Shown one piece after another: positions 1-64,000 of a stretch of DNA of 64,000 nt. The notes beneath the pieces were generated by a model. The model did not search any database and was not told where the DNA came from. It saw nothing but the letters and a program-made list of their open reading frames with translations. Position numbers and translations under genes: made by a program. Where the stretch lies: the IMG/VR virus record IMGVR_UViG_3300050034_000098, positions 15,758 to 79,757 of that record; one strand, written 5' to 3'. This stretch comes from a virus. The stretch's first letter is position 1. The number at the start of each line of letters is the position of its first letter.

Positions 1-489
1 TGCACCACACACACTAATACATTCAATCGGTTCTGTATATCCAATGTTGTCTGCCATCCAGCCCCTTATTTTTGGATTCTTGTTAGTTCCAACTACGCCA
101 CATCCAACTAATTTATTATTTTTATTAATTAAGCGATTACCTACTACTGCAACTTTATCATCATATTCAAATAATCTAATCATATTATCTAACCAATAGT
201 GGTGAATTGCCAACGTGTCAGAATTCAACATTAAAATATATGAACCTGCGGTTGAGTTTATCCCTTGATTAATTGCTCTGCCATATCCAACATTTTCAAG
301 ATTCTTAATTGTTTTTACAGTTGGGAATTTTTTATTAATTAATTCTAATGTATTATCATTGCCATTATCAACAACAGTAATATCAATAGTACAATTATTT
401 TTATATTTTAAAAGTGATTCAATACAGTTTAGTGTTAGGCTACTTGTGTTATAGGTTGGAATTATAATTGATACACTTGGATTTGACAC
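1..489 (-). CDS. Glycosyltransferase family 2 (GT-A fold), 3' end outside window
   Basis: My translation: MSNPSVSIIIPTYNTSSLTLNCIESLL...ITVVDNGNDNT...NVGYGRAINQGI...YILMLNSDT. GTG start at 489 with GGGGAG RBS; frame open to position 1. Absent from the ORF track because it is truncated. Confidence 0.9.
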   Translation of the reverse strand, partial: MSNPSVSIIIPTYNTSSLTLNCIESLLKYKNNCTIDITVVDNGNDNTLELINKKFPTVKTIKNLENVGYGRAINQGINSTAGSYILMLNSDTLAIHHYWLDNMIRLFEYDDKVAVVGNRLINKNNKLVGCGVVGTNKNPKIRGWMADNIGYTEPIECISVCGA

Positions 490-494
490 TTTAT

Positions 495-704
495 TTATCT
501 CCCCTTTATATTTAAATATTTACTATAGTATTCACTATCATATAGAAATGGCAGACTAATTGAAAAGGTCCAAATTAGAACTAATAATATTTTACAAAAA
601 ATTTCATCACCTTGAGATATATGAAACATTAAATATGATAGTATAATAAATGAAATAACTGATATAATTATAAATCTCTTATAATATATTTTATCTTTTA
701 CCAA
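495..704 (-). CDS. Small membrane protein (two hydrophobic segments)
   Basis: ORF track; GGGG-type RBS; operon context. Confidence 0.55.
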   Translation of the reverse strand: MVKDKIYYKRFIIISVISFIILSYLMFHISQGDEIFCKILLVLIWTFSISLPFLYDSEYYSKYLNIKGR

Positions 705-719
705 TACCCCTTACTCCTT

Positions 720-998
720 TTATAATTTCTTTTCAATCCAGACGTTATCATCACCTGCGATTAGATTTGATAAGCCTAACATATTTCTAATAACGGTTGG
801 TAATATAAAACTTTTATGACAATGACTACATTCTGTTTTCATACTAGATTCCATAGTTAATTTAATTTGTGGTTCAATTTCTCTTATGTCTTTTGGTGTA
901 TCCTTTGGATTGCTTGATATACTAATTGTCTTTGTTGTCTTATATAATTTATGTTCGCAAAATGGACATCTAATTAAACTACCCTTTTTAATTTTCAT
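720..998 (-). CDS. Hypothetical zinc-ribbon protein
   Basis: CPFC...CSHC; RBS GAGGT. Confidence 0.6.
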   Translation of the reverse strand: MKIKKGSLIRCPFCEHKLYKTTKTISISSNPKDTPKDIREIEPQIKLTMESSMKTECSHCHKSFILPTVIRNMLGLSNLIAGDDNVWIEKKL

Positions 999-1124
999 TT
1001 CTAACCTCTTCTTTCATAATCATAAAAACATCTTCTAAATCATCTTGCATCTCAATAAAATCTATAAACTCTTCATCTAACATATCTTCTATTTCTTTAA
1101 ATGCCCTTTCCCAATACTCTCTAT

Positions 1125-1370
1125 TCATTTAATCATTCTCCTTATACTTTCTAAATCATGCTTCATTCTTTTATCAAATTCTTTTTCATATTTTAAAAAC
1201 TCTTTATAAATCTGTTCACCGACATTATCTACTACAACATCTTTTCTCCACCAATTAATACAACTATCATCTTCATTCATAAAATCAGAATGATTGTCGC
1301 TTAGTCCATTACAACAGGCTCCAGTAAAACTATCATAAAAATCACAGTTACCACATTTCTTAATTATCAT
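1125..1370 (-). CDS. Hypothetical Cys-rich phage protein
   Basis: CGNC...CCN...C; RBS AAGGAG. Confidence 0.6.
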   Translation of the reverse strand: MIIKKCGNCDFYDSFTGACCNGLSDNHSDFMNEDDSCINWWRKDVVVDNVGEQIYKEFLKYEKEFDKRMKHDLESIRRMIK

Positions 1371-1423
1371 TATTTGTGCACTCCTTTCATAAATCCATCG
1401 CTATGCTCATAACGAGTTCAACC

Positions 1424-2062
1424 TTATTTATGGACACCTTTCATGAACTCTATAAAATATTCATCGTCACTTAGTTTATTAAAAATATCAGCATACAATG
1501 TTTTATCAGTCTGTTGTACCTCATCCATAATGAATTTAACTATTTCGTAAACGCGGGTAAAATCAAATATTTTTTCTTGTATAACGCTTATTGAATTAAC
1601 TAATTGAGATTTCCTAGATAGCATCTTCTCAAGAGTAGAACTAAAACTATTAATCTCTTTTGCAATAACTAAAACATCAGAATCTTTCTTTATCATTTTG
1701 TCTAATGAATCCATACATGCCTGAATAGAATCTATCTGATTGTCTACTATTTCCATTTGAGATAAATATTCTTTATATACGTTTAATTGAGAATTATTCT
1801 TTCTGTTGTCTGTCCTGGTTGGAAACTCTCTTTTTACATAATTGTATAAAGCTGTTCTACTTATTTTTTTATCATCGGGCATATGCTTGTTGTTTATTTC
1901 CTCTAGAGTCTCATTAATAGATAATCCTGAGTATATTAATTTGCCAACAATATCATGTAAACCATATCTATCTAATGTTGGCATTTGGGTATCAAACCCA
2001 TTTGATGGTTGTACTAAATCGGTCTTTCGATGAGTCGGTGGAACTGCTCCCAAAGCTATCAC
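1424..2062 (-). CDS. Putative terminase small subunit (HTH plus coiled coil)
   Basis: N-terminal HTH-like segment (ISRTALYNYVKR) then a long coiled coil; heads the leftward late operon next to an HNH gene. Positional inference. Confidence 0.45.
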   Translation of the reverse strand: MIALGAVPPTHRKTDLVQPSNGFDTQMPTLDRYGLHDIVGKLIYSGLSINETLEEINNKHMPDDKKISRTALYNYVKREFPTRTDNRKNNSQLNVYKEYLSQMEIVDNQIDSIQACMDSLDKMIKKDSDVLVIAKEINSFSSTLEKMLSRKSQLVNSISVIQEKIFDFTRVYEIVKFIMDEVQQTDKTLYADIFNKLSDDEYFIEFMKGVHK

Positions 2063-2065
2063 TCC

Positions 2066-2899
2066 TTAATTTACTATGTTTCTAAACTCTCCATAATATT
2101 CTTCTTCTGCGTTTTTCCTTGCTTGAATCGCATCTTGTTTATCTGTGAAATATCCTAAAGTAATACGTTCTCCATTTAGCCCAATCCTTGCCCACCACTT
2201 ATTACCATTTTTAATAAAAGAAACACCGCTACAGCCACTTGTATTAATTGAATGCAAGGACGAGTTCATACAATTTTGTTGGTTTGTACAAATTCTTAAA
2301 TTCTGCTTCCTGTTATCAAATGTATCATGATTTATATGATCGACCACTAGTTCTTTTGGGTAACCCATAACACATCGGTGGATTATTCCTAATGTTGCCG
2401 ATCGAACGTAAACCCCTTTTTTATTTCCACTACAACCCGTTTGTATTCCCCACTGTGCTTTTGATAGTTTTTCAACATCCTCTTTATCTATTTTTACAAT
2501 ATACTCTTTGTCAGTTTGCTTATTTTTAATAATAAGTTCTGTATAATATTTTAAATAATTATAACTATTAATCCAAACCTTATTCTTAGTTATCTCTTTA
2601 TTTATTATTTTACCACACCTCCTAAACTGGGCAAGATGAGATGCACATAAATAGTTTCCATAATCTCTACTATATGAAATATATTGTTTTGAATTACAGA
2701 CACTACACTTTCCACTATTGATTTCTCTATTTAACTTAGCATTACCCCTATCCTTTTTTCTCGATAAGTCAATTTCTCCATATTTCTTATATAAACGACG
2801 ACACGCATCGCACAGTAATTCTTTTGTGTCTATGTTCCTATATACTTTATAACCAGATCCACATTTTACGCAAAGAGCATTTTTCAATTTATTTACCAC
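2066..2899 (-). CDS. HNH homing endonuclease with C-terminal AP2 domain
   Basis: IHRCVMG...VVDHINHDTFDNRKQNLR (HNH) and NTSGCSGV...KWWARI...LGYF...A..ARKNAE (AP2). Confidence 0.9.
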   Translation of the reverse strand: MVNKLKNALCVKCGSGYKVYRNIDTKELLCDACRRLYKKYGEIDLSRKKDRGNAKLNREINSGKCSVCNSKQYISYSRDYGNYLCASHLAQFRRCGKIINKEITKNKVWINSYNYLKYYTELIIKNKQTDKEYIVKIDKEDVEKLSKAQWGIQTGCSGNKKGVYVRSATLGIIHRCVMGYPKELVVDHINHDTFDNRKQNLRICTNQQNCMNSSLHSINTSGCSGVSFIKNGNKWWARIGLNGERITLGYFTDKQDAIQARKNAEEEYYGEFRNIVN

Positions 2900-2920
2900 C
2901 TATTTTTATATTCTAGTATT

Positions 2921-2949
2921 AGTATAATATTTTTTAATTATATTGTCAA
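2921..2949 (-). promoter_or_regulatory. sigma70/sigA-type promoter
   Basis: TTGACA-17 bp-TATACT upstream of the HNH gene. Confidence 0.75.
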
Positions 2950-4129
2950 GCATAAATTCATCCCTACAATATAGTATATAGAGAACCGCTAGGTAAGGCA
3001 ACTTTAGGAATATTAATTAATTAACCCTTATATTTGTATGTTCATGGCTTTTAGTACCTTAAAAGTGACTAGTTTGTAGAAGAATTTAGACTTAGATTTG
3101 ATTTGTGTATATTAGTTAGAAGTGAATATAATTAATATAACTAAATACCATATAAAACAATGGATTATTAAATTATTTAGGAATATTTTAGATAATATAT
3201 TGGTAGGTATAATGCGCGCCCTCATAGCCCAGGGAACTTGCGTTCTTATTTACAAAATGCACCCCACCCCTTGCAACGCTTGCCACTGAGCCCCTATCTC
3301 TACACATAAAATCACAAAACAGATTCTAAAATATCTGTACTATAGCACCATCCATCAAATAACTTGCCTACTGTAAATTACCGATAAATATATATTATCG
3401 AAACAATTGTCTGCAAACCCTTATATAATATGCTTCTAGTAATATTCATATACTATTTGCCTACGCTTTGTCTACGGATTGACATTACTGAATTTATTCT
3501 ACGTTGGCAAACTTACTTTAACGAAAGTGTAACGTTGGGCATTTCTTCATTTTGTCTTAGCACGTATATTTTTGCATATTGGTTTTTAATTGGAAGTAAT
3601 ATGGTAAAATGTATTTAATAAATAGTATTTATGTAGTAATAATTTAGTATAATTGTTTACATTTTGAAATAATTAGAGTGAATGAATTGAATTACGTTGC
3701 ATTTGCAACATACCATGCATGGTATGGAATGAGAATTTTTATAGTACATATGTTAGTTATAGTTAACGATTGTAAGATATAATGTTTTTATGTTACTTTA
3801 TGTAAGTGCATATAACTTATCTATTTATCTTTTAACTCTATCAGTGTTATAAGTATACTATCATAGTTATAGTAGCGTTAACATATAGTATTAATAGTAT
3901 ATTATACTTCTATGCTTGTTATCATTCTCTTAGCAAGCATTAAAGTTAACACCGATAGTATTATATAGGCTATATCACTTAAGTACAGTGTAGTGACGAT
4001 AGGAACGAAGACAAAGACTAAAAGATCTTAATACTGGTTACTACTACTACATATATATCTAACATATTAGAATAAATTCTTTTGTTTCCCTGCCAGTCAA
4101 CTGATATATATTATCATTTAAATTTAACC
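2950..4129. other. Long non-coding region, candidate genome terminus/packaging region
   Basis: No credible ORF with RBS; TA-rich with palindromes; GC-rich island at about 3212-3298. Confidence 0.5.
3025..3089 (+). repeat. Dispersed 60-bp element, copy A
   Basis: TTTGTAGAAGAA at 3073; TGACTAGTTTGTAGAAGAA (3066-3084) is identical to the reverse complement of 49971-49989; upstream palindrome degenerate. Confidence 0.75.
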
Positions 4130-4162
4130 AAAAAGAAAAGCCTTGCTATTATGCAAGACTCT
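4130..4162 (-). terminator. Intrinsic terminator
   Basis: GAGTCTTGC-ATAATA-GCAAGGCTT followed by a T-rich tract on the minus strand. Confidence 0.65.
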
Positions 4163-4472
4163 TATCTTTTAATTCTCTTAACATTTTATAATCTCTTTTA
4201 CCAATATATCCACTTGGGTATTCATGAAATACTTCTATATAATTTTCAATTCTTTGTTCATCTGTATAAAAATCATCTTGGTAAGCAATCCCTATTACTT
4301 TGTGATCCTTTGCATATTCTGATTTTAAACTAGATACAAATGAATATCTCCCATTTTCATAAATTACTGGGCATTCTTTAAATGCTTTTAAAATATCTAA
4401 TATGTCTTGTCTTGCCTTATTTGGCAAAGTACTAAATTCTTCTAAAGTAATTGCATATTTTTTGTTTTTCAT
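4149..4472 (-). CDS. Hypothetical early protein (start revised to MKNKK)
   Basis: AAGGAG RBS before ATG at 4472. Confidence 0.65.
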   Translation of the reverse strand: MKNKKYAITLEEFSTLPNKARQDILDILKAFKECPVIYENGRYSFVSSLKSEYAKDHKVIGIAYQDDFYTDEQRIENYIEVFHEYPSGYIGKRDYKMLRELKDKSLA

Positions 4473-4476
4473 TATA

Positions 4477-4569
4477 TTATTCTCCTTTGTTATCTCTATA
4501 ATCTTGAGTCGTAAAGTATCCACAAAGCAGTAAAGCTGATCCAAAGGCTATGAAAGTAATAGTTAACAT
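4477..4569 (-). CDS. 30-aa hydrophobic peptide MLTITFIAFGSALLLCGYFTTQDYRDNKGE
   Basis: GAGGAG RBS; first gene after the promoter at 4606-4634. Confidence 0.55.
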   Translation of the reverse strand: MLTITFIAFGSALLLCGYFTTQDYRDNKGE

Positions 4570-4605
4570 TTCTAATGCATCTCCTCTTGTTTTTAACTAT
4601 AGCTT

Positions 4606-4634
4606 ATTCTATCATCTTTTAAATAATATGTCAA
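4606..4634 (-). promoter_or_regulatory. Early sigma70-type promoter
   Basis: TTGACA-17-TAGAAT. Confidence 0.75.
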
Positions 4635-4654
4635 CACCTTTATTAAAAATAAGC

Positions 4655-4689
4655 AAATAAAAAGCCTTACCATTTATAGATAAGACTTG
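4655..4689 (-). terminator. Intrinsic terminator
   Basis: AAGTCTTATC-loop-GGTAAGGCTT then TTTATT. Confidence 0.6.
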
Positions 4690-4695
4690 ATCTAC

Positions 4696-4962
4696 TTATA
4701 GAAGACTATAGTTTGTGATATCCTTTGGAATTTCATCAAATATTTCTTGAATTGTCATTCCATTTTTAATATCACTAGCTTCTAAATGCTCAAAAGGCAT
4801 TCCACACTCTGGTTCTAGTGTTATTACATTATCTTCTAAAATTGCCACTCCATACATCAATTTATCATCATCTTTATTATACCAGCATATTTTCTTTTCT
4901 GAGTTTATGAATTTTGTTACATTTGAGTTGACTTGTATTTTTATCATTATCATCTCAACCAC
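4696..4962 (-). CDS. Hypothetical early protein
   Basis: ORF directly behind the promoter at 4986-5014, RBS AAGGAG. Confidence 0.65.
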   Translation of the reverse strand: MVEMIMIKIQVNSNVTKFINSEKKICWYNKDDDKLMYGVAILEDNVITLEPECGMPFEHLEASDIKNGMTIQEIFDEIPKDITNYSLL

Positions 4963-4985
4963 TCCTTTAATTTATCTTATAACCC

Positions 4986-5014
4986 ATTATACATCTAATA
5001 AATAAGTCTGTCAA
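4986..5014 (-). promoter_or_regulatory. Early sigma70-type promoter (perfect consensus)
   Basis: TTGACA-17-TATAAT. Confidence 0.85.
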
Positions 5015-5035
5015 TACTGTTTTAATAAGTAAAAA

Positions 5036-5242
5036 CTATTTATTCAGATTAAAATTTATTTGTTCAAGAATTTCATCAACTATAACATTGGATGAAAGAG
5101 CCTCAAATAATAATTCTTTTGCCTTTGTAGCAGAAACATTATTAACGTTAACAATAGTATCAACAATTCGCGAAATAACGTATTTATCATAATCAATTAT
5201 TATTCCTTTATTTTTACCATCGGTAATTTCTACTTTATACAT
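5036..5242 (-). CDS. Hypothetical early protein
   Basis: ORF behind the promoter at 5276-5304; RBS AGGGG. Confidence 0.65.
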   Translation of the reverse strand: MYKVEITDGKNKGIIIDYDKYVISRIVDTIVNVNNVSATKAKELLFEALSSNVIVDEILEQINFNLNK

Positions 5243-5275
5243 TTAAAACGCCCCTTTGTTTTATTTACTATAATC

Positions 5276-5304
5276 ATTATAACCCAAAACAAAACATATT
5301 GCAA
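5276..5304 (-). promoter_or_regulatory. Early sigma70-type promoter
   Basis: TTGCAA-17-TATAAT; -10 lies within the palindrome TATAAT-C-ATTATA (5269-5281). Confidence 0.75.
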
Positions 5305-5344
5305 GCATTATCTTAAATCATTTTTAATACTTTTAAATCATAAT

Positions 5345-5404
5345 CCTACACACTTATATAGCCTCTCAATATTATCGTCTAAAACAACGCAGTATAGAGA
5401 CTAA
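5345..5404 (+). repeat. Dispersed 60-bp element, copy F (degenerate)
   Basis: CCTACACACTTATATAG...AATATTATCGTCTAAAA...TATAGAGA with the same 48-bp spacing. Confidence 0.55.
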
Positions 5405-5434
5405 AAGCCCCTACTATTAGCTAGTAAAGGCTTT
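5403..5434 (-). terminator. Intrinsic terminator
   Basis: AAAGCCTTTACT-loop-AGTAGGGGCTTT-T on the minus strand. Confidence 0.6.
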
Positions 5435-5439
5435 GGAAA

Positions 5440-5628
5440 TCATACTATATAATTATCTTTTTTATTAGTTTTGTCAAATTCTTCTATCATTTCGTCTAAA
5501 CTATTTTTATATTGTTTTAAAATACCTTTCGTTGTTCCTGGTATAAATCCATCACTATATTTTAGTTCAATAAAAGCTATAGCTTCGTTAGTTTCTTTTA
5601 TTTTTTGTTGCATTTCAATATTTGTCAT
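5440..5628 (-). CDS. Hypothetical early protein
   Basis: ORF track, RBS GGAG. Confidence 0.55.
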   Translation of the reverse strand: MTNIEMQQKIKETNEAIAFIELKYSDGFIPGTTKGILKQYKNSLDEMIEEFDKTNKKDNYIV

Positions 5629-5783
5629 TTCTCTTCTCCTATACTATTTTAAAATTAAGATCTTTACAAAACTGTATTGCTTCATTGTATTCAAAGAATT
5701 GTTCATAATCAAAAATATCAATAAGCATCCTTCCAAATATTGTTTTATCTCATATAATCCACCATTACAAACTAATTTTACTT

Positions 5784-6221
5784 TCATTTTAAACTGTCCT
5801 GTATTTCTTTATAGTAATTAACCCATTTAATTTTGTCTTTTTCTGCCGATACTGCATTTTTATAACAATTACCACATTTATACATTGATAAGCTAAATTC
5901 TTCATCTTTATAAAAATTATCATAACTTACCTCATTAGCTATGGTTATATAGTAAAACCTATCACCAAATTTGGGCTTAAACGGTTCTCTGATAATTTCT
6001 TCATTATTTTTTATAAAATCACCTAACATTTCAGAGTCATTTAAAAAATACCAAATTGGATCACCTTTGCAAATTGAATAAGACAAACTCGTAAATACAC
6101 TATTTGTTATATTAAATTTATACCTTACAATTCCGGTTGCATCTCCTATTATACTTTCTCTACTAAACACCTCGTCAAATTCAACATCTAAACCTTTTCT
6201 AATAATTTCTAATATATCCAT
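5784..6221 (-). CDS. Hypothetical protein, paralog family member 1
   Basis: GLDVEFDEVF...YKF...PFKPKFGDRFYYI...GNCY pattern shared with three other ORFs. Confidence 0.7.
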   Translation of the reverse strand: MDILEIIRKGLDVEFDEVFSRESIIGDATGIVRYKFNITNSVFTSLSYSICKGDPIWYFLNDSEMLGDFIKNNEEIIREPFKPKFGDRFYYITIANEVSYDNFYKDEEFSLSMYKCGNCYKNAVSAEKDKIKWVNYYKEIQDSLK

Positions 6222-6489
6222 TTTTATTATCTCCTTCGCTAATTTGATAACAATTCCATAGGCCTTCTAAGAAAATTGAACAATCACAAGTTTTAATTAT
6301 AGGTGGATTTTTGTACATAAAACAATAGGTGTATTCATATTTTACATAGCCTTTCTTAACATCTAATATTTTACGATCCTGATGTTCTTTAATAAAAGGA
6401 TTTTCTCCGTCTTCCCTGTAAACAATTCCTATAAGATCTTTGCATTTCTGCTCGTCTGTTTTGAATAATTCTTTCAAAAATTTAAACAT
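6199..6489 (-). CDS. Hypothetical protein
   Basis: ORF track, RBS AAGGAG. Confidence 0.6.
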   Translation of the reverse strand: MFKFLKELFKTDEQKCKDLIGIVYREDGENPFIKEHQDRKILDVKKGYVKYEYTYCFMYKNPPIIKTCDCSIFLEGLWNCYQISEGDNKNGYIRNY

Positions 6490-6500
6490 TATTCTCTCCT

Positions 6501-6695
6501 TTATAATTTACTTTCAGCCTCAGCTAAACAGGCATCGTTTAACATATCGTACATATCCTCATAGTATACACCAGTGTAGTGATCTCCTTGTAGATCAAAA
6601 TCAGTGTATAAAACATTATCAATCATGTACTGACTTTGGATAATTAATGTAACTGCAAAAGCTAGTGTCATAATATTTTTAACAAACCTATTCAT
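6501..6695 (-). CDS. Small protein with N-terminal signal/TM segment
   Basis: Hydrophobic N-terminus; RBS GAGGT. Confidence 0.55.
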   Translation of the reverse strand: MNRFVKNIMTLAFAVTLIIQSQYMIDNVLYTDFDLQGDHYTGVYYEDMYDMLNDACLAEAESKL

Positions 6696-7170
6696 TTTCT
6701 ATTACCTCTTTTCTTTTTGTTATGATAGTATTTCGACTGTACCCAAACTACATACGATTTTAAATCTGGTTCAAACCACCTAACTTTATCAAACCAACTA
6801 CCTTCAAACAATTCATGCATAATTAAACAGCTCCTTCTTTGATTATTTCAAATGTTTCTTGGTACACTATTGTTTTCCGCTTCATAAGATCAAATACTCT
6901 GTTGCGGATATCATTGTAATCGTATCCCATCATTACATATACGCCAGATTTTAGCATTACTTTAAATTTAAATATCTAGCACCTTAATATAACCTTTCTT
7001 AACCCAATCTTTTGCAGTATATGTTGTGTCCCATTCACCTAGAAAAACCATATCGACTTCACTATTTTCTTTTCTTTCTTCTAATCCTAATTTGCGAGAT
7101 CTTTCTTCTGCTTTTTTAGTCCATACATATTTTTTCATTTAAAACAACTCCTTAATTTTTTCTATAATTC

Positions 7171-7199
7171 ATTATAACACTAACTGAATTAATTGTAAA
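7171..7199 (-). promoter_or_regulatory. Early sigma70-type promoter
   Basis: TTTACA-17-TATAAT; -10 lies within TATAAT-TC-ATTATA (7163-7176). Confidence 0.75.
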
Positions 7200-7361
7200 G
7201 ACTTTTATTAATTCTTTTTAAACTAATTTTAGTTATCATTTCTAAAATATCTTCTTTATATAATTTACAAATCATTCCTAATAAATACTCTTTTGTGTCT
7301 CCTAAAATTACTGTTTGCGTTTTACCGTTTTTTAATATAATTGTTAGTTCATACATATTTA

Positions 7362-7769
7362 TCAGATCCTTTCATTCTTTAAACATAATATAGCATTTTC
7401 ATACTCTCTTAAACCTAATTCAGTTTCAATTCTTTTATTTGTCCTATTGAGATAAAATGATGCTTGAATTTCTCCATAAAATTCGATATTATTATATTTA
7501 GAATAAAAGTTAATGTTAAGTTCTTCTAAAATCCTTTCAATTTGCTCAATTGTTTTGTTCGTTTTAAATCCCATTCCTGGATAATTATATTTTATTTCTG
7601 CTTTGGTATTTAAGATGTTGTGAATTAATTGGATTGTTAACGTTTGCATTAAAATAGAACTGCCAATTGTTTTAGACGAATCAATAAAAGATCCCTTTAT
7701 ATCGGTTTCTAATAATTTTCTTTTTTCAATTACTTCTTTTAATTTAGCTTCAATTTCTTTGTTTGTCAT
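7362..7769 (-). CDS. Hypothetical early protein
   Basis: ORF behind the promoter at 7801-7829; RBS GGAGTG. Confidence 0.65.
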   Translation of the reverse strand: MTNKEIEAKLKEVIEKRKLLETDIKGSFIDSSKTIGSSILMQTLTIQLIHNILNTKAEIKYNYPGMGFKTNKTIEQIERILEELNINFYSKYNNIEFYGEIQASFYLNRTNKRIETELGLREYENAILCLKNERI

Positions 7770-7800
7770 TTACAATCACTCCATTTCTTAATCTAAAATC

Positions 7801-7829
7801 ATTATATCATATAGATAATAAAATTGCAA
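7801..7829 (-). promoter_or_regulatory. Early sigma70-type promoter
   Basis: TTGCAA-17-TATAAT with TGn extension. Confidence 0.75.
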
Positions 7830-7883
7830 TAAAATGTTTTCTTCATTATATACACACATTTCATTCGTTGTTAAAAATAATCC

Positions 7884-7912
7884 TTGCATTCGTATTTTGC
7901 ATATGTTATAAT
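7884..7912 (+). promoter_or_regulatory. Early sigma70-type promoter (divergent)
   Basis: TTGCAT-17-TATAAT. Confidence 0.65.
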
Positions 7913-8041
7913 AATCTCAAGTCAAGGGAACAATGCGAAGCGGTACAATCCGAGTGTATCGGATTAGATACTGCAAAAGTAACATTGCATTTAAACAATT
8001 GTTAAGAGAGTAAAATCAAATAAAATTATTTAAACAACCTA

Positions 8042-8070
8042 TTGACTTATTAAACAAAATGAATTATAAT
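8042..8070 (+). promoter_or_regulatory. Early sigma70-type promoter
   Basis: TTGACT-17-TATAAT. Confidence 0.8.
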
Positions 8071-8103
8071 GAACTAAGAAAGTAAAATAAAGGGGCGAAC
8101 GAA

Positions 8104-8280
8104 ATGAAAAGCGAATATTGGTTTTATCTAGTAAATGATGAAGGTTGCGTAATGGACACCAGGCGTGACTCTAGTGTGATAAAAGCCAGAAAACATTTTT
8201 ATAACACATTCGAAGGGAATTATAAAATTCAATGGACAGATAAAAATGGAGTTGGTAAAGAAAAGAATGTAAGACTCTAA
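8104..8280 (+). CDS. Hypothetical 58-aa early protein (MKSEYWFYLVNDEGC...)
   Basis: AGGGG RBS, first ORF after the promoter at 8042. Confidence 0.6.
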   Translation: MKSEYWFYLVNDEGCVMDTRRDSSVIKARKHFYNTFEGNYKIQWTDKNGVGKEKNVRL

Positions 8281-8429
8281 GATTTTTAATAATTAAAGGA
8301 GTTACAACAAATGATTATTCCATTATTTATAATTTTCCTAGTAATAATTGTTTTAAGAAGTATTTTAGAAATTTACAGTACCTTGAGTCGCGGATACAAA
8401 ATGGTATCGGACAGAAAAGAGAAAATAAA

Positions 8430-8894
8430 ATGAAAAAAGTAATTAATTTTGGTAAAGTTGACTATAATAATATTGGGAAACCTATAAACAGGGTTACTGT
8501 TGAAGTTAAATTTAATGATGGAAAACTTAGTATTTGTGCTAATATCTGGAATGGCAGTAATACCGATATTGTTTGTGGGGGACAATGCATAGATACATTA
8601 CAAGAATTTGATAGTATCAAAAATAATGAACTTTTTACATCAATCTATAGACTATGGAAATTATATCATTTAAACGATATGCATGCAGGAACAATTGAAC
8701 AAGAAAATGCAATTAAAGAATGGGAAGAATTAGGCAACAAATACGATTATACAGAAGCTTGTAATTATCTTAAAAGCATTAATCTTTATGAAGTTAGCTA
8801 TAACGGTTCGCCATATACTTATGGACATAGTTGGTTATTTCAAGAAATTCCATTAGATGATGTAAAGATAATTAACCAAATTATGACTAACTGA
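8430..8894 (+). CDS. Hypothetical phage early protein (WKLYHLNDMHAG motif)
   Basis: ORF track; motif resembles phage hypothetical proteins I recall. Confidence 0.7.
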   Translation: MKKVINFGKVDYNNIGKPINRVTVEVKFNDGKLSICANIWNGSNTDIVCGGQCIDTLQEFDSIKNNELFTSIYRLWKLYHLNDMHAGTIEQENAIKEWEELGNKYDYTEACNYLKSINLYEVSYNGSPYTYGHSWLFQEIPLDDVKIINQIMTN

Positions 8895-8954
8895 AATAGT
8901 TATTAATATACCATATAATTAATAATTAAATAGATATAAAAGGGAGTTATTAAA

Positions 8955-11700
8955 ATGAATTTATCAAAAATTAATAAAGCATGTGTCAAGATCCATAACG
9001 AATTAAAAATAAAATATGCAATTGTTCCAACAATTTCACAACTACGCATGGCATGCATTTACAACGCATCCAAATATAATGGTAGTTGGAATTTAGAAAT
9101 TACAAGCGAATTTGCATCATATAATACTGGTCGCAACAATTTAATGAATGATATGTGCGATAGAATTGCGGAGGTTACAAAATGATTGAAATTAAGGTGT
9201 ATTTTGAAAATAAAGATTCACTTAATACCAGAATAAATGCAACTTTTGAAGAAGCTAAAAAATATTATGTTGGCAATGTTTTTAATATTGGTTCAGTAAA
9301 CGACAAAATGGTTAAATGCAATAAAATTGAATTAATTGAAGGTGACAAAATTGACAGCTAAAGAATTAATTATTGAATTGAAAAAATGTCCAGAAAATGC
9401 AATTGTTGTTTATTACAATACAGAATATGGCGGTTATATTAAAGTTGATATGGCTGATTATAATGAAGAACAAGATAGAATTGAATTAGAATAGGAGACA
9501 GAATAATATGAATTGCGATAAATGCGTTTTAACTGATAGTCAATGTCAAAATAATTCCTGTGAATATTGTAAATATGAAAAAGTAAAAAGTAATGAACGT
9601 CCATGCCTTGAATGTTATGATTTTGATTGTAAATTTGTTCCTAAGGAGGGCTTAAAATGACTCTTTATGTTACACCAAAGGGATGGGGTTTTGATTGCAA
9701 TTTAATCAAAGACGGAGTACTATTATATCATTATGACTTTCACCAAATGTCATTAATTGAATTAGAAGACGAATTAGAAAATGTTTTTAGTAGTGTATTC
9801 GGGAATTATGAAATTGAAATATTAGAAAATAAGGTAGGTAAATAATATGAAAATTATATGTTTTGGTAATGAAAAAATTGAAATTAACACAATAGGTCTT
9901 AGTTTTATCGCAACGATTACGGATAGGAAGACGAACAATAAGGTTTTAATTGACATTGATATGGATGGCTTAGTCAGATCATTTGGAAGCCTTGTGCCTT
10001 ATCCTAAGGCGTTGTATAGAGTTTTATGCGAATATGATAAAGTTATGAAGGTGGCTTAATTGTGAAGTTATATAATTATATTTTAAAAGTATATCCAAGC
10101 GTGGGCAAGCCTAGGGTTGATAATCCACGCAGTTGGCTTTGGTTCGCTGATAAAGAGGCACTAAAAAGGGAAATTGTAAGTGATATTAGATATTTTCCAG
10201 GAAGTAAATTTTTAGGATATTTAGAAAAAGAAGCTAAATTAGAATATGAAGGAATCTTGACAGATAATAAATTAGAATATGAAGACTATTCGCTATTATT
10301 AGAAAATGAAAATGAAATAGAAGATCTTTCTACAATTTTAGAACCATTTAAAGGATGTAAAATACAAATCAAAATCTTGGAGTGATTCTATGTTTATATT
10401 ATTTGTGCTAATGATAGCAATTTTAGGATGGAGAGGGTTTAAAATATGAATGTCTTAAATAGAATAGATAAAGCGAACACGAATATAGAAATTTTAATAG
10501 AAAATTATATAAGTGAAGTTGAATCAAATAATTCAAATTATTGTCCACGAAATGAAACTGTTATTAAAAACTGTATTCATAATTGTGAAAAATGTAAACA
10601 AGATTATTATGAAAATCTATTTATAGAAATGAAGAAAAAATATACAGTGTGAGGTGAATTATATGAAATGTAAATGCGGTACTGAAATGTTAAGTTGTAG
10701 CTATATCCACGTTATTGGTGATTTTGAACTTAGAAAAACAGAAAAACAGTATATTTTAACATGCCCAAATTGTAAAGAAGGATCACAGATTCACTGGTCA
10801 CAAAATGAATGTGAATCAGAAATGAAATTTAAAAATAGAAAATGTTATACATTATGAAAGAGGGTGACGTTGTAGTATTAAAAAGTAACTGGAAAGAAAT
10901 TATAAAAACTGGACACTATGACTCTGTTGTAATTTTAAAAGAATTTAAACCAATTGAAGAACAATATTTTATAATAAAGCAAACAACTGCAAGTTTTAAT
11001 TTAATACAGATTGAGTGGATGGGCGGTTATTATTGGGGAAATTGTGAATGGTTTGAAATATTAAAACATAGTAAATTAACAGATTATTACTATAGTGATT
11101 TTTTAATTGACACAAATACGAAAGGCGTGATATAATGGAAGAGTTTCCAAAACAAATGGTTATTTATTCTAAAGAATGGAAATATGAGCAGTTCATAAAA
11201 TTAATTACAATTGTTTTGATTGAGCGTATGAAAGATGAGGAAGATGCTAAAAATATTATTTCATATTGTAAATTACAATGTGGATTAATTGATAAGGAGG
11301 ATTATCTTTGATAAAGTGCGATAAAATTTATGTTGTAATTAATAACGATTTTATAAGAGTGTCAAAAGATCTAAATGAATCTTTATATAATCTATTCTTA
11401 GCTGATAATAATGAAGAAATACTAGATTTGGCAAGGAATAATGAAACTGATTTAAATATTATTAGAAGTAAAATTAAAAATGGTAGTAAAATTATTGAAA
11501 GTAAATTATACGTGTGAAGGAGAAAATATGAATGAATTTTTAGTATATCTGAATTGGATTGAAAATCTATATATGTACGGTAGCGTTTATGACGTTGAAT
11601 TATTAAAATAAGGAGTGATAAAATTGAAACAACTTCCTGAAAGAATAAAAAAAGGTGGTAGTATTTTAATAAAGGATGGTTGTCCATCTGAATATGGATT
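8955..11700 (+). other. Cluster of about 14 small hypothetical early ORFs (incl. 8955-9185, 9657-9845, 9847-10059, 10062-10385, 10446-10652, 10654-10857, 10842-11135, 11308-11517)
   Basis: Tightly packed ORFs, each with a GGAG/GAGG RBS. Confidence 0.7.
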
Positions 11701-11803
11701 AAAAGACTATTGCAATAATGGAAATACTTATTGCGTTACATGTTGGCATGAGTCATTAAAGGAATTAGAAAAGGAAAAGTTATCTTTGTAAAGGAGTAAC
11801 ATT

Positions 11804-14728
11804 ATGTATATTAGTTTACACAATCACAGCGAATTTAGTGTATTTGATGGCTATTCTAAGGTTGAAGAAATTGTAAGTCGTGCCAAAGAATTAGGTCAAG
11901 ACTCGATTAGTTTAACAGAACATTCAACTCTTAGTAGTATAGTCCCATTTTATAAAGAATGTAAAAAGCAAGGAATTAAACCAATTTTAGGTAATGAATT
12001 TTATTTTACTAATGATTTGAATTTGAAGGACCGATCATATACCTATCATTTAATTCTTTTAGCTAAAACAGATGAGGGATATTATAATTTAAAGAAACTT
12101 GATACGTTATCATATGAGAATGTATACTATAAGCCTAGAATCGATTTTAACATGCTTAGAGAACATTCTAAGGGACTTGTTTGTTTATCTGCTTGCCTTG
12201 CATCAATTATTAATACTTTAGATGGTGAGCAGTGGGCAGTGAAGTTTAAGGACTTATTTGGTGATGATTTTTATTTAGAATATCAAACAAATACAATGCA
12301 AGAACAAGATACTTATAATAAAAAGATTATTGCCTTATCAGAAAAATATAATATAGAAACTGTTATTACAAGTGATAGTCATTACGCTGTTAAGAGTGAT
12401 TCAAAGTGGCATAAATACTGGGTTAGTATCCAAAAAGAAAACAATGAGTATTACTCTACCCCAGATTATTGGATTTATGGCGAATCTGATATTTATAAAA
12501 TAATGCAAGGTAGAGTCGAAAAAGAAACGCTAAGAAAATCCATAGAAAATACAAAAAAAATAGCAGATCAATGCAATGTTAGTATAAAAGTTGAAGGAAA
12601 TCATTTTGCTAAATTTCCAACTGATAACGAATTAGAAGACGTAAAGGAAATATGTCGTGATGGCTGGAGGAATAAGATAAAAGATAAAATACCCAAGGAA
12701 GAACAAAAAAAATACTTGGACAGATTTTTACACGAAATGAATGTCCTTGAAAAATGTAAATATTTAAATTATCTATTAATTATTCACGACATTTCAAAAT
12801 GGTGTAATGAGAATAATATTCTAGTTGGTCCCGGAAGAGGAAGTTCGGGAAGTTCATTAGTTTGTTATTTAATGGATATTACTAAATTAGATCCATTATT
12901 GTTTCCTGAAATGATGTTTGAACGATTTTGTAATCCCGATCGAATTACACCTTGTGATATCGATTTAGATTTCGAAGATACAAAACGCCAAGATGTTATA
13001 GATTATGTTAAGGAAAAATATGGTACAGTTTATAATATTAGAGTATTTTCATTTATGGGAATAAAAGGTTCACTAAAAAGAGCAGGTAAGTCTTTAAATA
13101 TTCCTAGTGAAGATGTACTAAATTTAACAAAAGGAATTTCTTTTTTTGAAGATATTAAAGGTAACACTGAATTAGTAGAATTGGCAAAACATTATGAAGG
13201 TAGACTACAAGGGTACTCTGTGCATGCCTCTGCTGTTTGCGTATTCACCGAAGATCCTTTACTGTTCAATCCTATTGAAAGACAAAAAAGAACTGGAGAG
13301 GATGAACTCGTATCAGTTTGTAGTTATGATTATCACGACTTAGAAGAAATGGGAATATTAAAATTAGATATTTTAGGATTAAGAAATTTAAGCATAGTTC
13401 ATAATACACTGGATTTAATTGGAAAACCAATTAATATTTATAACCTACCAATTAATGATTCTGAGGTTTATGCAAGGTACGCATCAGGTAAAACCCTGGG
13501 CATGTTTCAGGTAGAATCTAGTTTGATGACACATTATAGTAAATTAATAAAAACAAATTGTTTTGATGATATTTCAGCATTAATTAGTTTATGTCGCCCT
13601 GGTCCACTAGATAGTGGTATGGCTGATTTTTTTGTAGAGGGTAAAAACGGGAATATCAAAGAGGCTATTTGCCCAGAGGTAGAACCAATTTTAAGATCAA
13701 CATATCAAGTTTTAGTATATCAAGAACAATTAATGAAAATTGTAATAAAATTAGGAAATTATACATTCGGAGAAGCGGATGGACTTAGAAAAATTGTAGG
13801 AAGAAAAGAATTAGATAAAATTAATGAAGCAACAGAAATATTTATATCTAAGGCAGTGGGTAATGGAATTAGTTTAGAAGCCGCAATAGAATTAGGAAGA
13901 CAAATAAAAGCTTGTGGTAGGTATATTTTTAATGCAAGTCATGGCTTATTATATGCCTATATGTCTTATATGACTGCATGGTTTTTAACTCATTATAATA
14001 AAGAGTATATGTGTTCTGTTTTAAATTCATTTATTAATAAACAAGATAAGTCACTTCCCTATATTACAGAATATAAAGATGTAATTTTATCACCTGATAT
14101 TTTAAAAGGAAATGAAAAGTGGTGTCTAGAAGATGACAAAATAAGAGTAGGACTAACATATATTAAAGGTGTTGGTGCTAATTTAGATTTATCAGATATT
14201 TCAAATCTAGAAAAAATCTATTTAAATAATAATAAGAAAGTTTTAGAAGCCTTGGTAAAAAGTGGAGCATTAGATTCATTTGGTGAACGCCCATATTTAT
14301 TAGCATTAGTTCCTGCGGCTTTAGATTATCAAAAGAAATATAAAAACATAATTACAAAGCTTGAAGAGTGGAAATATAAAAATAATCAGAAAAAGATTGA
14401 CGAATGGCAGAATAAGTTATATAATTTAAAAATAGATGAAGTCGAACCAATTAAAATCTATAATTATGCAAGCACAGAATTAGAAACATTGGGATACACT
14501 TCATATGCCTTGCCTAAAATTATAAAAGGTAAGTTAATAATTTATAAAGAATTAGTATCAAAAAAAGGTAATAAATATGGAAAGTTGACATTTGGTACAG
14601 ACTATGGTAAAATAGAGTTAACAATATTTGATAGAGATATAAAAAAGTATAAACCACGAGTGAATACGAGTTATATGTTTATGTCAAATAATGATTTGTT
14701 AAGCGATATGAAGGAGGTGAAAGAATGA
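11804..14728 (+). CDS. dnaE: DNA polymerase III alpha subunit (family C, DnaE-type)
   Basis: PHP domain (HNHSEFS..DG, TEH, GNEFY, DSHY), GPGRGSSGS, FERFCNPDR..PCDIDLDF, LKLDILGL, YIFNASH. Confidence 0.95.
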   Translation: MYISLHNHSEFSVFDGYSKVEEIVSRAKELGQDSISLTEHSTLSSIVPFYKECKKQGIKPILGNEFYFTNDLNLKDRSYTYHLILLAKTDEGYYNLKKLDTLSYENVYYKPRIDFNMLREHSKGLVCLSACLASIINTLDGEQWAVKFKDLFGDDFYLEYQTNTMQEQDTYNKKIIALSEKYNIETVITSDSHYAVKSDSKWHKYWVSIQKENNEYYSTPDYWIYGESDIYKIMQGRVEKETLRKSIENTKKIADQCNVSIKVEGNHFAKFPTDNELEDVKEICRDGWRNKIKDKIPKEEQKKYLDRFLHEMNVLEKCKYLNYLLIIHDISKWCNENNILVGPGRGSSGSSLVCYLMDITKLDPLLFPEMMFERFCNPDRITPCDIDLDFEDTKRQDVIDYVKEKYGTVYNIRVFSFMGIKGSLKRAGKSLNIPSEDVLNLTKGISFFEDIKGNTELVELAKHYEGRLQGYSVHASAVCVFTEDPLLFNPIERQKRTGEDELVSVCSYDYHDLEEMGILKLDILGLRNLSIVHNTLDLIGKPINIYNLPINDSEVYARYASGKTLGMFQVESSLMTHYSKLIKTNCFDDISALISLCRPGPLDSGMADFFVEGKNGNIKEAICPEVEPILRSTYQVLVYQEQLMKIVIKLGNYTFGEADGLRKIVGRKELDKINEATEIFISKAVGNGISLEAAIELGRQIKACGRYIFNASHGLLYAYMSYMTAWFLTHYNKEYMCSVLNSFINKQDKSLPYITEYKDVILSPDILKGNEKWCLEDDKIRVGLTYIKGVGANLDLSDISNLEKIYLNNNKKVLEALVKSGALDSFGERPYLLALVPAALDYQKKYKNIITKLEEWKYKNNQKKIDEWQNKLYNLKIDEVEPIKIYNYASTELETLGYTSYALPKIIKGKLIIYKELVSKKGNKYGKLTFGTDYGKIELTIFDRDIKKYKPRVNTSYMFMSNNDLLSDMKEVKE

Positions 14729-15462
14729 CTTATTACGAAGTCTATAAAAAATATAATAGTATTGATAAACTTGAATCATGTGTAAATAAAGATATTTCAA
14801 CAGCCCTAATTATAAATAAAGACAGAATCAAATATATTTTAGAAGCCGCAAACCAAGTTATAAAAGAAAATGATTGGACTAATAATTTATCAAGGAAAGA
14901 GGCGAAAGAATGAGTTTGTCTAAAAGTGCTATTGAGAGAAAATATAATGTTTATTTAGATAGAGACAAAGGATATGATGGTGGCACATACTATTGGCTTT
15001 GTTTTGATAGTATAGAAAATATGGAATGGATTTGTAACGGTTATACACTTTCTGAGATAGAAGAAAAGTTAAAGGAAATAAAATGAAAAGTATTAATAAA
15101 TGTAATACATGCAAAATCTATCTTATTAATAATGAAACTCCAGATATTATGATATGTAATGCTTGTCAAATTAAATTTTATTTAAAACAAATATTTTATG
15201 AAATACCAGTCATAAGAAAAATTAATGATATAATTGACGAAAGGAGGTGAAATAAAATTGATCTGTAAAAGTTGCTCAAGTTGTCTATATCATAAAAAGG
15301 ATACTAAATGCAAGTGGTATATGCCATCAGGTAATATTGACTATTGTGTAAATTATGAAGATGCCTGTGAGGACTTAAGAGAATTACAATTCTTAGATGA
15401 TCTAGAAAATGAATGTACTAATCCAAACCAATAATAAAAAATAAAAGAGGCGTAAGCCGACT

Positions 15463-16125
15463 ATGAGGAGTGTATACGACAATATGAATATTTATGAAAA
15501 AATGAATCAATTAAAAGAAAAATTTGCACAAACCGAATTAAAGAAATCAGGTAAAAATAAATTTGCAGGATTTGAATACTTTGAATTAAAAGATATTATC
15601 CCAACGATTTTAAAGCTAGAAAAGGAAATTGGATTATATTCACTAGTGACATTTGATAAAGATAATGCAACATTAAAATTTTATGACACAGAAAAGCCAA
15701 CTGCGAGTGAATTCATTGTGACACAAGTCCCTATGATTACAGATTTTGAAATGGCAAAAGCGAATAAAGTACAAAGTATGGGGGCTGTAGTAACATATTT
15801 TAGAAGATATTTATATGTAACTGCTCTTGACATCGTAGAAAATGACGTATTTGATGCAATTAGTGGTAAGGAAGAAACTAAAGCCCCATATAAAACTAAA
15901 GAATTTAAATCTAGTCCACCCAAAAATGATTTTGTTAAGCCTAAGGTAGAAAATGTAGTAGATCCTCATGAATTTGTATTAACGTTTGGTATAGAAAATG
16001 GTAAAACACTTGGACAGGTTTATAAAAAAAATAAGGGATATATCAAATGGTTAAGTGAAAACGGGAAAGATGATGCAAAAAATGCCGCACTTGCCTTATT
16101 AGCTAGTGAAGAATTACCTTTTTAA
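15463..16125 (+). CDS. ERF-family single-strand annealing protein
   Basis: ELKKSGKNKFAGFEYFELKDI...QSMGAVVTYFRRY; C-terminal TFG...GKTLGQV...YIKWL domain. Confidence 0.8.
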   Translation: MRSVYDNMNIYEKMNQLKEKFAQTELKKSGKNKFAGFEYFELKDIIPTILKLEKEIGLYSLVTFDKDNATLKFYDTEKPTASEFIVTQVPMITDFEMAKANKVQSMGAVVTYFRRYLYVTALDIVENDVFDAISGKEETKAPYKTKEFKSSPPKNDFVKPKVENVVDPHEFVLTFGIENGKTLGQVYKKNKGYIKWLSENGKDDAKNAALALLASEELPF

Positions 16126-16262
16126 GGAGCTGATTAAATGAACTTTTGGAATTTTGCAGACAAACATCCTGTTGCATTAGTTTTTATTGTTTATTTTATA
16201 TGTTATTTTTTATATAGTATTGCATATCTTTTATATAGTTGTTAAAAAGGGGGAATAATTAA

Positions 16263-16517
16263 ATGAACTTAGAAAAAAATGAAAAAGAAACAATTATTAA
16301 TTTTGATGAAAGCAATAATATTGCAAACATTTACACTTGCAGTAAATCAGTAGCTAATAAATGCAGTAAAGCAGGATATGAACTAAAAGAAAAGACTGAT
16401 AATTCGTGGACATATGAAACAAATAAAAAGTTTATATCATTTAGAAATTCACTAGCTAAACAACGAACTGTTTCAAAAGATCAAATTAATAAAATGAATG
16501 AAGGTAAAAATAAATGA
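16263..16517 (+). CDS. Hypothetical protein
   Basis: ORF track, RBS GGGGG. Confidence 0.65.
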   Translation: MNLEKNEKETIINFDESNNIANIYTCSKSVANKCSKAGYELKEKTDNSWTYETNKKFISFRNSLAKQRTVSKDQINKMNEGKNK

Positions 16518-16845
16518 AGAAGCCTCGTTGTTTTGTTGCTTGTAACTGTTATGAATTTGGAGAACATTGTGAAATAACTAGAGGACAGGCACTTGATAAA
16601 TGCAATGGTTGCGAATTATATTTTGAGAATGTATTAGATCATGAGGAGGAAGTTAATAATGAAAAAAGCAACTGAATTAGAATTCTTAGAATGGTTTTAT
16701 TTCAATTGTGATTTTGGACCAGCAGACAGTGATGTAAAATATATGATGAAAGAAAATTTTATAGAAGAAACAGGGAAAGAGTTACCTGACAGTTATCCAC
16801 TAAGTGAGGATGAATAAATTATATATCATTTGATTCTATCTGAAA

Positions 16846-16905
16846 TTCTTCTACAAATACCTATAAATTAACATATAATATTAAAGGCTTATACAAGTGT
16901 ATAGG
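16846..16905 (-). repeat. Dispersed 60-bp element, copy E
   Basis: Minus strand CCTATACACTTGTATAAG...TAATATTATATGTTAA...TTTGTAGAAGAA with 48-bp spacing. Confidence 0.8.
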
Positions 16906-16918
16906 TCTTATTTTTTTA
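16884..16918 (+). terminator. Probable intrinsic terminator (overlaps the element E palindrome)
   Basis: AAGGCTTATAC-AAGT-GTATAGGTCTT then ATTTTTTT. Confidence 0.55.
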
Positions 16919-16928
16919 TATTATTTTA

Positions 16929-16957
16929 TTGACTTTTTAGCATGGTGATGTTATACT
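16929..16957 (+). promoter_or_regulatory. sigma70-type promoter
   Basis: TTGACT-17-TATACT. Confidence 0.75.
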
Positions 16958-16989
16958 AATATTATAAAAATAAAAGGAGATGTAAATAA

Positions 16990-17736
16990 TTGAGTGATAC
17001 AGAAATTACAAATTCACTAAGAGTCGCACTTCGCGAAAGATATATGATGCCTGAATGGATTCTAATGGAGGAAGTAGGGAATGCGACTGGTGGGCGTTGT
17101 AGCCGTTATGCCGATGCGTTGGCTTATAACCTATATCCATCTAAAAATTATCAAAAGATTGGTTTTGAAATTAAAGCATCAAAAGGTGACTTAAGAAGAG
17201 AACTAAAAGACGGTTCTAAATCTAATGCAATTGCACAATATTGTGATGAGTGGTATTTATTAGTTCCAAAAGGACTATGTGATAATGAAGAAATTCCATT
17301 AACTTGGGGAATTATGGAGTTAAACAATGACAAAATAAGAATCAAAAAGAAAGCTGAAAAAATAGTTAATAAAATTCCATTTGATAATGATATCATTTCA
17401 GGAGTTTTACAATCAGTAATGAGATTAGCAAGAAATAAATATGAATGGAACTCAAATATTTTAAGAGGTAAAATTGAAAAGGAAAATTCAGCTAGAATTG
17501 ATGAAAGAGTATCTCTTAGAATAAGAGAATTAGAAGAAGACGTAAGAGTCTTTCGGGAAATTAAACAAAAATTAGGACTGAGATTATATGGAATACTTAA
17601 CTCGGATGAATTTATAAAACAATTTAAATTAGCACAACAAATTTCAGACCAATACATTGAAGGAAGAGCATCTCAACTTGAGGTTATAGCGAAAAGACTA
17701 CTTAGCGAATCAGAAAATCTACGTAGAATTAAATAA
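16990..17736 (+). CDS. MmcB-like PD-(D/E)XK nuclease
   Basis: EEVGNATG...RYADALA.NLYPS....GFEIKASKGDLRREL...K..AIAQYCDEWYL. Confidence 0.7.
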   Translation: MSDTEITNSLRVALRERYMMPEWILMEEVGNATGGRCSRYADALAYNLYPSKNYQKIGFEIKASKGDLRRELKDGSKSNAIAQYCDEWYLLVPKGLCDNEEIPLTWGIMELNNDKIRIKKKAEKIVNKIPFDNDIISGVLQSVMRLARNKYEWNSNILRGKIEKENSARIDERVSLRIRELEEDVRVFREIKQKLGLRLYGILNSDEFIKQFKLAQQISDQYIEGRASQLEVIAKRLLSESENLRRIK

Positions 17737-17750
17737 AAGGTGGTTGAAAA

Positions 17751-18179
17751 ATGAATTATTCAGAAGAATTAGTTGAAACTCTTGGCAAGCTAAAAACAAT
17801 TATAGATGATATTGAATTGCAGAGAAAACGATTAAATGAAAAATTATCATCACTTGACAAGTCACAAATTGATGTTGAACACTTATTACAATTAGGAAAT
17901 TTAGATGGAAAGGGACTTGTTAAATGTGGGGGTGTTCTTAGAGATTTAAGAATCGAAAGAGATGCGGTTAAGACAGAGTTATTTGTTTTGGAACATTTAT
18001 ATAAAATAGTTAATTCAGATAACGGTGGATTTAAAAGTAAAATCATAAGCTTGGCGAATAATACAAAAGAAACATATGAATCATCACAACAAAGAAAATA
18101 TCGCATTAGAAATGTTGATAAAGATTTTGTCTTATCAGTTATAAAAGATGAAGATGTTTTAAAGAATTTGGTATTTTAA
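17751..18179 (+). CDS. Hypothetical coiled-coil phage protein
   Basis: ORF track. Confidence 0.7.
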   Translation: MNYSEELVETLGKLKTIIDDIELQRKRLNEKLSSLDKSQIDVEHLLQLGNLDGKGLVKCGGVLRDLRIERDAVKTELFVLEHLYKIVNSDNGGFKSKIISLANNTKETYESSQQRKYRIRNVDKDFVLSVIKDEDVLKNLVF

Positions 18180-18180
18180 T

Positions 18181-18459
18181 ATGAAAAGGACAATATTAGA
18201 ATTAATAAATCAGAGACAAAGACAAGTTTTAGTTCATAGTATTTTATATTATAATTACAATGAAAGTCTTGTGAGCGATTCAGATTGGAGCCGTTGGTCA
18301 AAAGAGTTGGTAGAATTAATGAAGCTATCAGAGGCGAAACAGAGCGTTCTGTATAAAGAGTTTTTAGGGTTTGAGGGTGATAGTGGATGTGACTTAGATT
18401 TATGTAATGAAGAGGCTGTCAAAAAGGCTGAACAACTATTAAAATGGAGGGATTTATAA
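18181..18459 (+). CDS. Stand-alone NAD-dependent DNA ligase N-terminal (Ia)-like domain protein
   Basis: LVHSILYYNYNESLVSDSDWSRWSKELVEL resembles LigA subdomain Ia (H.. YY..D.P.ISD.EYD.L..EL..L); no adenylation domain follows. Confidence 0.65.
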   Translation: MKRTILELINQRQRQVLVHSILYYNYNESLVSDSDWSRWSKELVELMKLSEAKQSVLYKEFLGFEGDSGCDLDLCNEEAVKKAEQLLKWRDL

Positions 18460-19479
18460 TGAAAAAATATCAAAAGAAAAATATAAGAAGATTAATTAAT
18501 TTAATTTATAATATAAATGAAGATTTAGATATTATTGATTTTGAGATAGAATGTGAAATGTTAAAGGTATTTTGTAAATGTAGAGATCTAAAAGTGACTG
18601 CACTATATCATTTAAATTTTAGTCATTTAAGATTTAATTATACTGTTGAATTTTTTGCACCAAGTGATTTAGAAAAACTATTATTAATTAGTAAGGGAGA
18701 ATATAAAAAATGAGTTTTAGAATAGGTAATAATGTAAAATTTATAAATATGGACGATTCAGATTATCCTCAAATCAAGGATGTTGTTTTTACTATAGTCA
18801 ATATTAAAAAGAAAGGAAAAGAAAATCAACATGAAGTGGTAGATAATATAGTCCCTGGCAAAGCTAGATTTTCATTTTATGCAAAAGAAGAAGAACTTAG
18901 ATATAATAATGTTGAAGATGCTGAAAAATATGACTTAAAAGAAATAATTAGAAATCAAAATCTTATGTTAGATTTATTAGATTTAATTGCGAGGAAGTGA
19001 TAAAATGATTAGATATAGAGATCATCGTGGAAGTTTAGATGAATCAATAAAAACTCAGCAATTATTTAAGGATGTTGGTCAAATGTTATCTAGTATTGCA
19101 ATTTGGCACTATGTGGCAACAGGAGAAAGAGTTTTATCTAGAGAAATTGGTGAACGAGAATTTATAGATGATAGAATTAGTTGGAATAAATGTCACCATG
19201 TTTTAGTAAATGGCTATTGTGTTGGATTTTGTAACATTGAGGAGGACTAAATAAATGAATGATAGAGAATATATAATGGACGAAATTGAAAATACGATAA
19301 ATCACATAAAAGAATTAGATATAAAATTAAGTGAAACTGTTATGAGCAAGTTCATTACGAAAGAAGATTGTTTAGATAAAAGGACGTATTGGGAGTCAAG
19401 AATAATTAATAATACTAGACATTTAATAAGATATGCAAATAATTTTGAAAAAGAAATACTAAAGGAGCATAAAAAATGA
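18444..19479 (+). other. Four small hypothetical ORFs (18444-18713, 18710-19000, 18987-19250, 19255-19479)
   Basis: ORF track, overlapping start/stop codons. Confidence 0.65.
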
Positions 19480-19919
19480 ATTTACCTAATTTAGAACATG
19501 AAATCTTTGCTAGAGTGGCGTTACACTCTTCGACAATTTCTGTTAGTAAACCACTTATAAATGAAATAGGATTAAAAGAGTCAATCATATTAACAGAATT
19601 AATGTCTAAATATTTTTATTGGAAAGATGTTAATAGACTAACAAGAGATGGATATTTCTTTTGTACTGTAGATGACTTATTGTGTAGTACCTGTATTCCA
19701 AAACAATCTCAAATAAATTGCATAAAGAAATTATCATCCATGAAATTAATAGAAACAGAAAAGCGAGGAATGCCATCAAAGAGATATTTTACTTTTACAA
19801 ATGAAAACATAGATAATTTTAAGAAATATATGGAACTTGGTCAAGTAAAAATGAGTGGATTCTACAATAAGAGAAATGAGTCTGAAACAGCGACAAATGA
19901 TCCAGTTATCCCATATTAG
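19476..19919 (+). CDS. Phage replication initiator-like wHTH protein, apparently C-terminally truncated
   Basis: K.LINEIGLKESIIL.EL...DGYFFCTVDDL...Q...IKKL...LIETEKRGMPSKRYF matches the N-terminal domain of O-like/replisome-organizer proteins. Confidence 0.65.
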   Translation: MNLPNLEHEIFARVALHSSTISVSKPLINEIGLKESIILTELMSKYFYWKDVNRLTRDGYFFCTVDDLLCSTCIPKQSQINCIKKLSSMKLIETEKRGMPSKRYFTFTNENIDNFKKYMELGQVKMSGFYNKRNESETATNDPVIPY

Positions 19920-20038
19920 ATTACAGTTATCCAATTCTGGACAAAGCAAGTACGATATTGATACACTAATAATACTAAGTTAATAATACTTAAATAATAA
20001 TACTAAAAAACATAGAAAAATCAATTGTGGATACAATT
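19903..20038. repeat. Iteron-like repeats, candidate replication origin
   Basis: CAGTTATCC at 19903 and 19924 (21-bp period); TAATAATACT at 19967, 19981, 19995 (14-bp period); AATTGT-GGAT-ACAATT palindrome at 20023-20038. Confidence 0.55.
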
Positions 20039-20241
20039 AACAAACGGTAGTGCGTTAGATAAACCAGTAAAACCATACAAGAGAATAAAAAAACAATAAG
20101 TAATAATTAGCTAAAGCTAAGATTCTGTAAGTCATTCACTGACCAATCAAATAGATATGGTAAGTTCATTCCAACAGAATAATTTATTTTAAACATTTCT
20201 TATCATATTAAATAGATAGAAATAGATACTAATATTGTTTA

Positions 20242-20301
20242 CCTATATACTTATATGACTAGTATAAATTATATGTTAAATATGGTAAGAATAGAGAAGA
20301 A
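20242..20301 (+). repeat. Dispersed 60-bp element, copy D
   Basis: CCTATATACTTATATG...TAAATTATATGTTAAA...AATAGAGAAGAA, same spacing. Confidence 0.7.
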
Positions 20302-20688
20302 ATTAAGAAAGGATTTGATTACATGTACGCAATTTATGATGTAAAAGGTAACTATTATTTGTCTGGAAAAGATAGTGCAGTAAAAATATTTAAAACCAAA
20401 GAACATGCAATAAAACGATTAGAAAGATATGTTCCAGATAATTTGTTTGTTGTAAAAGTTTCACTTAATATTGATGGATATATTGATACAAAGCACTAAG
20501 AAAGGAATTATTAATATGGTAAAGGGAAATATTCATAAGAAAATAACAAATGAAGATAAATTTGTTAGAAAATATTATTGTGAACACGCAAGACTAAATT
20601 CAATTAGATTTGATAAGAAATTTAATAAACGAAAACTAAGAAGATATTTAAAAGATTTAGATAATGTATAAAAGAAGGGAAATAATAT

Positions 20689-21117
20689 ATGCATATTTTA
20701 ACTAAGATTTATAATGATTGTTATAATGTTTTAAAACTAAGTGAACCAATGCCAAAACCAGAAATTACTGGAGCGAGAGCTTATTTTGGTAAATGTTTTC
20801 GTAGTAAAGATGATGGTAAAAATAATTACCTTAAAATAAAATTATCTAAGAATTTACTAGATTTATTAGACTTAGAAACAATTTATATTAAAGCAATTGA
20901 TACAATTTGTCATGAGTTTGCACATATGTACATTTGGGAACACAATAAAAATCATGAGTTGTTAACTAAATTCTATAGAGAAAAGTGTTTGTCTATTTTA
21001 AATAAAGAAAAATATTTAAATGATATACAAAATATTAAACCTAAAAAGCCTTATTATTTTACAATAAGTGATGTCGCATTAAATGTAGAAAGTATGCGAC
21101 AAAATAAATTAATTTAG
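20689..21117 (+). CDS. SprT-like zinc metalloprotease
   Basis: FGKC...IKLSKNL...TICHEFAH...H (HExxH plus downstream His). Confidence 0.75.
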   Translation: MHILTKIYNDCYNVLKLSEPMPKPEITGARAYFGKCFRSKDDGKNNYLKIKLSKNLLDLLDLETIYIKAIDTICHEFAHMYIWEHNKNHELLTKFYREKCLSILNKEKYLNDIQNIKPKKPYYFTISDVALNVESMRQNKLI

Positions 21118-21118
21118 C

Positions 21119-21147
21119 TTTACAAAATATTAAATTAGGGCTATAAT
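21119..21147 (+). promoter_or_regulatory. sigma70-type promoter
   Basis: TTTACA-17-TATAAT. Confidence 0.7.
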
Positions 21148-21170
21148 AGAAAGAAAAGGAGATGTAAGTA

Positions 21171-22468
21171 ATGAATCAGAAAATAGTTAATTTTGGAATT
21201 GAACTGCCTTTAGAGTGTTTTTCTTACGATGAATATAGAAGTCGTGGTTGTATAAATTATTATAAAATTAAAAAATATGGAGATTGGTTATATGGTCAAT
21301 TTACACATTTAAAAGTAGAACATAAAAATGATATGTTTAACTACGAACTTGGCAGTTTTGATAAAGAAAATAAATTCATAGCAATTTTATATTGGCATGC
21401 GAATGATTATTATCATAGCATTTTAGATGTGGAGGGATAAATAATATGGCGGCTTTAGATTATGGGAGTATTGTTAAAGTAAATGGTAAAATGGTACAAA
21501 CAAAAATGTTTATGGATATGAAAAAATCAGTTGGATATACAGTTAGTAAATCAGTATATGGTGGAAATGAAATAGAAATTAAAGGAAATTTTTTCTCTTA
21601 TCTAGGAGATAAAGAATTTACAGTATGTGTATATAAAACATGTTTAGTGTTTTTGTTAAAGGGAAAAGTAGTAAAGGTAATTCATGGAACTGACAATAAT
21701 TATGATTTACCATATGAAAAATTTACTCATAAAGATAATATTAATGGTATAAAAATTATGATAAAAGGCAACAAAACTGGAGAATACCGTTATAAATTAA
21801 GGTTTTGGTATAAAAACAATTTGTATGAATGTATTTATGGATATGGAGTTGACTTAAACTTAAAGTATTGGTATAATTTACACAACAATGAAAAAAATTA
21901 CTTATCAAAATACTGGTTTAATAATTAAGGAGGTGTGATTAATGGCAACTTTATGTATGTTTTTGATATATTGGTGTGGGTTTATGGTTGGTGGGTTAAT
22001 TGGATTAGATGTCATGAGTATTTTTTATGGTGTTATATTGGGAATAATTGGAACAACTATTGTAGAATGGAATAATAAATAAAAAGGAGAAATGATATGA
22101 AAGATATTGAAAAAATGGTAATGGAAAATAAATATGGTAATTCGGCAAAAATAAACTTAGAAGAAGCAATTAAAAAATTTGAAATGTTATACGTAGCAGA
22201 AACCGAAGATTATATTGAAACAGATGATACCAAAATGATAAAAGAAATACCAAAAGAATATCATGTATTTGGTACAGAAATGGAGCAAATGAAAATTAGT
22301 GCATATGATATTGTAGAAAACGCTTGTGAAGAATTATTTGAAGATGCTATGGACTCTGTATATAATATTAATGATTTACAAAAATTTATTGATTATTGGA
22401 TTGAACAAAATGCAAGAGGAGCAGACACTTATTATCCAGATTATAAATATGGGGTGATTTTAAAATGA
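21171..22468 (+). other. Hypothetical ORFs 21171-21440, 21446-21928, 22097-22468 and a small membrane ORF
   Basis: ORF track, RBSs. Confidence 0.65.
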
Positions 22469-22857
22469 TTGAATTTAAAATGGTTACAAAAAGGAAAATA
22501 GATTTAGAGTATGAAGAAGAATTTGAATTTGGATTACATACATATAAAATTACGAGAGATAACGTTTTATGCGTAAAGAAAGAAAATAGTTGGGAGTCAT
22601 CTTGCCAAACATTATCTTGGGTTTGGCTTAATCAAGATGGACTTATTAAACAGCCACAAAAACCATTCTGGGCAGAACAAGATGAAAAATATTACTACAT
22701 TACACAAGATGGTAAAATTGACTTTGACACATTTGTAAATGGATGTCTGTCTGACGTTTTTAAAAGGAAATTAGGAAATTGTTTTAAAACAGACAATATT
22801 ACTCAAGAACAAATTAATGAATATCTTAATAAATTAAATAATAGGGAGATTTTATGA
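22465..22857 (+). CDS. Hypothetical protein, paralog family member 2
   Basis: DLEYEEEFEF...YKI...KPFWAEQDEKYYYI...GNCFKT...QEQINE. Confidence 0.7.
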   Translation: MIEFKMVTKRKIDLEYEEEFEFGLHTYKITRDNVLCVKKENSWESSCQTLSWVWLNQDGLIKQPQKPFWAEQDEKYYYITQDGKIDFDTFVNGCLSDVFKRKLGNCFKTDNITQEQINEYLNKLNNREIL

Positions 22858-23139
22858 AATGAAATATAACTGGTTTGTATAATTTGTAATTGAAACACCA
22901 TCCCCAACCACTTTCGGAAACTTATTAGTAACTTGTAAAGAATTAGAGATAGAACAGCATTTAAATAGTGTACTAAGTAATATGAGTACTTTGGGATATG
23001 CTACAGTATTATTTTACAAAAAATTGGAGGACTAAAAAATGAAAGAGAATTTAAAACCAGCGAAAGGAATTTTAACAGCAATGGCTTATGGTTTAATTTT
23101 ATGGGTTTTAATAGGGTTTTTCGTATACAAAATAATCAA

Positions 23140-23204
23140 CCTATAGAAGTATAAGGACATAGTAAATTATATCTAAATAATAGCATATTTGTAGAAGAAT
23201 TTAG
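23140..23204 (+). repeat. Dispersed 60-bp element, copy C
   Basis: CCTATAGAAGTATAAGG...TAAATTATATCTAAA...TTTGTAGAAGAATTTAG (17 bp identical to copy A), 48-bp spacing. Confidence 0.8.
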
Positions 23205-23365
23205 GATTAAAACGGAAAGGAGTACTAATTTTTATGGTCATAAATTTTATAAAATACAAGAATCTTAAAGAATTATTCAAATTAAAGAAATATGAATTAG
23301 CAAAATTATTCTGTAAAAAATATAAAATAAATTATTATAAAACAAAAAGAAAGTGGAGTGAGTAA

Positions 23366-24871
23366 GTGAATGCAATAAATGGTTTAACCGAAATGTTTAA
23401 AAGAAATCAAGATAAACAAACGGAACTTGGTTATACAGCTTATCACACAATAAAAGAAATTAATGATTTTATTAGCAAAATGGATCAAATGAATGATGAT
23501 CTTCTTTATATCAAAAAGGGAATTATAGCACTTGAAAATGAAGAAAAATACGAGAAGGCATTAAAATTTATAGTTGAAAATTTGCTAATAAAACGAGATG
23601 AGGTATTTTGTGAAAACCATTGTCCCCTTACTATGAATTGTAAAACACAAAATTGCTACGAACAAATTATAAAATATGTTAAGAGAAGAGTTGGGATAAA
23701 TGAAAATTAATGAAGCAATACAAATTGTAGAACAAATTGAACAGACATTTGATCAAAATAGAGATTTTATGGTTGATACGGGGCAATATAAAGAAAAGAT
23801 TGAAGATATGACGAATAAAATTATAGCTTTAGATTTGGTTCTTAAAGAACTTAGAAGTTATATAAGAATATCAAACGAAGATCAAAATTATCATACACAT
23901 AGTTAATATAAAGGAGAGATAAAATGAAATTCATTAGTACGGAAGATATGATAAAAATATTTCAATCATATAAAGGTAAAAAAGATTGGGAACTTAAAGA
24001 AATGGAACAGATATTTGATAATTTTGGAGAAACGTGGTATATTGTGGATGGAACTTTTCAGAAAAGCAAAGATCCAATTCATAACATTAATGATATATTA
24101 GAAGAAGGATGGGAATAAATAGGGAAAATGTAGTCAGAGAATTAGTATTTGAGAACAATAAATTAAATCACGCATTAATTTTAATGGCAAAGACAATTCA
24201 AGAAGAATTTTTAGAAGATCTCTGTGATTGTTGTATTTTAAATGGGACTAATGAATGCAAGGTAACAGAGTGTGTTCAAGGAACAGTTAAATATTATAAA
24301 AGTAAATCAGGAATGAAAGGTGAGGACTAAATGCAAATAAACAACTATATTATTACTTGCACCGAATGTGGAGATAAGAGATATCTCATATATGGCAATA
24401 CTGATAAGGTAATTAAATTTTATGAAGACAAAGAATGGTCGATCCTATATATATAAAGATTATGGATTGTTGCCTATAGAATTAAAAGGGATTTGTCCTG
24501 ATTGTAAAAAGAATATTAAGATATTAGGAAGTGACTAAATGAAGTTTTTACAACGAGAAGAATATTTAAAATTACCTTGGATTAAACAAATAAATATGCT
24601 AACTTTTTTATATATGAGTAAATCAGAAATACCTTTTTATGTAAATAAGAAAATGAATAATTCTTTTTTTAAATTAAGGAAATTCTTTCAGACCAAACAA
24701 GAATATAAAAGCATTTATGTATTTTTATTGTCAACTGATAATGAATTTAAAAACTTGACAGAAATGTTTAAAGAGTGTAATATGTTCTATGAGAGGAAAA
24801 AATATAGTAGTAGCAAGGTTTCATCCGAATCATATAAGCCAATTAGTTTAGAAGATGTATTGAATTTATAA
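23366..24871 (+). other. Cluster of small hypothetical ORFs (23366-23710, 23700-23906, 23924-24118, 24109-24330, Zn-ribbon ORF at about 24331-24537, 24539-24871)
   Basis: ORF track and RBSs. Confidence 0.65.
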
Positions 24872-25030
24872 GGAGTAAAATTATGAGTTATAGAAAGAAG
24901 AGAGAATCAGGATTTGTTGAATATTTTGGAGCATTATTACTTATATTAGTCTTAATTATTTGGGGATTATTGTATTTAGGAATTTATTTATTTACGCTGT
25001 TATTTAAATTATTTTAAAAGGAGAATAAAA

Positions 25031-25138
25031 ATGGAATTTAATAAATATATGCACGTAGAAAAATTTGGTAATGAAGAAGTAGAAGGGATTGAAATTGGTA
25101 AAAGAATAAGACTTCAAAGATTGATTTTAAATTATTAA
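25031..25138 (+). pseudogene. Possible remnant of a phage RNA ligase-like gene (N-terminus only)
   Basis: MEFNKYMHVEKFGNEEVEGIEIG resembles the N-terminus I recall from phage Rnl2-like ligases, but stops before the KxDG motif. Confidence 0.45.
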
Positions 25139-25217
25139 ATAATTTTGTAATTAAGAAAATTAAAGAAACCAGAAAAGATTTATTTTAAATATACAAAAAT
25201 AGAAAAGAGGTGATTCT

Positions 25218-25637
25218 ATTCGAATTATTTTAATTATTTTATTAATGAATTTAGGTTTATCAAGTTTAAATCATGATGAAATAAGTTATCCGCAAATTAG
25301 TAAATGTATGGAAATTAGAATGCCAATTGAGGAAATTGAAGAGATAGAAGAACCAATTACACCGTCAGATATACTTATTTACGTCAAGACGACTGCTTAT
25401 AATGAATTTGATAGCAATACACCAGGAAATATTATGGCAAGCGGTAAACGAGTCTATGAAGGCTCTGTGGCTTATAATCAATTACCACTTGAAACTAAAA
25501 TAGAAATAGATGGAATAACTTATGTAGTTGAAGACAGATGTGCATATGACAACGTAATAGATATTTATATGAATACTATTGACAAGTGTAATGAATATGG
25601 TGTACAATATAAGAAAGTGAAAGTGAAGGAGAATTAA
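25218..25637 (+). CDS. 3D-domain (MltA/RlpA-like) peptidoglycan-acting protein with signal peptide; probable ATT start
   Basis: VKTTAY...MASG...VA...LPLETKIEIDG..YVVEDR....IDIYM; GAGGTG RBS precedes in-frame ATT at 25218, giving MRIILIILLMNLG. Confidence 0.8.
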   Translation: MRIILIILLMNLGLSSLNHDEISYPQISKCMEIRMPIEEIEEIEEPITPSDILIYVKTTAYNEFDSNTPGNIMASGKRVYEGSVAYNQLPLETKIEIDGITYVVEDRCAYDNVIDIYMNTIDKCNEYGVQYKKVKVKEN

Positions 25638-25909
25638 TATGAATATAAGAAAAATATCAAAGAAAAATAGGGAAGTGGTAGTTGTATTATCTAGTACTGA
25701 ATTAGTAAAGATTTGTAATGTATTTTATAATGCACAAGATGAAGATAAAAATGAATTATATTTCAAATTGTATGGGGAAATGATGGTAGCAAATAATATA
25801 TGTCAGTATGGGCTTATAGATGATTTTTGTTTTAGTCGTGTTGTTGATTGTAGAAGCATTGAAAAATCAAAGAAAAAATAAAATTAAACAGCTAAAAAGG
25901 AGAGATAAT

Positions 25910-26221
25910 ATGAAATTTAAAGAATTAGACGGATATATTAAAAATATTGATAATGGTGTTGAATTAACAGATAAAGAACTTGAAGATTTTCAAGAATTCT
26001 CAATAACAGATTATGAAGGAGAACAACATAGATGGACACAAGACGTTGAATCGATTATTCCATATAATAAAAGATTATTTAGATTAACTTGGTCACGAGG
26101 GCTAACGGAAATGTGCGAATCGTATTATTGCGACCAGCCAATTGAAGTTGAAAAGGTTATAACAACAAAAACTATTGAAGTTATTGAATACGTTCCAATT
26201 AAAAAGGAGGATAGCAAATGA
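25910..26221 (+). CDS. Hypothetical phage protein (start revised)
   Basis: AAGGAG RBS before ATG at 25910; HRW...WSRGLTE motif. Confidence 0.7.
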   Translation: MKFKELDGYIKNIDNGVELTDKELEDFQEFSITDYEGEQHRWTQDVESIIPYNKRLFRLTWSRGLTEMCESYYCDQPIEVEKVITTKTIEVIEYVPIKKEDSK

Positions 26222-27069
26222 TGGATATAGAAAAGAATAGAAATAGAGGTAATTATACATTTGCTAACATAAATCTTTTAGGAAAATGTAATGCAAATTG
26301 TTATTTTTGTCTAGGAAAAGATATACCAGAACTGTTAAATAAACATAATCAAGAAAAGGTACATTGGTCTAAGTGGAATAATTTTGATAAGTTTTTAGAT
26401 AGATGTAAGGTAGAGGGAATTAAAAAGCTTTATCTTACAGGACAAAATACAGATGCGTTATGCTATAAATATTTTGATGAATTTGTCGACTATATTCAGT
26501 CTAGTGGTTTCGTACTTGGTATTCGTACAAATGGATATTTATTAAAAGATCATGTTAATGCTGTGAGAAAACTACAAGATGAAGTTGGATTGTCAGCACA
26601 TTCTCTAAATCCTGAAACTAATTATAAAATAATGAAACGCAGAGATATTCTTGATTGGAAATCCATAATTCCATCAGTTAAGTCTAAAACAAATACAATT
26701 AGAGTTGCAACAGTTGTGAATCGCTATAACGCTGATGAATTTGAATCGGTTATGAAATATTTGTCAGAAATAGACGAAATTAAATATATTCAAGCAAGAC
26801 GCATTTCTACAGATATTAGGAAAGATGAATTAATGCCAGATATCGAAATTTATGAAAATGTTTATCAAAAAATGATTAGTAAGCATAAGATTTATGGAGA
26901 TTTTTATGGAGCACAGTTGGTAAATATGTTTGGTAAGGAAGTTTGTTTTTGGAGAACTGTTGAAACAAGTGCAAATAGTTTAAATTATTTTACCGATGGT
27001 ACTTGTTCTGATAACTACTTCGTTGTTGAAGGGTATTTAAAGAACTACAAAAAGGAGGATAATAAATAA
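26218..27069 (+). CDS. Radical SAM enzyme of unknown function
   Basis: CxxxCxxC (GKCNANCYFC), LYLTGQNTD (GGE-equivalent), IRTNG; no SPASM domain. Confidence 0.85.
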   Translation: MMDIEKNRNRGNYTFANINLLGKCNANCYFCLGKDIPELLNKHNQEKVHWSKWNNFDKFLDRCKVEGIKKLYLTGQNTDALCYKYFDEFVDYIQSSGFVLGIRTNGYLLKDHVNAVRKLQDEVGLSAHSLNPETNYKIMKRRDILDWKSIIPSVKSKTNTIRVATVVNRYNADEFESVMKYLSEIDEIKYIQARRISTDIRKDELMPDIEIYENVYQKMISKHKIYGDFYGAQLVNMFGKEVCFWRTVETSANSLNYFTDGTCSDNYFVVEGYLKNYKKEDNK

Positions 27070-30029
27070 TGGATGATAAAATAACAGAAGAATATATCGA
27101 ATGGTTGCAGAATTTATTTAACTCAAGAGCAAATCAAATTGAATTAACTCCAAAAAATAAAAGACCAGCCGCATCACCTCCAATGAATCCAACATATGTC
27201 TGTAGCTTTAAAGAAAAATGTGATAAAAAATTAAATGAATTAGGTCTTAGATTCACTTATGAATCAGATGAAAGAATTTTTATGAATTACCGTGATAAAG
27301 AAATTGCAGACACAATTGTAGTTTTAATGCGTGAAATTGAATTTTTAAAATATAAATGAGGTGGTTAAATAATGGAAATTGGAGATAAAGTAAAAGTTGT
27401 TGACGGATTTGAAGCATATACTAATTATAGTACTTTTGTAAAAGATAATATCCCAATGCTAATTGATTTTTATGAAAATGGCAATGTGCCAAAAGCAGAC
27501 AATATTGTATATGAGATAATTGCAAGATGGGCATTAAAAGGTGGAAATAAATTTATATATGGTATTTACAATAATGAAATTAAAGTGCTTTATATTATTA
27601 GCGAGAATGGATTGAAACTTACAGACAAAGGAGATAATAAAATGAAAATTGGAGATAAGGTAAAAGTAAAAAGTTGGGATGAATTATTGAAATCGGGTAA
27701 AGAAACGGAGGAAGGAAACATTTATTTTATTAGTGGTACTTTTTTAAATAATATGAGATATTATTGCGGATGTGAATGTACAGTTTCGGAAATGTGGGGT
27801 AATGGATTTTATTTAGACAAAGATAAAAGATATTGTTTTACAGAAGATATGATTGAAAATAATTCTAGTAAGATGATCGAAAAATATGTTATTTTAGATA
27901 CGAGATCTGGAGAACTAGTAATAGAAGATAATAATCCTTATTTTTATTCATTAGAAGATGCTCAAGATTATGTTTTAGAATGCGAAGAAAGTCCACAATT
28001 ATTAAATATTTTAGAGGTTTCAAAAGTGTTCGAATGTGAATTAAATTTTAAGGAGGTAAAATAAATGAGTAAAATATGGATTGTAGAATCATTTGACGGA
28101 GAAAGTAATTCTATTCTTGAGGTTTTTGATAATGAAAAAGAAGCAGAAAAGTATAAGATTTATAGTGAAATATTAGATGATGGTGGATATGATTCTTTTT
28201 ATGTGACAAAATATGAAGTAGAAAGTAACTTTGAATATAATTTAAGTGATATTGTTTTTTATTATTCTGTTGACTTTTACGATAATGAAGATTCACGGAT
28301 TGGTAAAAAATATGGTGAAATTATTTGGGTTAGTGCAGTTAAATCAAGAGGTGAAGATAAAGAATATATAGAATATGACAAGGAATATGATGAATTTTAT
28401 GCCGTCGTTGCCGTTCCATATAAAGAAAATGAAACAGATGATGGACGTGAAGAAATTGCTAAAGAAAAAGGATTAAAATTATTAAAAGAATGGAGTAAAA
28501 ACAATGAGAACATTTGATTTTGACCAATCGGTTGAATATAATGATTTAGTTAAAGAATATGATAAACTTGAAAGCCTAGTTATTTATATTACAAAAATGC
28601 AAGTCAACGGAGAAATTGATAGATTAGATACGCTATCGAGGGCAACATATCTTTTAGAAGAAAAAATGATGAATATTGGTAAACAAATTAATAAGATAAG
28701 GAAGTGAAACGACTGATGAAGCGGTTTAAATATTTAAGAAAATTATCTTTAGAAGATTTTGCAGATGTAATGCTATACGGATATGATTGTAAAAATTGTC
28801 CTGAATTTAGAGAATGTGGATGTAGTGATTATAAAGATGAAAGTATAGAAGGCTGTAAAAAACATGTTATTGATTGGTTAAATCAGGAGGTTAATAATGC
28901 TGATTGTAAATAATTTAGAAAAATTAAGTAAATATGGATTTACAAAAGGTCATTTTAATATTTATAAAAGAATACTATACGAGGATGAAGATTATGATGA
29001 AATTAGTTTATTAGTAAACAACCTAAATGATAGCAAGAGTAATCAACTAATGCTATACTGTAATATTTATAGAGTAGAAAGTGGAGAGTTTGATATTCCA
29101 ATTGCAATTGATATTATTTATGATATGATTAAGGACGGAGTTGTTAGTAAAATATGAGAATGTTTAGATGCCCAGAATGTAATTTTAAAGGATGTGCAGA
29201 AGAATGGAATAATGAACAGTCTTTTGCAGTAAGACCGCATCCAATACAAAGTGAAAATATGGTAGAATATCGCTATAGATGTCCAGCTTGTAGTGAAATA
29301 ATTTCAGGCGAGGAAATTTGGGAGGTTACGGACGATGAAGGTAAAAGTAATTAAATGTAAAAATAGTTATTATTGGTATAATAATATGGTTGGTAGAATT
29401 TTTGATGTAGAATTATCGACAGATAAATCAGGCTACAGTGTCATTGATTGGAAAAAATATACTATTTCAGCTGATGAATGGAACGGGACTTGCGGACTTT
29501 ATATCTCGGTAGAAGATACAATTAAATTAGACGAAAATAAAACAGAAAATATGGAAACACAAAATTTATTATTAGAAATGTGCAATTTTAGTTTATTTGA
29601 AAGAACGGCAAACGAATATGTAAATAGATTACAAGAATATCCAAGTTTATTAAGAGAATTAAAACAATTAAAACAAAAGAATATGCTCCTGCTGGAGCGA
29701 TTACATCAATGCAAGAAATCACATAGAGAAAATAAAGATAAATTAATGGGTAAAATCTATAAAATATTAAGGAGAAATAAATAATGTTTATTTGGAATAG
29801 TGATAAAACAGAATTAATTAATAGTGATAAAGTATCAAATTTTTATATTGGATTTACTCCAGCTAATAGAAATAAGATATTTGCAAGACAAGCTCCAATT
29901 AAGCCTGACACAACTAATAATTGTGATTATTATGAAGATGATTTAGTTAAAAAGTGTAAAGATTATAATGAAGCTAAGAAATACCTAGAACGAATTGGTA
30001 TTTTATTACAAGCCGCAGATATTAGTTGA
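27069..30029 (+). other. Cluster of hypothetical ORFs (27069-27359, 27372-28064, 28065-28517, 28504-28707, 28704-28913, 28897-29157, 29154-29354, 29335-29784, 29784-30029)
   Basis: ORF track, translational coupling. Confidence 0.7.
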
Positions 30030-30066
30030 ATTGAGTCACTTTTTGTACTATAAAAGGAGATAAAAT

Positions 30067-30960
30067 ATGAGTATAGTCGATACTTTAAATAATAAAAGTT
30101 TAGTAGAATATATTGAGTCTGTAGAACATTTACAAATTGAACCATTTGGGGATGGAACATATAGATGTGTTTGTCCACTTCATGAAGGTGCAGAAAATCC
30201 AACAAGTTTTACGGTTTTTGATGACAGTAATTATATTTGTTTTAGTTGTGGCTCAAATGGAAGATTAATTGATTATGTTATGGATAAAAACGATTTGTCA
30301 TTTAAAGAAGCAATTGAAAAATTAGCAGAAGAATATGGATATGACTTAAAAAGAGATGTAAAATATAAGACACAAATGGATCTGTCAGATGAAATTAATA
30401 GAGGCATGATTGAATTTGAAAAACATATTGATAAATGTTATAAGTACGTAAGTAATAGTCGAGGAATTTCTGATGAAATGATTAAAAAATATCATATTGG
30501 GTATTGGGAAAAGGGAAATGCCGTTGTAATTCCCCAATTTAATATGTATGGATTGCCCGTTGGCTTTTTATATAGGTTTTTGGATAGTGATGTTAAGTCA
30601 AAGTATAAGAACAGTAAAAATACAGAACTTTATGTAAAAGGAGAACATTTGTTTAATCTAAATAATATTAGAAAAACTCTTAAAGATAAGAAATGTTTAT
30701 ATTTATGTGAGGGAGCATTTGATGCTATTAGTTGTCAACAAATGGGTTATCCAAGTCTTGCCTATTTTGGAATTAGCTTAACAAAAAATCATGTAAATCT
30801 TATTAAAGAAGTAACGCAAAGAATTGATTGCTTAGATATTATTTTAGTTCCTGATAATGATAATAAGGCTTCTAAGTTTATTCCAAAAGCAAGAGATTTA
30901 TTTAACAAAATTTATCCAAACGCAAATTTATTAGTAGCAGATATTGGTGATTTATTATGA
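30067..30960 (+). CDS. dnaG: DNA primase (CHC2 zinc finger plus TOPRIM)
   Basis: CPLH...TSF...CFSCG; CEGAFDAIS; PDND. Confidence 0.9.
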   Translation: MSIVDTLNNKSLVEYIESVEHLQIEPFGDGTYRCVCPLHEGAENPTSFTVFDDSNYICFSCGSNGRLIDYVMDKNDLSFKEAIEKLAEEYGYDLKRDVKYKTQMDLSDEINRGMIEFEKHIDKCYKYVSNSRGISDEMIKKYHIGYWEKGNAVVIPQFNMYGLPVGFLYRFLDSDVKSKYKNSKNTELYVKGEHLFNLNNIRKTLKDKKCLYLCEGAFDAISCQQMGYPSLAYFGISLTKNHVNLIKEVTQRIDCLDIILVPDNDNKASKFIPKARDLFNKIYPNANLLVADIGDLL

Positions 30961-32129
30961 AAGATATTAATGATTTATTACTTGCAGGTAGGAATATTTC
31001 AGAAGTTCCATTACAATCAATTGATTTATATGTTGCAAAAGAAATATTAAAAGAGCATAAAACAAAATCAGCACAAGAAAAGGCAATTGAAAAATTTAGT
31101 AGAACAGTAACGAATCCATTAGTAAGATCTGATTTGGCAAGAATGTTGGCTGACGAATGGAAACATGATATTGAAGATGTAAAAGAATTTCTTAAAATTA
31201 AAGACTCAAACAGCGTTGACGAATTACTAAAAGACGTGTATACTATAGATAGTGGTTTAGATGGCTGGATTGATAATATGAATAATGGAGATAGAGGAAG
31301 TATCGGTTGGCAAGCAATTGATGATACTCTTGATGGAATTATTGATAAAGAAATTATTGTCCTAGCCGCTCCATCATCAAATGGTAAATCTGAATTAGCT
31401 ATTGAAATTGCACTAAACTGGATTGTAAAAGAACAAAGAACCGTTGTATATTTTAGTTTAGAAATGTCTAAAGAAGCGTTAGCTGAAATCTTCGCAAGAA
31501 AAGTATTATCAATTGACCAATTTAGACTAAGACAAATGGTTAAAACAAAAGAGGGTAAAACTTTAGTCGAAACTGTTAAAGAAAAACTAAGTAAATATTT
31601 ATTAATCATTGATAAATCAACTACTGATATGTTTAAGGTTGAGGAATATCTGAATGCAATTAATGTAAGTGGCAAGTATGGAAGAGTTAGCAGAGTCGTG
31701 TTCGATCATTTTCACTTAATACCCAATGTCCAAGATGTTGCAATTGCAACGGAAAATGCAAATAAATGTAATGACATTGCAAAAAGATTTAATTGTGCTT
31801 TTTTATTATTAGCTCAATTTAGTAAAGTTTCAAGTGACTTTATGAAACAAAAGAAATTTAGAGAATTTATGTTAAGTGACTTAAAAGGGGCAACAGCACT
31901 TGAACAAATTCTTCATACAGGAATAATTGTTTGGAGGGATTATAAAGTAAGATATGATTTAGATCCAATTGAAAGGGAATCAAGGAAGTATTTTACAAGA
32001 ATTAAAATTGACAAACACAGACGAGGAATTAAAAAGGGAATTTACTTTACACTAAAATATGATAAAGAAACAACAAGAATGATTGATATAACAGGGCATG
32101 AAGAAGAAAATTTAAATTATGAGGAGTAA
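30957..32129 (+). CDS. Replicative DnaB-like helicase
   Basis: Walker A AAPSSNGKS, YFSLEMS, VVFDH, LLAQFS, K.R.G. Confidence 0.9.
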   Translation: MKDINDLLLAGRNISEVPLQSIDLYVAKEILKEHKTKSAQEKAIEKFSRTVTNPLVRSDLARMLADEWKHDIEDVKEFLKIKDSNSVDELLKDVYTIDSGLDGWIDNMNNGDRGSIGWQAIDDTLDGIIDKEIIVLAAPSSNGKSELAIEIALNWIVKEQRTVVYFSLEMSKEALAEIFARKVLSIDQFRLRQMVKTKEGKTLVETVKEKLSKYLLIIDKSTTDMFKVEEYLNAINVSGKYGRVSRVVFDHFHLIPNVQDVAIATENANKCNDIAKRFNCAFLLLAQFSKVSSDFMKQKKFREFMLSDLKGATALEQILHTGIIVWRDYKVRYDLDPIERESRKYFTRIKIDKHRRGIKKGIYFTLKYDKETTRMIDITGHEEENLNYEE

Positions 32130-32133
32130 ATAA

Positions 32134-33060
32134 ATGAATAAACGCGAATCTAAAATATTAAAAAATACTCTATTAGAGGAAGTTGCTAAATTTAAATTAA
32201 ATGTTTGTCTTGTATCTAATTTTGCAGGAGATAAGGACAACCCAAAATTAATCTATTATAGAAGTAAAATGGAAGAAGCAAGAGGCAAATACCATGTTTT
32301 ACAACAACTAATGTTAGACTTCGGGTTTAAAGAATCTGAAATAAGAATTCTTGTAGATAAAGGACTTACAAAAGGTATTGAATGGTTTAATGTGGCAACA
32401 AATATACAATTGAGGAGTGAATAGTAATTGAGAGATGTATTAGATAATGAAATTAATCCAGGAGATTTTGTTATTGGAATGATTGTGTCAAGAGATAGTG
32501 ATGGTATTAGATTTGGTATTGCTAATGAGAAAACTATTACTTGGGGAAGTTTTGGTATCAACGATACCATATTTTTAACAACGTCAACTGTAAGAAATAT
32601 TTATAAGCTATCGAATCTAAGTCTAAAGGAATTGTCTATAAAGAATAAATTAGCAAACAAGATAGAAGAAGTTAGACAAAATGAAGAAAGATTAAAAGCC
32701 GAAAAGAAAGCATTGAAAAGAATACCATCAAAAGATTTAATTATTGGAAAGTCTTATCAGGGCGAAGGAAAGTGGAGTAGTGAATATATTTACCTAGGAT
32801 ATGGAAGCGTAACAGAAATTGATTCTAGAGGAGACGATGAGGATTTTGCAGAAGGTTTTATTTATTTGAATAAATTTACTCCTGATGAAAATGGAAAGGT
32901 AAATTGGCTACCATCTTATAATGTATTACAATCTAGAAAGAAATTGACAAAACAAATTGATGATTTAGTTCCTAATTTTATATTTTATAAAGATTTTGTT
33001 ATTTCACAAAATAATAAATACCCCCATAAATTAGTCTTTAAATTAGAATGGAGAGTATAA
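32134..33060 (+). other. Two hypothetical ORFs (32134-32424, 32428-33060)
   Basis: ORF track. Confidence 0.65.
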
Positions 33061-33061
33061 T

Positions 33062-33841
33062 ATGCCAATACCAAAGAAAAAACGTATTAAAAAGAAAGAA
33101 GATGAAAGAAATTCATTTACTAAAAATAGAATAATTGTCCACGAAGACTATTTAGAAGTAATAACCTATACGCATCAAAGCAAAGAAAATGGAACATTTT
33201 TGGTAGACTTAGACATGCTCGAGTTTATAAAAACCCACAAATGCAGAAAAGCATCCGCTGGTTATATACTATTCGGCAATAGTAATGCCTTATTGCATAG
33301 GTTCATAACAAAAGCAAAGAAAGGAGAAAAGGTAGATCATATAAATAGAAATAGATCAGACAATAGAAAATCTAATTTAAGAATATGTACTGATTTAGAA
33401 AATTCTAGAAATAGAGATAAGGATAAAAAAGACAGAAGTTCTAGTTATAAAGGAACATTTTATGTAAAGAAAAATGAAGGATGGGGTTGTGGAGTCTGGG
33501 TTCTTGGTAAATGGATAGGATTTGGAGCATATTCAACGGAACTAGAGGCGGCATATATCTATAATATTAATGTAGGTAAATATTTTGGAGAATTTTCAGT
33601 ATACAATAAGATTCCACAAGAAGATATCAATAGATTAAAGAAAATGAAAATAGAAACATTACAAGAAAAAAGAAGATCATATTCAAAATATCCTAATGTT
33701 ACATATAATGTTTGTAAAAAATGTTGGGTATGGAGAAAAATGATAAAAGGTAAACTTTATAATAAACAATATTTTAAAACAGCAGAAAGTGCTTATAAGG
33801 CTTTTCTTAAATTTGAGGAGGAACTAAAAATATGCCAATGA
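33062..33841 (+). CDS. HNH homing endonuclease with AP2-like domains
   Basis: LLHRFI...VDHINRNRSDNRKSNLR; SSYKGT...G.Y.TE.EAA..YN. Confidence 0.9.
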   Translation: MPIPKKKRIKKKEDERNSFTKNRIIVHEDYLEVITYTHQSKENGTFLVDLDMLEFIKTHKCRKASAGYILFGNSNALLHRFITKAKKGEKVDHINRNRSDNRKSNLRICTDLENSRNRDKDKKDRSSSYKGTFYVKKNEGWGCGVWVLGKWIGFGAYSTELEAAYIYNINVGKYFGEFSVYNKIPQEDINRLKKMKIETLQEKRRSYSKYPNVTYNVCKKCWVWRKMIKGKLYNKQYFKTAESAYKAFLKFEEELKICQ

Positions 33842-34707
33842 CCAAGTTTATTTGTAGCGATGGTAAGGAATGTTTAATTAGTGACTGCTTGAATGGATGT
33901 AGACTGGAAGAGAGATGTATGTACCTCCCAGGATTGATTGCGGCAGGCAGACAACATTTTAGTAATGGAAAATTTAGTGTAACCACATTAATTAAACCAA
34001 CTAGACAAGTTTATTTAGAAACAAAATATGATTTTGCTATTAATCCCTTGAACACGGTTGCAAGTATGATTGGTACAAACTCCCATCTTATGATAGAAAA
34101 GAATTGTCCAGTAGGATATTTGGCAGAAGCAAGATTTGATAGTGAGATTGCTAGTGGTAGCCCTGATTCGGTAGATTTAAAAAATGGAATATTATGGGAT
34201 AGTAAATTCTACGGCGCCTATAAAATTTCCCAAGTATTAGGCTATCGTCCCAAATGGAAAAAAACTGGAGTTTACCAACGAGGAATAAATAAAGGGAAAG
34301 ATAAATGGGTTCAGGAGTTTACACCAGGTGGAGTCCGTGATATTATGGACATTGCAAAACAGTTGTCTTATTATAAAGTTCTATTAGAAGAACATAATAT
34401 TAAAATTAATAAAATTAACGCATCGGTGTTTATCAGAAGTGGCTTAGACAAAACAGCTAAAAGCTATGGGCTTACTAAAGTAAACTACACGATCCCTGTA
34501 TTCCCAATCCACACATCATTAATTAAAAAGTATTTTCAAATGAAATATGATAGACTAACGAAAGCATTAGAAACTGACACAATGCCAAAAGTTTGTAGTA
34601 AAAAAGATCGTTGGGATAATTCTAAAAGTTACCCAGATCGAAAATGCAGAGATTATTGCAATATTAACAGGTTTTGCCCGTATTGGCTTGACAAATATAG
34701 TAAATAA
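33832..34707 (+). CDS. Cas4-like PD-(D/E)XK exonuclease (predicted Fe-S)
   Basis: FSVTTLIKPTRQ...G...H...SGSPD...WDSK...QLSYY; C-terminal C...CRDYC...FC. Confidence 0.75.
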   Translation: MPMTKFICSDGKECLISDCLNGCRLEERCMYLPGLIAAGRQHFSNGKFSVTTLIKPTRQVYLETKYDFAINPLNTVASMIGTNSHLMIEKNCPVGYLAEARFDSEIASGSPDSVDLKNGILWDSKFYGAYKISQVLGYRPKWKKTGVYQRGINKGKDKWVQEFTPGGVRDIMDIAKQLSYYKVLLEEHNIKINKINASVFIRSGLDKTAKSYGLTKVNYTIPVFPIHTSLIKKYFQMKYDRLTKALETDTMPKVCSKKDRWDNSKSYPDRKCRDYCNINRFCPYWLDKYSK

Positions 34708-35153
34708 TGTTATTATATAAAAGGAGTGAAGAGTAATGCAAGAAACTAAAGGTACAATAATTTTTGATGAATATGCTTTTGAACCAGAGAAAGTAATTAG
34801 TACACCATTCTTTTCTGATGAAGATTGTAGAGGACTAACAGTTACAGAAAAACATAATTTATATAGAGAACACGTATTAAGGGTAACTGGAGGAAGACAT
34901 AAACATAAAAAGAGGTGAAAAATAAGTGAATCGTAATTTTTTAAAAAGAATATGTAATAAAAATAAAGAACAGTTCCAAATGAAATATAGTCCAGTTCGT
35001 TCTACAATTATTAATGGATTATTAGAGATTGATTTACAGAACGGTAGCATTACTGTAAGTGGAAAAGATATTTTAGAAATACTACAAGAATATGAAAATG
35101 ATTGCGTTAAATTAACTATTGAAAAAATATAATATAAGGAGCGAAACGACAAA

Positions 35154-35585
35154 ATGAGAATTAAAATTGTAAAATGTAGTGGAGACTATTGGTATAAAGA
35201 CGAAATTGGAAAGGAATATGATGTTATTAGGCAAGTAGAATTTGAAGATTTTGAAAAATATAAATATAAATTAACAGAAGATGTTGATCAAATTGGCGAT
35301 TATGTAGTTGAGCAAGATCCAGAAGAAGGAACAATGTTAACTGTTGACCAATATGATGTTGAAGAGGCTATCTCAATAAAACCAACAAATAATATTATAG
35401 ATCATCCAAACTATTATAATAAAGGTAAAATTGAAGTAATTGATTTTATTGAAGATCAAGAATTAGGATTTAATTTAGGAAATGCAGTAAAATATATTAG
35501 CAGAGCAGGTAAAAAGAATGTAGAAACCTATATTCAAGATTTAAAGAAAGCGATTTGGTATTTAGAAAGAGAGGCTAATAAATGA
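35154..35585 (+). CDS. DUF3310 (T7 gp1.7-like) protein with an extra N-terminal domain
   Basis: DHPNYY...IEVIDFIE...FNLGNAVKYISRAGKK...DLKKAIWYLERE. Confidence 0.85.
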   Translation: MRIKIVKCSGDYWYKDEIGKEYDVIRQVEFEDFEKYKYKLTEDVDQIGDYVVEQDPEEGTMLTVDQYDVEEAISIKPTNNIIDHPNYYNKGKIEVIDFIEDQELGFNLGNAVKYISRAGKKNVETYIQDLKKAIWYLEREANK

Positions 35586-35944
35586 GTGACAGTTGGGGAG
35601 CTGTAAAATTTAATGATGGTTTAATTAAATATTATTTATATCATGGTAGTTCCGATACGTGTTATACTAGTTTATATGATAAAGTATCTGACGTTGCAGT
35701 TGATTATACAGAATGTAATTGTGGTAAATCTGAGCCTGTTGAAATTTATTCAGATTACGGTGGTGGATTTTATTGGAAAGGTAAGGCTTGTAGGGATTGT
35801 GATTCTATTACAAAAGGCTCAGATTTTGACGATGGTGATTATTGGGGTAATAATCCAATTGAAGTTCCTGAAATTACTGATGGTAAACCAAAATGGATTG
35901 ATAGAGAAAAAATTAATAATGAATGGTGGGGTATTTTTAAATGA
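35582..35944 (+). CDS. Hypothetical Cys-containing phage protein
   Basis: ORF track; YGGGFYW.G.AC. Confidence 0.65.
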   Translation: MSDSWGAVKFNDGLIKYYLYHGSSDTCYTSLYDKVSDVAVDYTECNCGKSEPVEIYSDYGGGFYWKGKACRDCDSITKGSDFDDGDYWGNNPIEVPEITDGKPKWIDREKINNEWWGIFK

Positions 35945-36369
35945 AGAAAAAGATTAATATGATGAGTGAAATTGCAGAAAAATATGGGTTAGAATTAGAC
36001 AAGACCTTCAATCTTTTTAATAGTGAAATTACTGAATTAAACGATTATAAAAATAAAGAATATAAGTTTACAGAAAAAGGGTTAAGAGATCAATATGGAG
36101 GAGGTGGCTATGGAGAAACTTTGACTTGTATTTTAAGAGGAGAGTATTTTGTAGAAAAAGTTCCTGAATTTGCCGAACCAGTTGAATGTGGATTTAATGA
36201 ACACTATTTATATATTTTAGTTAGTGGGAAAGTTGCTAAAGGGTATTATACTGGAGATACTGGAGATCGTGCTATGTGGATGATTGGAAATATGTTTGAT
36301 ATTGATGCGATAATTCCCGAACAGCAGATTAAAAAAATGGTTGAAAAGTTAAAAGGAGGTATTTTATAA
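35941..36369 (+). CDS. Hypothetical protein, paralog family member 3
   Basis: YGLELDKTF...YKFTE.GL...ILRGE...EFAEPV...YI...GNMF...EQQI. Confidence 0.7.
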   Translation: MKKKINMMSEIAEKYGLELDKTFNLFNSEITELNDYKNKEYKFTEKGLRDQYGGGGYGETLTCILRGEYFVEKVPEFAEPVECGFNEHYLYILVSGKVAKGYYTGDTGDRAMWMIGNMFDIDAIIPEQQIKKMVEKLKGGIL

Positions 36370-36419
36370 TCCGACAAATTAGAAAGTATGAAAAGGAAAA
36401 TATTAAATGGGATTCTGTA

Positions 36420-36833
36420 ATGGAATATGACTTATATAAATATTTATGTAGTCTACCAAATGTTGTTTCTGTAGAAAAACAAGTGAAAGTACAATTAATT
36501 CCATCATTTAGTAAATATGGATTAAAATATCAAGGTATTACTCATATTCCAGATTTTCTTGTACATTTTAAAATAGGTAAAATTTATGTAGATGCGAAAG
36601 GATTTTTAACACCAACGTGTTTATTAAAAAGAAAATTATTTAATTATTTATTCCATGAAGATATTTTAGTTTGGATTATTGGTTTAAAAAGAGTCAATGG
36701 ACATTATACCGAATGGTGTGATTACTTTGAGAATGAAAAGAATAAAAAGTTAAGAAAGAAGGAAAAACTTATTGAGTCTACTAAAACAAAAGAGAGTACG
36801 ATTACAAGGAGCAAAGCTAAAAGAATTAAATGA
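36420..36833 (+). CDS. DUF1064-family PD-(D/E)XK endonuclease
   Basis: E....L...EKQVKVQLIPSF...THIPDF...VDAKGF.T...LKRKLF. Confidence 0.8.
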   Translation: MEYDLYKYLCSLPNVVSVEKQVKVQLIPSFSKYGLKYQGITHIPDFLVHFKIGKIYVDAKGFLTPTCLLKRKLFNYLFHEDILVWIIGLKRVNGHYTEWCDYFENEKNKKLRKKEKLIESTKTKESTITRSKAKRIK

Positions 36834-37062
36834 AATCATTCATAGTCGGGATAATTACACCTGCGTTGTAAAGGGCTGTGGTAATTATGTGCCTATTACA
36901 GAAAAATGGCATCATGAGCCCTGTGGACCATATAAAGAAGATGTTATTGAAAAGGGTTGCCTATTATGCTATTATCATCACCAACAAAGAGAAGGAAACG
37001 ATAGTGCTAATATAAAGGAACAATGTATTGAATATCTAAATACTATATATAATAAGGAGTGA
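36772..37062 (+). CDS. Small HNH-domain protein
   Basis: RDNYTCVVKGC...HHE...LLC..HH. Confidence 0.7.
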   Translation: MSLLKQKRVRLQGAKLKELNEIIHSRDNYTCVVKGCGNYVPITEKWHHEPCGPYKEDVIEKGCLLCYYHHQQREGNDSANIKEQCIEYLNTIYNKE

Positions 37063-37252
37063 ATTATAATGAAAGTAGAATTAGAAAGTGAATATGAAAT
37101 TGGAGATAAGGTTTATATCTTTGACCAAGACAAAACGTTTTATTCTATAGTTAAGGTTAAGTTTGATTTAGGAATTAATAATTTCTTTTATTTATTAGAA
37201 GATACAAAAGACGAAAGATATTGGTATGTACAACAACAAGTTCATAAAGTTC

Positions 37253-37281
37253 TTGACAAAGAATAGGATTGATGATATAAT
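37253..37281 (+). promoter_or_regulatory. sigma70-type promoter (perfect consensus)
   Basis: TTGACA-17-TATAAT. Confidence 0.8.
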
Positions 37282-37302
37282 TATTTTAAAGGAGATGAGG
37301 AA

Positions 37303-38836
37303 TTGAGTAAATTAAGAGCAAAGTTCACTATTGAAGTAGATGATACGCAAGAGATTGAAGAAGAATATAAACAACAATTTATTGAAACCTACAATAATCG
37401 AATGAATCAATTAAATGATGATATTATTGAGTTAATGGTAAATGAAGCTGGAGTAACCAAAGAAGCTATTAAAGTAAATATTCAAAAATATGAAATCGTA
37501 GATTAAGGAAGTGAACTAAATGAAATTTTATCAGTTTAATAATTCTAAAGAAAATGCAATCGTATTTGCAGAAAATGAAGGTGATGCTAAAAGAATTTAT
37601 TATAAACACTTCGATAAACTAGATGAAGATAAGCTAAAGAACCCAGAAGTAATTGATATCGATAAAATGTATAGATTAATTATGCCAGACTATAGAGATT
37701 TTGATGATTTTTTACTGGTTCTTGTGTTATTTTATTCAGGGGAATACGAAATAGTAAATAAAAAAGGAGATGAATCTAGTTGGCTGATTTACTAGATAAA
37801 GATTTTAGTTATGATTTTGTTGTAAAAAATACAAAGAAAAGTATTGAAAGAATTGACCAAGAGCAACAAGAAAATAATAGAAAATATCAAGAATTAATTA
37901 AATCTCTTTATAGCAAATATAAAGATGCAATTAATCGCTATTCAAAAGCAGTAAAAGAAGCAAGTGATAGAGGGCAAACTCAATATCATTATGAACAAAA
38001 TTCAGGCAGAGATAAAACTAGAGAATATTATGATGTGTTGACTAGTTATTTCTCTGGTATGGGATTCAATATTGAAGCTTATGGACATTTAGATGAATGT
38101 TCCCATACTATGCAGATAGAAGACGTCTTAATTAGTTGGTGTTTAGATGAATGATTTAGTAGATCAATATAAAAGCCTTTTAGAAGAATATAGGATTGTG
38201 AAAGAAGGTGATATTGGTCTTTGTTATAATATTAGACAAAAAGCAACCACTCTGCGGAGTAATTATGGAGAATTAATGTGTTCCTACGAAAAAGAAATGA
38301 TTGATGCAAAAAATACAGCAAGTGGAATTAAGGCACAAAAAAGTATTAATCACTCTCCAACAAAAGTAACAGAAGGAAATAGACATGCAGAAGCGAATAT
38401 CGAATATCAAGATGCATTAAAATTATATAGCCTAAAATTAAAACAATTCAAATACACAGAAGTTCAATATAATATTTTAAAAGATATTGCCTATCATATG
38501 AATAGCCAATGGGAAATTATGAATAAACAGACAACATTTTATAAAAGGGAGAATAAATAAATAAATATGGATGATAAATTGAGAATGCAAATTATTAAAT
38601 TAGCCTCTTATGGCTATGGATTATTCTCTAGTTTAGATGGTGTTGAGGGTAATAAGAATATTGACAAAGAAGAATTTAATCGATATTTTGCAGAGATTAC
38701 TGATATTGTTGAAAATTTTACTGTTGAGAATTTAAAAGATAGCAATAATAGTGAAGAAATGGTTAAGAATTTAGGTGGATTATATTTAGCGTTTGTGATT
38801 ACTAGAAATATTATTAAAAAAGGAGAAATGAATTAA
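37303..38836 (+). other. Hypothetical ORFs (37303-37506, 37520-37795, 37780-38154, 38147-38560 coiled coil, 38567-38836)
   Basis: ORF track. Confidence 0.65.
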
Positions 38837-39102
38837 TGAATGAAGTAAAATTACAAGGTGAGTTAACTTTTATCAAAGAAGTAAAAGAGGGCGTAGTTAG
38901 ATTTACAGTTAAGGCTGATAAGACAAAAGGATTTGCATTTGTACCGTTGGTTGCATTTAGCGATGTAGCAACTACTGTAAATGGATTTAGTAAAGGTGAT
39001 AATGTAAAAGTCTTGGCAGAAATTAGTACAGGATCTTATGAAAAAGAAGGTAAGAAGATTTACACTACAGATATTATTGCATTAAAAGTAGCAAAAGCGT
39101 AA
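38836..39102 (+). CDS. ssb: Single-stranded DNA-binding protein (OB fold only)
   Basis: MNEVKLQG.L...VRFTV...VPLVAF...KGD.V.V.....T..YEK.GKK.YTT.I. Confidence 0.8.
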   Translation: MNEVKLQGELTFIKEVKEGVVRFTVKADKTKGFAFVPLVAFSDVATTVNGFSKGDNVKVLAEISTGSYEKEGKKIYTTDIIALKVAKA

Positions 39103-39132
39103 TTATATAAGCATAGCGAAGGAGATTAAAAT

Positions 39133-42100
39133 TTGAATAATAAAAAATGGTATGATAACGAAATTAGCCAAGGAATTATGAAAAAGAAATACTTTCATGA
39201 TGGAGAAACGTGTTTTAATGATATTGCAACTAGAATTAGTAATATTTATTCCGATGATATTAAAAAAGAAGTGTATAATGCACTTAATAAATGCGACATT
39301 TTACCAGCAGGAAGAACAATTGCAGGAGCAGGATTAAAAGGAAAGAAAAATGTGTCACTTTCCAACTGCTATATCTGTGAAAGCCCTCAAGATAATTTAG
39401 AGTCTATTAGTAAAGTAGACTTAGATATGTCCATCATCGGAAGTAGAGGGGGTGGAATTGGTTGTTCTTTAGATAATATTAGACCAAAAGGAACTATTAT
39501 TAATAATTCGGCTAAGTATTCTGATGGCGTAGAATTTGTATTAAGTAAATACAATAGTACTGGAGAATCAATCGGTCAGAATAACCGACATATGGCAATG
39601 ATGATGGCATTAAGTTGCACTCATCCAGATATTTATGAAATTCTTAATATTTTTATTAAAAACGAAAAGCTATCAGCAATGAATATTTCTATTAAATTTA
39701 CTGACAATTTTATGCAATCAGTTATCGATAACAAAGAAGTTGAGTTATATTTTAAGGTAGAATCAACGGGTGAAGAAATTAGAAAAACTATTAATGCAAA
39801 AGAGTTCTTTAATAAGTTTTGTGAGGTAAATAAAGACTTTGGTCAACCTGGGTTAATTTTTATTGATAGGGTTCAACGAAATAATCTTTTAAGTGGTTAC
39901 TCCGAATACCAAATTGAAGTATCAAATCCGTGTGCAGAATTTTTTGGTAATTCGGGTAATAGTTGTTTAACTGGAGATACCATTATTAGAACAATTGATG
40001 GTGTTCGTCAGCTAAAAGAACTTGTAGGAACATCAGGAATGGTATACTCAACAAATGATAAATATGAAAAATATGATAATGTTATCAGTAAGGGAACAAA
40101 AGAAGTCTATGCAGTAAAACTCCATAATGGGTTAACAGTAAAAGCAACAAAAGATCATAAGTTTTTAACAACATTAGGGTGGAAAGAGTGTAAAAATTTA
40201 GTTGTTGGAAAAGATAGTATAGTTGTAAATAAAGTATATAATGTTTTTGCAGTTAATGATTATGACGAAAGATATGAGATGTTTGGGTGGATGCATGGAG
40301 ACGGTTGGTATGGAACTACTACTGTTGGTATTTCTTTTAATTATGGGGATGGAGATAAGGATGTTAAAGAACGATTGTTACCATTGTTCAAAGAAGAATT
40401 TAAATGTAGTACTAATTCACCTCTAAAGGATGATGATGCATCATACCAGTTACAGTGTGCAACCCAATATGCCATGCAACACTGTAAAGATATTGGATTT
40501 GTTCAACAACGTGCATGTAACAAAGAATTACCAACATCATTTTATGGTTGGACATTAAAACAGCAAATATCCTTTATTCGTGGACTAATGACAGCCGATG
40601 GATTTATTACAGGGACAACAAATGCACAGGTAGCATTTTGTTCGACAAGTAGTAAACTGATTCACCAAATTCAGAATTTCTTTTATGCAATTGGACTACA
40701 GTCAAGATTAATGGCAACTGTTTTTAGAGAAGAATTAAATCGTAAACCACAGTATAAATTAATATTGGCAGGCAAGAGTGCTAAAAATTATCACAGAATT
40801 TTTGGGTTTTCTGGTAGTAAAAAAGAAGATAAGTTTAAACCCGGTATTGTAGATACTAGAAAAGATAGTTTTATTATAGATAGTATAGAAGTTTGTGGAA
40901 ATGAAGAAGTATTTGATATTTTAAATGTCAATGATACTAATGCATTTTATGCTAATGGTATGGCAGTTCATAATTGTAATTTACAAAGTATTAATTTATA
41001 TAATTTAGTTAAAAATAAGTTCACAAAAGATGCAAAAATTGATTACGATTTATTAGTAAAAAATGTTAAGTTATCAATTGATATGTTAAATCAAACATTA
41101 GATTATGGATATGATATGCAACCACTTGATATGAATAGAAAATGTATTGATGACTGGAGAAGTATTGGACTTGGAGTATTTGGTCTAGCAGATATGTTTG
41201 TAGCCCTTGGAGTTGGATATGGCTCAAAAGAATCAGTAGATCTTGTTGCAGACCTATTTGAAAGAATTAATTATACAGCACTAGAAGAATCATGTAACCT
41301 TGCAAGAATTAATAAACCATTTGGAAAATATGATTGGAATAAAACAAAAGAATCAGGCATGATTAAAGAATTAGAGTTTACAAATGAAACATTATATAAT
41401 AAGATTATGAAAGATGGTCTTAGAAACGGAACACTAATTTCTGTAGCCCCGACGGGAACCCTTAGTTTATTTGCAGGTGGTCTTGCAGGAGGCGTAGAAC
41501 CTCTCTTTAAGGTCAGTTATGAAAGAACGACACACTCAACAGAAGATAAAGGAATTAAATTTAGAGTATTTGCCAAGTCAGTAAAGGAATTACTAGAATA
41601 TAATAACCTACCATTGACAACTTCCGATGAAGAAATTAAAAAATTATTTCCATTTATTATAGAAAGCCAAGAATTAAACCCGACCGATAGAATTAGAGTT
41701 CAATCAATTATGCAACAATATGTAGATAATGCAATTAGTTCTACTATCAATTTACCAAAAGGAACAACAACCGAAGAAATTTCTGATATTTATTTAGATT
41801 CATGGAAACAGGGATTAAAAGGAATTACAGTTTTTGTGGATGAATGTAAACGTGCTAATATTTTGGGTGTAACTGATAAAAAAGATAATGAAATTGTATT
41901 TGATTCTATTGTACCTGAAAAACGAAGAAAAATTAAAAAAGTAAATGGTAATACCTATAAGAAAGAAACCTCATGCGTACCATCAATGTATGTAACAGTT
42001 AATAGAAATGATGCAGGAGATATTTTTGAAGTGTTTACGGCAACGTCATCTGGATGTAAAAGTAACATTGGAACTATTACAAGATTAGTATCTTATGCCC

Positions 42101-42378
42101 TTAGGAGTGGATCTAGTGTAAAAGGAATTATTAATGAATTAAAAGAAAATAAGTGTGAAGCTTGCCAATTATTAAGAAGAAAAGGAAATAAAGAAATTTC
42201 AAGTTCTTGTGGAAATGCTATTGCAGAAGCCCTTGAAGAAGAGTATAATAATGGTAAAGAAGTAAAAGAAGTAAGTACCGATGGATTAATGAAGTGTCCT
42301 GAATGTGGAAAATACTCACTAAAACTTGATGGGCACTGCCAGACGTGCCAGGAATGCAGTTGGTCCATCTGTAATTAA
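39133..42378 (+). CDS. nrdJ: Class II (B12-dependent) ribonucleotide reductase containing an intein
   Basis: PAGR, SNC, RGGGIG, NPCAE, CNL.SINL, RSIGLGV.GLAD, SVAPTGTLS, GVEP, DNAISSTINLP; C-terminal TSCPD-like and Zn-ribbon regions. Confidence 0.92.
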   Translation: MNNKKWYDNEISQGIMKKKYFHDGETCFNDIATRISNIYSDDIKKEVYNALNKCDILPAGRTIAGAGLKGKKNVSLSNCYICESPQDNLESISKVDLDMSIIGSRGGGIGCSLDNIRPKGTIINNSAKYSDGVEFVLSKYNSTGESIGQNNRHMAMMMALSCTHPDIYEILNIFIKNEKLSAMNISIKFTDNFMQSVIDNKEVELYFKVESTGEEIRKTINAKEFFNKFCEVNKDFGQPGLIFIDRVQRNNLLSGYSEYQIEVSNPCAEFFGNSGNSCLTGDTIIRTIDGVRQLKELVGTSGMVYSTNDKYEKYDNVISKGTKEVYAVKLHNGLTVKATKDHKFLTTLGWKECKNLVVGKDSIVVNKVYNVFAVNDYDERYEMFGWMHGDGWYGTTTVGISFNYGDGDKDVKERLLPLFKEEFKCSTNSPLKDDDASYQLQCATQYAMQHCKDIGFVQQRACNKELPTSFYGWTLKQQISFIRGLMTADGFITGTTNAQVAFCSTSSKLIHQIQNFFYAIGLQSRLMATVFREELNRKPQYKLILAGKSAKNYHRIFGFSGSKKEDKFKPGIVDTRKDSFIIDSIEVCGNEEVFDILNVNDTNAFYANGMAVHNCNLQSINLYNLVKNKFTKDAKIDYDLLVKNVKLSIDMLNQTLDYGYDMQPLDMNRKCIDDWRSIGLGVFGLADMFVALGVGYGSKESVDLVADLFERINYTALEESCNLARINKPFGKYDWNKTKESGMIKELEFTNETLYNKIMKDGLRNGTLISVAPTGTLSLFAGGLAGGVEPLFKVSYERTTHSTEDKGIKFRVFAKSVKELLEYNNLPLTTSDEEIKKLFPFIIESQELNPTDRIRVQSIMQQYVDNAISSTINLPKGTTTEEISDIYLDSWKQGLKGITVFVDECKRANILGVTDKKDNEIVFDSIVPEKRRKIKKVNGNTYKKETSCVPSMYVTVNRNDAGDIFEVFTATSSGCKSNIGTITRLVSYALRSGSSVKGIINELKENKCEACQLLRRKGNKEISSSCGNAIAEALEEEYNNGKEVKEVSTDGLMKCPECGKYSLKLDGHCQTCQECSWSICN
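39964..40974 (+). mobile_element. Intein with LAGLIDADG homing endonuclease (337 aa)
   Basis: Starts CLTGDT, block B VKATKDHKF, LAGLIDADG motifs FGWMHGDG and IRGLMTADG, ends AVHN followed by extein Cys. Confidence 0.93.
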
Positions 42379-42410
42379 GGGACACTCTATAAAAAGGAGG
42401 GAATAAAATA

Positions 42411-42764
42411 TTGTTTAATATTTTTAACAGTAATAAAGATAAATTAAGAATTGAAAACATAAACAATCTGGAAGAAGAAATAAAAGATTTAAAATTAAAA
42501 ATTGCTTTAATCAATACCAAAATAGAAGACAATAAACATAAAAAATCCATTGTTGATTCTTTTGAGTCAAAAGAAATAGTAAATTCTAATAATCCTTGGT
42601 ATGGATTTCCACCTCGATTTACTTTTGATTTTTTTAATAATGGAACAATTGAATTGGATGAAAGAATAGATGATAAGACAAATAGAATTACTGTAATTAA
42701 AAAAGAAGATGTAAAATTATTATTAACATTATTAGATTATAATAGAGAAATTTTAGGAGAGTGA
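42411..42764 (+). CDS. Hypothetical protein
   Basis: ORF track, RBS AGGAGG. Confidence 0.6.
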   Translation: MFNIFNSNKDKLRIENINNLEEEIKDLKLKIALINTKIEDNKHKKSIVDSFESKEIVNSNNPWYGFPPRFTFDFFNNGTIELDERIDDKTNRITVIKKEDVKLLLTLLDYNREILGE

Positions 42765-42768
42765 TTCG

Positions 42769-43425
42769 TTGAAAATAGTAAAAAGAAGTGTAGAATTGAT
42801 TAATCCACCAACCTATAAAGATTTATTAGAAAAATGTGAAACAGCAGGTAGAACATGTTATAAAAGTGACAATATGATTAGTGAGGGATCGGCTGAAAGG
42901 CTAATCTCTTCATTAATTAAAAGTGGACATCATAGTATTTTAGAATTTGGTAATATTATGTTTAAAGTAGTTTGTGATCGCAAAGATCTTGCACAACTGT
43001 CAAGACATAGGCTTTTTTCTTTCGCAGTCCAGTCACAACGCTATGTAAATTATAGTAGTAATAAATTTAATAATTCAGTAACATTTATTCAACCAAATGG
43101 ATTAACATCTCCACAATTGTATATATGGAAAGAAAGTTGTTATAGAACTGAAAAAGAATATATGAATTTATTACAGTTAAAAGCAAAACCCGAATTGGCA
43201 AGAAGCGTTTTAAATAATTCGGTTATGACAGAAATGTGTATGAGTGCAAATGTTAGAGAAATTAGACATATGATTGATTTAAGAAGTGATATTCATGCAC
43301 AAGATGATATTAGATTAATTTCAAACTTATTATTAGATAAACTATATAATTTATATCCAGTATTTTTTAAAGATTTGGCAGAAAAATATGGTAGAAGCGA
43401 AGGAGATTTAATTAATGAAAATTAA
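42769..43425 (+). CDS. thyX: FAD-dependent thymidylate synthase
   Basis: GHHSILEF...QLSRHR..SF...SQRYV (RHRx7S motif), ELAR..L, LR....AQ.DIR. Confidence 0.92.
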   Translation: MKIVKRSVELINPPTYKDLLEKCETAGRTCYKSDNMISEGSAERLISSLIKSGHHSILEFGNIMFKVVCDRKDLAQLSRHRLFSFAVQSQRYVNYSSNKFNNSVTFIQPNGLTSPQLYIWKESCYRTEKEYMNLLQLKAKPELARSVLNNSVMTEMCMSANVREIRHMIDLRSDIHAQDDIRLISNLLLDKLYNLYPVFFKDLAEKYGRSEGDLINEN

Positions 43426-43843
43426 GATTAAATATTTTGATGAAACAATTGAAAAGTTAAATAAAACAGGTAAGGGTGACTGGATTGACTTACGGAGTAG
43501 AGTAGCAATCGAATATAAAAAAGGAGATACAATTAAGATTCCACTAAATGTTGCAATGGAATTGCCCAAAGGATATGAAGCAGTCGTAGCACCAAGAAGT
43601 AGTACTTATAAAAATTTTGGACTAATTTTAACAAATAGTTTAGGCGTTATAGACAATGCTTACAATGGCAATAATGATGAATGGAGTTCAGTTTGGTATG
43701 CTATTTCTGATGGGAAAGTAGAAAAGAATGATAGAATTTGTCAGTTTAGAATCCAAAAAAATATGCCAGTATTTGAATTTGATACTGTATTATTTTTAGA
43801 TAATCAAAATCGCGAAGGTTTTGGAAGTTCAGGCGTAAAATGA
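43415..43843 (+). CDS. dut: Trimeric dUTPase
   Basis: GDWIDL, PRSS, GVIDN.Y.G, DRICQ, R.GFGSSG. Confidence 0.92.
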   Translation: MKIKIKYFDETIEKLNKTGKGDWIDLRSRVAIEYKKGDTIKIPLNVAMELPKGYEAVVAPRSSTYKNFGLILTNSLGVIDNAYNGNNDEWSSVWYAISDGKVEKNDRICQFRIQKNMPVFEFDTVLFLDNQNREGFGSSGVK

Positions 43844-44118
43844 AAATAAGAATTGAATGTAGCGATTTAGATATTTATAATGATATTATAGAAGAATTTA
43901 AAGACGATACCGTAGCGGTATATGATAATACATTAAATACTATTCAATTTATGGGAAGAAAGATAATAATGAGAGAAATGTTTTATGCTGGACAAAAATA
44001 TCCAATTTGGACTATTCCAGAATATGGACCAGTTATACCAGTTAATATGATTGATACTAGAATAGTTTCTAGTGTTTTAAATGTAATTAAAGAATTGGAG
44101 GTGCTTTGCCTTTGTTAA
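43840..44118 (+). CDS. Hypothetical protein
   Basis: ORF track. Confidence 0.55.
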   Translation: MKIRIECSDLDIYNDIIEEFKDDTVAVYDNTLNTIQFMGRKIIMREMFYAGQKYPIWTIPEYGPVIPVNMIDTRIVSSVLNVIKELEVLCLC

Positions 44119-44459
44119 TTTATATTAGCTTGCCATTTACAGGTTGTGAAGAACAAAGTAAAAATAGATCAGCAGAAATTGCATTGCAGATTTTAAGAGA
44201 AATTCCAAATGCAACAGTAATTAATCCAGTCTTAAATTTTAGTTTTTGTGACAATTCGGTTTCATATAATAAATGTATTCAAATGTGTCTTGACTTATTA
44301 TCAAGATGTGATATAATTATATATGAAGGGAAAAGTAAAGGGGTTATTCTCGAACTCGAGAATGCTAAAAAAGAATGGGTTAAAATTATTAAGTACGAAA
44401 AAGATTTAAGTGAACTAAAAGAATATACAAATAAATACGAATTAAAGGAGAATAAATAA
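44106..44459 (+). CDS. DUF4406/DUF1937-like protein (nucleoside deoxyribosyltransferase-like fold)
   Basis: IYIS.PFTG...VINP...Y...C..LLSRCD.I...SKGV..E...A. Confidence 0.75.
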   Translation: MPLLIYISLPFTGCEEQSKNRSAEIALQILREIPNATVINPVLNFSFCDNSVSYNKCIQMCLDLLSRCDIIIYEGKSKGVILELENAKKEWVKIIKYEKDLSELKEYTNKYELKENK

Positions 44460-45013
44460 TGACCTGTGTTATTGGAATGGTTGGTAAACATAAATTGTAT
44501 ATGGGTTGTGACTCACAGTTAAGTACAGACTCATCTAAATTATTTCTATCAAAAGAAAATTCAAAAGTATTTAAAAATGGAGAATTTATATTTGGCTGTT
44601 GTGGATATCCTAGAATGATTTCACTATTAAGATATTCGCTTGCTGTGCCAAAGCAGTTAACAACACAAACTGACATAGTATATATGAACACAGAGTTTAT
44701 TGAATCTATAAGAACATTATTTACTGACAAGGGGTTTATGGGAAAGTTTTCAGATGGGGCTCAAAAAGGTGCTACGTTTTTAGTTGGGTATCATGGAAAA
44801 TTATATAGAGTAGATAATGATTTTCAGGTATTGTTATTAAAAGACAATATTGCTGGAGTTGGTAGCGGTGCAGAATATGCACTTCCAGCCTTATCAGCAC
44901 TTGAGAATACAAAAATTAAAACTTTAGAAAAGATTAATATTGCAATTAATTGTGCCAAGAAATATGATGTATATTCTGGTGGAGATATTTATATTGAAGA
45001 AATGGAGATTTAA
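44459..45013 (+). CDS. HslV/proteasome-beta-like Ntn-hydrolase peptidase
   Basis: After Met removal: Thr1, Asp17-Ser18, Lys in SKVF, and GVGSG motif. Confidence 0.8.
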   Translation: MTCVIGMVGKHKLYMGCDSQLSTDSSKLFLSKENSKVFKNGEFIFGCCGYPRMISLLRYSLAVPKQLTTQTDIVYMNTEFIESIRTLFTDKGFMGKFSDGAQKGATFLVGYHGKLYRVDNDFQVLLLKDNIAGVGSGAEYALPALSALENTKIKTLEKINIAINCAKKYDVYSGGDIYIEEMEI

Positions 45014-45015
45014 TT

Positions 45016-45408
45016 ATGTTACAAATTGACGAATATCATTACTTTTTATTATACATTCGTGATAAGATTTATAGAGCAGGAATTTTAGGAAATAAAGACG
45101 ATGCAATGGAATATTTTAAAACATATAAAGATGAAATGAATGTAAGTGCTCAAGTCACATATTGCGGAGTTTTCAAGTTGCCGTTTACATCAGATTTAGA
45201 CGATGTAGATAAAAGGATGGGTAATAACCACTTGCCTACCTTCACTATTAAGACATTTAAACTAATTACATTAATTATGACAAAAAGTAAAGCAGAAGAT
45301 ACATTTGAAAAACTTATGAGAAATCATGATTTAGTACGAGTAAATCAACAAAGAATTATTGATAGAGAAAAAGAAAAGGAGATGAAGAAAAATGAAAGGA
45401 ATAATTGA
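45016..45408 (+). CDS. Hypothetical protein
   Basis: ORF track. Confidence 0.6.
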   Translation: MLQIDEYHYFLLYIRDKIYRAGILGNKDDAMEYFKTYKDEMNVSAQVTYCGVFKLPFTSDLDDVDKRMGNNHLPTFTIKTFKLITLIMTKSKAEDTFEKLMRNHDLVRVNQQRIIDREKEKEMKKNERNN

Positions 45409-45521
45409 AATTATTATTGGAGTTGCAATTAATATTTTTTGGGTTGACGTTTTTAGAGAACCAAGTTTGTTAGTTGCATTTATGGGAGCATTAATTATTA
45501 TTTGTGGATTTAGAGATTTGA

Positions 45522-46151
45522 TTGGACTTGACAAACATGAGTGATATTATTGACGAAATTATAATTGAATTAAAAAAAGAACTATGTTCGACTGATTGGG
45601 AAATTAGATCAGCGGATGGATATTTAGGTGTAAGTCCCGATAACATAGTAAGTAAAAAAGATGAATACGATTATTTATGTGATGATTTTAGAGTTTGTTT
45701 AGAATTATTAAATGAAAAAGAATTAAAAGTATTTCAACTTCATATGATTAGAGGTTTAACCTCTGTGTCTTGTGGAAAAGAAATGAATTTAAATGATAGG
45801 ACAATTCGCAATCATGTAAAACATATCCGTGATAAAATTCGTGAAGAGTTTCCATATTTATACGAAGAATGGAAAAGTATTCGATGTGATACGTCTGAAA
45901 CAAATGGTTGCTATTCTTCTATTGGCTGTCTATCAGATTATTATAGAAATGCAAATTTAGGTGCTGAGTGGTGCAGAGATAATACAAAAGATAGAAAAGA
46001 GACATATAGGAAGGTTTATAAAAGTAAAAGTGGTTGCTTAATTCCTGAATATATGAATGAACGATTTGGTGATAGTAAAACAAAATGCGTTTATTGTGGT
46101 ATTAAATGCTTTAGAAAGAAAATGAACAAATTGGAGGAATTAAATGTTTAA
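45522..46151 (+). CDS. Sigma70 region-4/ArpU-like transcriptional regulator with Cys-rich C-terminus
   Basis: LELLNEKELKVF.LH.I.GLT....GKEMNL..RTI...V..IR.KI HTH; additional Cys residues including CVYC. Confidence 0.7.
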   Translation: MDLTNMSDIIDEIIIELKKELCSTDWEIRSADGYLGVSPDNIVSKKDEYDYLCDDFRVCLELLNEKELKVFQLHMIRGLTSVSCGKEMNLNDRTIRNHVKHIRDKIREEFPYLYEEWKSIRCDTSETNGCYSSIGCLSDYYRNANLGAEWCRDNTKDRKETYRKVYKSKSGCLIPEYMNERFGDSKTKCVYCGIKCFRKKMNKLEELNV

Positions 46152-46944
46152 TAAAAGTAAAGATTTAAGCGATAATATTAATCAACACGTGTTTAGTACT
46201 AGAATAGAAGCTGAGAAAATACTATTGGTAGTTTTAAGCGATATCCATTCAGGTGCAAATGACAGAGAGTACTTTAAAGAAACTATTGATTTTATTATGA
46301 GTATTCCAAACTGTTATGTTATTATAGGGGGCGATATTGCTGACCTCATTTTGCCAGGAAGTAAAGGCATAGTCCTTGACGAGCAAGTGGTTGGAGAAGA
46401 TCAAATTTACTCATTGGTCGAAGACTTAAAACCGCTAGTTAATGATAATAGAATTTTAGCCATAGGGGAAATGGGAAATCATTCATCTCGTGTTATGGAA
46501 AGTGCTTATATCAGCCCAAATAGAATGTTAGCTGTATTACTTGGTATTCCAAAACTTTATACAGGGGATATGTGCCTAGGATTTATTAATGTAAAAGACA
46601 TTTGTTATACAATTAGTGTTATTCATAAACATAAAAGAACTAAAAACTATTATGAATTTGCACGAGTCGATCTAATTTATAAAGAACATATTCACGAGCT
46701 TTCATATGAACAAAAATTAGTTTATGAATGGAACAAATACACTAAATCAGTTACGGTTGTGCCAACTTATGAAATTAATAATGGTAGTTTTTTAAACCTA
46801 GCTGGTTACGCAAAACGTGCAAATTACCGTCCTCAGTGGATTGGTACGTACTTTACCGTATTAGATGGTAAGAAAAGACATATTCAACCATTCATTGATA
46901 CAGATTTAAAATATGCAATTGATAGTGGTATGTCAATAATTTAA
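46144..46944 (+). CDS. Calcineurin-like metallophosphoesterase
   Basis: SDIH.G, GGDIAD, GNH, H, EHIH motifs. Confidence 0.85.
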   Translation: MFNKSKDLSDNINQHVFSTRIEAEKILLVVLSDIHSGANDREYFKETIDFIMSIPNCYVIIGGDIADLILPGSKGIVLDEQVVGEDQIYSLVEDLKPLVNDNRILAIGEMGNHSSRVMESAYISPNRMLAVLLGIPKLYTGDMCLGFINVKDICYTISVIHKHKRTKNYYEFARVDLIYKEHIHELSYEQKLVYEWNKYTKSVTVVPTYEINNGSFLNLAGYAKRANYRPQWIGTYFTVLDGKKRHIQPFIDTDLKYAIDSGMSII

Positions 46945-46991
46945 GCTAGACACATATAAAACAAGGTGATATAATAAAAGGAGAGTAAATA

Positions 46992-48485
46992 ATGAAAACA
47001 AGTATTGATGCGTTTGGAACTACAGTAAATATTAATGACGAAGTAATTTATTATAGTGGATACTCAGCATACTCCCCAATTAAGGGAGTAAATTATAAGG
47101 CATTAAATAAGGGAATTGTAACAAAGATTACCCCAAAAGGGGTTACAATAGACAAAGTAATTAATAGACCATCAAATAAAATTTATAAGTCCAATGATTT
47201 GCGAGTTTCTTTCTTAACAAAAATTGTATGTGAAATGCAGGATAGTTTAGTAGAATTGGCATATTTAGGAGGATTGCCCAATCAATATGGAAATAGCACA
47301 GGAAATCAAATTGCAATTAATGCACTAGAAAGATTTTATAGACAGATGGGAGTATCGGTATAGTAAAATTTTGTCAGATAAAATATACATTATTTATGAC
47401 GAAAGGATGACATAATGAATCATGTAATAATTAGAGGTAGTTTAGAAAAAGAAAGATTAATTAAGTTAGCAAAAGAAATTGTAGATAAAAATGATAAAGA
47501 AATAAAAAGACTTGATAAAATTATATATGATTGGGAAAATAGAGAAGGATCAATATTAAATAGATATTTTGGATATAAAAATGATAAGCGTAAAGAACAG
47601 GAATATTTAGGAGCATACACAACTCGCACATTTTATGGAAATGTTGGTGTATACAAATATTTAATTGAAGACTTAGAAAACTCTAATGATCACTTAGTTT
47701 CAATTCCGTGTTATTTATATAATTCTTTGAACAAGAAAGGAAACTAATAAATGAATAGAAATTTAGATGGAATTTATTTTAGAATTAAACGAGATAATAA
47801 ATATGAGAATATTTGTTTTAGCGATTTAACAGTTGAAGAAATGCAAGTAGTTATGAATGATAAGGGCATCCCTTGGTTAAGATCTATTTGTACTGAATTA
47901 GCAAATACTATAAAAGATATTGGGGAACAATTTAATATTGTAAATGGAGATGAAGATTAATGACAGTTGGAGAATTAAGAGAAAAGCTAAATGAATACGA
48001 TGATAATTTAGAATTATTTTTTAAAGATGAAGAATGGCACAATTGGAATCAACACGCAAAGCTAAGGGGGATAGAGATTGATAATCATGATAATTTGTGG
48101 TTCGTTGAAGGGGATGTAGTCGAATTTAATGAGGCAGATTTCAATGACTGATATAAACAAAATTCCAACAATAATAGATAATTCATTACTAAAAATAAAC
48201 CAATTAATAGTACACGGTAAATTACCGCCATGTGCAGATTTTAGTTTTTGGTGGAGTTATCTTGACAAGATAGGTTATAATATGATAAAAAGTATAAAAT
48301 CTTTTGATCTTTCTAAAATAACAGCAAAACAATATGGCGAGTTGGATTATGAATTATTTATAATAAACGAATATCAAGAGCAAGGTGAATTAACTGATAA
48401 CCAATATCTAGACTGGTTTATTGATGGATTGGCTGATTTTATTGAAGAGGTATATAATATATTAAAAGAGGTAAATAATGACTGA
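46992..48485 (+). other. Hypothetical ORFs (46992-47363, 47415-47747, 47751-47960, 47960-48151, 48129-48485)
   Basis: ORF track, RBSs. Confidence 0.65.
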
Positions 48486-48506
48486 TAAAAAAGGAGATGT
48501 TAAAAA

Positions 48507-48926
48507 ATGAATAAAAAATTAGAAATGACTAATTATGCACAAGAAATATTGGATATATTTAATGTGGTAATTAATGAGGATTTTAACATAGGGAATATAT
48601 ATGGTATATCTTTTGGGTTGAATCCATATCATTTTGATGAGTCTATGAATATATGTGATAATCATTGTAGAGAAAGCAATTATATTCTTCAAGAACTTAT
48701 TACAGGTAAATTAAAATTAATTAAAATTGAAAAATTTGTAGAACCTATTTATTGCGAAGAGGGTGAAGTATATAGCCATATTATGTCTAATGGATATCAA
48801 AGAGAATTACAATTTGTAGGTGGAGCTCAAGATTATTATAACAGAAAAATGAAGAATATGTTTCCTCGGGATACTAAATTACCACAAGCACAAATTAATG
48901 AAATTATTAAAGAAATGAAATCATGA
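48507..48926 (+). CDS. Hypothetical protein, paralog family member 4
   Basis: YHFDE...LITGK...KFVEPI...GEVY.HI..NG...KNMF...QAQINE. Confidence 0.7.
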   Translation: MNKKLEMTNYAQEILDIFNVVINEDFNIGNIYGISFGLNPYHFDESMNICDNHCRESNYILQELITGKLKLIKIEKFVEPIYCEEGEVYSHIMSNGYQRELQFVGGAQDYYNRKMKNMFPRDTKLPQAQINEIIKEMKS

Positions 48927-49923
48927 TAGATAAAAATGAATTAGAATTAAAACATGATATTAACGAAAATGTAAGTGCTACTGTGAATTTAAGTGAAGAT
49001 AAACAATCAATTAGTGCAGATTATAAAATATCTGATGCTACTATTTTATCAATGTCAAAAGATGACAAAGGATCTACGTCTGCTAAATTAAGTATTAAAT
49101 TTTAAAGGAGAATTAATAGTTGAATTATATTATATATGGAGTAATGACATTTATATTATTCTTATTTATAGTTGGGTTATTATGTTTTATTTATATCGCA
49201 TTGGAGGGCAATTATTAAATGACAGCAAAAGAAATTAGCGAAGAATTAGATAAGTTAAATAAAGATATTAATACTATTTCTAGTATTGTTATGAACCTAG
49301 AATCAGGCTTAGCAAGAGATGAATGGGGTAAAGTATTAGCAGTTTTAGGAAACGAAGTAAAGAAAAAGAATGATACCGAATATGAAGAAATAGGTAAATT
49401 AGAGTTGATTTGTCCTAAAGATTGGGATGGAGGTCTAATTAAATATGGAGATCAGAAATACAGAGTTAAATCTTGCGGATGTGATAATCTATAAAAGGAG
49501 ATAATTAAATGATAAAAGGTAAGCCATTATGTTTTGAAATTTGTAATTGTGGATACTATAACGAACATTGTTCTATTGAAACTGAAATTAATGATGAGTG
49601 TTCTGAATGTAAACTATATTTTGAGAATGCAATGAAATATAACCTTTTAGAAAGGGAATTAAATAGAAATGAAAGTAATTAAATTATTAAGTGAAATTTT
49701 TAAAGATATTATAGAATCTACCGAAGTAGCTAGTTTTATTTTTTTGATTGTTGGTGGTTTAATTTTTATGGGGATTGGTGAATTATTAAAATATATTTTA
49801 GGTGATTTATATTTTGCATATTTTATGGCAAGCTTATTTATGATCCTTATTAGCGGAATGTTTTGTCGTTCTATGTATTGTTTTTGTAGATATATTAAAA
49901 GAAAATGGAAAAGTTTAGATTGA
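48923..49923 (+). other. Last rightward small ORFs (48923-49105, 49219-49494, membrane ORF 49669-49923)
   Basis: ORF track. Confidence 0.6.
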
Positions 49924-49946
49924 ACCCTTAACGGGGTTCTTTTTAT
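49922..49946 (+). terminator. Intrinsic terminator ending the rightward region
   Basis: GAACCCT-TAAC-GGGGTTC-TTTTT. Confidence 0.85.
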
Positions 49947-49970
49947 TATACAATCCAACCTATCCCTATT

Positions 49971-50030
49971 TTCTTCTACAAACTAGTCATTTTTTTAACA
50001 TAATATTAGTACCCCCTATACTTATATAGG
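49971..50030 (-). repeat. Dispersed 60-bp element, copy B
   Basis: Minus strand CCTATA-TAAG-TATAGG (perfect palindrome)...TAATATTATGTTAAA...TGACTAGTTTGTAGAAGAA. Confidence 0.8.
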
Positions 50031-50048
50031 TATTTAAAAACAGACAAT

Positions 50049-50070
50049 AAAAAAGCCCCAATTAAGGGGC
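50049..50070 (-). terminator. Intrinsic terminator ending the late operon
   Basis: GCCCC-TTAATT-GGGGC-TTTTTT on the minus strand. Confidence 0.85.
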
Positions 50071-50075
50071 AAAGA

Positions 50076-50891
50076 TTATTTTGTAAGGGAACTTAATTTA
50101 TCAGTGATCTTCGTTTTAATAGCACTAATTTCTTTAGCAACAAAGTATTCAAATAATTCAATACCTGATAATTTAGCATCAATTAAAACGCATTCCCAAA
50201 AGTTTTTAGTATGTCTTGAGATCATTAATTGCGATTTGTAAGCATCTATTTTAGTAATAGAAGAATTAATAACCGTTGTCAACTGAGAATATAATGATTC
50301 TACAACTCCATCTTTTGTTAAGTCAGAAGTTGTTAGTGAAGTAGATAATCCATTAATTGCAGATTCGGCTGTAGCTTTAATTGTTTTCCAATCTTCACTT
50401 ACTGTCGTTGTACTAGTCTCAGCTGTTTTAACTGCATCTGATACTTTGCTAACAACTGATTCAACCGCACTGGTGACACCAGCTACCGTTTCTGCTACCA
50501 ATTTAATTATGCCACTAACAATACCATCATCACTTGCAACTATAGTCACTGTATTTGTAGCATACCCTGTAGCTACTGCTGTAAAGGTATAAGATTCTCC
50601 ACTTGTGAACCCACTTTTTTCAATTGTTCCTGTTGCATCTGTCGTATACGTAACCACCGTACCATTGATTGTCGTTGACAAAGTTGCTCCCGTAATTAGT
50701 TCAGGGGTTGTCGCATCTGATTCTACTGTAATTTTTAATGTTGCCATTTTATTTACCACTCCATTTTCTCTTTTATTTATTAAATCATCTAAAAATATTG
50801 GTACATATTTGTCTGCTTTTTTAATTAAGTACGGCAAAATCCATGTGATAATTTTACCACCTATTGTTACAAACAGTTCATACATTTTCAA
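50076..50891 (-). CDS. Lysis-cassette protein: amphipathic N-terminus, Ig/prealbumin-like domain, Thr/Ser-rich helical C-terminus; possible internal start at 50747
   Basis: ITGATLSTT...YTTDATGT...G.SYTFTAVATGY resembles a carboxypeptidase-regulatory-like fold. Confidence 0.6.
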   Translation of the reverse strand: MKMYELFVTIGGKIITWILPYLIKKADKYVPIFLDDLINKRENGVVNKMATLKITVESDATTPELITGATLSTTINGTVVTYTTDATGTIEKSGFTSGESYTFTAVATGYATNTVTIVASDDGIVSGIIKLVAETVAGVTSAVESVVSKVSDAVKTAETSTTTVSEDWKTIKATAESAINGLSTSLTTSDLTKDGVVESLYSQLTTVINSSITKIDAYKSQLMISRHTKNFWECVLIDAKLSGIELFEYFVAKEISAIKTKITDKLSSLTK

Positions 50892-51372
50892 CCAACTTTC
50901 CTATTTTTTCAACTTCTTTATATAGGATATAGGGCGTTATATCGTCTGCCGGAACTTCACTTAAAATATCATAGCCATATGCTCTTAATATTCTTGTGTC
51001 ATCTTCACTACAGTCTCCAGTAAATTCTCCATCGCCTTCTGTTTCAATTCCAGTAAGTGTGTAAATTGCACCGTTTAGTAAGGCTAACCAACCATATGGT
51101 CTACCCCAAACTTTATTAAATTCAGTATCACCAGCTTGTACAAATTCGTCAGGCACATCTAATTCAAATATTCTTACTTTATTTTTATCATATAAATCAA
51201 TATTAGTTTCCACAAATCCACTAGACAGGGCTTCTCTGAAATGTCCACTAACATCCATTCCACAATGGGAAGGGACAAACCCTTTAGATTCGTCACCAAT
51301 TGATTCTACAAATTTAATAACTTCACTATACCAAGCATCACTACTTATAAAAATTACATACCTTTTATTCAT
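50878..51372 (-). CDS. Permuted papain-like NlpC/P60 (YiiX/YebB-like) amidase
   Basis: His (PSHCG) precedes Cys (GDCSE), with G.PY...L between. Confidence 0.7.
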   Translation of the reverse strand: MNKRYVIFISSDAWYSEVIKFVESIGDESKGFVPSHCGMDVSGHFREALSSGFVETNIDLYDKNKVRIFELDVPDEFVQAGDTEFNKVWGRPYGWLALLNGAIYTLTGIETEGDGEFTGDCSEDDTRILRAYGYDILSEVPADDITPYILYKEVEKIGKLVENV

Positions 51373-51378
51373 ATTGAA

Positions 51379-51969
51379 TCACCCCAATTTTTGCAGATAA
51401 TATTCAGTTTTGCCACGGATTATATCTCCACCCCTGTCACCACTTTGAGACGAAGGATTATAACTAGGAGATTCTTTAGTTCCTAAAAATTCCAAATCCC
51501 ATCTCTCTACGGTTGAGTTGGGACCATAAGGATCACTAGCAACTAAACCATCTTCATTATCTGCCGCTTCTCCGTGAGTCATTAAATGTTCTTTATCAGC
51601 AGGTATCGCTACTCCTTTTAAAATTACTGCATTTACTTGATATAACATTTCTAGTTGTTGTGCCGTTGGAGGTTCATTTCCTAGATTATCTGTATTCGCA
51701 CCAACACAGCAAGCAAGGGCAACACCAACCGCCCCACTATTTCTATGATAGGTATGAGATAGCACTTCTGACAAATCTTCAACAGATAAATGAATGCTTC
51801 CATCCCTATCTATATTAATCTGGTAATCATCAAAGAACTGACCATAATGTCCTGCACTCCAATGATTATATATTTTTATACAACGACCTTGATTATATGC
51901 AGAATCATTTAATCCTTGAAAAGAATTGGCAACAACTTCCTTTAATTCTTCTAATGTTATTTCTCTCAT
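51379..51969 (-). CDS. Endolysin, N-acetylmuramoyl-L-alanine amidase (Amidase_2-like), no cell-wall-binding domain
   Basis: IYNHWSAG...INIDRDG...SHTYHRNSGAVGVAL...PT.QQ...THGE. Confidence 0.85.
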   Translation of the reverse strand: MREITLEELKEVVANSFQGLNDSAYNQGRCIKIYNHWSAGHYGQFFDDYQINIDRDGSIHLSVEDLSEVLSHTYHRNSGAVGVALACCVGANTDNLGNEPPTAQQLEMLYQVNAVILKGVAIPADKEHLMTHGEAADNEDGLVASDPYGPNSTVERWDLEFLGTKESPSYNPSSQSGDRGGDIIRGKTEYYLQKLG

Positions 51970-51970
51970 A

Positions 51971-52198
51971 TTATTCTCCTTTTAAATATTGTATAATTAT
52001 GGTTTGTTTACTTTTTTCTATATTTGCAACGTCCATAGCCTTTACTACGCTATGATTATTTACTCTTAAATAAATAGGTCTTTTTGTATAGGTTTCTCCA
52101 TTTTGAAATCCCATTGTATACCCAACAATTCCAGAAAGCGTTATAAGAACTAAAGCAAGTGATATTAGAGTAAGTTTTAATTTATCCATTATTTCCAC
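51971..52198 (-). CDS. Small protein with N-terminal TM helix (lysis cassette)
   Basis: KLKLTLISLALVLITLSGIVGY. Confidence 0.6.
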   Translation of the reverse strand: MEIMDKLKLTLISLALVLITLSGIVGYTMGFQNGETYTKRPIYLRVNNHSVVKAMDVANIEKSKQTIIIQYLKGE

Positions 52199-52506
52199 GT
52201 CTTTACTAGTGTTGAGCCAGCAATCACTAGATTTACTACAGTTATAATACCGTAAACTAATGCGCCAGCCCCACTTATTTTATTAGAATTTGCTTTAAGT
52301 GTCTCAATTTCTTTGCCTTGTTGGGTTTGAATATCTCTTAGTGATAATAATGCTTTTTCTTGCGATATTGCAGAATCTACCTCACGTTTTTCACGTTCAA
52401 TTATTTGTGTTGATATGATCGCAACACTTGTTTCTGTTTTATGAACCGCATCAGAAATCTCATTCATTTTTCTTAGAAGTTCAACCGTAACCTCCTCAAC
52501 ACCCAT
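52189..52506 (-). CDS. Putative holin (XhlA-like: coiled coil plus C-terminal TM)
   Basis: Architecture and position upstream of the endolysin. Confidence 0.55.
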   Translation of the reverse strand: MGVEEVTVELLRKMNEISDAVHKTETSVAIISTQIIEREKREVDSAISQEKALLSLRDIQTQQGKEIETLKANSNKISGAGALVYGIITVVNLVIAGSTLVKTWK

Positions 52507-52530
52507 CTGATTTATCCCCCCGACTGTGAT

Positions 52531-54330
52531 TTATACTACAATATTATCAACATAACCAAACCTAAGACTATTTAATTTAATAATAGCTGGGGAGGCAATA
52601 GACTCACTATAAATACCACAGAATCCAGCGTTGAAAGATATATCAGTAACCGTGATTAATAAGGCTCCATCAATGTAAACATTAATTAACCCAACCTTTG
52701 AGTGAAATATTTGAATAAGGTGTATTTTTGTGAAATCTAAAGTTACAGTAGCTGTGGCTATTGAAGCCCCATTGGCATTTAAAATTATTGATGATGTTTC
52801 TAATGAAAGACTATAACCAGGAGACATCTTCAATGTATTATTTGATTTATTACCAAACCAAGATATTCCACTACCTGCATAAAATAACCCCTCAAACTCA
52901 ATAGATAGGGTTTTAAGATTAACTAGGTCTAAACTTAAATCCCGATAGTTATATAACATTAAGTTTGAAGGTGAAGGAGTTACACTAGCTATAGGAGAAT
53001 ATTTAATTTTTGAATCAATTAGGTTATATAGGGTATTTAAGTTTCCCACAGTTCCTGATGAAAATGAGGCATCGTTATTATAAAATATTGATGGTTGAAA
53101 TTTAAATGCTGACATATATATACTGTAAGGTGTTACAGTAGTTTGACCAGGCTTGGCATTAGAAATGTTGATTGACATATAGTAATAACCTAATCCAATG
53201 TCACTTAATATGAGATTCTTAACATCAAATAAGGTATCAGTTTTACTATATAAATCTATCTCTATGGCTTTTGAAATAGCAGGACCAAATATATTAATAA
53301 CCATTATTCCCCCATCTGGTTTCTTTGGACACATAATAAACAAATCCATATGTGGGGCTGAAACCACAAAGTCAAATGAGAAAAATCCACCTAAGGTACT
53401 ATCTGATAGGGCTTTTAGGTTAAATGAATAAAATTGATTAACATCTGCTTCTGACCCAACAATATTGGTAAACACAAAGGGTGAAAAACATGCTGGAATG
53501 GTTATATCTTTTCTTTGGTCTAACTCCAATACTCTACTATCAGGGTCAAACAATCCCCAGAATACCAAATCACCCATTAGTAAATAACCAAGAGCATTAA
53601 AATGAACAAAGTTATCTGGTTGAAGATAATTATATGAATATATTTGATCAAGATACAATTCCATTATTTTTTTATTAAAATCCATAAAACCTATGTCATA
53701 TAATTTTGCTATACCTTCAACAATTCCACTGTATAAGTATATAAGTTTGTTGGTATCTGATGTTGGTTCACTCCATTGGGGATAAAAAGTGGGTGGAGGG
53801 TTTAATAACATTGGAACAATACCAGCAGTAATACACTTCTCCACCATTAATTTAAGATTAGAGGCATAATCAGAAAGAGAAGTTCCAACTGCAACGTCAT
53901 TAATACCATAAAGTATAATTACTAAATCTGGGTTTAAAGCAATTACATCAGTATCCATATTGGCTAAGCCTTGTGTACTGGTTTGACCATTTGTCCCCTT
54001 ATTTACCACAGTAATTACTTGATTGTTAAAATGGTTTCTTAAATTACTTTGTAGCCTAGCAGGATAGGGGGTATCTACTTGAACTGATCCAGTATAACCA
54101 TATGTGATACTGTCCCCATAACAAATTATATTTACTGCTTCTTTATTATAAAACTTTTGAATTACACTTTGGGATAATGATGGAAAACTCATTTTTCCAT
54201 CATTTAACACTCTTAAATCTTCAATTATTCTTGCCATAGCATCTTTTGGGATACTTTTAGCACCCCACGAACCAGTATGAGTTATTGCTCCAGATATTGG
54301 GTCTGTTTCTTCTCCATATTCAAAAGCCAT
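52531..54330 (-). CDS. SGNH/GDSL esterase-containing tail/receptor-binding protein
   Basis: YGDSIT, NKG.NG.T, G.ND, D..HF..GY catalytic blocks; beta-rich C-terminal domains; follows the tail-tip genes. Confidence 0.8.
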   Translation of the reverse strand: MAFEYGEETDPISGAITHTGSWGAKSIPKDAMARIIEDLRVLNDGKMSFPSLSQSVIQKFYNKEAVNIICYGDSITYGYTGSVQVDTPYPARLQSNLRNHFNNQVITVVNKGTNGQTSTQGLANMDTDVIALNPDLVIILYGINDVAVGTSLSDYASNLKLMVEKCITAGIVPMLLNPPPTFYPQWSEPTSDTNKLIYLYSGIVEGIAKLYDIGFMDFNKKIMELYLDQIYSYNYLQPDNFVHFNALGYLLMGDLVFWGLFDPDSRVLELDQRKDITIPACFSPFVFTNIVGSEADVNQFYSFNLKALSDSTLGGFFSFDFVVSAPHMDLFIMCPKKPDGGIMVINIFGPAISKAIEIDLYSKTDTLFDVKNLILSDIGLGYYYMSINISNAKPGQTTVTPYSIYMSAFKFQPSIFYNNDASFSSGTVGNLNTLYNLIDSKIKYSPIASVTPSPSNLMLYNYRDLSLDLVNLKTLSIEFEGLFYAGSGISWFGNKSNNTLKMSPGYSLSLETSSIILNANGASIATATVTLDFTKIHLIQIFHSKVGLINVYIDGALLITVTDISFNAGFCGIYSESIASPAIIKLNSLRFGYVDNIVV

Positions 54331-54344
54331 TATGTTACCCCCTT

Positions 54345-55121
54345 CTATAATCCTGTCACATCTAAAACTAAATATTGGTAGTTAACTGCGTAGTTAGTCC
54401 AATAATAACTGGATGGAACCTGACTAACCCAAACACTATCATCCATTAAGACTTGATAGGTACTTATAATTTGATTACTTTGAAAATTGAAAGCCTGAAG
54501 TCTTACTCCAGTGTATCCAGCATTTGGGGGAAATCCCACATCTGGTATATTAACTTCCCATGTTAAACAACCAGCTGATATAGCTGAAGTTATGTTGGAA
54601 TCATGAGATACAGTACCTAAAACTGTACCTATAGTTGTGGGTCTAGTTCTAACTCCCTGGACAGAGGATATTACTTTCATAAATTTACCTTGATCTGAGA
54701 ATACTACATTACTGTTACTATCTCTTACCTCAAAATGTTGTCCAGGGGGAATATTATTATAGTCAAAGAAATAAATAGTAACTTCAGCCCCTTGCTCACC
54801 TGATATGGTTAATATTGGATTTCCAATATCTGGAGCATACCTACCTAGAAGTAGCATGCATTGAACAAATTTACCATTATTGCATCTATAAGCATATATC
54901 ATTTTCCCTTGTTCTGGAGTTAGCACTACCCTTTCACTATATAAAGGAGTCCCTGTACCCCATAAATTAGAACCAAGAAATACTGACTGGCCGCTGGGTT
55001 GATAAGAGGTAATTAAATCCGTTAAGGTAACAGTAACTTTATTTATAAATTGAAAGTTTCTATACTCTTCAGTAATCTGAAGGATATTATTATTATTATA
55101 TATTTGAATTCCTGCTGTCAT
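54345..55121 (-). CDS. Tail-tip associated protein (start revised to MTAGIQIYN)
   Basis: M.AG.QI.N....LQI...Y.N N-terminus resembles post-gpJ genes of Gram-negative siphophages. Confidence 0.7.
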   Translation of the reverse strand: MTAGIQIYNNNNILQITEEYRNFQFINKVTVTLTDLITSYQPSGQSVFLGSNLWGTGTPLYSERVVLTPEQGKMIYAYRCNNGKFVQCMLLLGRYAPDIGNPILTISGEQGAEVTIYFFDYNNIPPGQHFEVRDSNSNVVFSDQGKFMKVISSVQGVRTRPTTIGTVLGTVSHDSNITSAISAGCLTWEVNIPDVGFPPNAGYTGVRLQAFNFQSNQIISTYQVLMDDSVWVSQVPSSYYWTNYAVNYQYLVLDVTGL

Positions 55122-55122
55122 A

Positions 55123-55404
55123 TTAGTACACCCCATACATAACATGGAGACTTACAGGATTATCCCTGGCAAATGTCCATATTAACTCATTGTCACCAGT
55201 CCAGATAACTAAAGGTACTAAGTAAATCAACTCACCAGAATTAGGATAAAAAATGTTATACCAGGGAGTTCCCGTTCTTAATCCATCATCTATTAGTGAA
55301 CCATTAACAACACCAGTATCAAATTCTCCCAATACCCTAGTTAACCTATCAGTAACATCTAGTATCAAATTTCCTTCACCATCAAAACATTGTAACCCTT
55401 GCAT
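55123..55404 (-). CDS. Small tail-tip associated protein
   Basis: GLQCFD.EG.LILDVTDRLTR motif; position after the J-like gene. Confidence 0.7.
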   Translation of the reverse strand: MQGLQCFDGEGNLILDVTDRLTRVLGEFDTGVVNGSLIDDGLRTGTPWYNIFYPNSGELIYLVPLVIWTGDNELIWTFARDNPVSLHVMYGVY

Positions 55405-58400
55405 TAGTCAAACACCCCAATCCTTACTCTAAGAACATTATTGGTATCAAATACTTGTATCAGATTATCTGATATTTCAGTTCTAGCCCCTGTAGTAGCT
55501 GTTCTTAAGGTTCCAATAGTTGCTGACACAGCAGATAATGAAGTTACTGACATTTTATCAGCAGTAACACTTTGAGCTTGTAGCATTCTATTTACAATTA
55601 CACTATCATCAAACAAAGTGGTTCCCGTAATATGAATATATTTACTATCTATAGTTATGGCTTCTGGACAGACATTGATTAATGATATTAAATTAGCACT
55701 TGTAGCCCTCAACTGAATAGCTGATGCCGCTTGAGCAATAGCAGTATATCCACAGTTTTCAAGATTTGTGTTAAGTTCAGTTACTACCGAAGTTATATTG
55801 CTGGCATTTTGGGTTATTTGACTTGAAAATCCAGTGTTTTGACCATTTTGATAATCTTTAAAATCTTGAACTGTGGTTGTTATTCCATCAGCAGTTTGTT
55901 TTAATTGAGAAATAGCTGTATATTGTGGGGTAGCTCCAGGGTCTGAATTTAATATAGCCACAGTTGTGGTTATTTGGTAAGAAGCTTGTTGAATTGCCGA
56001 AGCATTAGTTTCATCAACCTGAACTAATGTATTGACTTCGCTGTTAAAGTCAGTATAAGAGACTCTCCCAGATATTGCAGTATTAAAAGTTGTTGTGTCT
56101 ACTGAAGCTTGAGCCGCCGCAACTGCCGCTTGTATTGTGGTATCCATCTTGGCAAGAGATAATGATTCTGCCGCAATTAATGCAGGGTCTATAGTGGCTG
56201 ATATAGTGAAACTCTGAACAGCAGATAATGTTCCTTCTCCAAAGATATCAGTAAAAGCAACGGATATATCATAAATACCTGCCGTTGATTTAAAGGTATA
56301 ACTATTATTAGCACTAGAATATATAACTGTTCCCGTTCCGTCATTTGTGTGAACGGAAATTCCCGTAGCATTCGTAGGAAGGACGTCTGTAGTTATTATT
56401 AATCCTTGAAATATTGAAGTTATTGTAACCACAGGTGCAATTGGTGCAGTCTTACTCCAAGTAAGCGTTGCGGCACTAGAATATTCTTCTGCTGTATTAT
56501 GTGAATATAAATAAGCAGTCCCACTACGAGAACTTGGAGTAACAGTTGCCTTTGTTGACGATGTTTTTACAAGTAAATTAGTTGAACTACCAGTATTTGT
56601 ATCAGTGCGCAATTCATAATAATCCACGTCAGAATCTGACGTACTCCAATTCCAAGTACATACTGTTGTAATATCAACAGTAAAATCATTTGGTGTTGTT
56701 GGCTGGTATGTCTTTGAATGAACTGTAACATCAATTGTTGGAGAATTGTCAAGATCAGATCTTCTACTAGAAGTATTTACAGTAACTACTTTAAAGGTAT
56801 AAGTAAGTCCTTTCGTAACATTTGTTACAAAAAAAGAATTAGTACCTGTCCCAGCATATATCCATGTATTAGATGATGCCGTAATACTATTCCATGAACC
56901 ATCAAGTTCATTTATCGATACATCTATTTCGTCCATAGCAGGGTTATCAGATAACATATAGATATCAGCATTTTTGTAGTTCATATAAGTAGATAGCCAT
57001 GCTAATTTTATATCAGTAACAATTGTTCCGTCTCCAAGTTCTCTATAATTTTGAGTTGCTGATAAGTCCGTAACATAAGGAACAGTTTCTACTAATGCAC
57101 TTGGTGTAGTTACGTAATTCCCAATAGTTATTTGAGCACCTAATGCATCATCATAAATACTTGCGTTATATTGTTGTGCTTGTATTTTCCACTTACCGTT
57201 TTCTTCGGCTGTATTCATTATTCTAAAAGGTGCATTTGAAAGAGATCTATATGAAATAGTGCAAATATCTCCTGGTTGTAAATGCATTGCAAACGTCCCT
57301 GTAGAAAATGTTATAACCGCTCCGTTTAGTCTATTTATAGCCTTATATATTCTACCAAGTCTTAATGCTTGTCCTTGAGAGGTACAACCTTGTAATGTTA
57401 CTTCTTTTGGTATTATTGCTCCTCTTGCATCTTGGTCTGCATAATCATTTACTTGTACTGAAATTAATGCCCAATTTTGTGCTGGATCATAATACTTAAT
57501 ATTATACTGGTTTGGGCAAGAAGTTAGTCCGTCATAATCAAATTTAACCTCAAGCATATTATTTTCTGTAAAAGAATAAGATGAAGATTCTTGTTTTTCC
57601 ATCCTTAAATAAATCTTATTTCCTGATATACTTAAAAATCCACCAAATACTGCAAGAATGTCTTGAATATTATCTAAGTGTTTACGCTTTTGTGCAAGAA
57701 TTAAATTTAATGCATATCTTGGTTCTGTAACTGTAACACCATAAGCATCAACATATGTAACCGAACCATCACAATAATCTGCAACCTCTTCAAAAGAGTC
57801 AGCATCCAGCATTTCTTCACTTAACCATCTTCCCATTCCGTATCGTTTATTTAATAAATAATCTCTTAGACACATTGCAGGATTTTCTGAATATGCAGTT
57901 AGTGATGTTCTTGTATCATATACTAATTTACCTTTGATTATACATGCGATATTTGGATTACTATACGAGAGAGTAGAGGTTGCAACTAAATTAGCCCGAA
58001 TCCATGCTGTATTTTTATAACTTCCTGTGACAGAATAATTTGTCGGGGGAGTTTGTGAAGCACTACCGGTATATAAACTATAGGTACTTTTTGTTTCTTG
58101 TTGACCTGTTACTGCAATTGGAGTTTTATAACATGCTTGTACATCAAAAGGTTTTACTGTTTCAGGTGTAGCAGAGCAACCGTTGAAGTCTAAAACTCTC
58201 CACCCTTTACCTAGCTTTTCAATATGCTGAACGAATAACCCCATATTACACTGAAAATCATTAGATGAATCATCTTTTAAATCTCCGTCACCTTGCATTA
58301 TTAATTGATCAGAAGTCCCATTTGCGTAAAGTGTCATTAACCTATCATTACCTGTTGGGTTATCTGTTTCTTGAATACGGATTGTTGCATCAGCATATGC

Positions 58401-58808
58401 TATATTTTCAACTTCAAATATTGTTTGATAGCCACCAATACTTATGCAGTTGGCTGTAATACCTTGTATTCCTTCAATTTCACCTTCACATAATACTACA
58501 TCCTTGTTCATAGAACTAGCTGTAGATGTAGAAGATTTCCATGTTTCAAGAGCGCCTGAATATTTCCTAGTTCCATAAACTATTGGTATCATTTGATCAT
58601 TAGCTATTTGATTCGTCGCTGTGTCAAACGAATAACTTGTAGATCCTCCTTGGTGAGTTGCTGTCCATATTGAAGACATAAGAGAAGCCCCATATAAACC
58701 TGCACCAAGAGAATTTCCAACCATTCCAAGTAATTTTTGTCCCCAGCCACCAGCTCCAATAAAGAATCCGGCAATAGAGAAAATTGCTTTTCCCGTGCTT
58801 TTCCCCAT
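55404..58808 (-). CDS. Tail tip/central fibre protein (lambda gpJ-like host specificity protein)
   Basis: IPIVYG, SNPNIACIIKGK.V.D.R, NPAMCLRDYL...YGMG, L.PGD...I, Fn3-like repeats, C-terminal coiled coil. Confidence 0.9.
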   Translation of the reverse strand: MGKSTGKAIFSIAGFFIGAGGWGQKLLGMVGNSLGAGLYGASLMSSIWTATHQGGSTSYSFDTATNQIANDQMIPIVYGTRKYSGALETWKSSTSTASSMNKDVVLCEGEIEGIQGITANCISIGGYQTIFEVENIAYADATIRIQETDNPTGNDRLMTLYANGTSDQLIMQGDGDLKDDSSNDFQCNMGLFVQHIEKLGKGWRVLDFNGCSATPETVKPFDVQACYKTPIAVTGQQETKSTYSLYTGSASQTPPTNYSVTGSYKNTAWIRANLVATSTLSYSNPNIACIIKGKLVYDTRTSLTAYSENPAMCLRDYLLNKRYGMGRWLSEEMLDADSFEEVADYCDGSVTYVDAYGVTVTEPRYALNLILAQKRKHLDNIQDILAVFGGFLSISGNKIYLRMEKQESSSYSFTENNMLEVKFDYDGLTSCPNQYNIKYYDPAQNWALISVQVNDYADQDARGAIIPKEVTLQGCTSQGQALRLGRIYKAINRLNGAVITFSTGTFAMHLQPGDICTISYRSLSNAPFRIMNTAEENGKWKIQAQQYNASIYDDALGAQITIGNYVTTPSALVETVPYVTDLSATQNYRELGDGTIVTDIKLAWLSTYMNYKNADIYMLSDNPAMDEIDVSINELDGSWNSITASSNTWIYAGTGTNSFFVTNVTKGLTYTFKVVTVNTSSRRSDLDNSPTIDVTVHSKTYQPTTPNDFTVDITTVCTWNWSTSDSDVDYYELRTDTNTGSSTNLLVKTSSTKATVTPSSRSGTAYLYSHNTAEEYSSAATLTWSKTAPIAPVVTITSIFQGLIITTDVLPTNATGISVHTNDGTGTVIYSSANNSYTFKSTAGIYDISVAFTDIFGEGTLSAVQSFTISATIDPALIAAESLSLAKMDTTIQAAVAAAQASVDTTTFNTAISGRVSYTDFNSEVNTLVQVDETNASAIQQASYQITTTVAILNSDPGATPQYTAISQLKQTADGITTTVQDFKDYQNGQNTGFSSQITQNASNITSVVTELNTNLENCGYTAIAQAASAIQLRATSANLISLINVCPEAITIDSKYIHITGTTLFDDSVIVNRMLQAQSVTADKMSVTSLSAVSATIGTLRTATTGARTEISDNLIQVFDTNNVLRVRIGVFD

Positions 58809-58822
58809 ATATTACCATCTCC

Positions 58823-59653
58823 TCATGTTTTAATCATATAATCGAGTGCTACTGCTGGAAACCCACCATAATTAATAGTATTAGAGTGTCTTGTACAATC
58901 AGTAGGAGTATGGTCACAACCTGTTTTCATTGTATACGAAGTATTAATAACAGGAACGGTATAAAATGGGTATTCTACTGTTACACTTCCAACTGTTGAA
59001 CTTATTATTTTTTTTGTTTCATAAGCTATCGTGATTGTCCCATTTTTCCAGTAATCAATTGCTTCTGTTATTGCGGAATCATATATAGTATATTGAGTTG
59101 TTCCAGATTTAGTTGTAGAAGTTTTTGTATATTGCGTTGCCCCACATTCGTCATTATCTCCAAACCAAGCATTGCAATTAATTCCAACAATTCTTCCTGA
59201 TTCTGTGTTAACCATTCTCTGTGTTAATGTTGTACTGAATACTGCTTTATCCATATCTAACGATGGTGCATCAATATACCCACTATAAACATATTTATAT
59301 TCGGTTGGTTGTGCGAGGCTTCCAGGATATGCTATTTGAATTATATCTACTTGCGAACCCCTAAAATCGAATGTTTGTAATAGTGCATTCATAAAAGCAT
59401 TTGTTGAGTCTGAAATAGTGATCGTTACATTGTCTATTTTATTATCAAGGGTTTGTTTAAGAGAACTTCTTTGAATTGGTATCGGTTCATAAGTTACTTG
59501 AGTGCTAGTTCCAAGTTCATACCAAGGGACAACAACGTCTAAATTTGTATAATGTAATACTCCAGTTTTTAATGTTATAATATATAAATCTACGAAAAAT
59601 GTTTCATATGAATCTTTCATTTCTGAAAGAATTACAGGTAATACGATGCTCAT
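58823..59653 (-). CDS. DUF2163/lambda gpL-like baseplate hub protein
   Basis: YEP.PI.RS.....D..ID; C-terminal C...FGD..C and GCD.T..DC...N..NYGGFP. Confidence 0.85.
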   Translation of the reverse strand: MSIVLPVILSEMKDSYETFFVDLYIITLKTGVLHYTNLDVVVPWYELGTSTQVTYEPIPIQRSSLKQTLDNKIDNVTITISDSTNAFMNALLQTFDFRGSQVDIIQIAYPGSLAQPTEYKYVYSGYIDAPSLDMDKAVFSTTLTQRMVNTESGRIVGINCNAWFGDNDECGATQYTKTSTTKSGTTQYTIYDSAITEAIDYWKNGTITIAYETKKIISSTVGSVTVEYPFYTVPVINTSYTMKTGCDHTPTDCTRHSNTINYGGFPAVALDYMIKT

Positions 59654-60030
59654 GTATCATAACACACCCTTAACTTAACTTTAAGAGTAAACCCTACAAT
59701 TCCAAATTCTCCAGTAGTATCATTTAGGGCATAAAATGTAGTCGGTTTACAACCATCTTCGGCAAATCGAACAGTATACTGGGTTGTATTTGGATATGGA
59801 GGAGTATAATAAAACTTAATTCCTCCAAGTACATGAGATTCCCAAAAGGACATAACGCTAGCATAAATATCTTCGGTGCCACCAACTGTAAATTCCCATA
59901 TTTTTTTAAGATTAACTGATTTCTGTTGGACCTGTTCGTAACCGCTATCAAATTCTATTCTAATATTATTTGCTGTATAATCAGGATTAAATCCTTGAGA
60001 AGCAATTGGCTTCCACGTAAATGTGTCAAT
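59650..60030 (-). CDS. Distal tail protein (lambda gpM-like), ATT start
   Basis: My translation from ATT at 60030: (M)DTFTWKPIASQGFNPDYTANNIRIEFDSGYEQVQQ..., continuous with the ORF-track fragment 59650-59853. Confidence 0.8.
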   Translation of the reverse strand: MDTFTWKPIASQGFNPDYTANNIRIEFDSGYEQVQQKSVNLKKIWEFTVGGTEDIYASVMSFWESHVLGGIKFYYTPPYPNTTQYTVRFAEDGCKPTTFYALNDTTGEFGIVGFTLKVKLRVCYDT

Positions 60031-60036
60031 AAGTCA

Positions 60037-60462
60037 TCATCTCCTTCTAAACCCAATTTTAAATCCCTTTTCCCAAAAGTCTCTATGCGATATAAATGAA
60101 CTTTCAGGCATTTCTGATGTGTTCCATTGTTTACTATGTGGAAAAGTTGTTAATAATTTACCATATTCTAAATATATACCACAATGAGATTCACCATTTA
60201 TCATGAAAAGTACTATATCTCCAAATTGTAATTCTTTTGATTTTTTTATTTTATTCATGTTTTTTATAAAGAATCGTATCATACGAAATGGTGTTTTTAT
60301 ATACCAATCTTCTTCGAATTCTCCATCATATATTTCTGGCTCCCAATTATGCTCTTTATAAAAGAGCCTTACAAGACCAATACAGTCTGCTGAGTCGTGT
60401 GAAAACCCAGCAAACTCATATGGTATTCCTATATATTTATTTAGAACTGAAATCGTATCCAT
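60037..60462 (-). CDS. NlpC/P60 tail assembly protein (gpK-like)
   Basis: YIGIPY..G....ADC.GLV...HCGIY. Confidence 0.85.
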   Translation of the reverse strand: MDTISVLNKYIGIPYEFAGFSHDSADCIGLVRLFYKEHNWEPEIYDGEFEEDWYIKTPFRMIRFFIKNMNKIKKSKELQFGDIVLFMINGESHCGIYLEYGKLLTTFPHSKQWNTSEMPESSFISHRDFWEKGFKIGFRRR

Positions 60463-63400
60463 GCGCTGTCATCCTTTGTATCTGAGAATATAATGAATCG
60501 TCTGTTTGTTGCTGTTGCAAAACTGCCATTTGTGGTGATTGTTGAGAATTATTATTCCCTAGTTTACCAAGCATCGTAACTAGTATTTTATTTTGATTTA
60601 CTAATATTCCATTAGTTTCTTTCATGGACGTTGTGCTCTGGCTTATTAATTGTGTAGCATTTTTCTGTGTTCCTGAATTTATATCAGGTGTTAACTGTTT
60701 ACCAAATGAAGAAACACCCAACTTATTTGCCGCATGATTAAGAAGTGCCACTGAATTTTTAGTATTCTTTTCTACAGGAACTACTACCTCTTTACCATCT
60801 TCACCAGCAATCGAAGGTCCATTCGTTTCTCCACCATCAGCAAACCAATTAAACATTTTTCCTGCACTTTGTAATAATCCCAAATAATTTGAGCTATTTC
60901 CGCTTGATGATGATTTTTTATTATTTGCACTATTTAGTAAATCAGCATTACCAAATGAATAATCTGTTGATTGTTTATTATTAAAATCAGTATTTGGTAA
61001 TAAACTCGTTGCAAGTGATGCTATATTTTCCCCAGAATTACTTGAGTTTTTATTATTACTTCCTAGTTTATTTATTAACTGGCTGAATAATCCACCCGTG
61101 CCAGATTGTATTCCCATAAGTGATTTTAAAGCCTCTTCGGCTAGTTGTTCCCATAATTTTTTAAATACTTTATGAAAATCTTCACCTTTTAAAAGAATTG
61201 AATCAAAAACACCTTCGGCAGATTCTTTCATCTTTTTGGTTGGTTCATCAATAGCATCTTGTAGGTCTTTTTGAGTTTGTGCCAACTGTAGTTTAAAGTC
61301 TCTATATTTCTCCGTGTCTTCGGCAAATATACTATTCTTTTTAGCTTCAATCATAAGGCTATTTAGTGCGGCAATTTTTTGTGTATAATAATCTATTTCT
61401 GTAGTTTGATTAGAATTTTCATCAGACAGTGATTTTGTTGGATGTTTTAATTTATCCATAGCCTTTTGATAATCTAGTCCTGACATAGTTTGCTTATATT
61501 CTGTTTCTGGAGTTGTAAAAGCTGATTGCTGTTCAAGTTGATTTTTAAGTTCTAGGTTTTTGACACGTTCTTCATTTGCTGTTGGATTGGTAAATATATC
61601 AATACCTTTTTTCTTGTATTGATTCATTTCAGCATCAGATATTGCAACTTGTCTTTCTAAACCACCTTGAGTTGAAACTGCTTTTGTTCCTTCGTTTCCA
61701 GATATACCCTGCATAGCGTTTTGCATTCTAGTAATTAAATCAGATTGTTTGTTTTGGTAATCAGCTACTTCTTTTATTCCTTTGATTGTTTCTTCATATT
61801 CTTTTTGCTTTGCTTCTGTTATTTGCTTTTGTATTTCTGATGATTTCTTTTCTTCTTCACTAATTTGGTTTAAATATGCTGTAATAACTTTAGCATTTGC
61901 AATCTGATCTTTATTTTGATCTATAAATTCTTTTTTAGAATCTGTGGACATTCCAGACCATTGGGTTTTTGTCATACCTTTTGCGGCAAGAACCTCTTCG
62001 GGAATAGTAACTGAAACTTCTATTTGTTGACCACCTAAACTACCTGATTCATATTGCCCCATTACATCCCTTGCATTTTTCTGTCTATCAGGATTTGCTG
62101 GTTCTGCTGGTCTTTCATAATATTTAGCAAAGGCGTAAGCGTACTGTTCAGGTGTTGTTGAATCACTATTTAAGAATTTAGAAGTTGAACTTGCTTCGGT
62201 TGTTTTCATTTCTTGTATTAAAAATGCTAACTGAGTTTCTAAAGCCGTTACATCTGAATTGTTATTTTGTGCAAATTCATTTAATGCATCTCTACGACCA
62301 CCAGTCCATTGTCCAATACCATATGAACCACTACCATCATGAGCATAAATATTAGGTTGTATTCCACTTTCAGTCATTAAATTACCAACAATTGCAGATG
62401 CCTGTTCAGGTGTGTATCCTTGTTGCATAATTGTATTCATTGCAATGGATTCGTTTGAGCCACCACCACTTGTAGTAGTTATTGCAATATTTCCACCACT
62501 AGCAAGTTCATTCAGTTTTGCAACGTCTTTATCTATTTGTTCTTTTAGTTTACTTGAAGTATCAGTAAGTGATGCAATTTTACCTTGATATGAGCCTAAT
62601 TTACTATCTAACAAATCATAAGAACTACCAAGTCTGTTTGCCATATCAGAAATTCTTGATAATGATTCAGAAAATTTATTATTAGAAATTGTATTGGCAT
62701 CGACAATTGCATTATATCCAGCCTTGCTTAATTTCTGTTCTATCTGTTCTGTTTGGTCAGTTGGCATACTTTTACCAGCCTTACCCTTTTTACCTGTATC
62801 ATCAACCTCTGATCCACCCGAAGATATTCCTTTAAAGTCTGGAAGTCCTGCTAATTTAGTTTCTGCTATTTTTTTATCTATTTCTGCTTGTTGTAATTTT
62901 AGTTTATTTAATGGACCTTCTTCTGTATTAATAATCTTTTGATTATAATAGTCAAGATTATATGAAGCACCTTCTAATTCTTGCTGTGCCATTTCTTGTC
63001 TACGTTTAATTATATCATTTCCTGGATTATCTTCGACATCTTTTGTTGTATCTGCTAAAGCCTTTTCAGAAGCACTCTTTTGTTTAGAAGCAATATCGGC
63101 TTGCTCTCTATAATATTCGTCTTGAATTGTTTTCCAAATTCCTAATGCATTTATTTTAGAAGCAATACTGTCATTAAAGTTTTTAGCATCTTGCCAATAT
63201 TCATCTATTTGTGTTTCTATTACTGCTTTTTGATTCTCTAGTGAAACAATCATTTCTTTACGAAATTCACCAGCGGCTTGCTTTTTAGCTTCTATTGCAT
63301 CTGTAAAACTTTGAGCTTCTTTCTCATACGCTTCTTTAGTCCATCCTGCATCACGAATGGTATCAACTGCGGCATCTCCCATAACTTTCCTTAGTTCAGT

Positions 63401-64000
63401 TTCAGTTGTGCCTCTATTTTTTAATGCATTATTATATTTATCAGAACCTTCTGTTGACGTTTTTACGATTCCATCTAATTTTACATAAGCACCATACATT
63501 GATTCACTAAATTCTTTTTGTTTTTGAATCGTTTCAATTTGTTGTCCTGCTAGTGCTATCTGGTCTTGTTTTGTTGCAATACTTTCTTTTTCTTTTTGAT
63601 CTTCTTCGCCAAGTGCATTTGTATAAGATTCTAAGGCATATAATCCTGCTGTTAATGCAAGTGTTATTGCAATCATTGGACCGCTTCTGCCAAGTGCTTT
63701 CATTGCAAGTGCTAACCCTTCGGTAGCAGAGGTGGTTTCTCTTATTTTAGTAGCTAAATTTGCTACGGTTGCAATTGTTTCTGCTGTTACGAATTTTTTA
63801 AGCAATGAATTTACGGCGGCTAGTGTTATTGCTAGTTTAGCTAATGAGCCAACTGCGCTTAATGTTTCAGGACTGATTTTCTGCAATCCCATAACGAAAG
63901 CATCTATAGAAGATACTTGTTCTTTAAAGAATTGAGTTAGTCCCCCTTGCCCTGAATTTGAAATGATTGAAGCCATATCAACCTTTAATGATTGGAGTCG
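60437..64000 (-). CDS. Tape measure protein (5' end outside window) with phage-tail lysozyme domain
   Basis: Long helical repeats; lysozyme domain at about 62050-62445 (ASAIVGNLMTESG...YGIGQWTGGR...QL.F...E...YERP); frame open to the window edge. Confidence 0.92.
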   Translation of the reverse strand, partial: RLQSLKVDMASIISNSGQGGLTQFFKEQVSSIDAFVMGLQKISPETLSAVGSLAKLAITLAAVNSLLKKFVTAETIATVANLATKIRETTSATEGLALAMKALGRSGPMIAITLALTAGLYALESYTNALGEEDQKEKESIATKQDQIALAGQQIETIQKQKEFSESMYGAYVKLDGIVKTSTEGSDKYNNALKNRGTTETELRKVMGDAAVDTIRDAGWTKEAYEKEAQSFTDAIEAKKQAAGEFRKEMIVSLENQKAVIETQIDEYWQDAKNFNDSIASKINALGIWKTIQDEYYREQADIASKQKSASEKALADTTKDVEDNPGNDIIKRRQEMAQQELEGASYNLDYYNQKIINTEEGPLNKLKLQQAEIDKKIAETKLAGLPDFKGISSGGSEVDDTGKKGKAGKSMPTDQTEQIEQKLSKAGYNAIVDANTISNNKFSESLSRISDMANRLGSSYDLLDSKLGSYQGKIASLTDTSSKLKEQIDKDVAKLNELASGGNIAITTTSGGGSNESIAMNTIMQQGYTPEQASAIVGNLMTESGIQPNIYAHDGSGSYGIGQWTGGRRDALNEFAQNNNSDVTALETQLAFLIQEMKTTEASSTSKFLNSDSTTPEQYAYAFAKYYERPAEPANPDRQKNARDVMGQYESGSLGGQQIEVSVTIPEEVLAAKGMTKTQWSGMSTDSKKEFIDQNKDQIANAKVITAYLNQISEEEKKSSEIQKQITEAKQKEYEETIKGIKEVADYQNKQSDLITRMQNAMQGISGNEGTKAVSTQGGLERQVAISDAEMNQYKKKGIDIFTNPTANEERVKNLELKNQLEQQSAFTTPETEYKQTMSGLDYQKAMDKLKHPTKSLSDENSNQTTEIDYYTQKIAALNSLMIEAKKNSIFAEDTEKYRDFKLQLAQTQKDLQDAIDEPTKKMKESAEGVFDSILLKGEDFHKVFKKLWEQLAEEALKSLMGIQSGTGGLFSQLINKLGSNNKNSSNSGENIASLATSLLPNTDFNNKQSTDYSFGNADLLNSANNKKSSSSGNSSNYLGLLQSAGKMFNWFADGGETNGPSIAGEDGKEVVVPVEKNTKNSVALLNHAANKLGVSSFGKQLTPDINSGTQKNATQLISQSTTSMKETNGILVNQNKILVTMLGKLGNNNSQQSPQMAVLQQQQTDDSLYSQIQRMTAHGYDFSSK

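What the first reader, a model, noticed from the sequence alone, without database searches (positions are those of the whole stretch)
3025..50030. Dispersed fixed-geometry 60-bp intergenic element in six copies: candidate phage-specific regulatory system
Seen in sequence: aligned from the first C, copies at 3025(+), 5345(+), 16905(-), 20242(+), 23140(+) and 50030(-) share a CCTATA-N4-T(A/G)TA palindrome (perfect CCTATA-TAAG-TATAGG at 50030), a central AA(T)ATTAT(AT)GTTAA core, and a distal box starting exactly 48 bp after the first C. That box is an exact TTTGTAGAAGAA in four copies and AATAGAGAAGAA / TATAGAGACTAA in the other two. Copies A and B share 19 identical bp 47 kb apart; A and C share 17. 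All copies are intergenic at transcription-unit borders, and none has a TTGACA-type -35. Inference: an activator-dependent or phage-sigma promoter. If TAGAAG is the -10, the palindrome centres near -56, like P2 Ogr-type activator sites. The sigma-like ORF at 45522 is the obvious cognate. Alternatives are nucleoid/partition or replication/packaging sites.
Basis: partly seen in the sequence, partly recalled or inferred. Interest (0 to 1): 0.82.

Follow-up and report, generated by a model that had tools for sequence, protein, structure and literature searches.

The report
Dispersed phage regulatory cassette, seven copies
An uncultivated 84-kb peat phage carries seven copies of a fixed-geometry 75-85-bp intergenic element (dyad, AT-rich core, conserved box). 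It is real and under selection and is most likely a phage-specific promoter/operator cassette, a known genre in phages, but its reading direction and its binding factor remain unproven.

Summary
A seventh lies outside the window at genome 10463(-). In a leave-one-out matrix scan, six copies score 32-50 bits against at most 2.4 for any other site; copy B is marginal. All seven lie in the 8.4% of the genome that is non-coding. Nine copies, including two from other peat metagenomes, align without a gap.

Conservation is blockwise: dyad 66%, core 63%, box 75%, spacers 24-39%. A 94.5%-identical strain shows purifying selection. A second contig shares only the 73-bp element, so the element is portable.

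Copies D and E, the out-of-window G and the metagenome copy L144 sit 21-61 nt upstream of a same-strand start codon, and G heads the terminase block. B, C and F point antisense or at no gene.

The opposite strand also reads as a sigma70-type promoter (TCTACA-18-TATAAT), so direction needs 5'-end mapping.

The proposed cognate "sigma" (45522-46151) is a region-4-type HTH with a 4-Cys tail. The genome has no region 2, no phage RNA polymerase and no Ogr/Delta protein. Nearest analogues are T4 PeSLs, halovirus HF2 intergenic repeats and mycobacteriophage ESAS. This scan has not noted the element on other DNA. Interest is moderate.

The parts
3025..3109 (+). Copy A. The dyad is degenerate (CCCTTATATTTGTATG) and there is no core. 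The box at 3073-3084 and the downstream GATTTGATTTG block are perfect. It heads a ~1-kb stretch without convincing ORFs (3110-4148) and stands back-to-back with the sigma70 promoter at 2949-2921(-).
   Evidence: leave-one-out score 32.6 bits
5345..5429 (+). Copy B, the most degenerate member (box TATAGAGACTAA). It lies between two minus-strand genes, points antisense into 5440-5628(-), and stands back-to-back with the sigma70 promoter at 5304-5276(-).
   Evidence: leave-one-out score -2.1 against -4.9 for the best non-member
16821..16905 (-). Copy C. Its dyad TATACA-CT-TGTATA also forms, with its flanks, a plus-strand terminator-like hairpin followed by a T-run (16884-16909). It points antisense into 16659-16817(+) and stands back-to-back with the sigma70 promoter at 16929-16957(+).
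   Evidence: orthologue L166 and context-free homologue L144
20242..20326 (+). Copy D (box AATAGAGAAGAA). It is followed 21 nt later by the RBS and ATG of gene 20323-20499(+). Upstream lies a 320-nt non-coding stretch after the O-like initiator gene.
23140..23224 (+). Copy E. It fills the 87-nt gap between a 35-aa membrane-peptide gene, whose stop codon lies in the dyad (23144-23146), and gene 23234-23365(+). The start codon is 34 nt after the box.
49946..50030 (-). Copy F, with a perfect dyad CCTATA-TAAG-TATAGG. It lies between the two convergent terminators 50070-50055(-) and 49922-49939(+), so no gene lies downstream in either direction.
   Evidence: partial orthologue in L259
2921..2949 (-). 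Canonical sigma70-type promoter TTGACA-17-TATACT for the minus-strand block. It diverges from copy A.
5276..5304 (-). Sigma70-type promoter TTGCAA-17-TATAAT for gene 5242-5036(-). It diverges from copy B.
16929..16957 (+). Sigma70-type promoter TTGACT-17-TATACT (TG-extended) for gene 16990-17736(+). It diverges from copy C. In strain L166 seven changes fall in its 17-nt spacer and both hexamers are unchanged.
45522..46151 (+). It has a sigma region-4-type HTH (residues ~55-110) and a C-terminal domain with four invariant Cys. It has no region 2. It is a candidate DNA-binding regulator, not a sigma factor.

Best explanation

**Anatomy (shown).**
- An invariant CC followed by a 14-bp dyad, TATAYA-NN-TRTATA.
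- A variable 7-nt spacer of fixed length.
- An AT-rich core, AATATTATATGTTAA.
- A variable 10-nt spacer of fixed length.
- The box T(G/A)(T/G)AGA-N-K-AA, usually TTTGTAGAAGAA followed by TTTAG.
- In four copies, a GATTGGATTG-like tail.

**Mechanism (inferred).** Host RNA polymerase starts within or just after the cassette, and a dimeric DNA-binding protein on the dyad controls it. I cannot separate two sub-models and rate them about equal.
1. The box is a non-canonical -10 region and the core sits at -35. The dyad then centres near -55 as an activator site for a phage-modified polymerase.
2. The left dyad arm (TATACA) and the core (TATTAT / AATTAT) form a weak sigmaA-type -35/-10 pair. The dyad then acts as an operator over the -35, and the box is a conserved leader at about +10 to +25.

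**What each copy would do (inferred).**
- D and E would serve as internal promoters of the replication and nucleotide-metabolism block.
- G would drive the glycosyltransferase/terminase/structural block.
- A would drive a 1-kb non-coding stretch.
- B, C and F would fire antisense or terminal transcripts. Each of A, B and C stands back-to-back with a canonical early sigma70 promoter, so together they could form an early-to-later switch, as in phi29.

The cassette is also a portable module at mosaic junctions.
For: 1. **Real composite family.** The family has fixed geometry. The dyad and the box do not occur as stand-alone sites in non-coding DNA; the core alone is too AT-rich to discriminate members.
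2. **Blockwise conservation among old paralogues.** Copies are 41-64% identical overall. By block: dyad 66%, core 63%, box 75%, spacers 24% and 39%. This is the signature of a protein/polymerase contact array, not of recent transposition.
3. **Promoter-like spacing.** The core and box centres are about 23.5 bp apart, as in a -35/-10 pair. The dyad centre is 45 bp upstream of the box centre.
4. **Orientation.** D, E, G and L144 lie 21, 34, 54 and 44-61 nt upstream of a same-strand start codon. No other canonical promoter lies in the gap, except one that overlaps G. G precedes the block that leads to TerL and portal.
5. **Strand composition.** From the box onward the forward strand is G-rich and C-poor (13-15 G against 2-5 C in A, D, E, F and G), like sense strands in this genome.
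6. **Purifying selection.** In strain L166 the element has 4 changes in 77 nt. The adjacent coding DNA has 12 in 94, and seven changes fall in the 17-nt spacer of the neighbouring sigma70 promoter. None of the four element changes touches the dyad arms or the box; one is in the core's TGTTAA tail.
7. **Portability.** L144 shares only the 73-bp element (90% identical) while its flanks are unrelated.
8. **Not structured RNA, not host DNA.** RNAalifold finds no consensus structure, and Rfam and tRNA scans are empty. None of 76 bait matches in 596 Gb of prokaryotic genomes carries the rest of the element.
9. **For sub-model 2.** G has a forward TTAACA-17-TATAAT over the dyad/core region. The L259 orthologue of F keeps the dyad and core in register while its box has decayed.
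10. **For sub-model 1.** Copy A keeps a perfect box with hardly any dyad or core.
Against: - **No 5' ends.** The only RNA data were assembled metatranscriptome contigs. They give neither strand nor ends, and some run straight across copy E.
- **No forward hexamer looks like a good sigmaA -10.** TAGAAG lacks the final T.
- **No cognate factor.** The complete genome has no sigma region 2 and no phage RNA polymerase.
- **Copies without a gene.** B, C and F have no gene to serve. F sits between two convergent terminators.
- **A rival reading on the other strand.** The opposite strand gives TCTACA-18-TATAAT at 10 of 12 matches in C and E.
- **A damaging change in L144.** L144 carries T to C at alignment column 41. 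This would damage the core as a -10 on either strand.
- **Few relatives.** Only three related copies were found, so positional conservation is thinly sampled.
Confidence: 0.5

Rival explanations
1. Flipped reading. The element is a sigmaA-type promoter on the opposite strand. The box supplies an unusual, strongly conserved -35-position site (TTCTTCTACAAA, containing TCTACA). An 18-nt spacer follows, then the core supplies the -10 (TATAAT). The dyad lies at about +5 to +25 as an operator or a 5' hairpin. The long conserved -35-position box could be the site of a phage factor that replaces sigma region 4, as at T4 MotA-dependent middle promoters. The region-4-like HTH protein of ORF 45522 would fit that role.
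For: - The consensus scan finds TCTACA-18-TATAAT (10 of 12) on the reverse strand of C and E, and CATAAT in F.
- The -10-like hexamer is TATAAT in C, D and E, GATAAT in B, CATAAT in F and TATAAA in G.
- Both L166 changes in this part fall in the would-be spacer.
- The only sigma-related protein in the phage is a region-4-like HTH.
- A', B' and C' point the same way as their neighbouring genes.
Against: - D', E', F', G' and L144' would fire antisense. E', G' and L144' would run directly into the end of a coding gene, with no room for a product.
- Each of the three 'sense' copies has a better canonical sigma70 promoter between itself and the gene. C' would also run straight into a hairpin with a T-run.
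- L144 changes the invariant second position of the would-be TATAAT.
- The L259 orthologue has lost the would-be -35.
- Conservation extends well outside the two hexamers.
- Matches of 10 of 12 are barely enriched over shuffles in this AT-rich DNA (77 found against 66.5 expected).
Confidence: 0.15
2. Not a promoter. The element is an orientation-tolerant DNA site array for a phage or host protein complex. Possible roles are genome organisation, replication or packaging control, transcription insulation between units, or preferred boundaries for recombinational module exchange.
For: - Copies occur in both orientations relative to their neighbours. F lies where no promoter is needed and C lies between a terminator and a promoter.
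- The copies divide the genome into seven segments, with inverted pairs G/A and C/D flanking 8.3-kb and 3.3-kb blocks.
- The dyad centre is CT in B, C and D. It is the reverse complement AG in E, F, G, L166 and L144.
- One variant RNA contig leaves the reference exactly at the centre of the copy C dyad (16896).
- L144 shares the element alone.
Against: - The 60-85-bp conservation is strongly asymmetric, with -35/-10-like block spacing.
- Four copies abut start codons on the same strand.
- The complete genome has no serine or tyrosine recombinase.
- The single junction comes from an assembled contig and may simply be a relative with a different context.
- Promoter cassettes are themselves known recombination boundaries (PeSLs; PMC2839356), so these observations do not exclude the promoter reading.
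Confidence: 0.2
3. A selfish miniature mobile element (MITE-like, or spread with homing endonucleases) with no function for the phage.
For: - The element has discrete boundaries. In L144 homology starts 1 nt before the CC and ends near column 82.
- The phage has two HNH endonuclease genes, one next to copy A.
Against: - The copies are old and diverged (41-64% identity), yet they keep three blocks and exact spacer lengths.
- The orthologue L166 shows purifying selection.
- No terminal inverted repeats were noticed. Target duplications were not searched for systematically.
- No copy lies inside a gene.
- The element is absent from 596 Gb of prokaryotic genomes and from IMG/VR outside this lineage.
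Confidence: 0.05

Closest known systems
T4-type phage PeSLs (promoter-early stem-loop cassettes; PMC2839356, PMC4122927)
   Same: Both are dispersed, conserved composite regulatory motifs in intergenic DNA that combine a dyad or stem-loop with a promoter. Both are found at boundaries where related phages differ in gene content, and both are portable between contexts.
   Different: PeSL promoters are near-consensus sigma70 (TTGACA-N17-TATAAT or close variants), and their stem-loops are G/C-rich terminators. Here the best-conserved block is not a sigma70 hexamer, and the dyad is AT-rich and only looks like a terminator in copy C. There are seven copies, not dozens. Module exchange is hinted at by two observations only.
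Halovirus HF2 intergenic repeats (58-bp class I and 29-bp class II; PMC8707807)
   Same: Both are fixed-length intergenic repeats of similar size that are conserved in sequence and position among relatives. The HF2 repeats were shown by reporter assay to carry promoters, and counter-transcripts were also seen from that genome.
   Different: HF2 is an archaeal virus with an archaeal promoter type, and there is no sequence relation. Promoter activity has not been tested here.
phi29 early/late switch region (p4 sites, promoters A2c, A2b and A3; PMC3100819)
   Same: In both, a dimer-type site with inverted repeats controls the choice between canonical early promoters and a later promoter within one short intergenic region. 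Copies A, B and C stand back-to-back with canonical sigma70 promoters.
   Different: phi29 has one such region, and the p4 site is CTTTTT-15 bp-AAAATG. Here there are seven dispersed copies, the distance from the dyad to the neighbouring early promoter varies (about 23, 40 and 75 nt), and no p4-like protein was identified.
Cluster K mycobacteriophage SAS/ESAS (PMC3203893)
   Same: Both combine an asymmetric conserved motif upstream of gene starts with an upstream imperfect inverted repeat. Both are dispersed through the genome, mostly in one orientation, conserved across relatives even next to unrelated genes, and of unproven function.
   Different: The SAS abuts the start codon with pairing potential to rRNA (3-8 bp upstream from my own recollection of the paper). 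It is thought to act in translation, and the ESAS spacer is variable. Here the box-to-start distance varies from 21 to 61 nt, the internal spacers are fixed, and three copies have no gene.
P2 Ogr / P4 Delta-dependent late promoters
   Same: If TAGAAG were the -10, the dyad would centre near -55, as in these promoters.
   Different: The dyad sequence differs (TGT-N12-ACA in P2). No Ogr/Delta family protein is encoded. The host is probably a Clostridium-like Firmicute, not an enterobacterium.

Membership tests
Host sigma70/sigmaA-type promoter | A -35 hexamer like TTGACA and a -10 hexamer like TATAAT (A at position 2, T at position 6), 16-18 nt apart | tested here: inconclusive
   Three registers fit. 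Reverse strand: TCTACA-18-TATAAT, 10 of 12. Forward strand: TATACA-17-TATTAT, about 9 of 12. With the box as the -10 (TAGAAG / AAGAAT), the fit is poor. Such matches are barely above the shuffle expectation in 29% GC DNA.
Host sigma70/sigmaA-type promoter | A transcript 5' end 6-8 nt downstream of the -10 | not testable with these tools
   Only assembled RNA contigs were available. They carry no strand or end information.
T4-type PeSL cassette | A near-consensus early promoter joined to a terminator stem-loop | tested here: not met
   The conserved blocks are not sigma70 consensus. The dyad is AT-rich, and only copy C has a stem followed by a T-run.
T4-type PeSL cassette | Sits at insertion, deletion or replacement boundaries between close relatives | tested here: inconclusive
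   L144 shares the element alone, and one variant contig breaks at the centre of the copy C dyad. Strain L166 is collinear.
Sigma factor (claimed for ORF 45522-46151) | Region 2 (-10 recognition and core binding) together with region 4 | tested here: not met
   Only region-4-type matches were found, all below the curated cut-offs. Of 22 homologues, 12 match region 4 and none matches region 2. PF04542 is absent from all six frames of the complete genome. Fold matches are to region-4 domains only, at weak E-values.
Ogr/Delta-activated late promoter | An Ogr/Delta zinc-finger activator is encoded | tested here: not met
   PF04606 has no match at E <= 1 in the genome.
Phage RNA-polymerase promoter (T7-like) | The phage encodes a single-subunit RNA polymerase | tested here: not met
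   PF00940 gave no match, although the control genomes also gave none. The large ORFs are PolIII alpha, RNR, tape measure and tail proteins.
Structured RNA element or known RNA family | A conserved secondary structure or an Rfam match | tested here: not met
   RNAalifold predicts 0 pairs on nine copies. Rfam is empty at gathering threshold for the window and at E <= 1 for 2950-4250.
Site-specific recombination site | A cognate serine or tyrosine recombinase is encoded | tested here: not met
   PF00239 and PF00589 are absent from the genome.
MITE-like mobile element | Terminal inverted repeats, target-site duplication and near-identical recent copies | tested here: inconclusive
   The copies are 41-64% identical with blockwise conservation, which argues against recent spread. 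TIRs and TSDs were not searched for systematically, because the right-hand boundary is fuzzy.

The most novel reading that the evidence does not exclude
The cassette may define a new promoter class for a Clostridium-type virulent phage. Host RNA polymerase would be re-aimed by a small phage factor that lacks sigma region 2, possibly the region-4-HTH/4-Cys protein of ORF 45522 acting by appropriation or as half of a split sigma. The tripartite site would then serve two purposes: it would turn on middle and late units (D, E, G), and it would fire antisense transcripts (B, C, F) back into early operons as a built-in shut-off.
Probability: 0.15. Interest if true: 0.6.

Novelty: new member of a known kind. 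Interest (0 to 1): 0.38.

Why it matters
Conserved dispersed cassettes are often the only handle on the transcription programme of an uncultivated phage. If mapped, this one would define the temporal classes of an 84-kb phage that has no close relative in the phage collections searched.

It would also give a specific DNA target for finding the unknown regulator, and a further example of regulatory cassettes that double as recombination boundaries. The genre is already well documented (T4 PeSLs, HF2 repeats, mycobacteriophage SAS/ESAS and stoperators), so a specialist would find it neat rather than surprising.

Tried and rejected
**Searches for relatives**
- Megablast of 20 kb against the phage collection found nothing.
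- tblastn with PolIII alpha found only relatives at 33% identity or less. tblastn with ORF 45522 found none.
- IMG/VR searches with PolIII alpha, TerL and the 269-aa late protein (alone and as a two-sequence alignment) found only distant relatives or none. None of those loci carried the element.
- Pattern scans of IMG/VR gave two identical chance-like hits and 118 box-only hits, all negative for the rest of the element.
- The genome-contig scan gave 76 bait hits, all negative.
- The metagenome scan gave 120 hits, of which only L166 and L144 are real.
- Homologues of the 160-aa protein 21446-21928 are chromosomal Clostridium-type genes, not phage relatives.
- Contigs with homologues of the glycosyltransferase downstream of G carry no element. 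The 90%-identical contig has no DNA on file.

**RNA evidence**
- Reads were laid for three metatranscriptome runs and one DNA run. Only assembled contigs were available, with low, patchy cover and no strand or end information.
- Contigs spanning copy E (22995-23602) and one starting at 23143 cannot be interpreted. Stretches without cover carry no meaning.

**Other tests that led nowhere**
- Single-sequence AlphaFold of ORF 45537 failed (pLDDT 39). The model built from an alignment was moderate (pLDDT 69). Foldseek matches were all weak region-4 domains.
- Pfam, PHROG and NCBIfam scans of about 60 proteins near the copies found no other DNA-binding regulator.
- No XRE-type HTH is present in the genome, although L144 has one next to its copy.
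- The scan's own index holds no look-alike of the element on other DNA.

**Ideas considered and dropped**
- A terminator role for the dyad: only copy C has a T-run.
- A lambda nut-like RNA site: the dyad centre flips and there is no consensus fold.
- A nick or pac site: nothing was testable.

Full report
**Setting**

The window is bases 15758-79757 of an 83,923-bp virus record. The record is 29% GC and has a 127-bp terminal overlap. IMG/VR classes it as having direct terminal repeats, and CheckV rates it 100% complete. The DNA is held by several peat metagenomes.

It is a siphovirus-like phage. It encodes PolIII alpha, primase, a DnaB-type helicase, an intein-bearing RNR, ThyX, dUTPase and an Erf-like annealing protein. 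It also encodes an O-like initiator, TerL, portal, a tape-measure protein and tail proteins.

My own codon-score gene map shows three blocks:
- A late block on the minus strand. It runs from window 2899 leftwards through the record's ends and down to window 50076.
- A small leftward block at 7889-4149.
- A long rightward block at 8104-49923.

Homologues of one phage gene sit in Clostridium-type chromosomes. That is the only hint of the host.

Yes. All six copies are as described.

- The exact 12-mer TTTGTAGAAGAA occurs four times. From base composition I expect about 0.03.
- A matrix built from the six copies found a seventh copy, G, at genome 10463(-), outside the window. It scored 30 bits, and the next best site scored 3.8.
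- Leave-one-out scans recover every copy directly after the six training copies. A and C-G score 32-50 bits against at most 2.4 for the best non-member. B is marginal. Thirty Markov-2 simulated genomes never exceed 4.9 bits.
- All seven copies lie in the 8.4% of the genome that is non-coding.
- Nine copies align without any gap over 110 columns, so the 'fixed geometry' claim is correct.
- The dyad and the box never occur as stand-alone sites in non-coding DNA. The core alone is too AT-rich to discriminate members.

**Anatomy**

Counting from the first C as position 1:
- An invariant CC.
- A 14-bp dyad, TATAYA-NN-TRTATA, centred between positions 9 and 10.
- A free 7-nt spacer.
- The core AATATTATATGTTAA at positions 24-38.
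- A free 10-nt spacer.
- The box at positions 49-60, with T..AGA..AA invariant, usually followed by TTTAG.
- In A, D, F and G, a GATTGGATTG-like tail reaching about position 82.

Mean pairwise identity among the seven paralogues is 66%, 24%, 63%, 39% and 75% for dyad, spacer, core, spacer and box. Whole copies are only 41-64% identical. These are therefore old copies held by selection on three blocks and on the spacer lengths.

The two central bases of the dyad are CT in B, C and D. They are the reverse complement, AG, in E, F, G, L166 and L144. Only the arms seem to matter. That fits a symmetric dimer site, or hairpin-mediated template switching.

**Relatives**

The phage collection and IMG/VR hold no close relative, and no hit there carries the element.

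- **Metagenome scan.** A bait of CCTATA plus the box gave 120 hits. Scoring the unbaited positions leaves two real ones.
- **L166.** This contig is 94.5% identical to window 16724-17974. Its copy of C has 4 changes in 77 nt: two at the dyad centre, one in the TGTTAA tail of the core and one in the second spacer. The upstream coding DNA has 12 changes in 94 nt. Seven changes fall in the 17-nt spacer of the adjacent sigma70 promoter, whose hexamers are untouched. That is purifying selection, with a neighbouring promoter as an internal control.
- **L144.** It shares only the 73-bp element (90% identical to C) plus a 138-bp piece resembling the 3' end of TerL. There the element lies, in forward orientation, between an XRE-type HTH gene and a 115-aa gene.
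- **L259.** This is a 12.5-kb contig, about 70% identical and syntenic with window 42-52 kb. At the position of F, just after the same late-operon terminator, it keeps the left dyad and the core in exact register. Its box has decayed.
- **Prokaryotic genomes.** None of 76 bait matches in 596 Gb carries the rest of the element.

The element is therefore specific to this phage lineage and portable. Its two halves, dyad plus core and box plus tail, can survive separately. Copy A is the mirror case to L259: a perfect box with hardly any dyad or core.

**Which way is it read?**

- D ends at the ATG of 20323.
- E fills the 87-nt gap between a 35-aa gene, whose stop codon lies in the dyad, and the ATG at 23234.
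- G lies 30 nt upstream of a glycosyltransferase gene that leads to TerL and portal.
- L144 lies 35-50 nt upstream of its 115-aa gene.
- The box-to-start distances are 21, 34, 54 and 44-61 nt. No separate canonical promoter lies in the gap.
- From the box onward the forward strand is G-rich and C-poor, like sense strands in this genome.
- A heads a 1-kb stretch without convincing ORFs.
- B and C point back into the preceding gene. F lies between two convergent terminators.
- A, B and C each stand back-to-back with a canonical sigma70 promoter that serves the neighbouring gene.

Flipped orientation:
- The consensus scan reads the other strand as TCTACA-18-TATAAT, with the dyad just after +1.
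- That is attractive on paper: a perfect -10 plus a long conserved box at the -35 position, as at T4 middle promoters.
- However, E', G' and L144' would then fire straight into coding genes.
- The three sense copies would each be redundant with a better promoter downstream of them.
- C' would meet a hairpin with a T-run at once.
- L144 has mutated the key A of the would-be TATAAT, and L259 has lost the would-be -35.

A third register also fits. On the forward strand, TATACA-17-TATTAT would make the dyad an operator over the -35 and the box a leader. G supports this with a forward TTAACA-17-TATAAT over the same region. L259 supports it by keeping the dyad and core.

In 29% GC DNA, consensus matches of this quality are hardly above shuffle expectation. 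I therefore do not treat any hexamer assignment as shown. I favour forward reading overall at about 0.5, split evenly between the two forward sub-models.

**The proposed cognate**

- ORF 45522-46151 matches only sigma region 4 / GerE-type HTH models, all below their cut-offs.
- A full HMMER search found 28 relatives at E <= 0.001. In an alignment of 21 homologues with the query, four C-terminal Cys are invariant. Twelve of the 22 sequences match region 4 and none matches region 2.
- The AlphaFold model built from that alignment (pLDDT 69) resembles isolated region-4 domains only, at weak E-values.
- In six frames the complete genome has no Sigma70_r2, no T7-type polymerase, no Ogr/Delta, no XRE HTH and no recombinase.
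- This protein is the genome's only region-4-like HTH.

It is therefore a plausible DNA-binding regulator but not a sigma factor. Nothing links it to the element beyond its being the only candidate. It also lies deep inside the unit that copy E would drive.

**What it is not**

- It is not a structured RNA. RNAalifold predicts no pairs, and Rfam and tRNA scans are empty.
- It is not a host-derived repeat.
- It is not a recently spreading mobile element.

**Transcript evidence**

Three peat metatranscriptome runs hold parts of the phage, but only as assembled contigs. They show neither strand nor ends. One variant contig departs from the reference exactly at the centre of the copy C dyad (16896). 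Together with L144, that hints that the cassettes mark module boundaries, as T4 PeSLs do. It is a single assembled record.

**Comparison with known systems**

The genre is well known:
- T4-type PeSLs (PMC2839356, PMC4122927).
- Halovirus HF2 intergenic repeats, shown to carry promoters (PMC8707807).
- Cluster K mycobacteriophage SAS/ESAS (PMC3203893).
- The phi29 p4-controlled early/late region (PMC3100819).

This element shares the logic of all of these. It is a member of none by sequence or by their defining features (see the membership table).

**Verdict**

A promoter/operator cassette read in the forward direction is the best reading, at about 0.5. The sigma assignment is rejected, and the direction and the factor remain open. 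I class it as a new member of a known kind, of moderate interest.

Noticed in passing
window 3110-4148: About 1 kb after copy A has no convincing ORF. It contains a GC-rich island (about 3213-3300, near 40% GC in 29% GC surroundings) and ends at a bidirectional terminator near 4136-4163. There is no Rfam or tRNA match. It could be a non-coding RNA, an origin or a packaging region.
   Followed up: partly
window 16929-16957 compared with L166: In a 94.5%-identical strain, seven changes fall in the 17-nt spacer of a sigma70-type promoter, while both hexamers and the spacer length are kept. This is a clean natural example of promoter constraint.
   Followed up: yes
window 39133-42378; L259:3030-4553: The RNR large subunit here carries an intein with a LAGLIDADG domain. 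In the ~70% identical relative L259 the ThyX gene carries an intein, while this phage's ThyX (42769-43425) does not. Inteins therefore appear to move among the nucleotide-metabolism genes of this lineage.
   Followed up: no
genome 9627-16246 (partly window 1-489): Four family-2 glycosyltransferase genes lie in the minus-strand block upstream of the terminase genes: genome 9627-10349, 13392-14219, 14679-15374 and 15494-16246. That is unusually many for a phage.
   Followed up: partly
L144:684-821: A metagenome contig that shares copy C also has a 138-bp stretch about 80% identical to the 3' end of this phage's TerL gene (genome 7016-7153), but not in a terminase context. It may be a gene remnant or a second portable piece.
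   Followed up: no
window 23039-23146: A 35-aa hydrophobic peptide gene with a good RBS ends with its stop codon inside the dyad of copy E.
   Followed up: no
window 45522-46151: This is a family of region-4-type HTH proteins with a conserved C-terminal 4-Cys domain (C172, C189, C192 and C196). HMMER found 28 relatives at E <= 0.001 among 1.8 billion cluster representatives. No Pfam family covers the Cys domain.
   Followed up: partly
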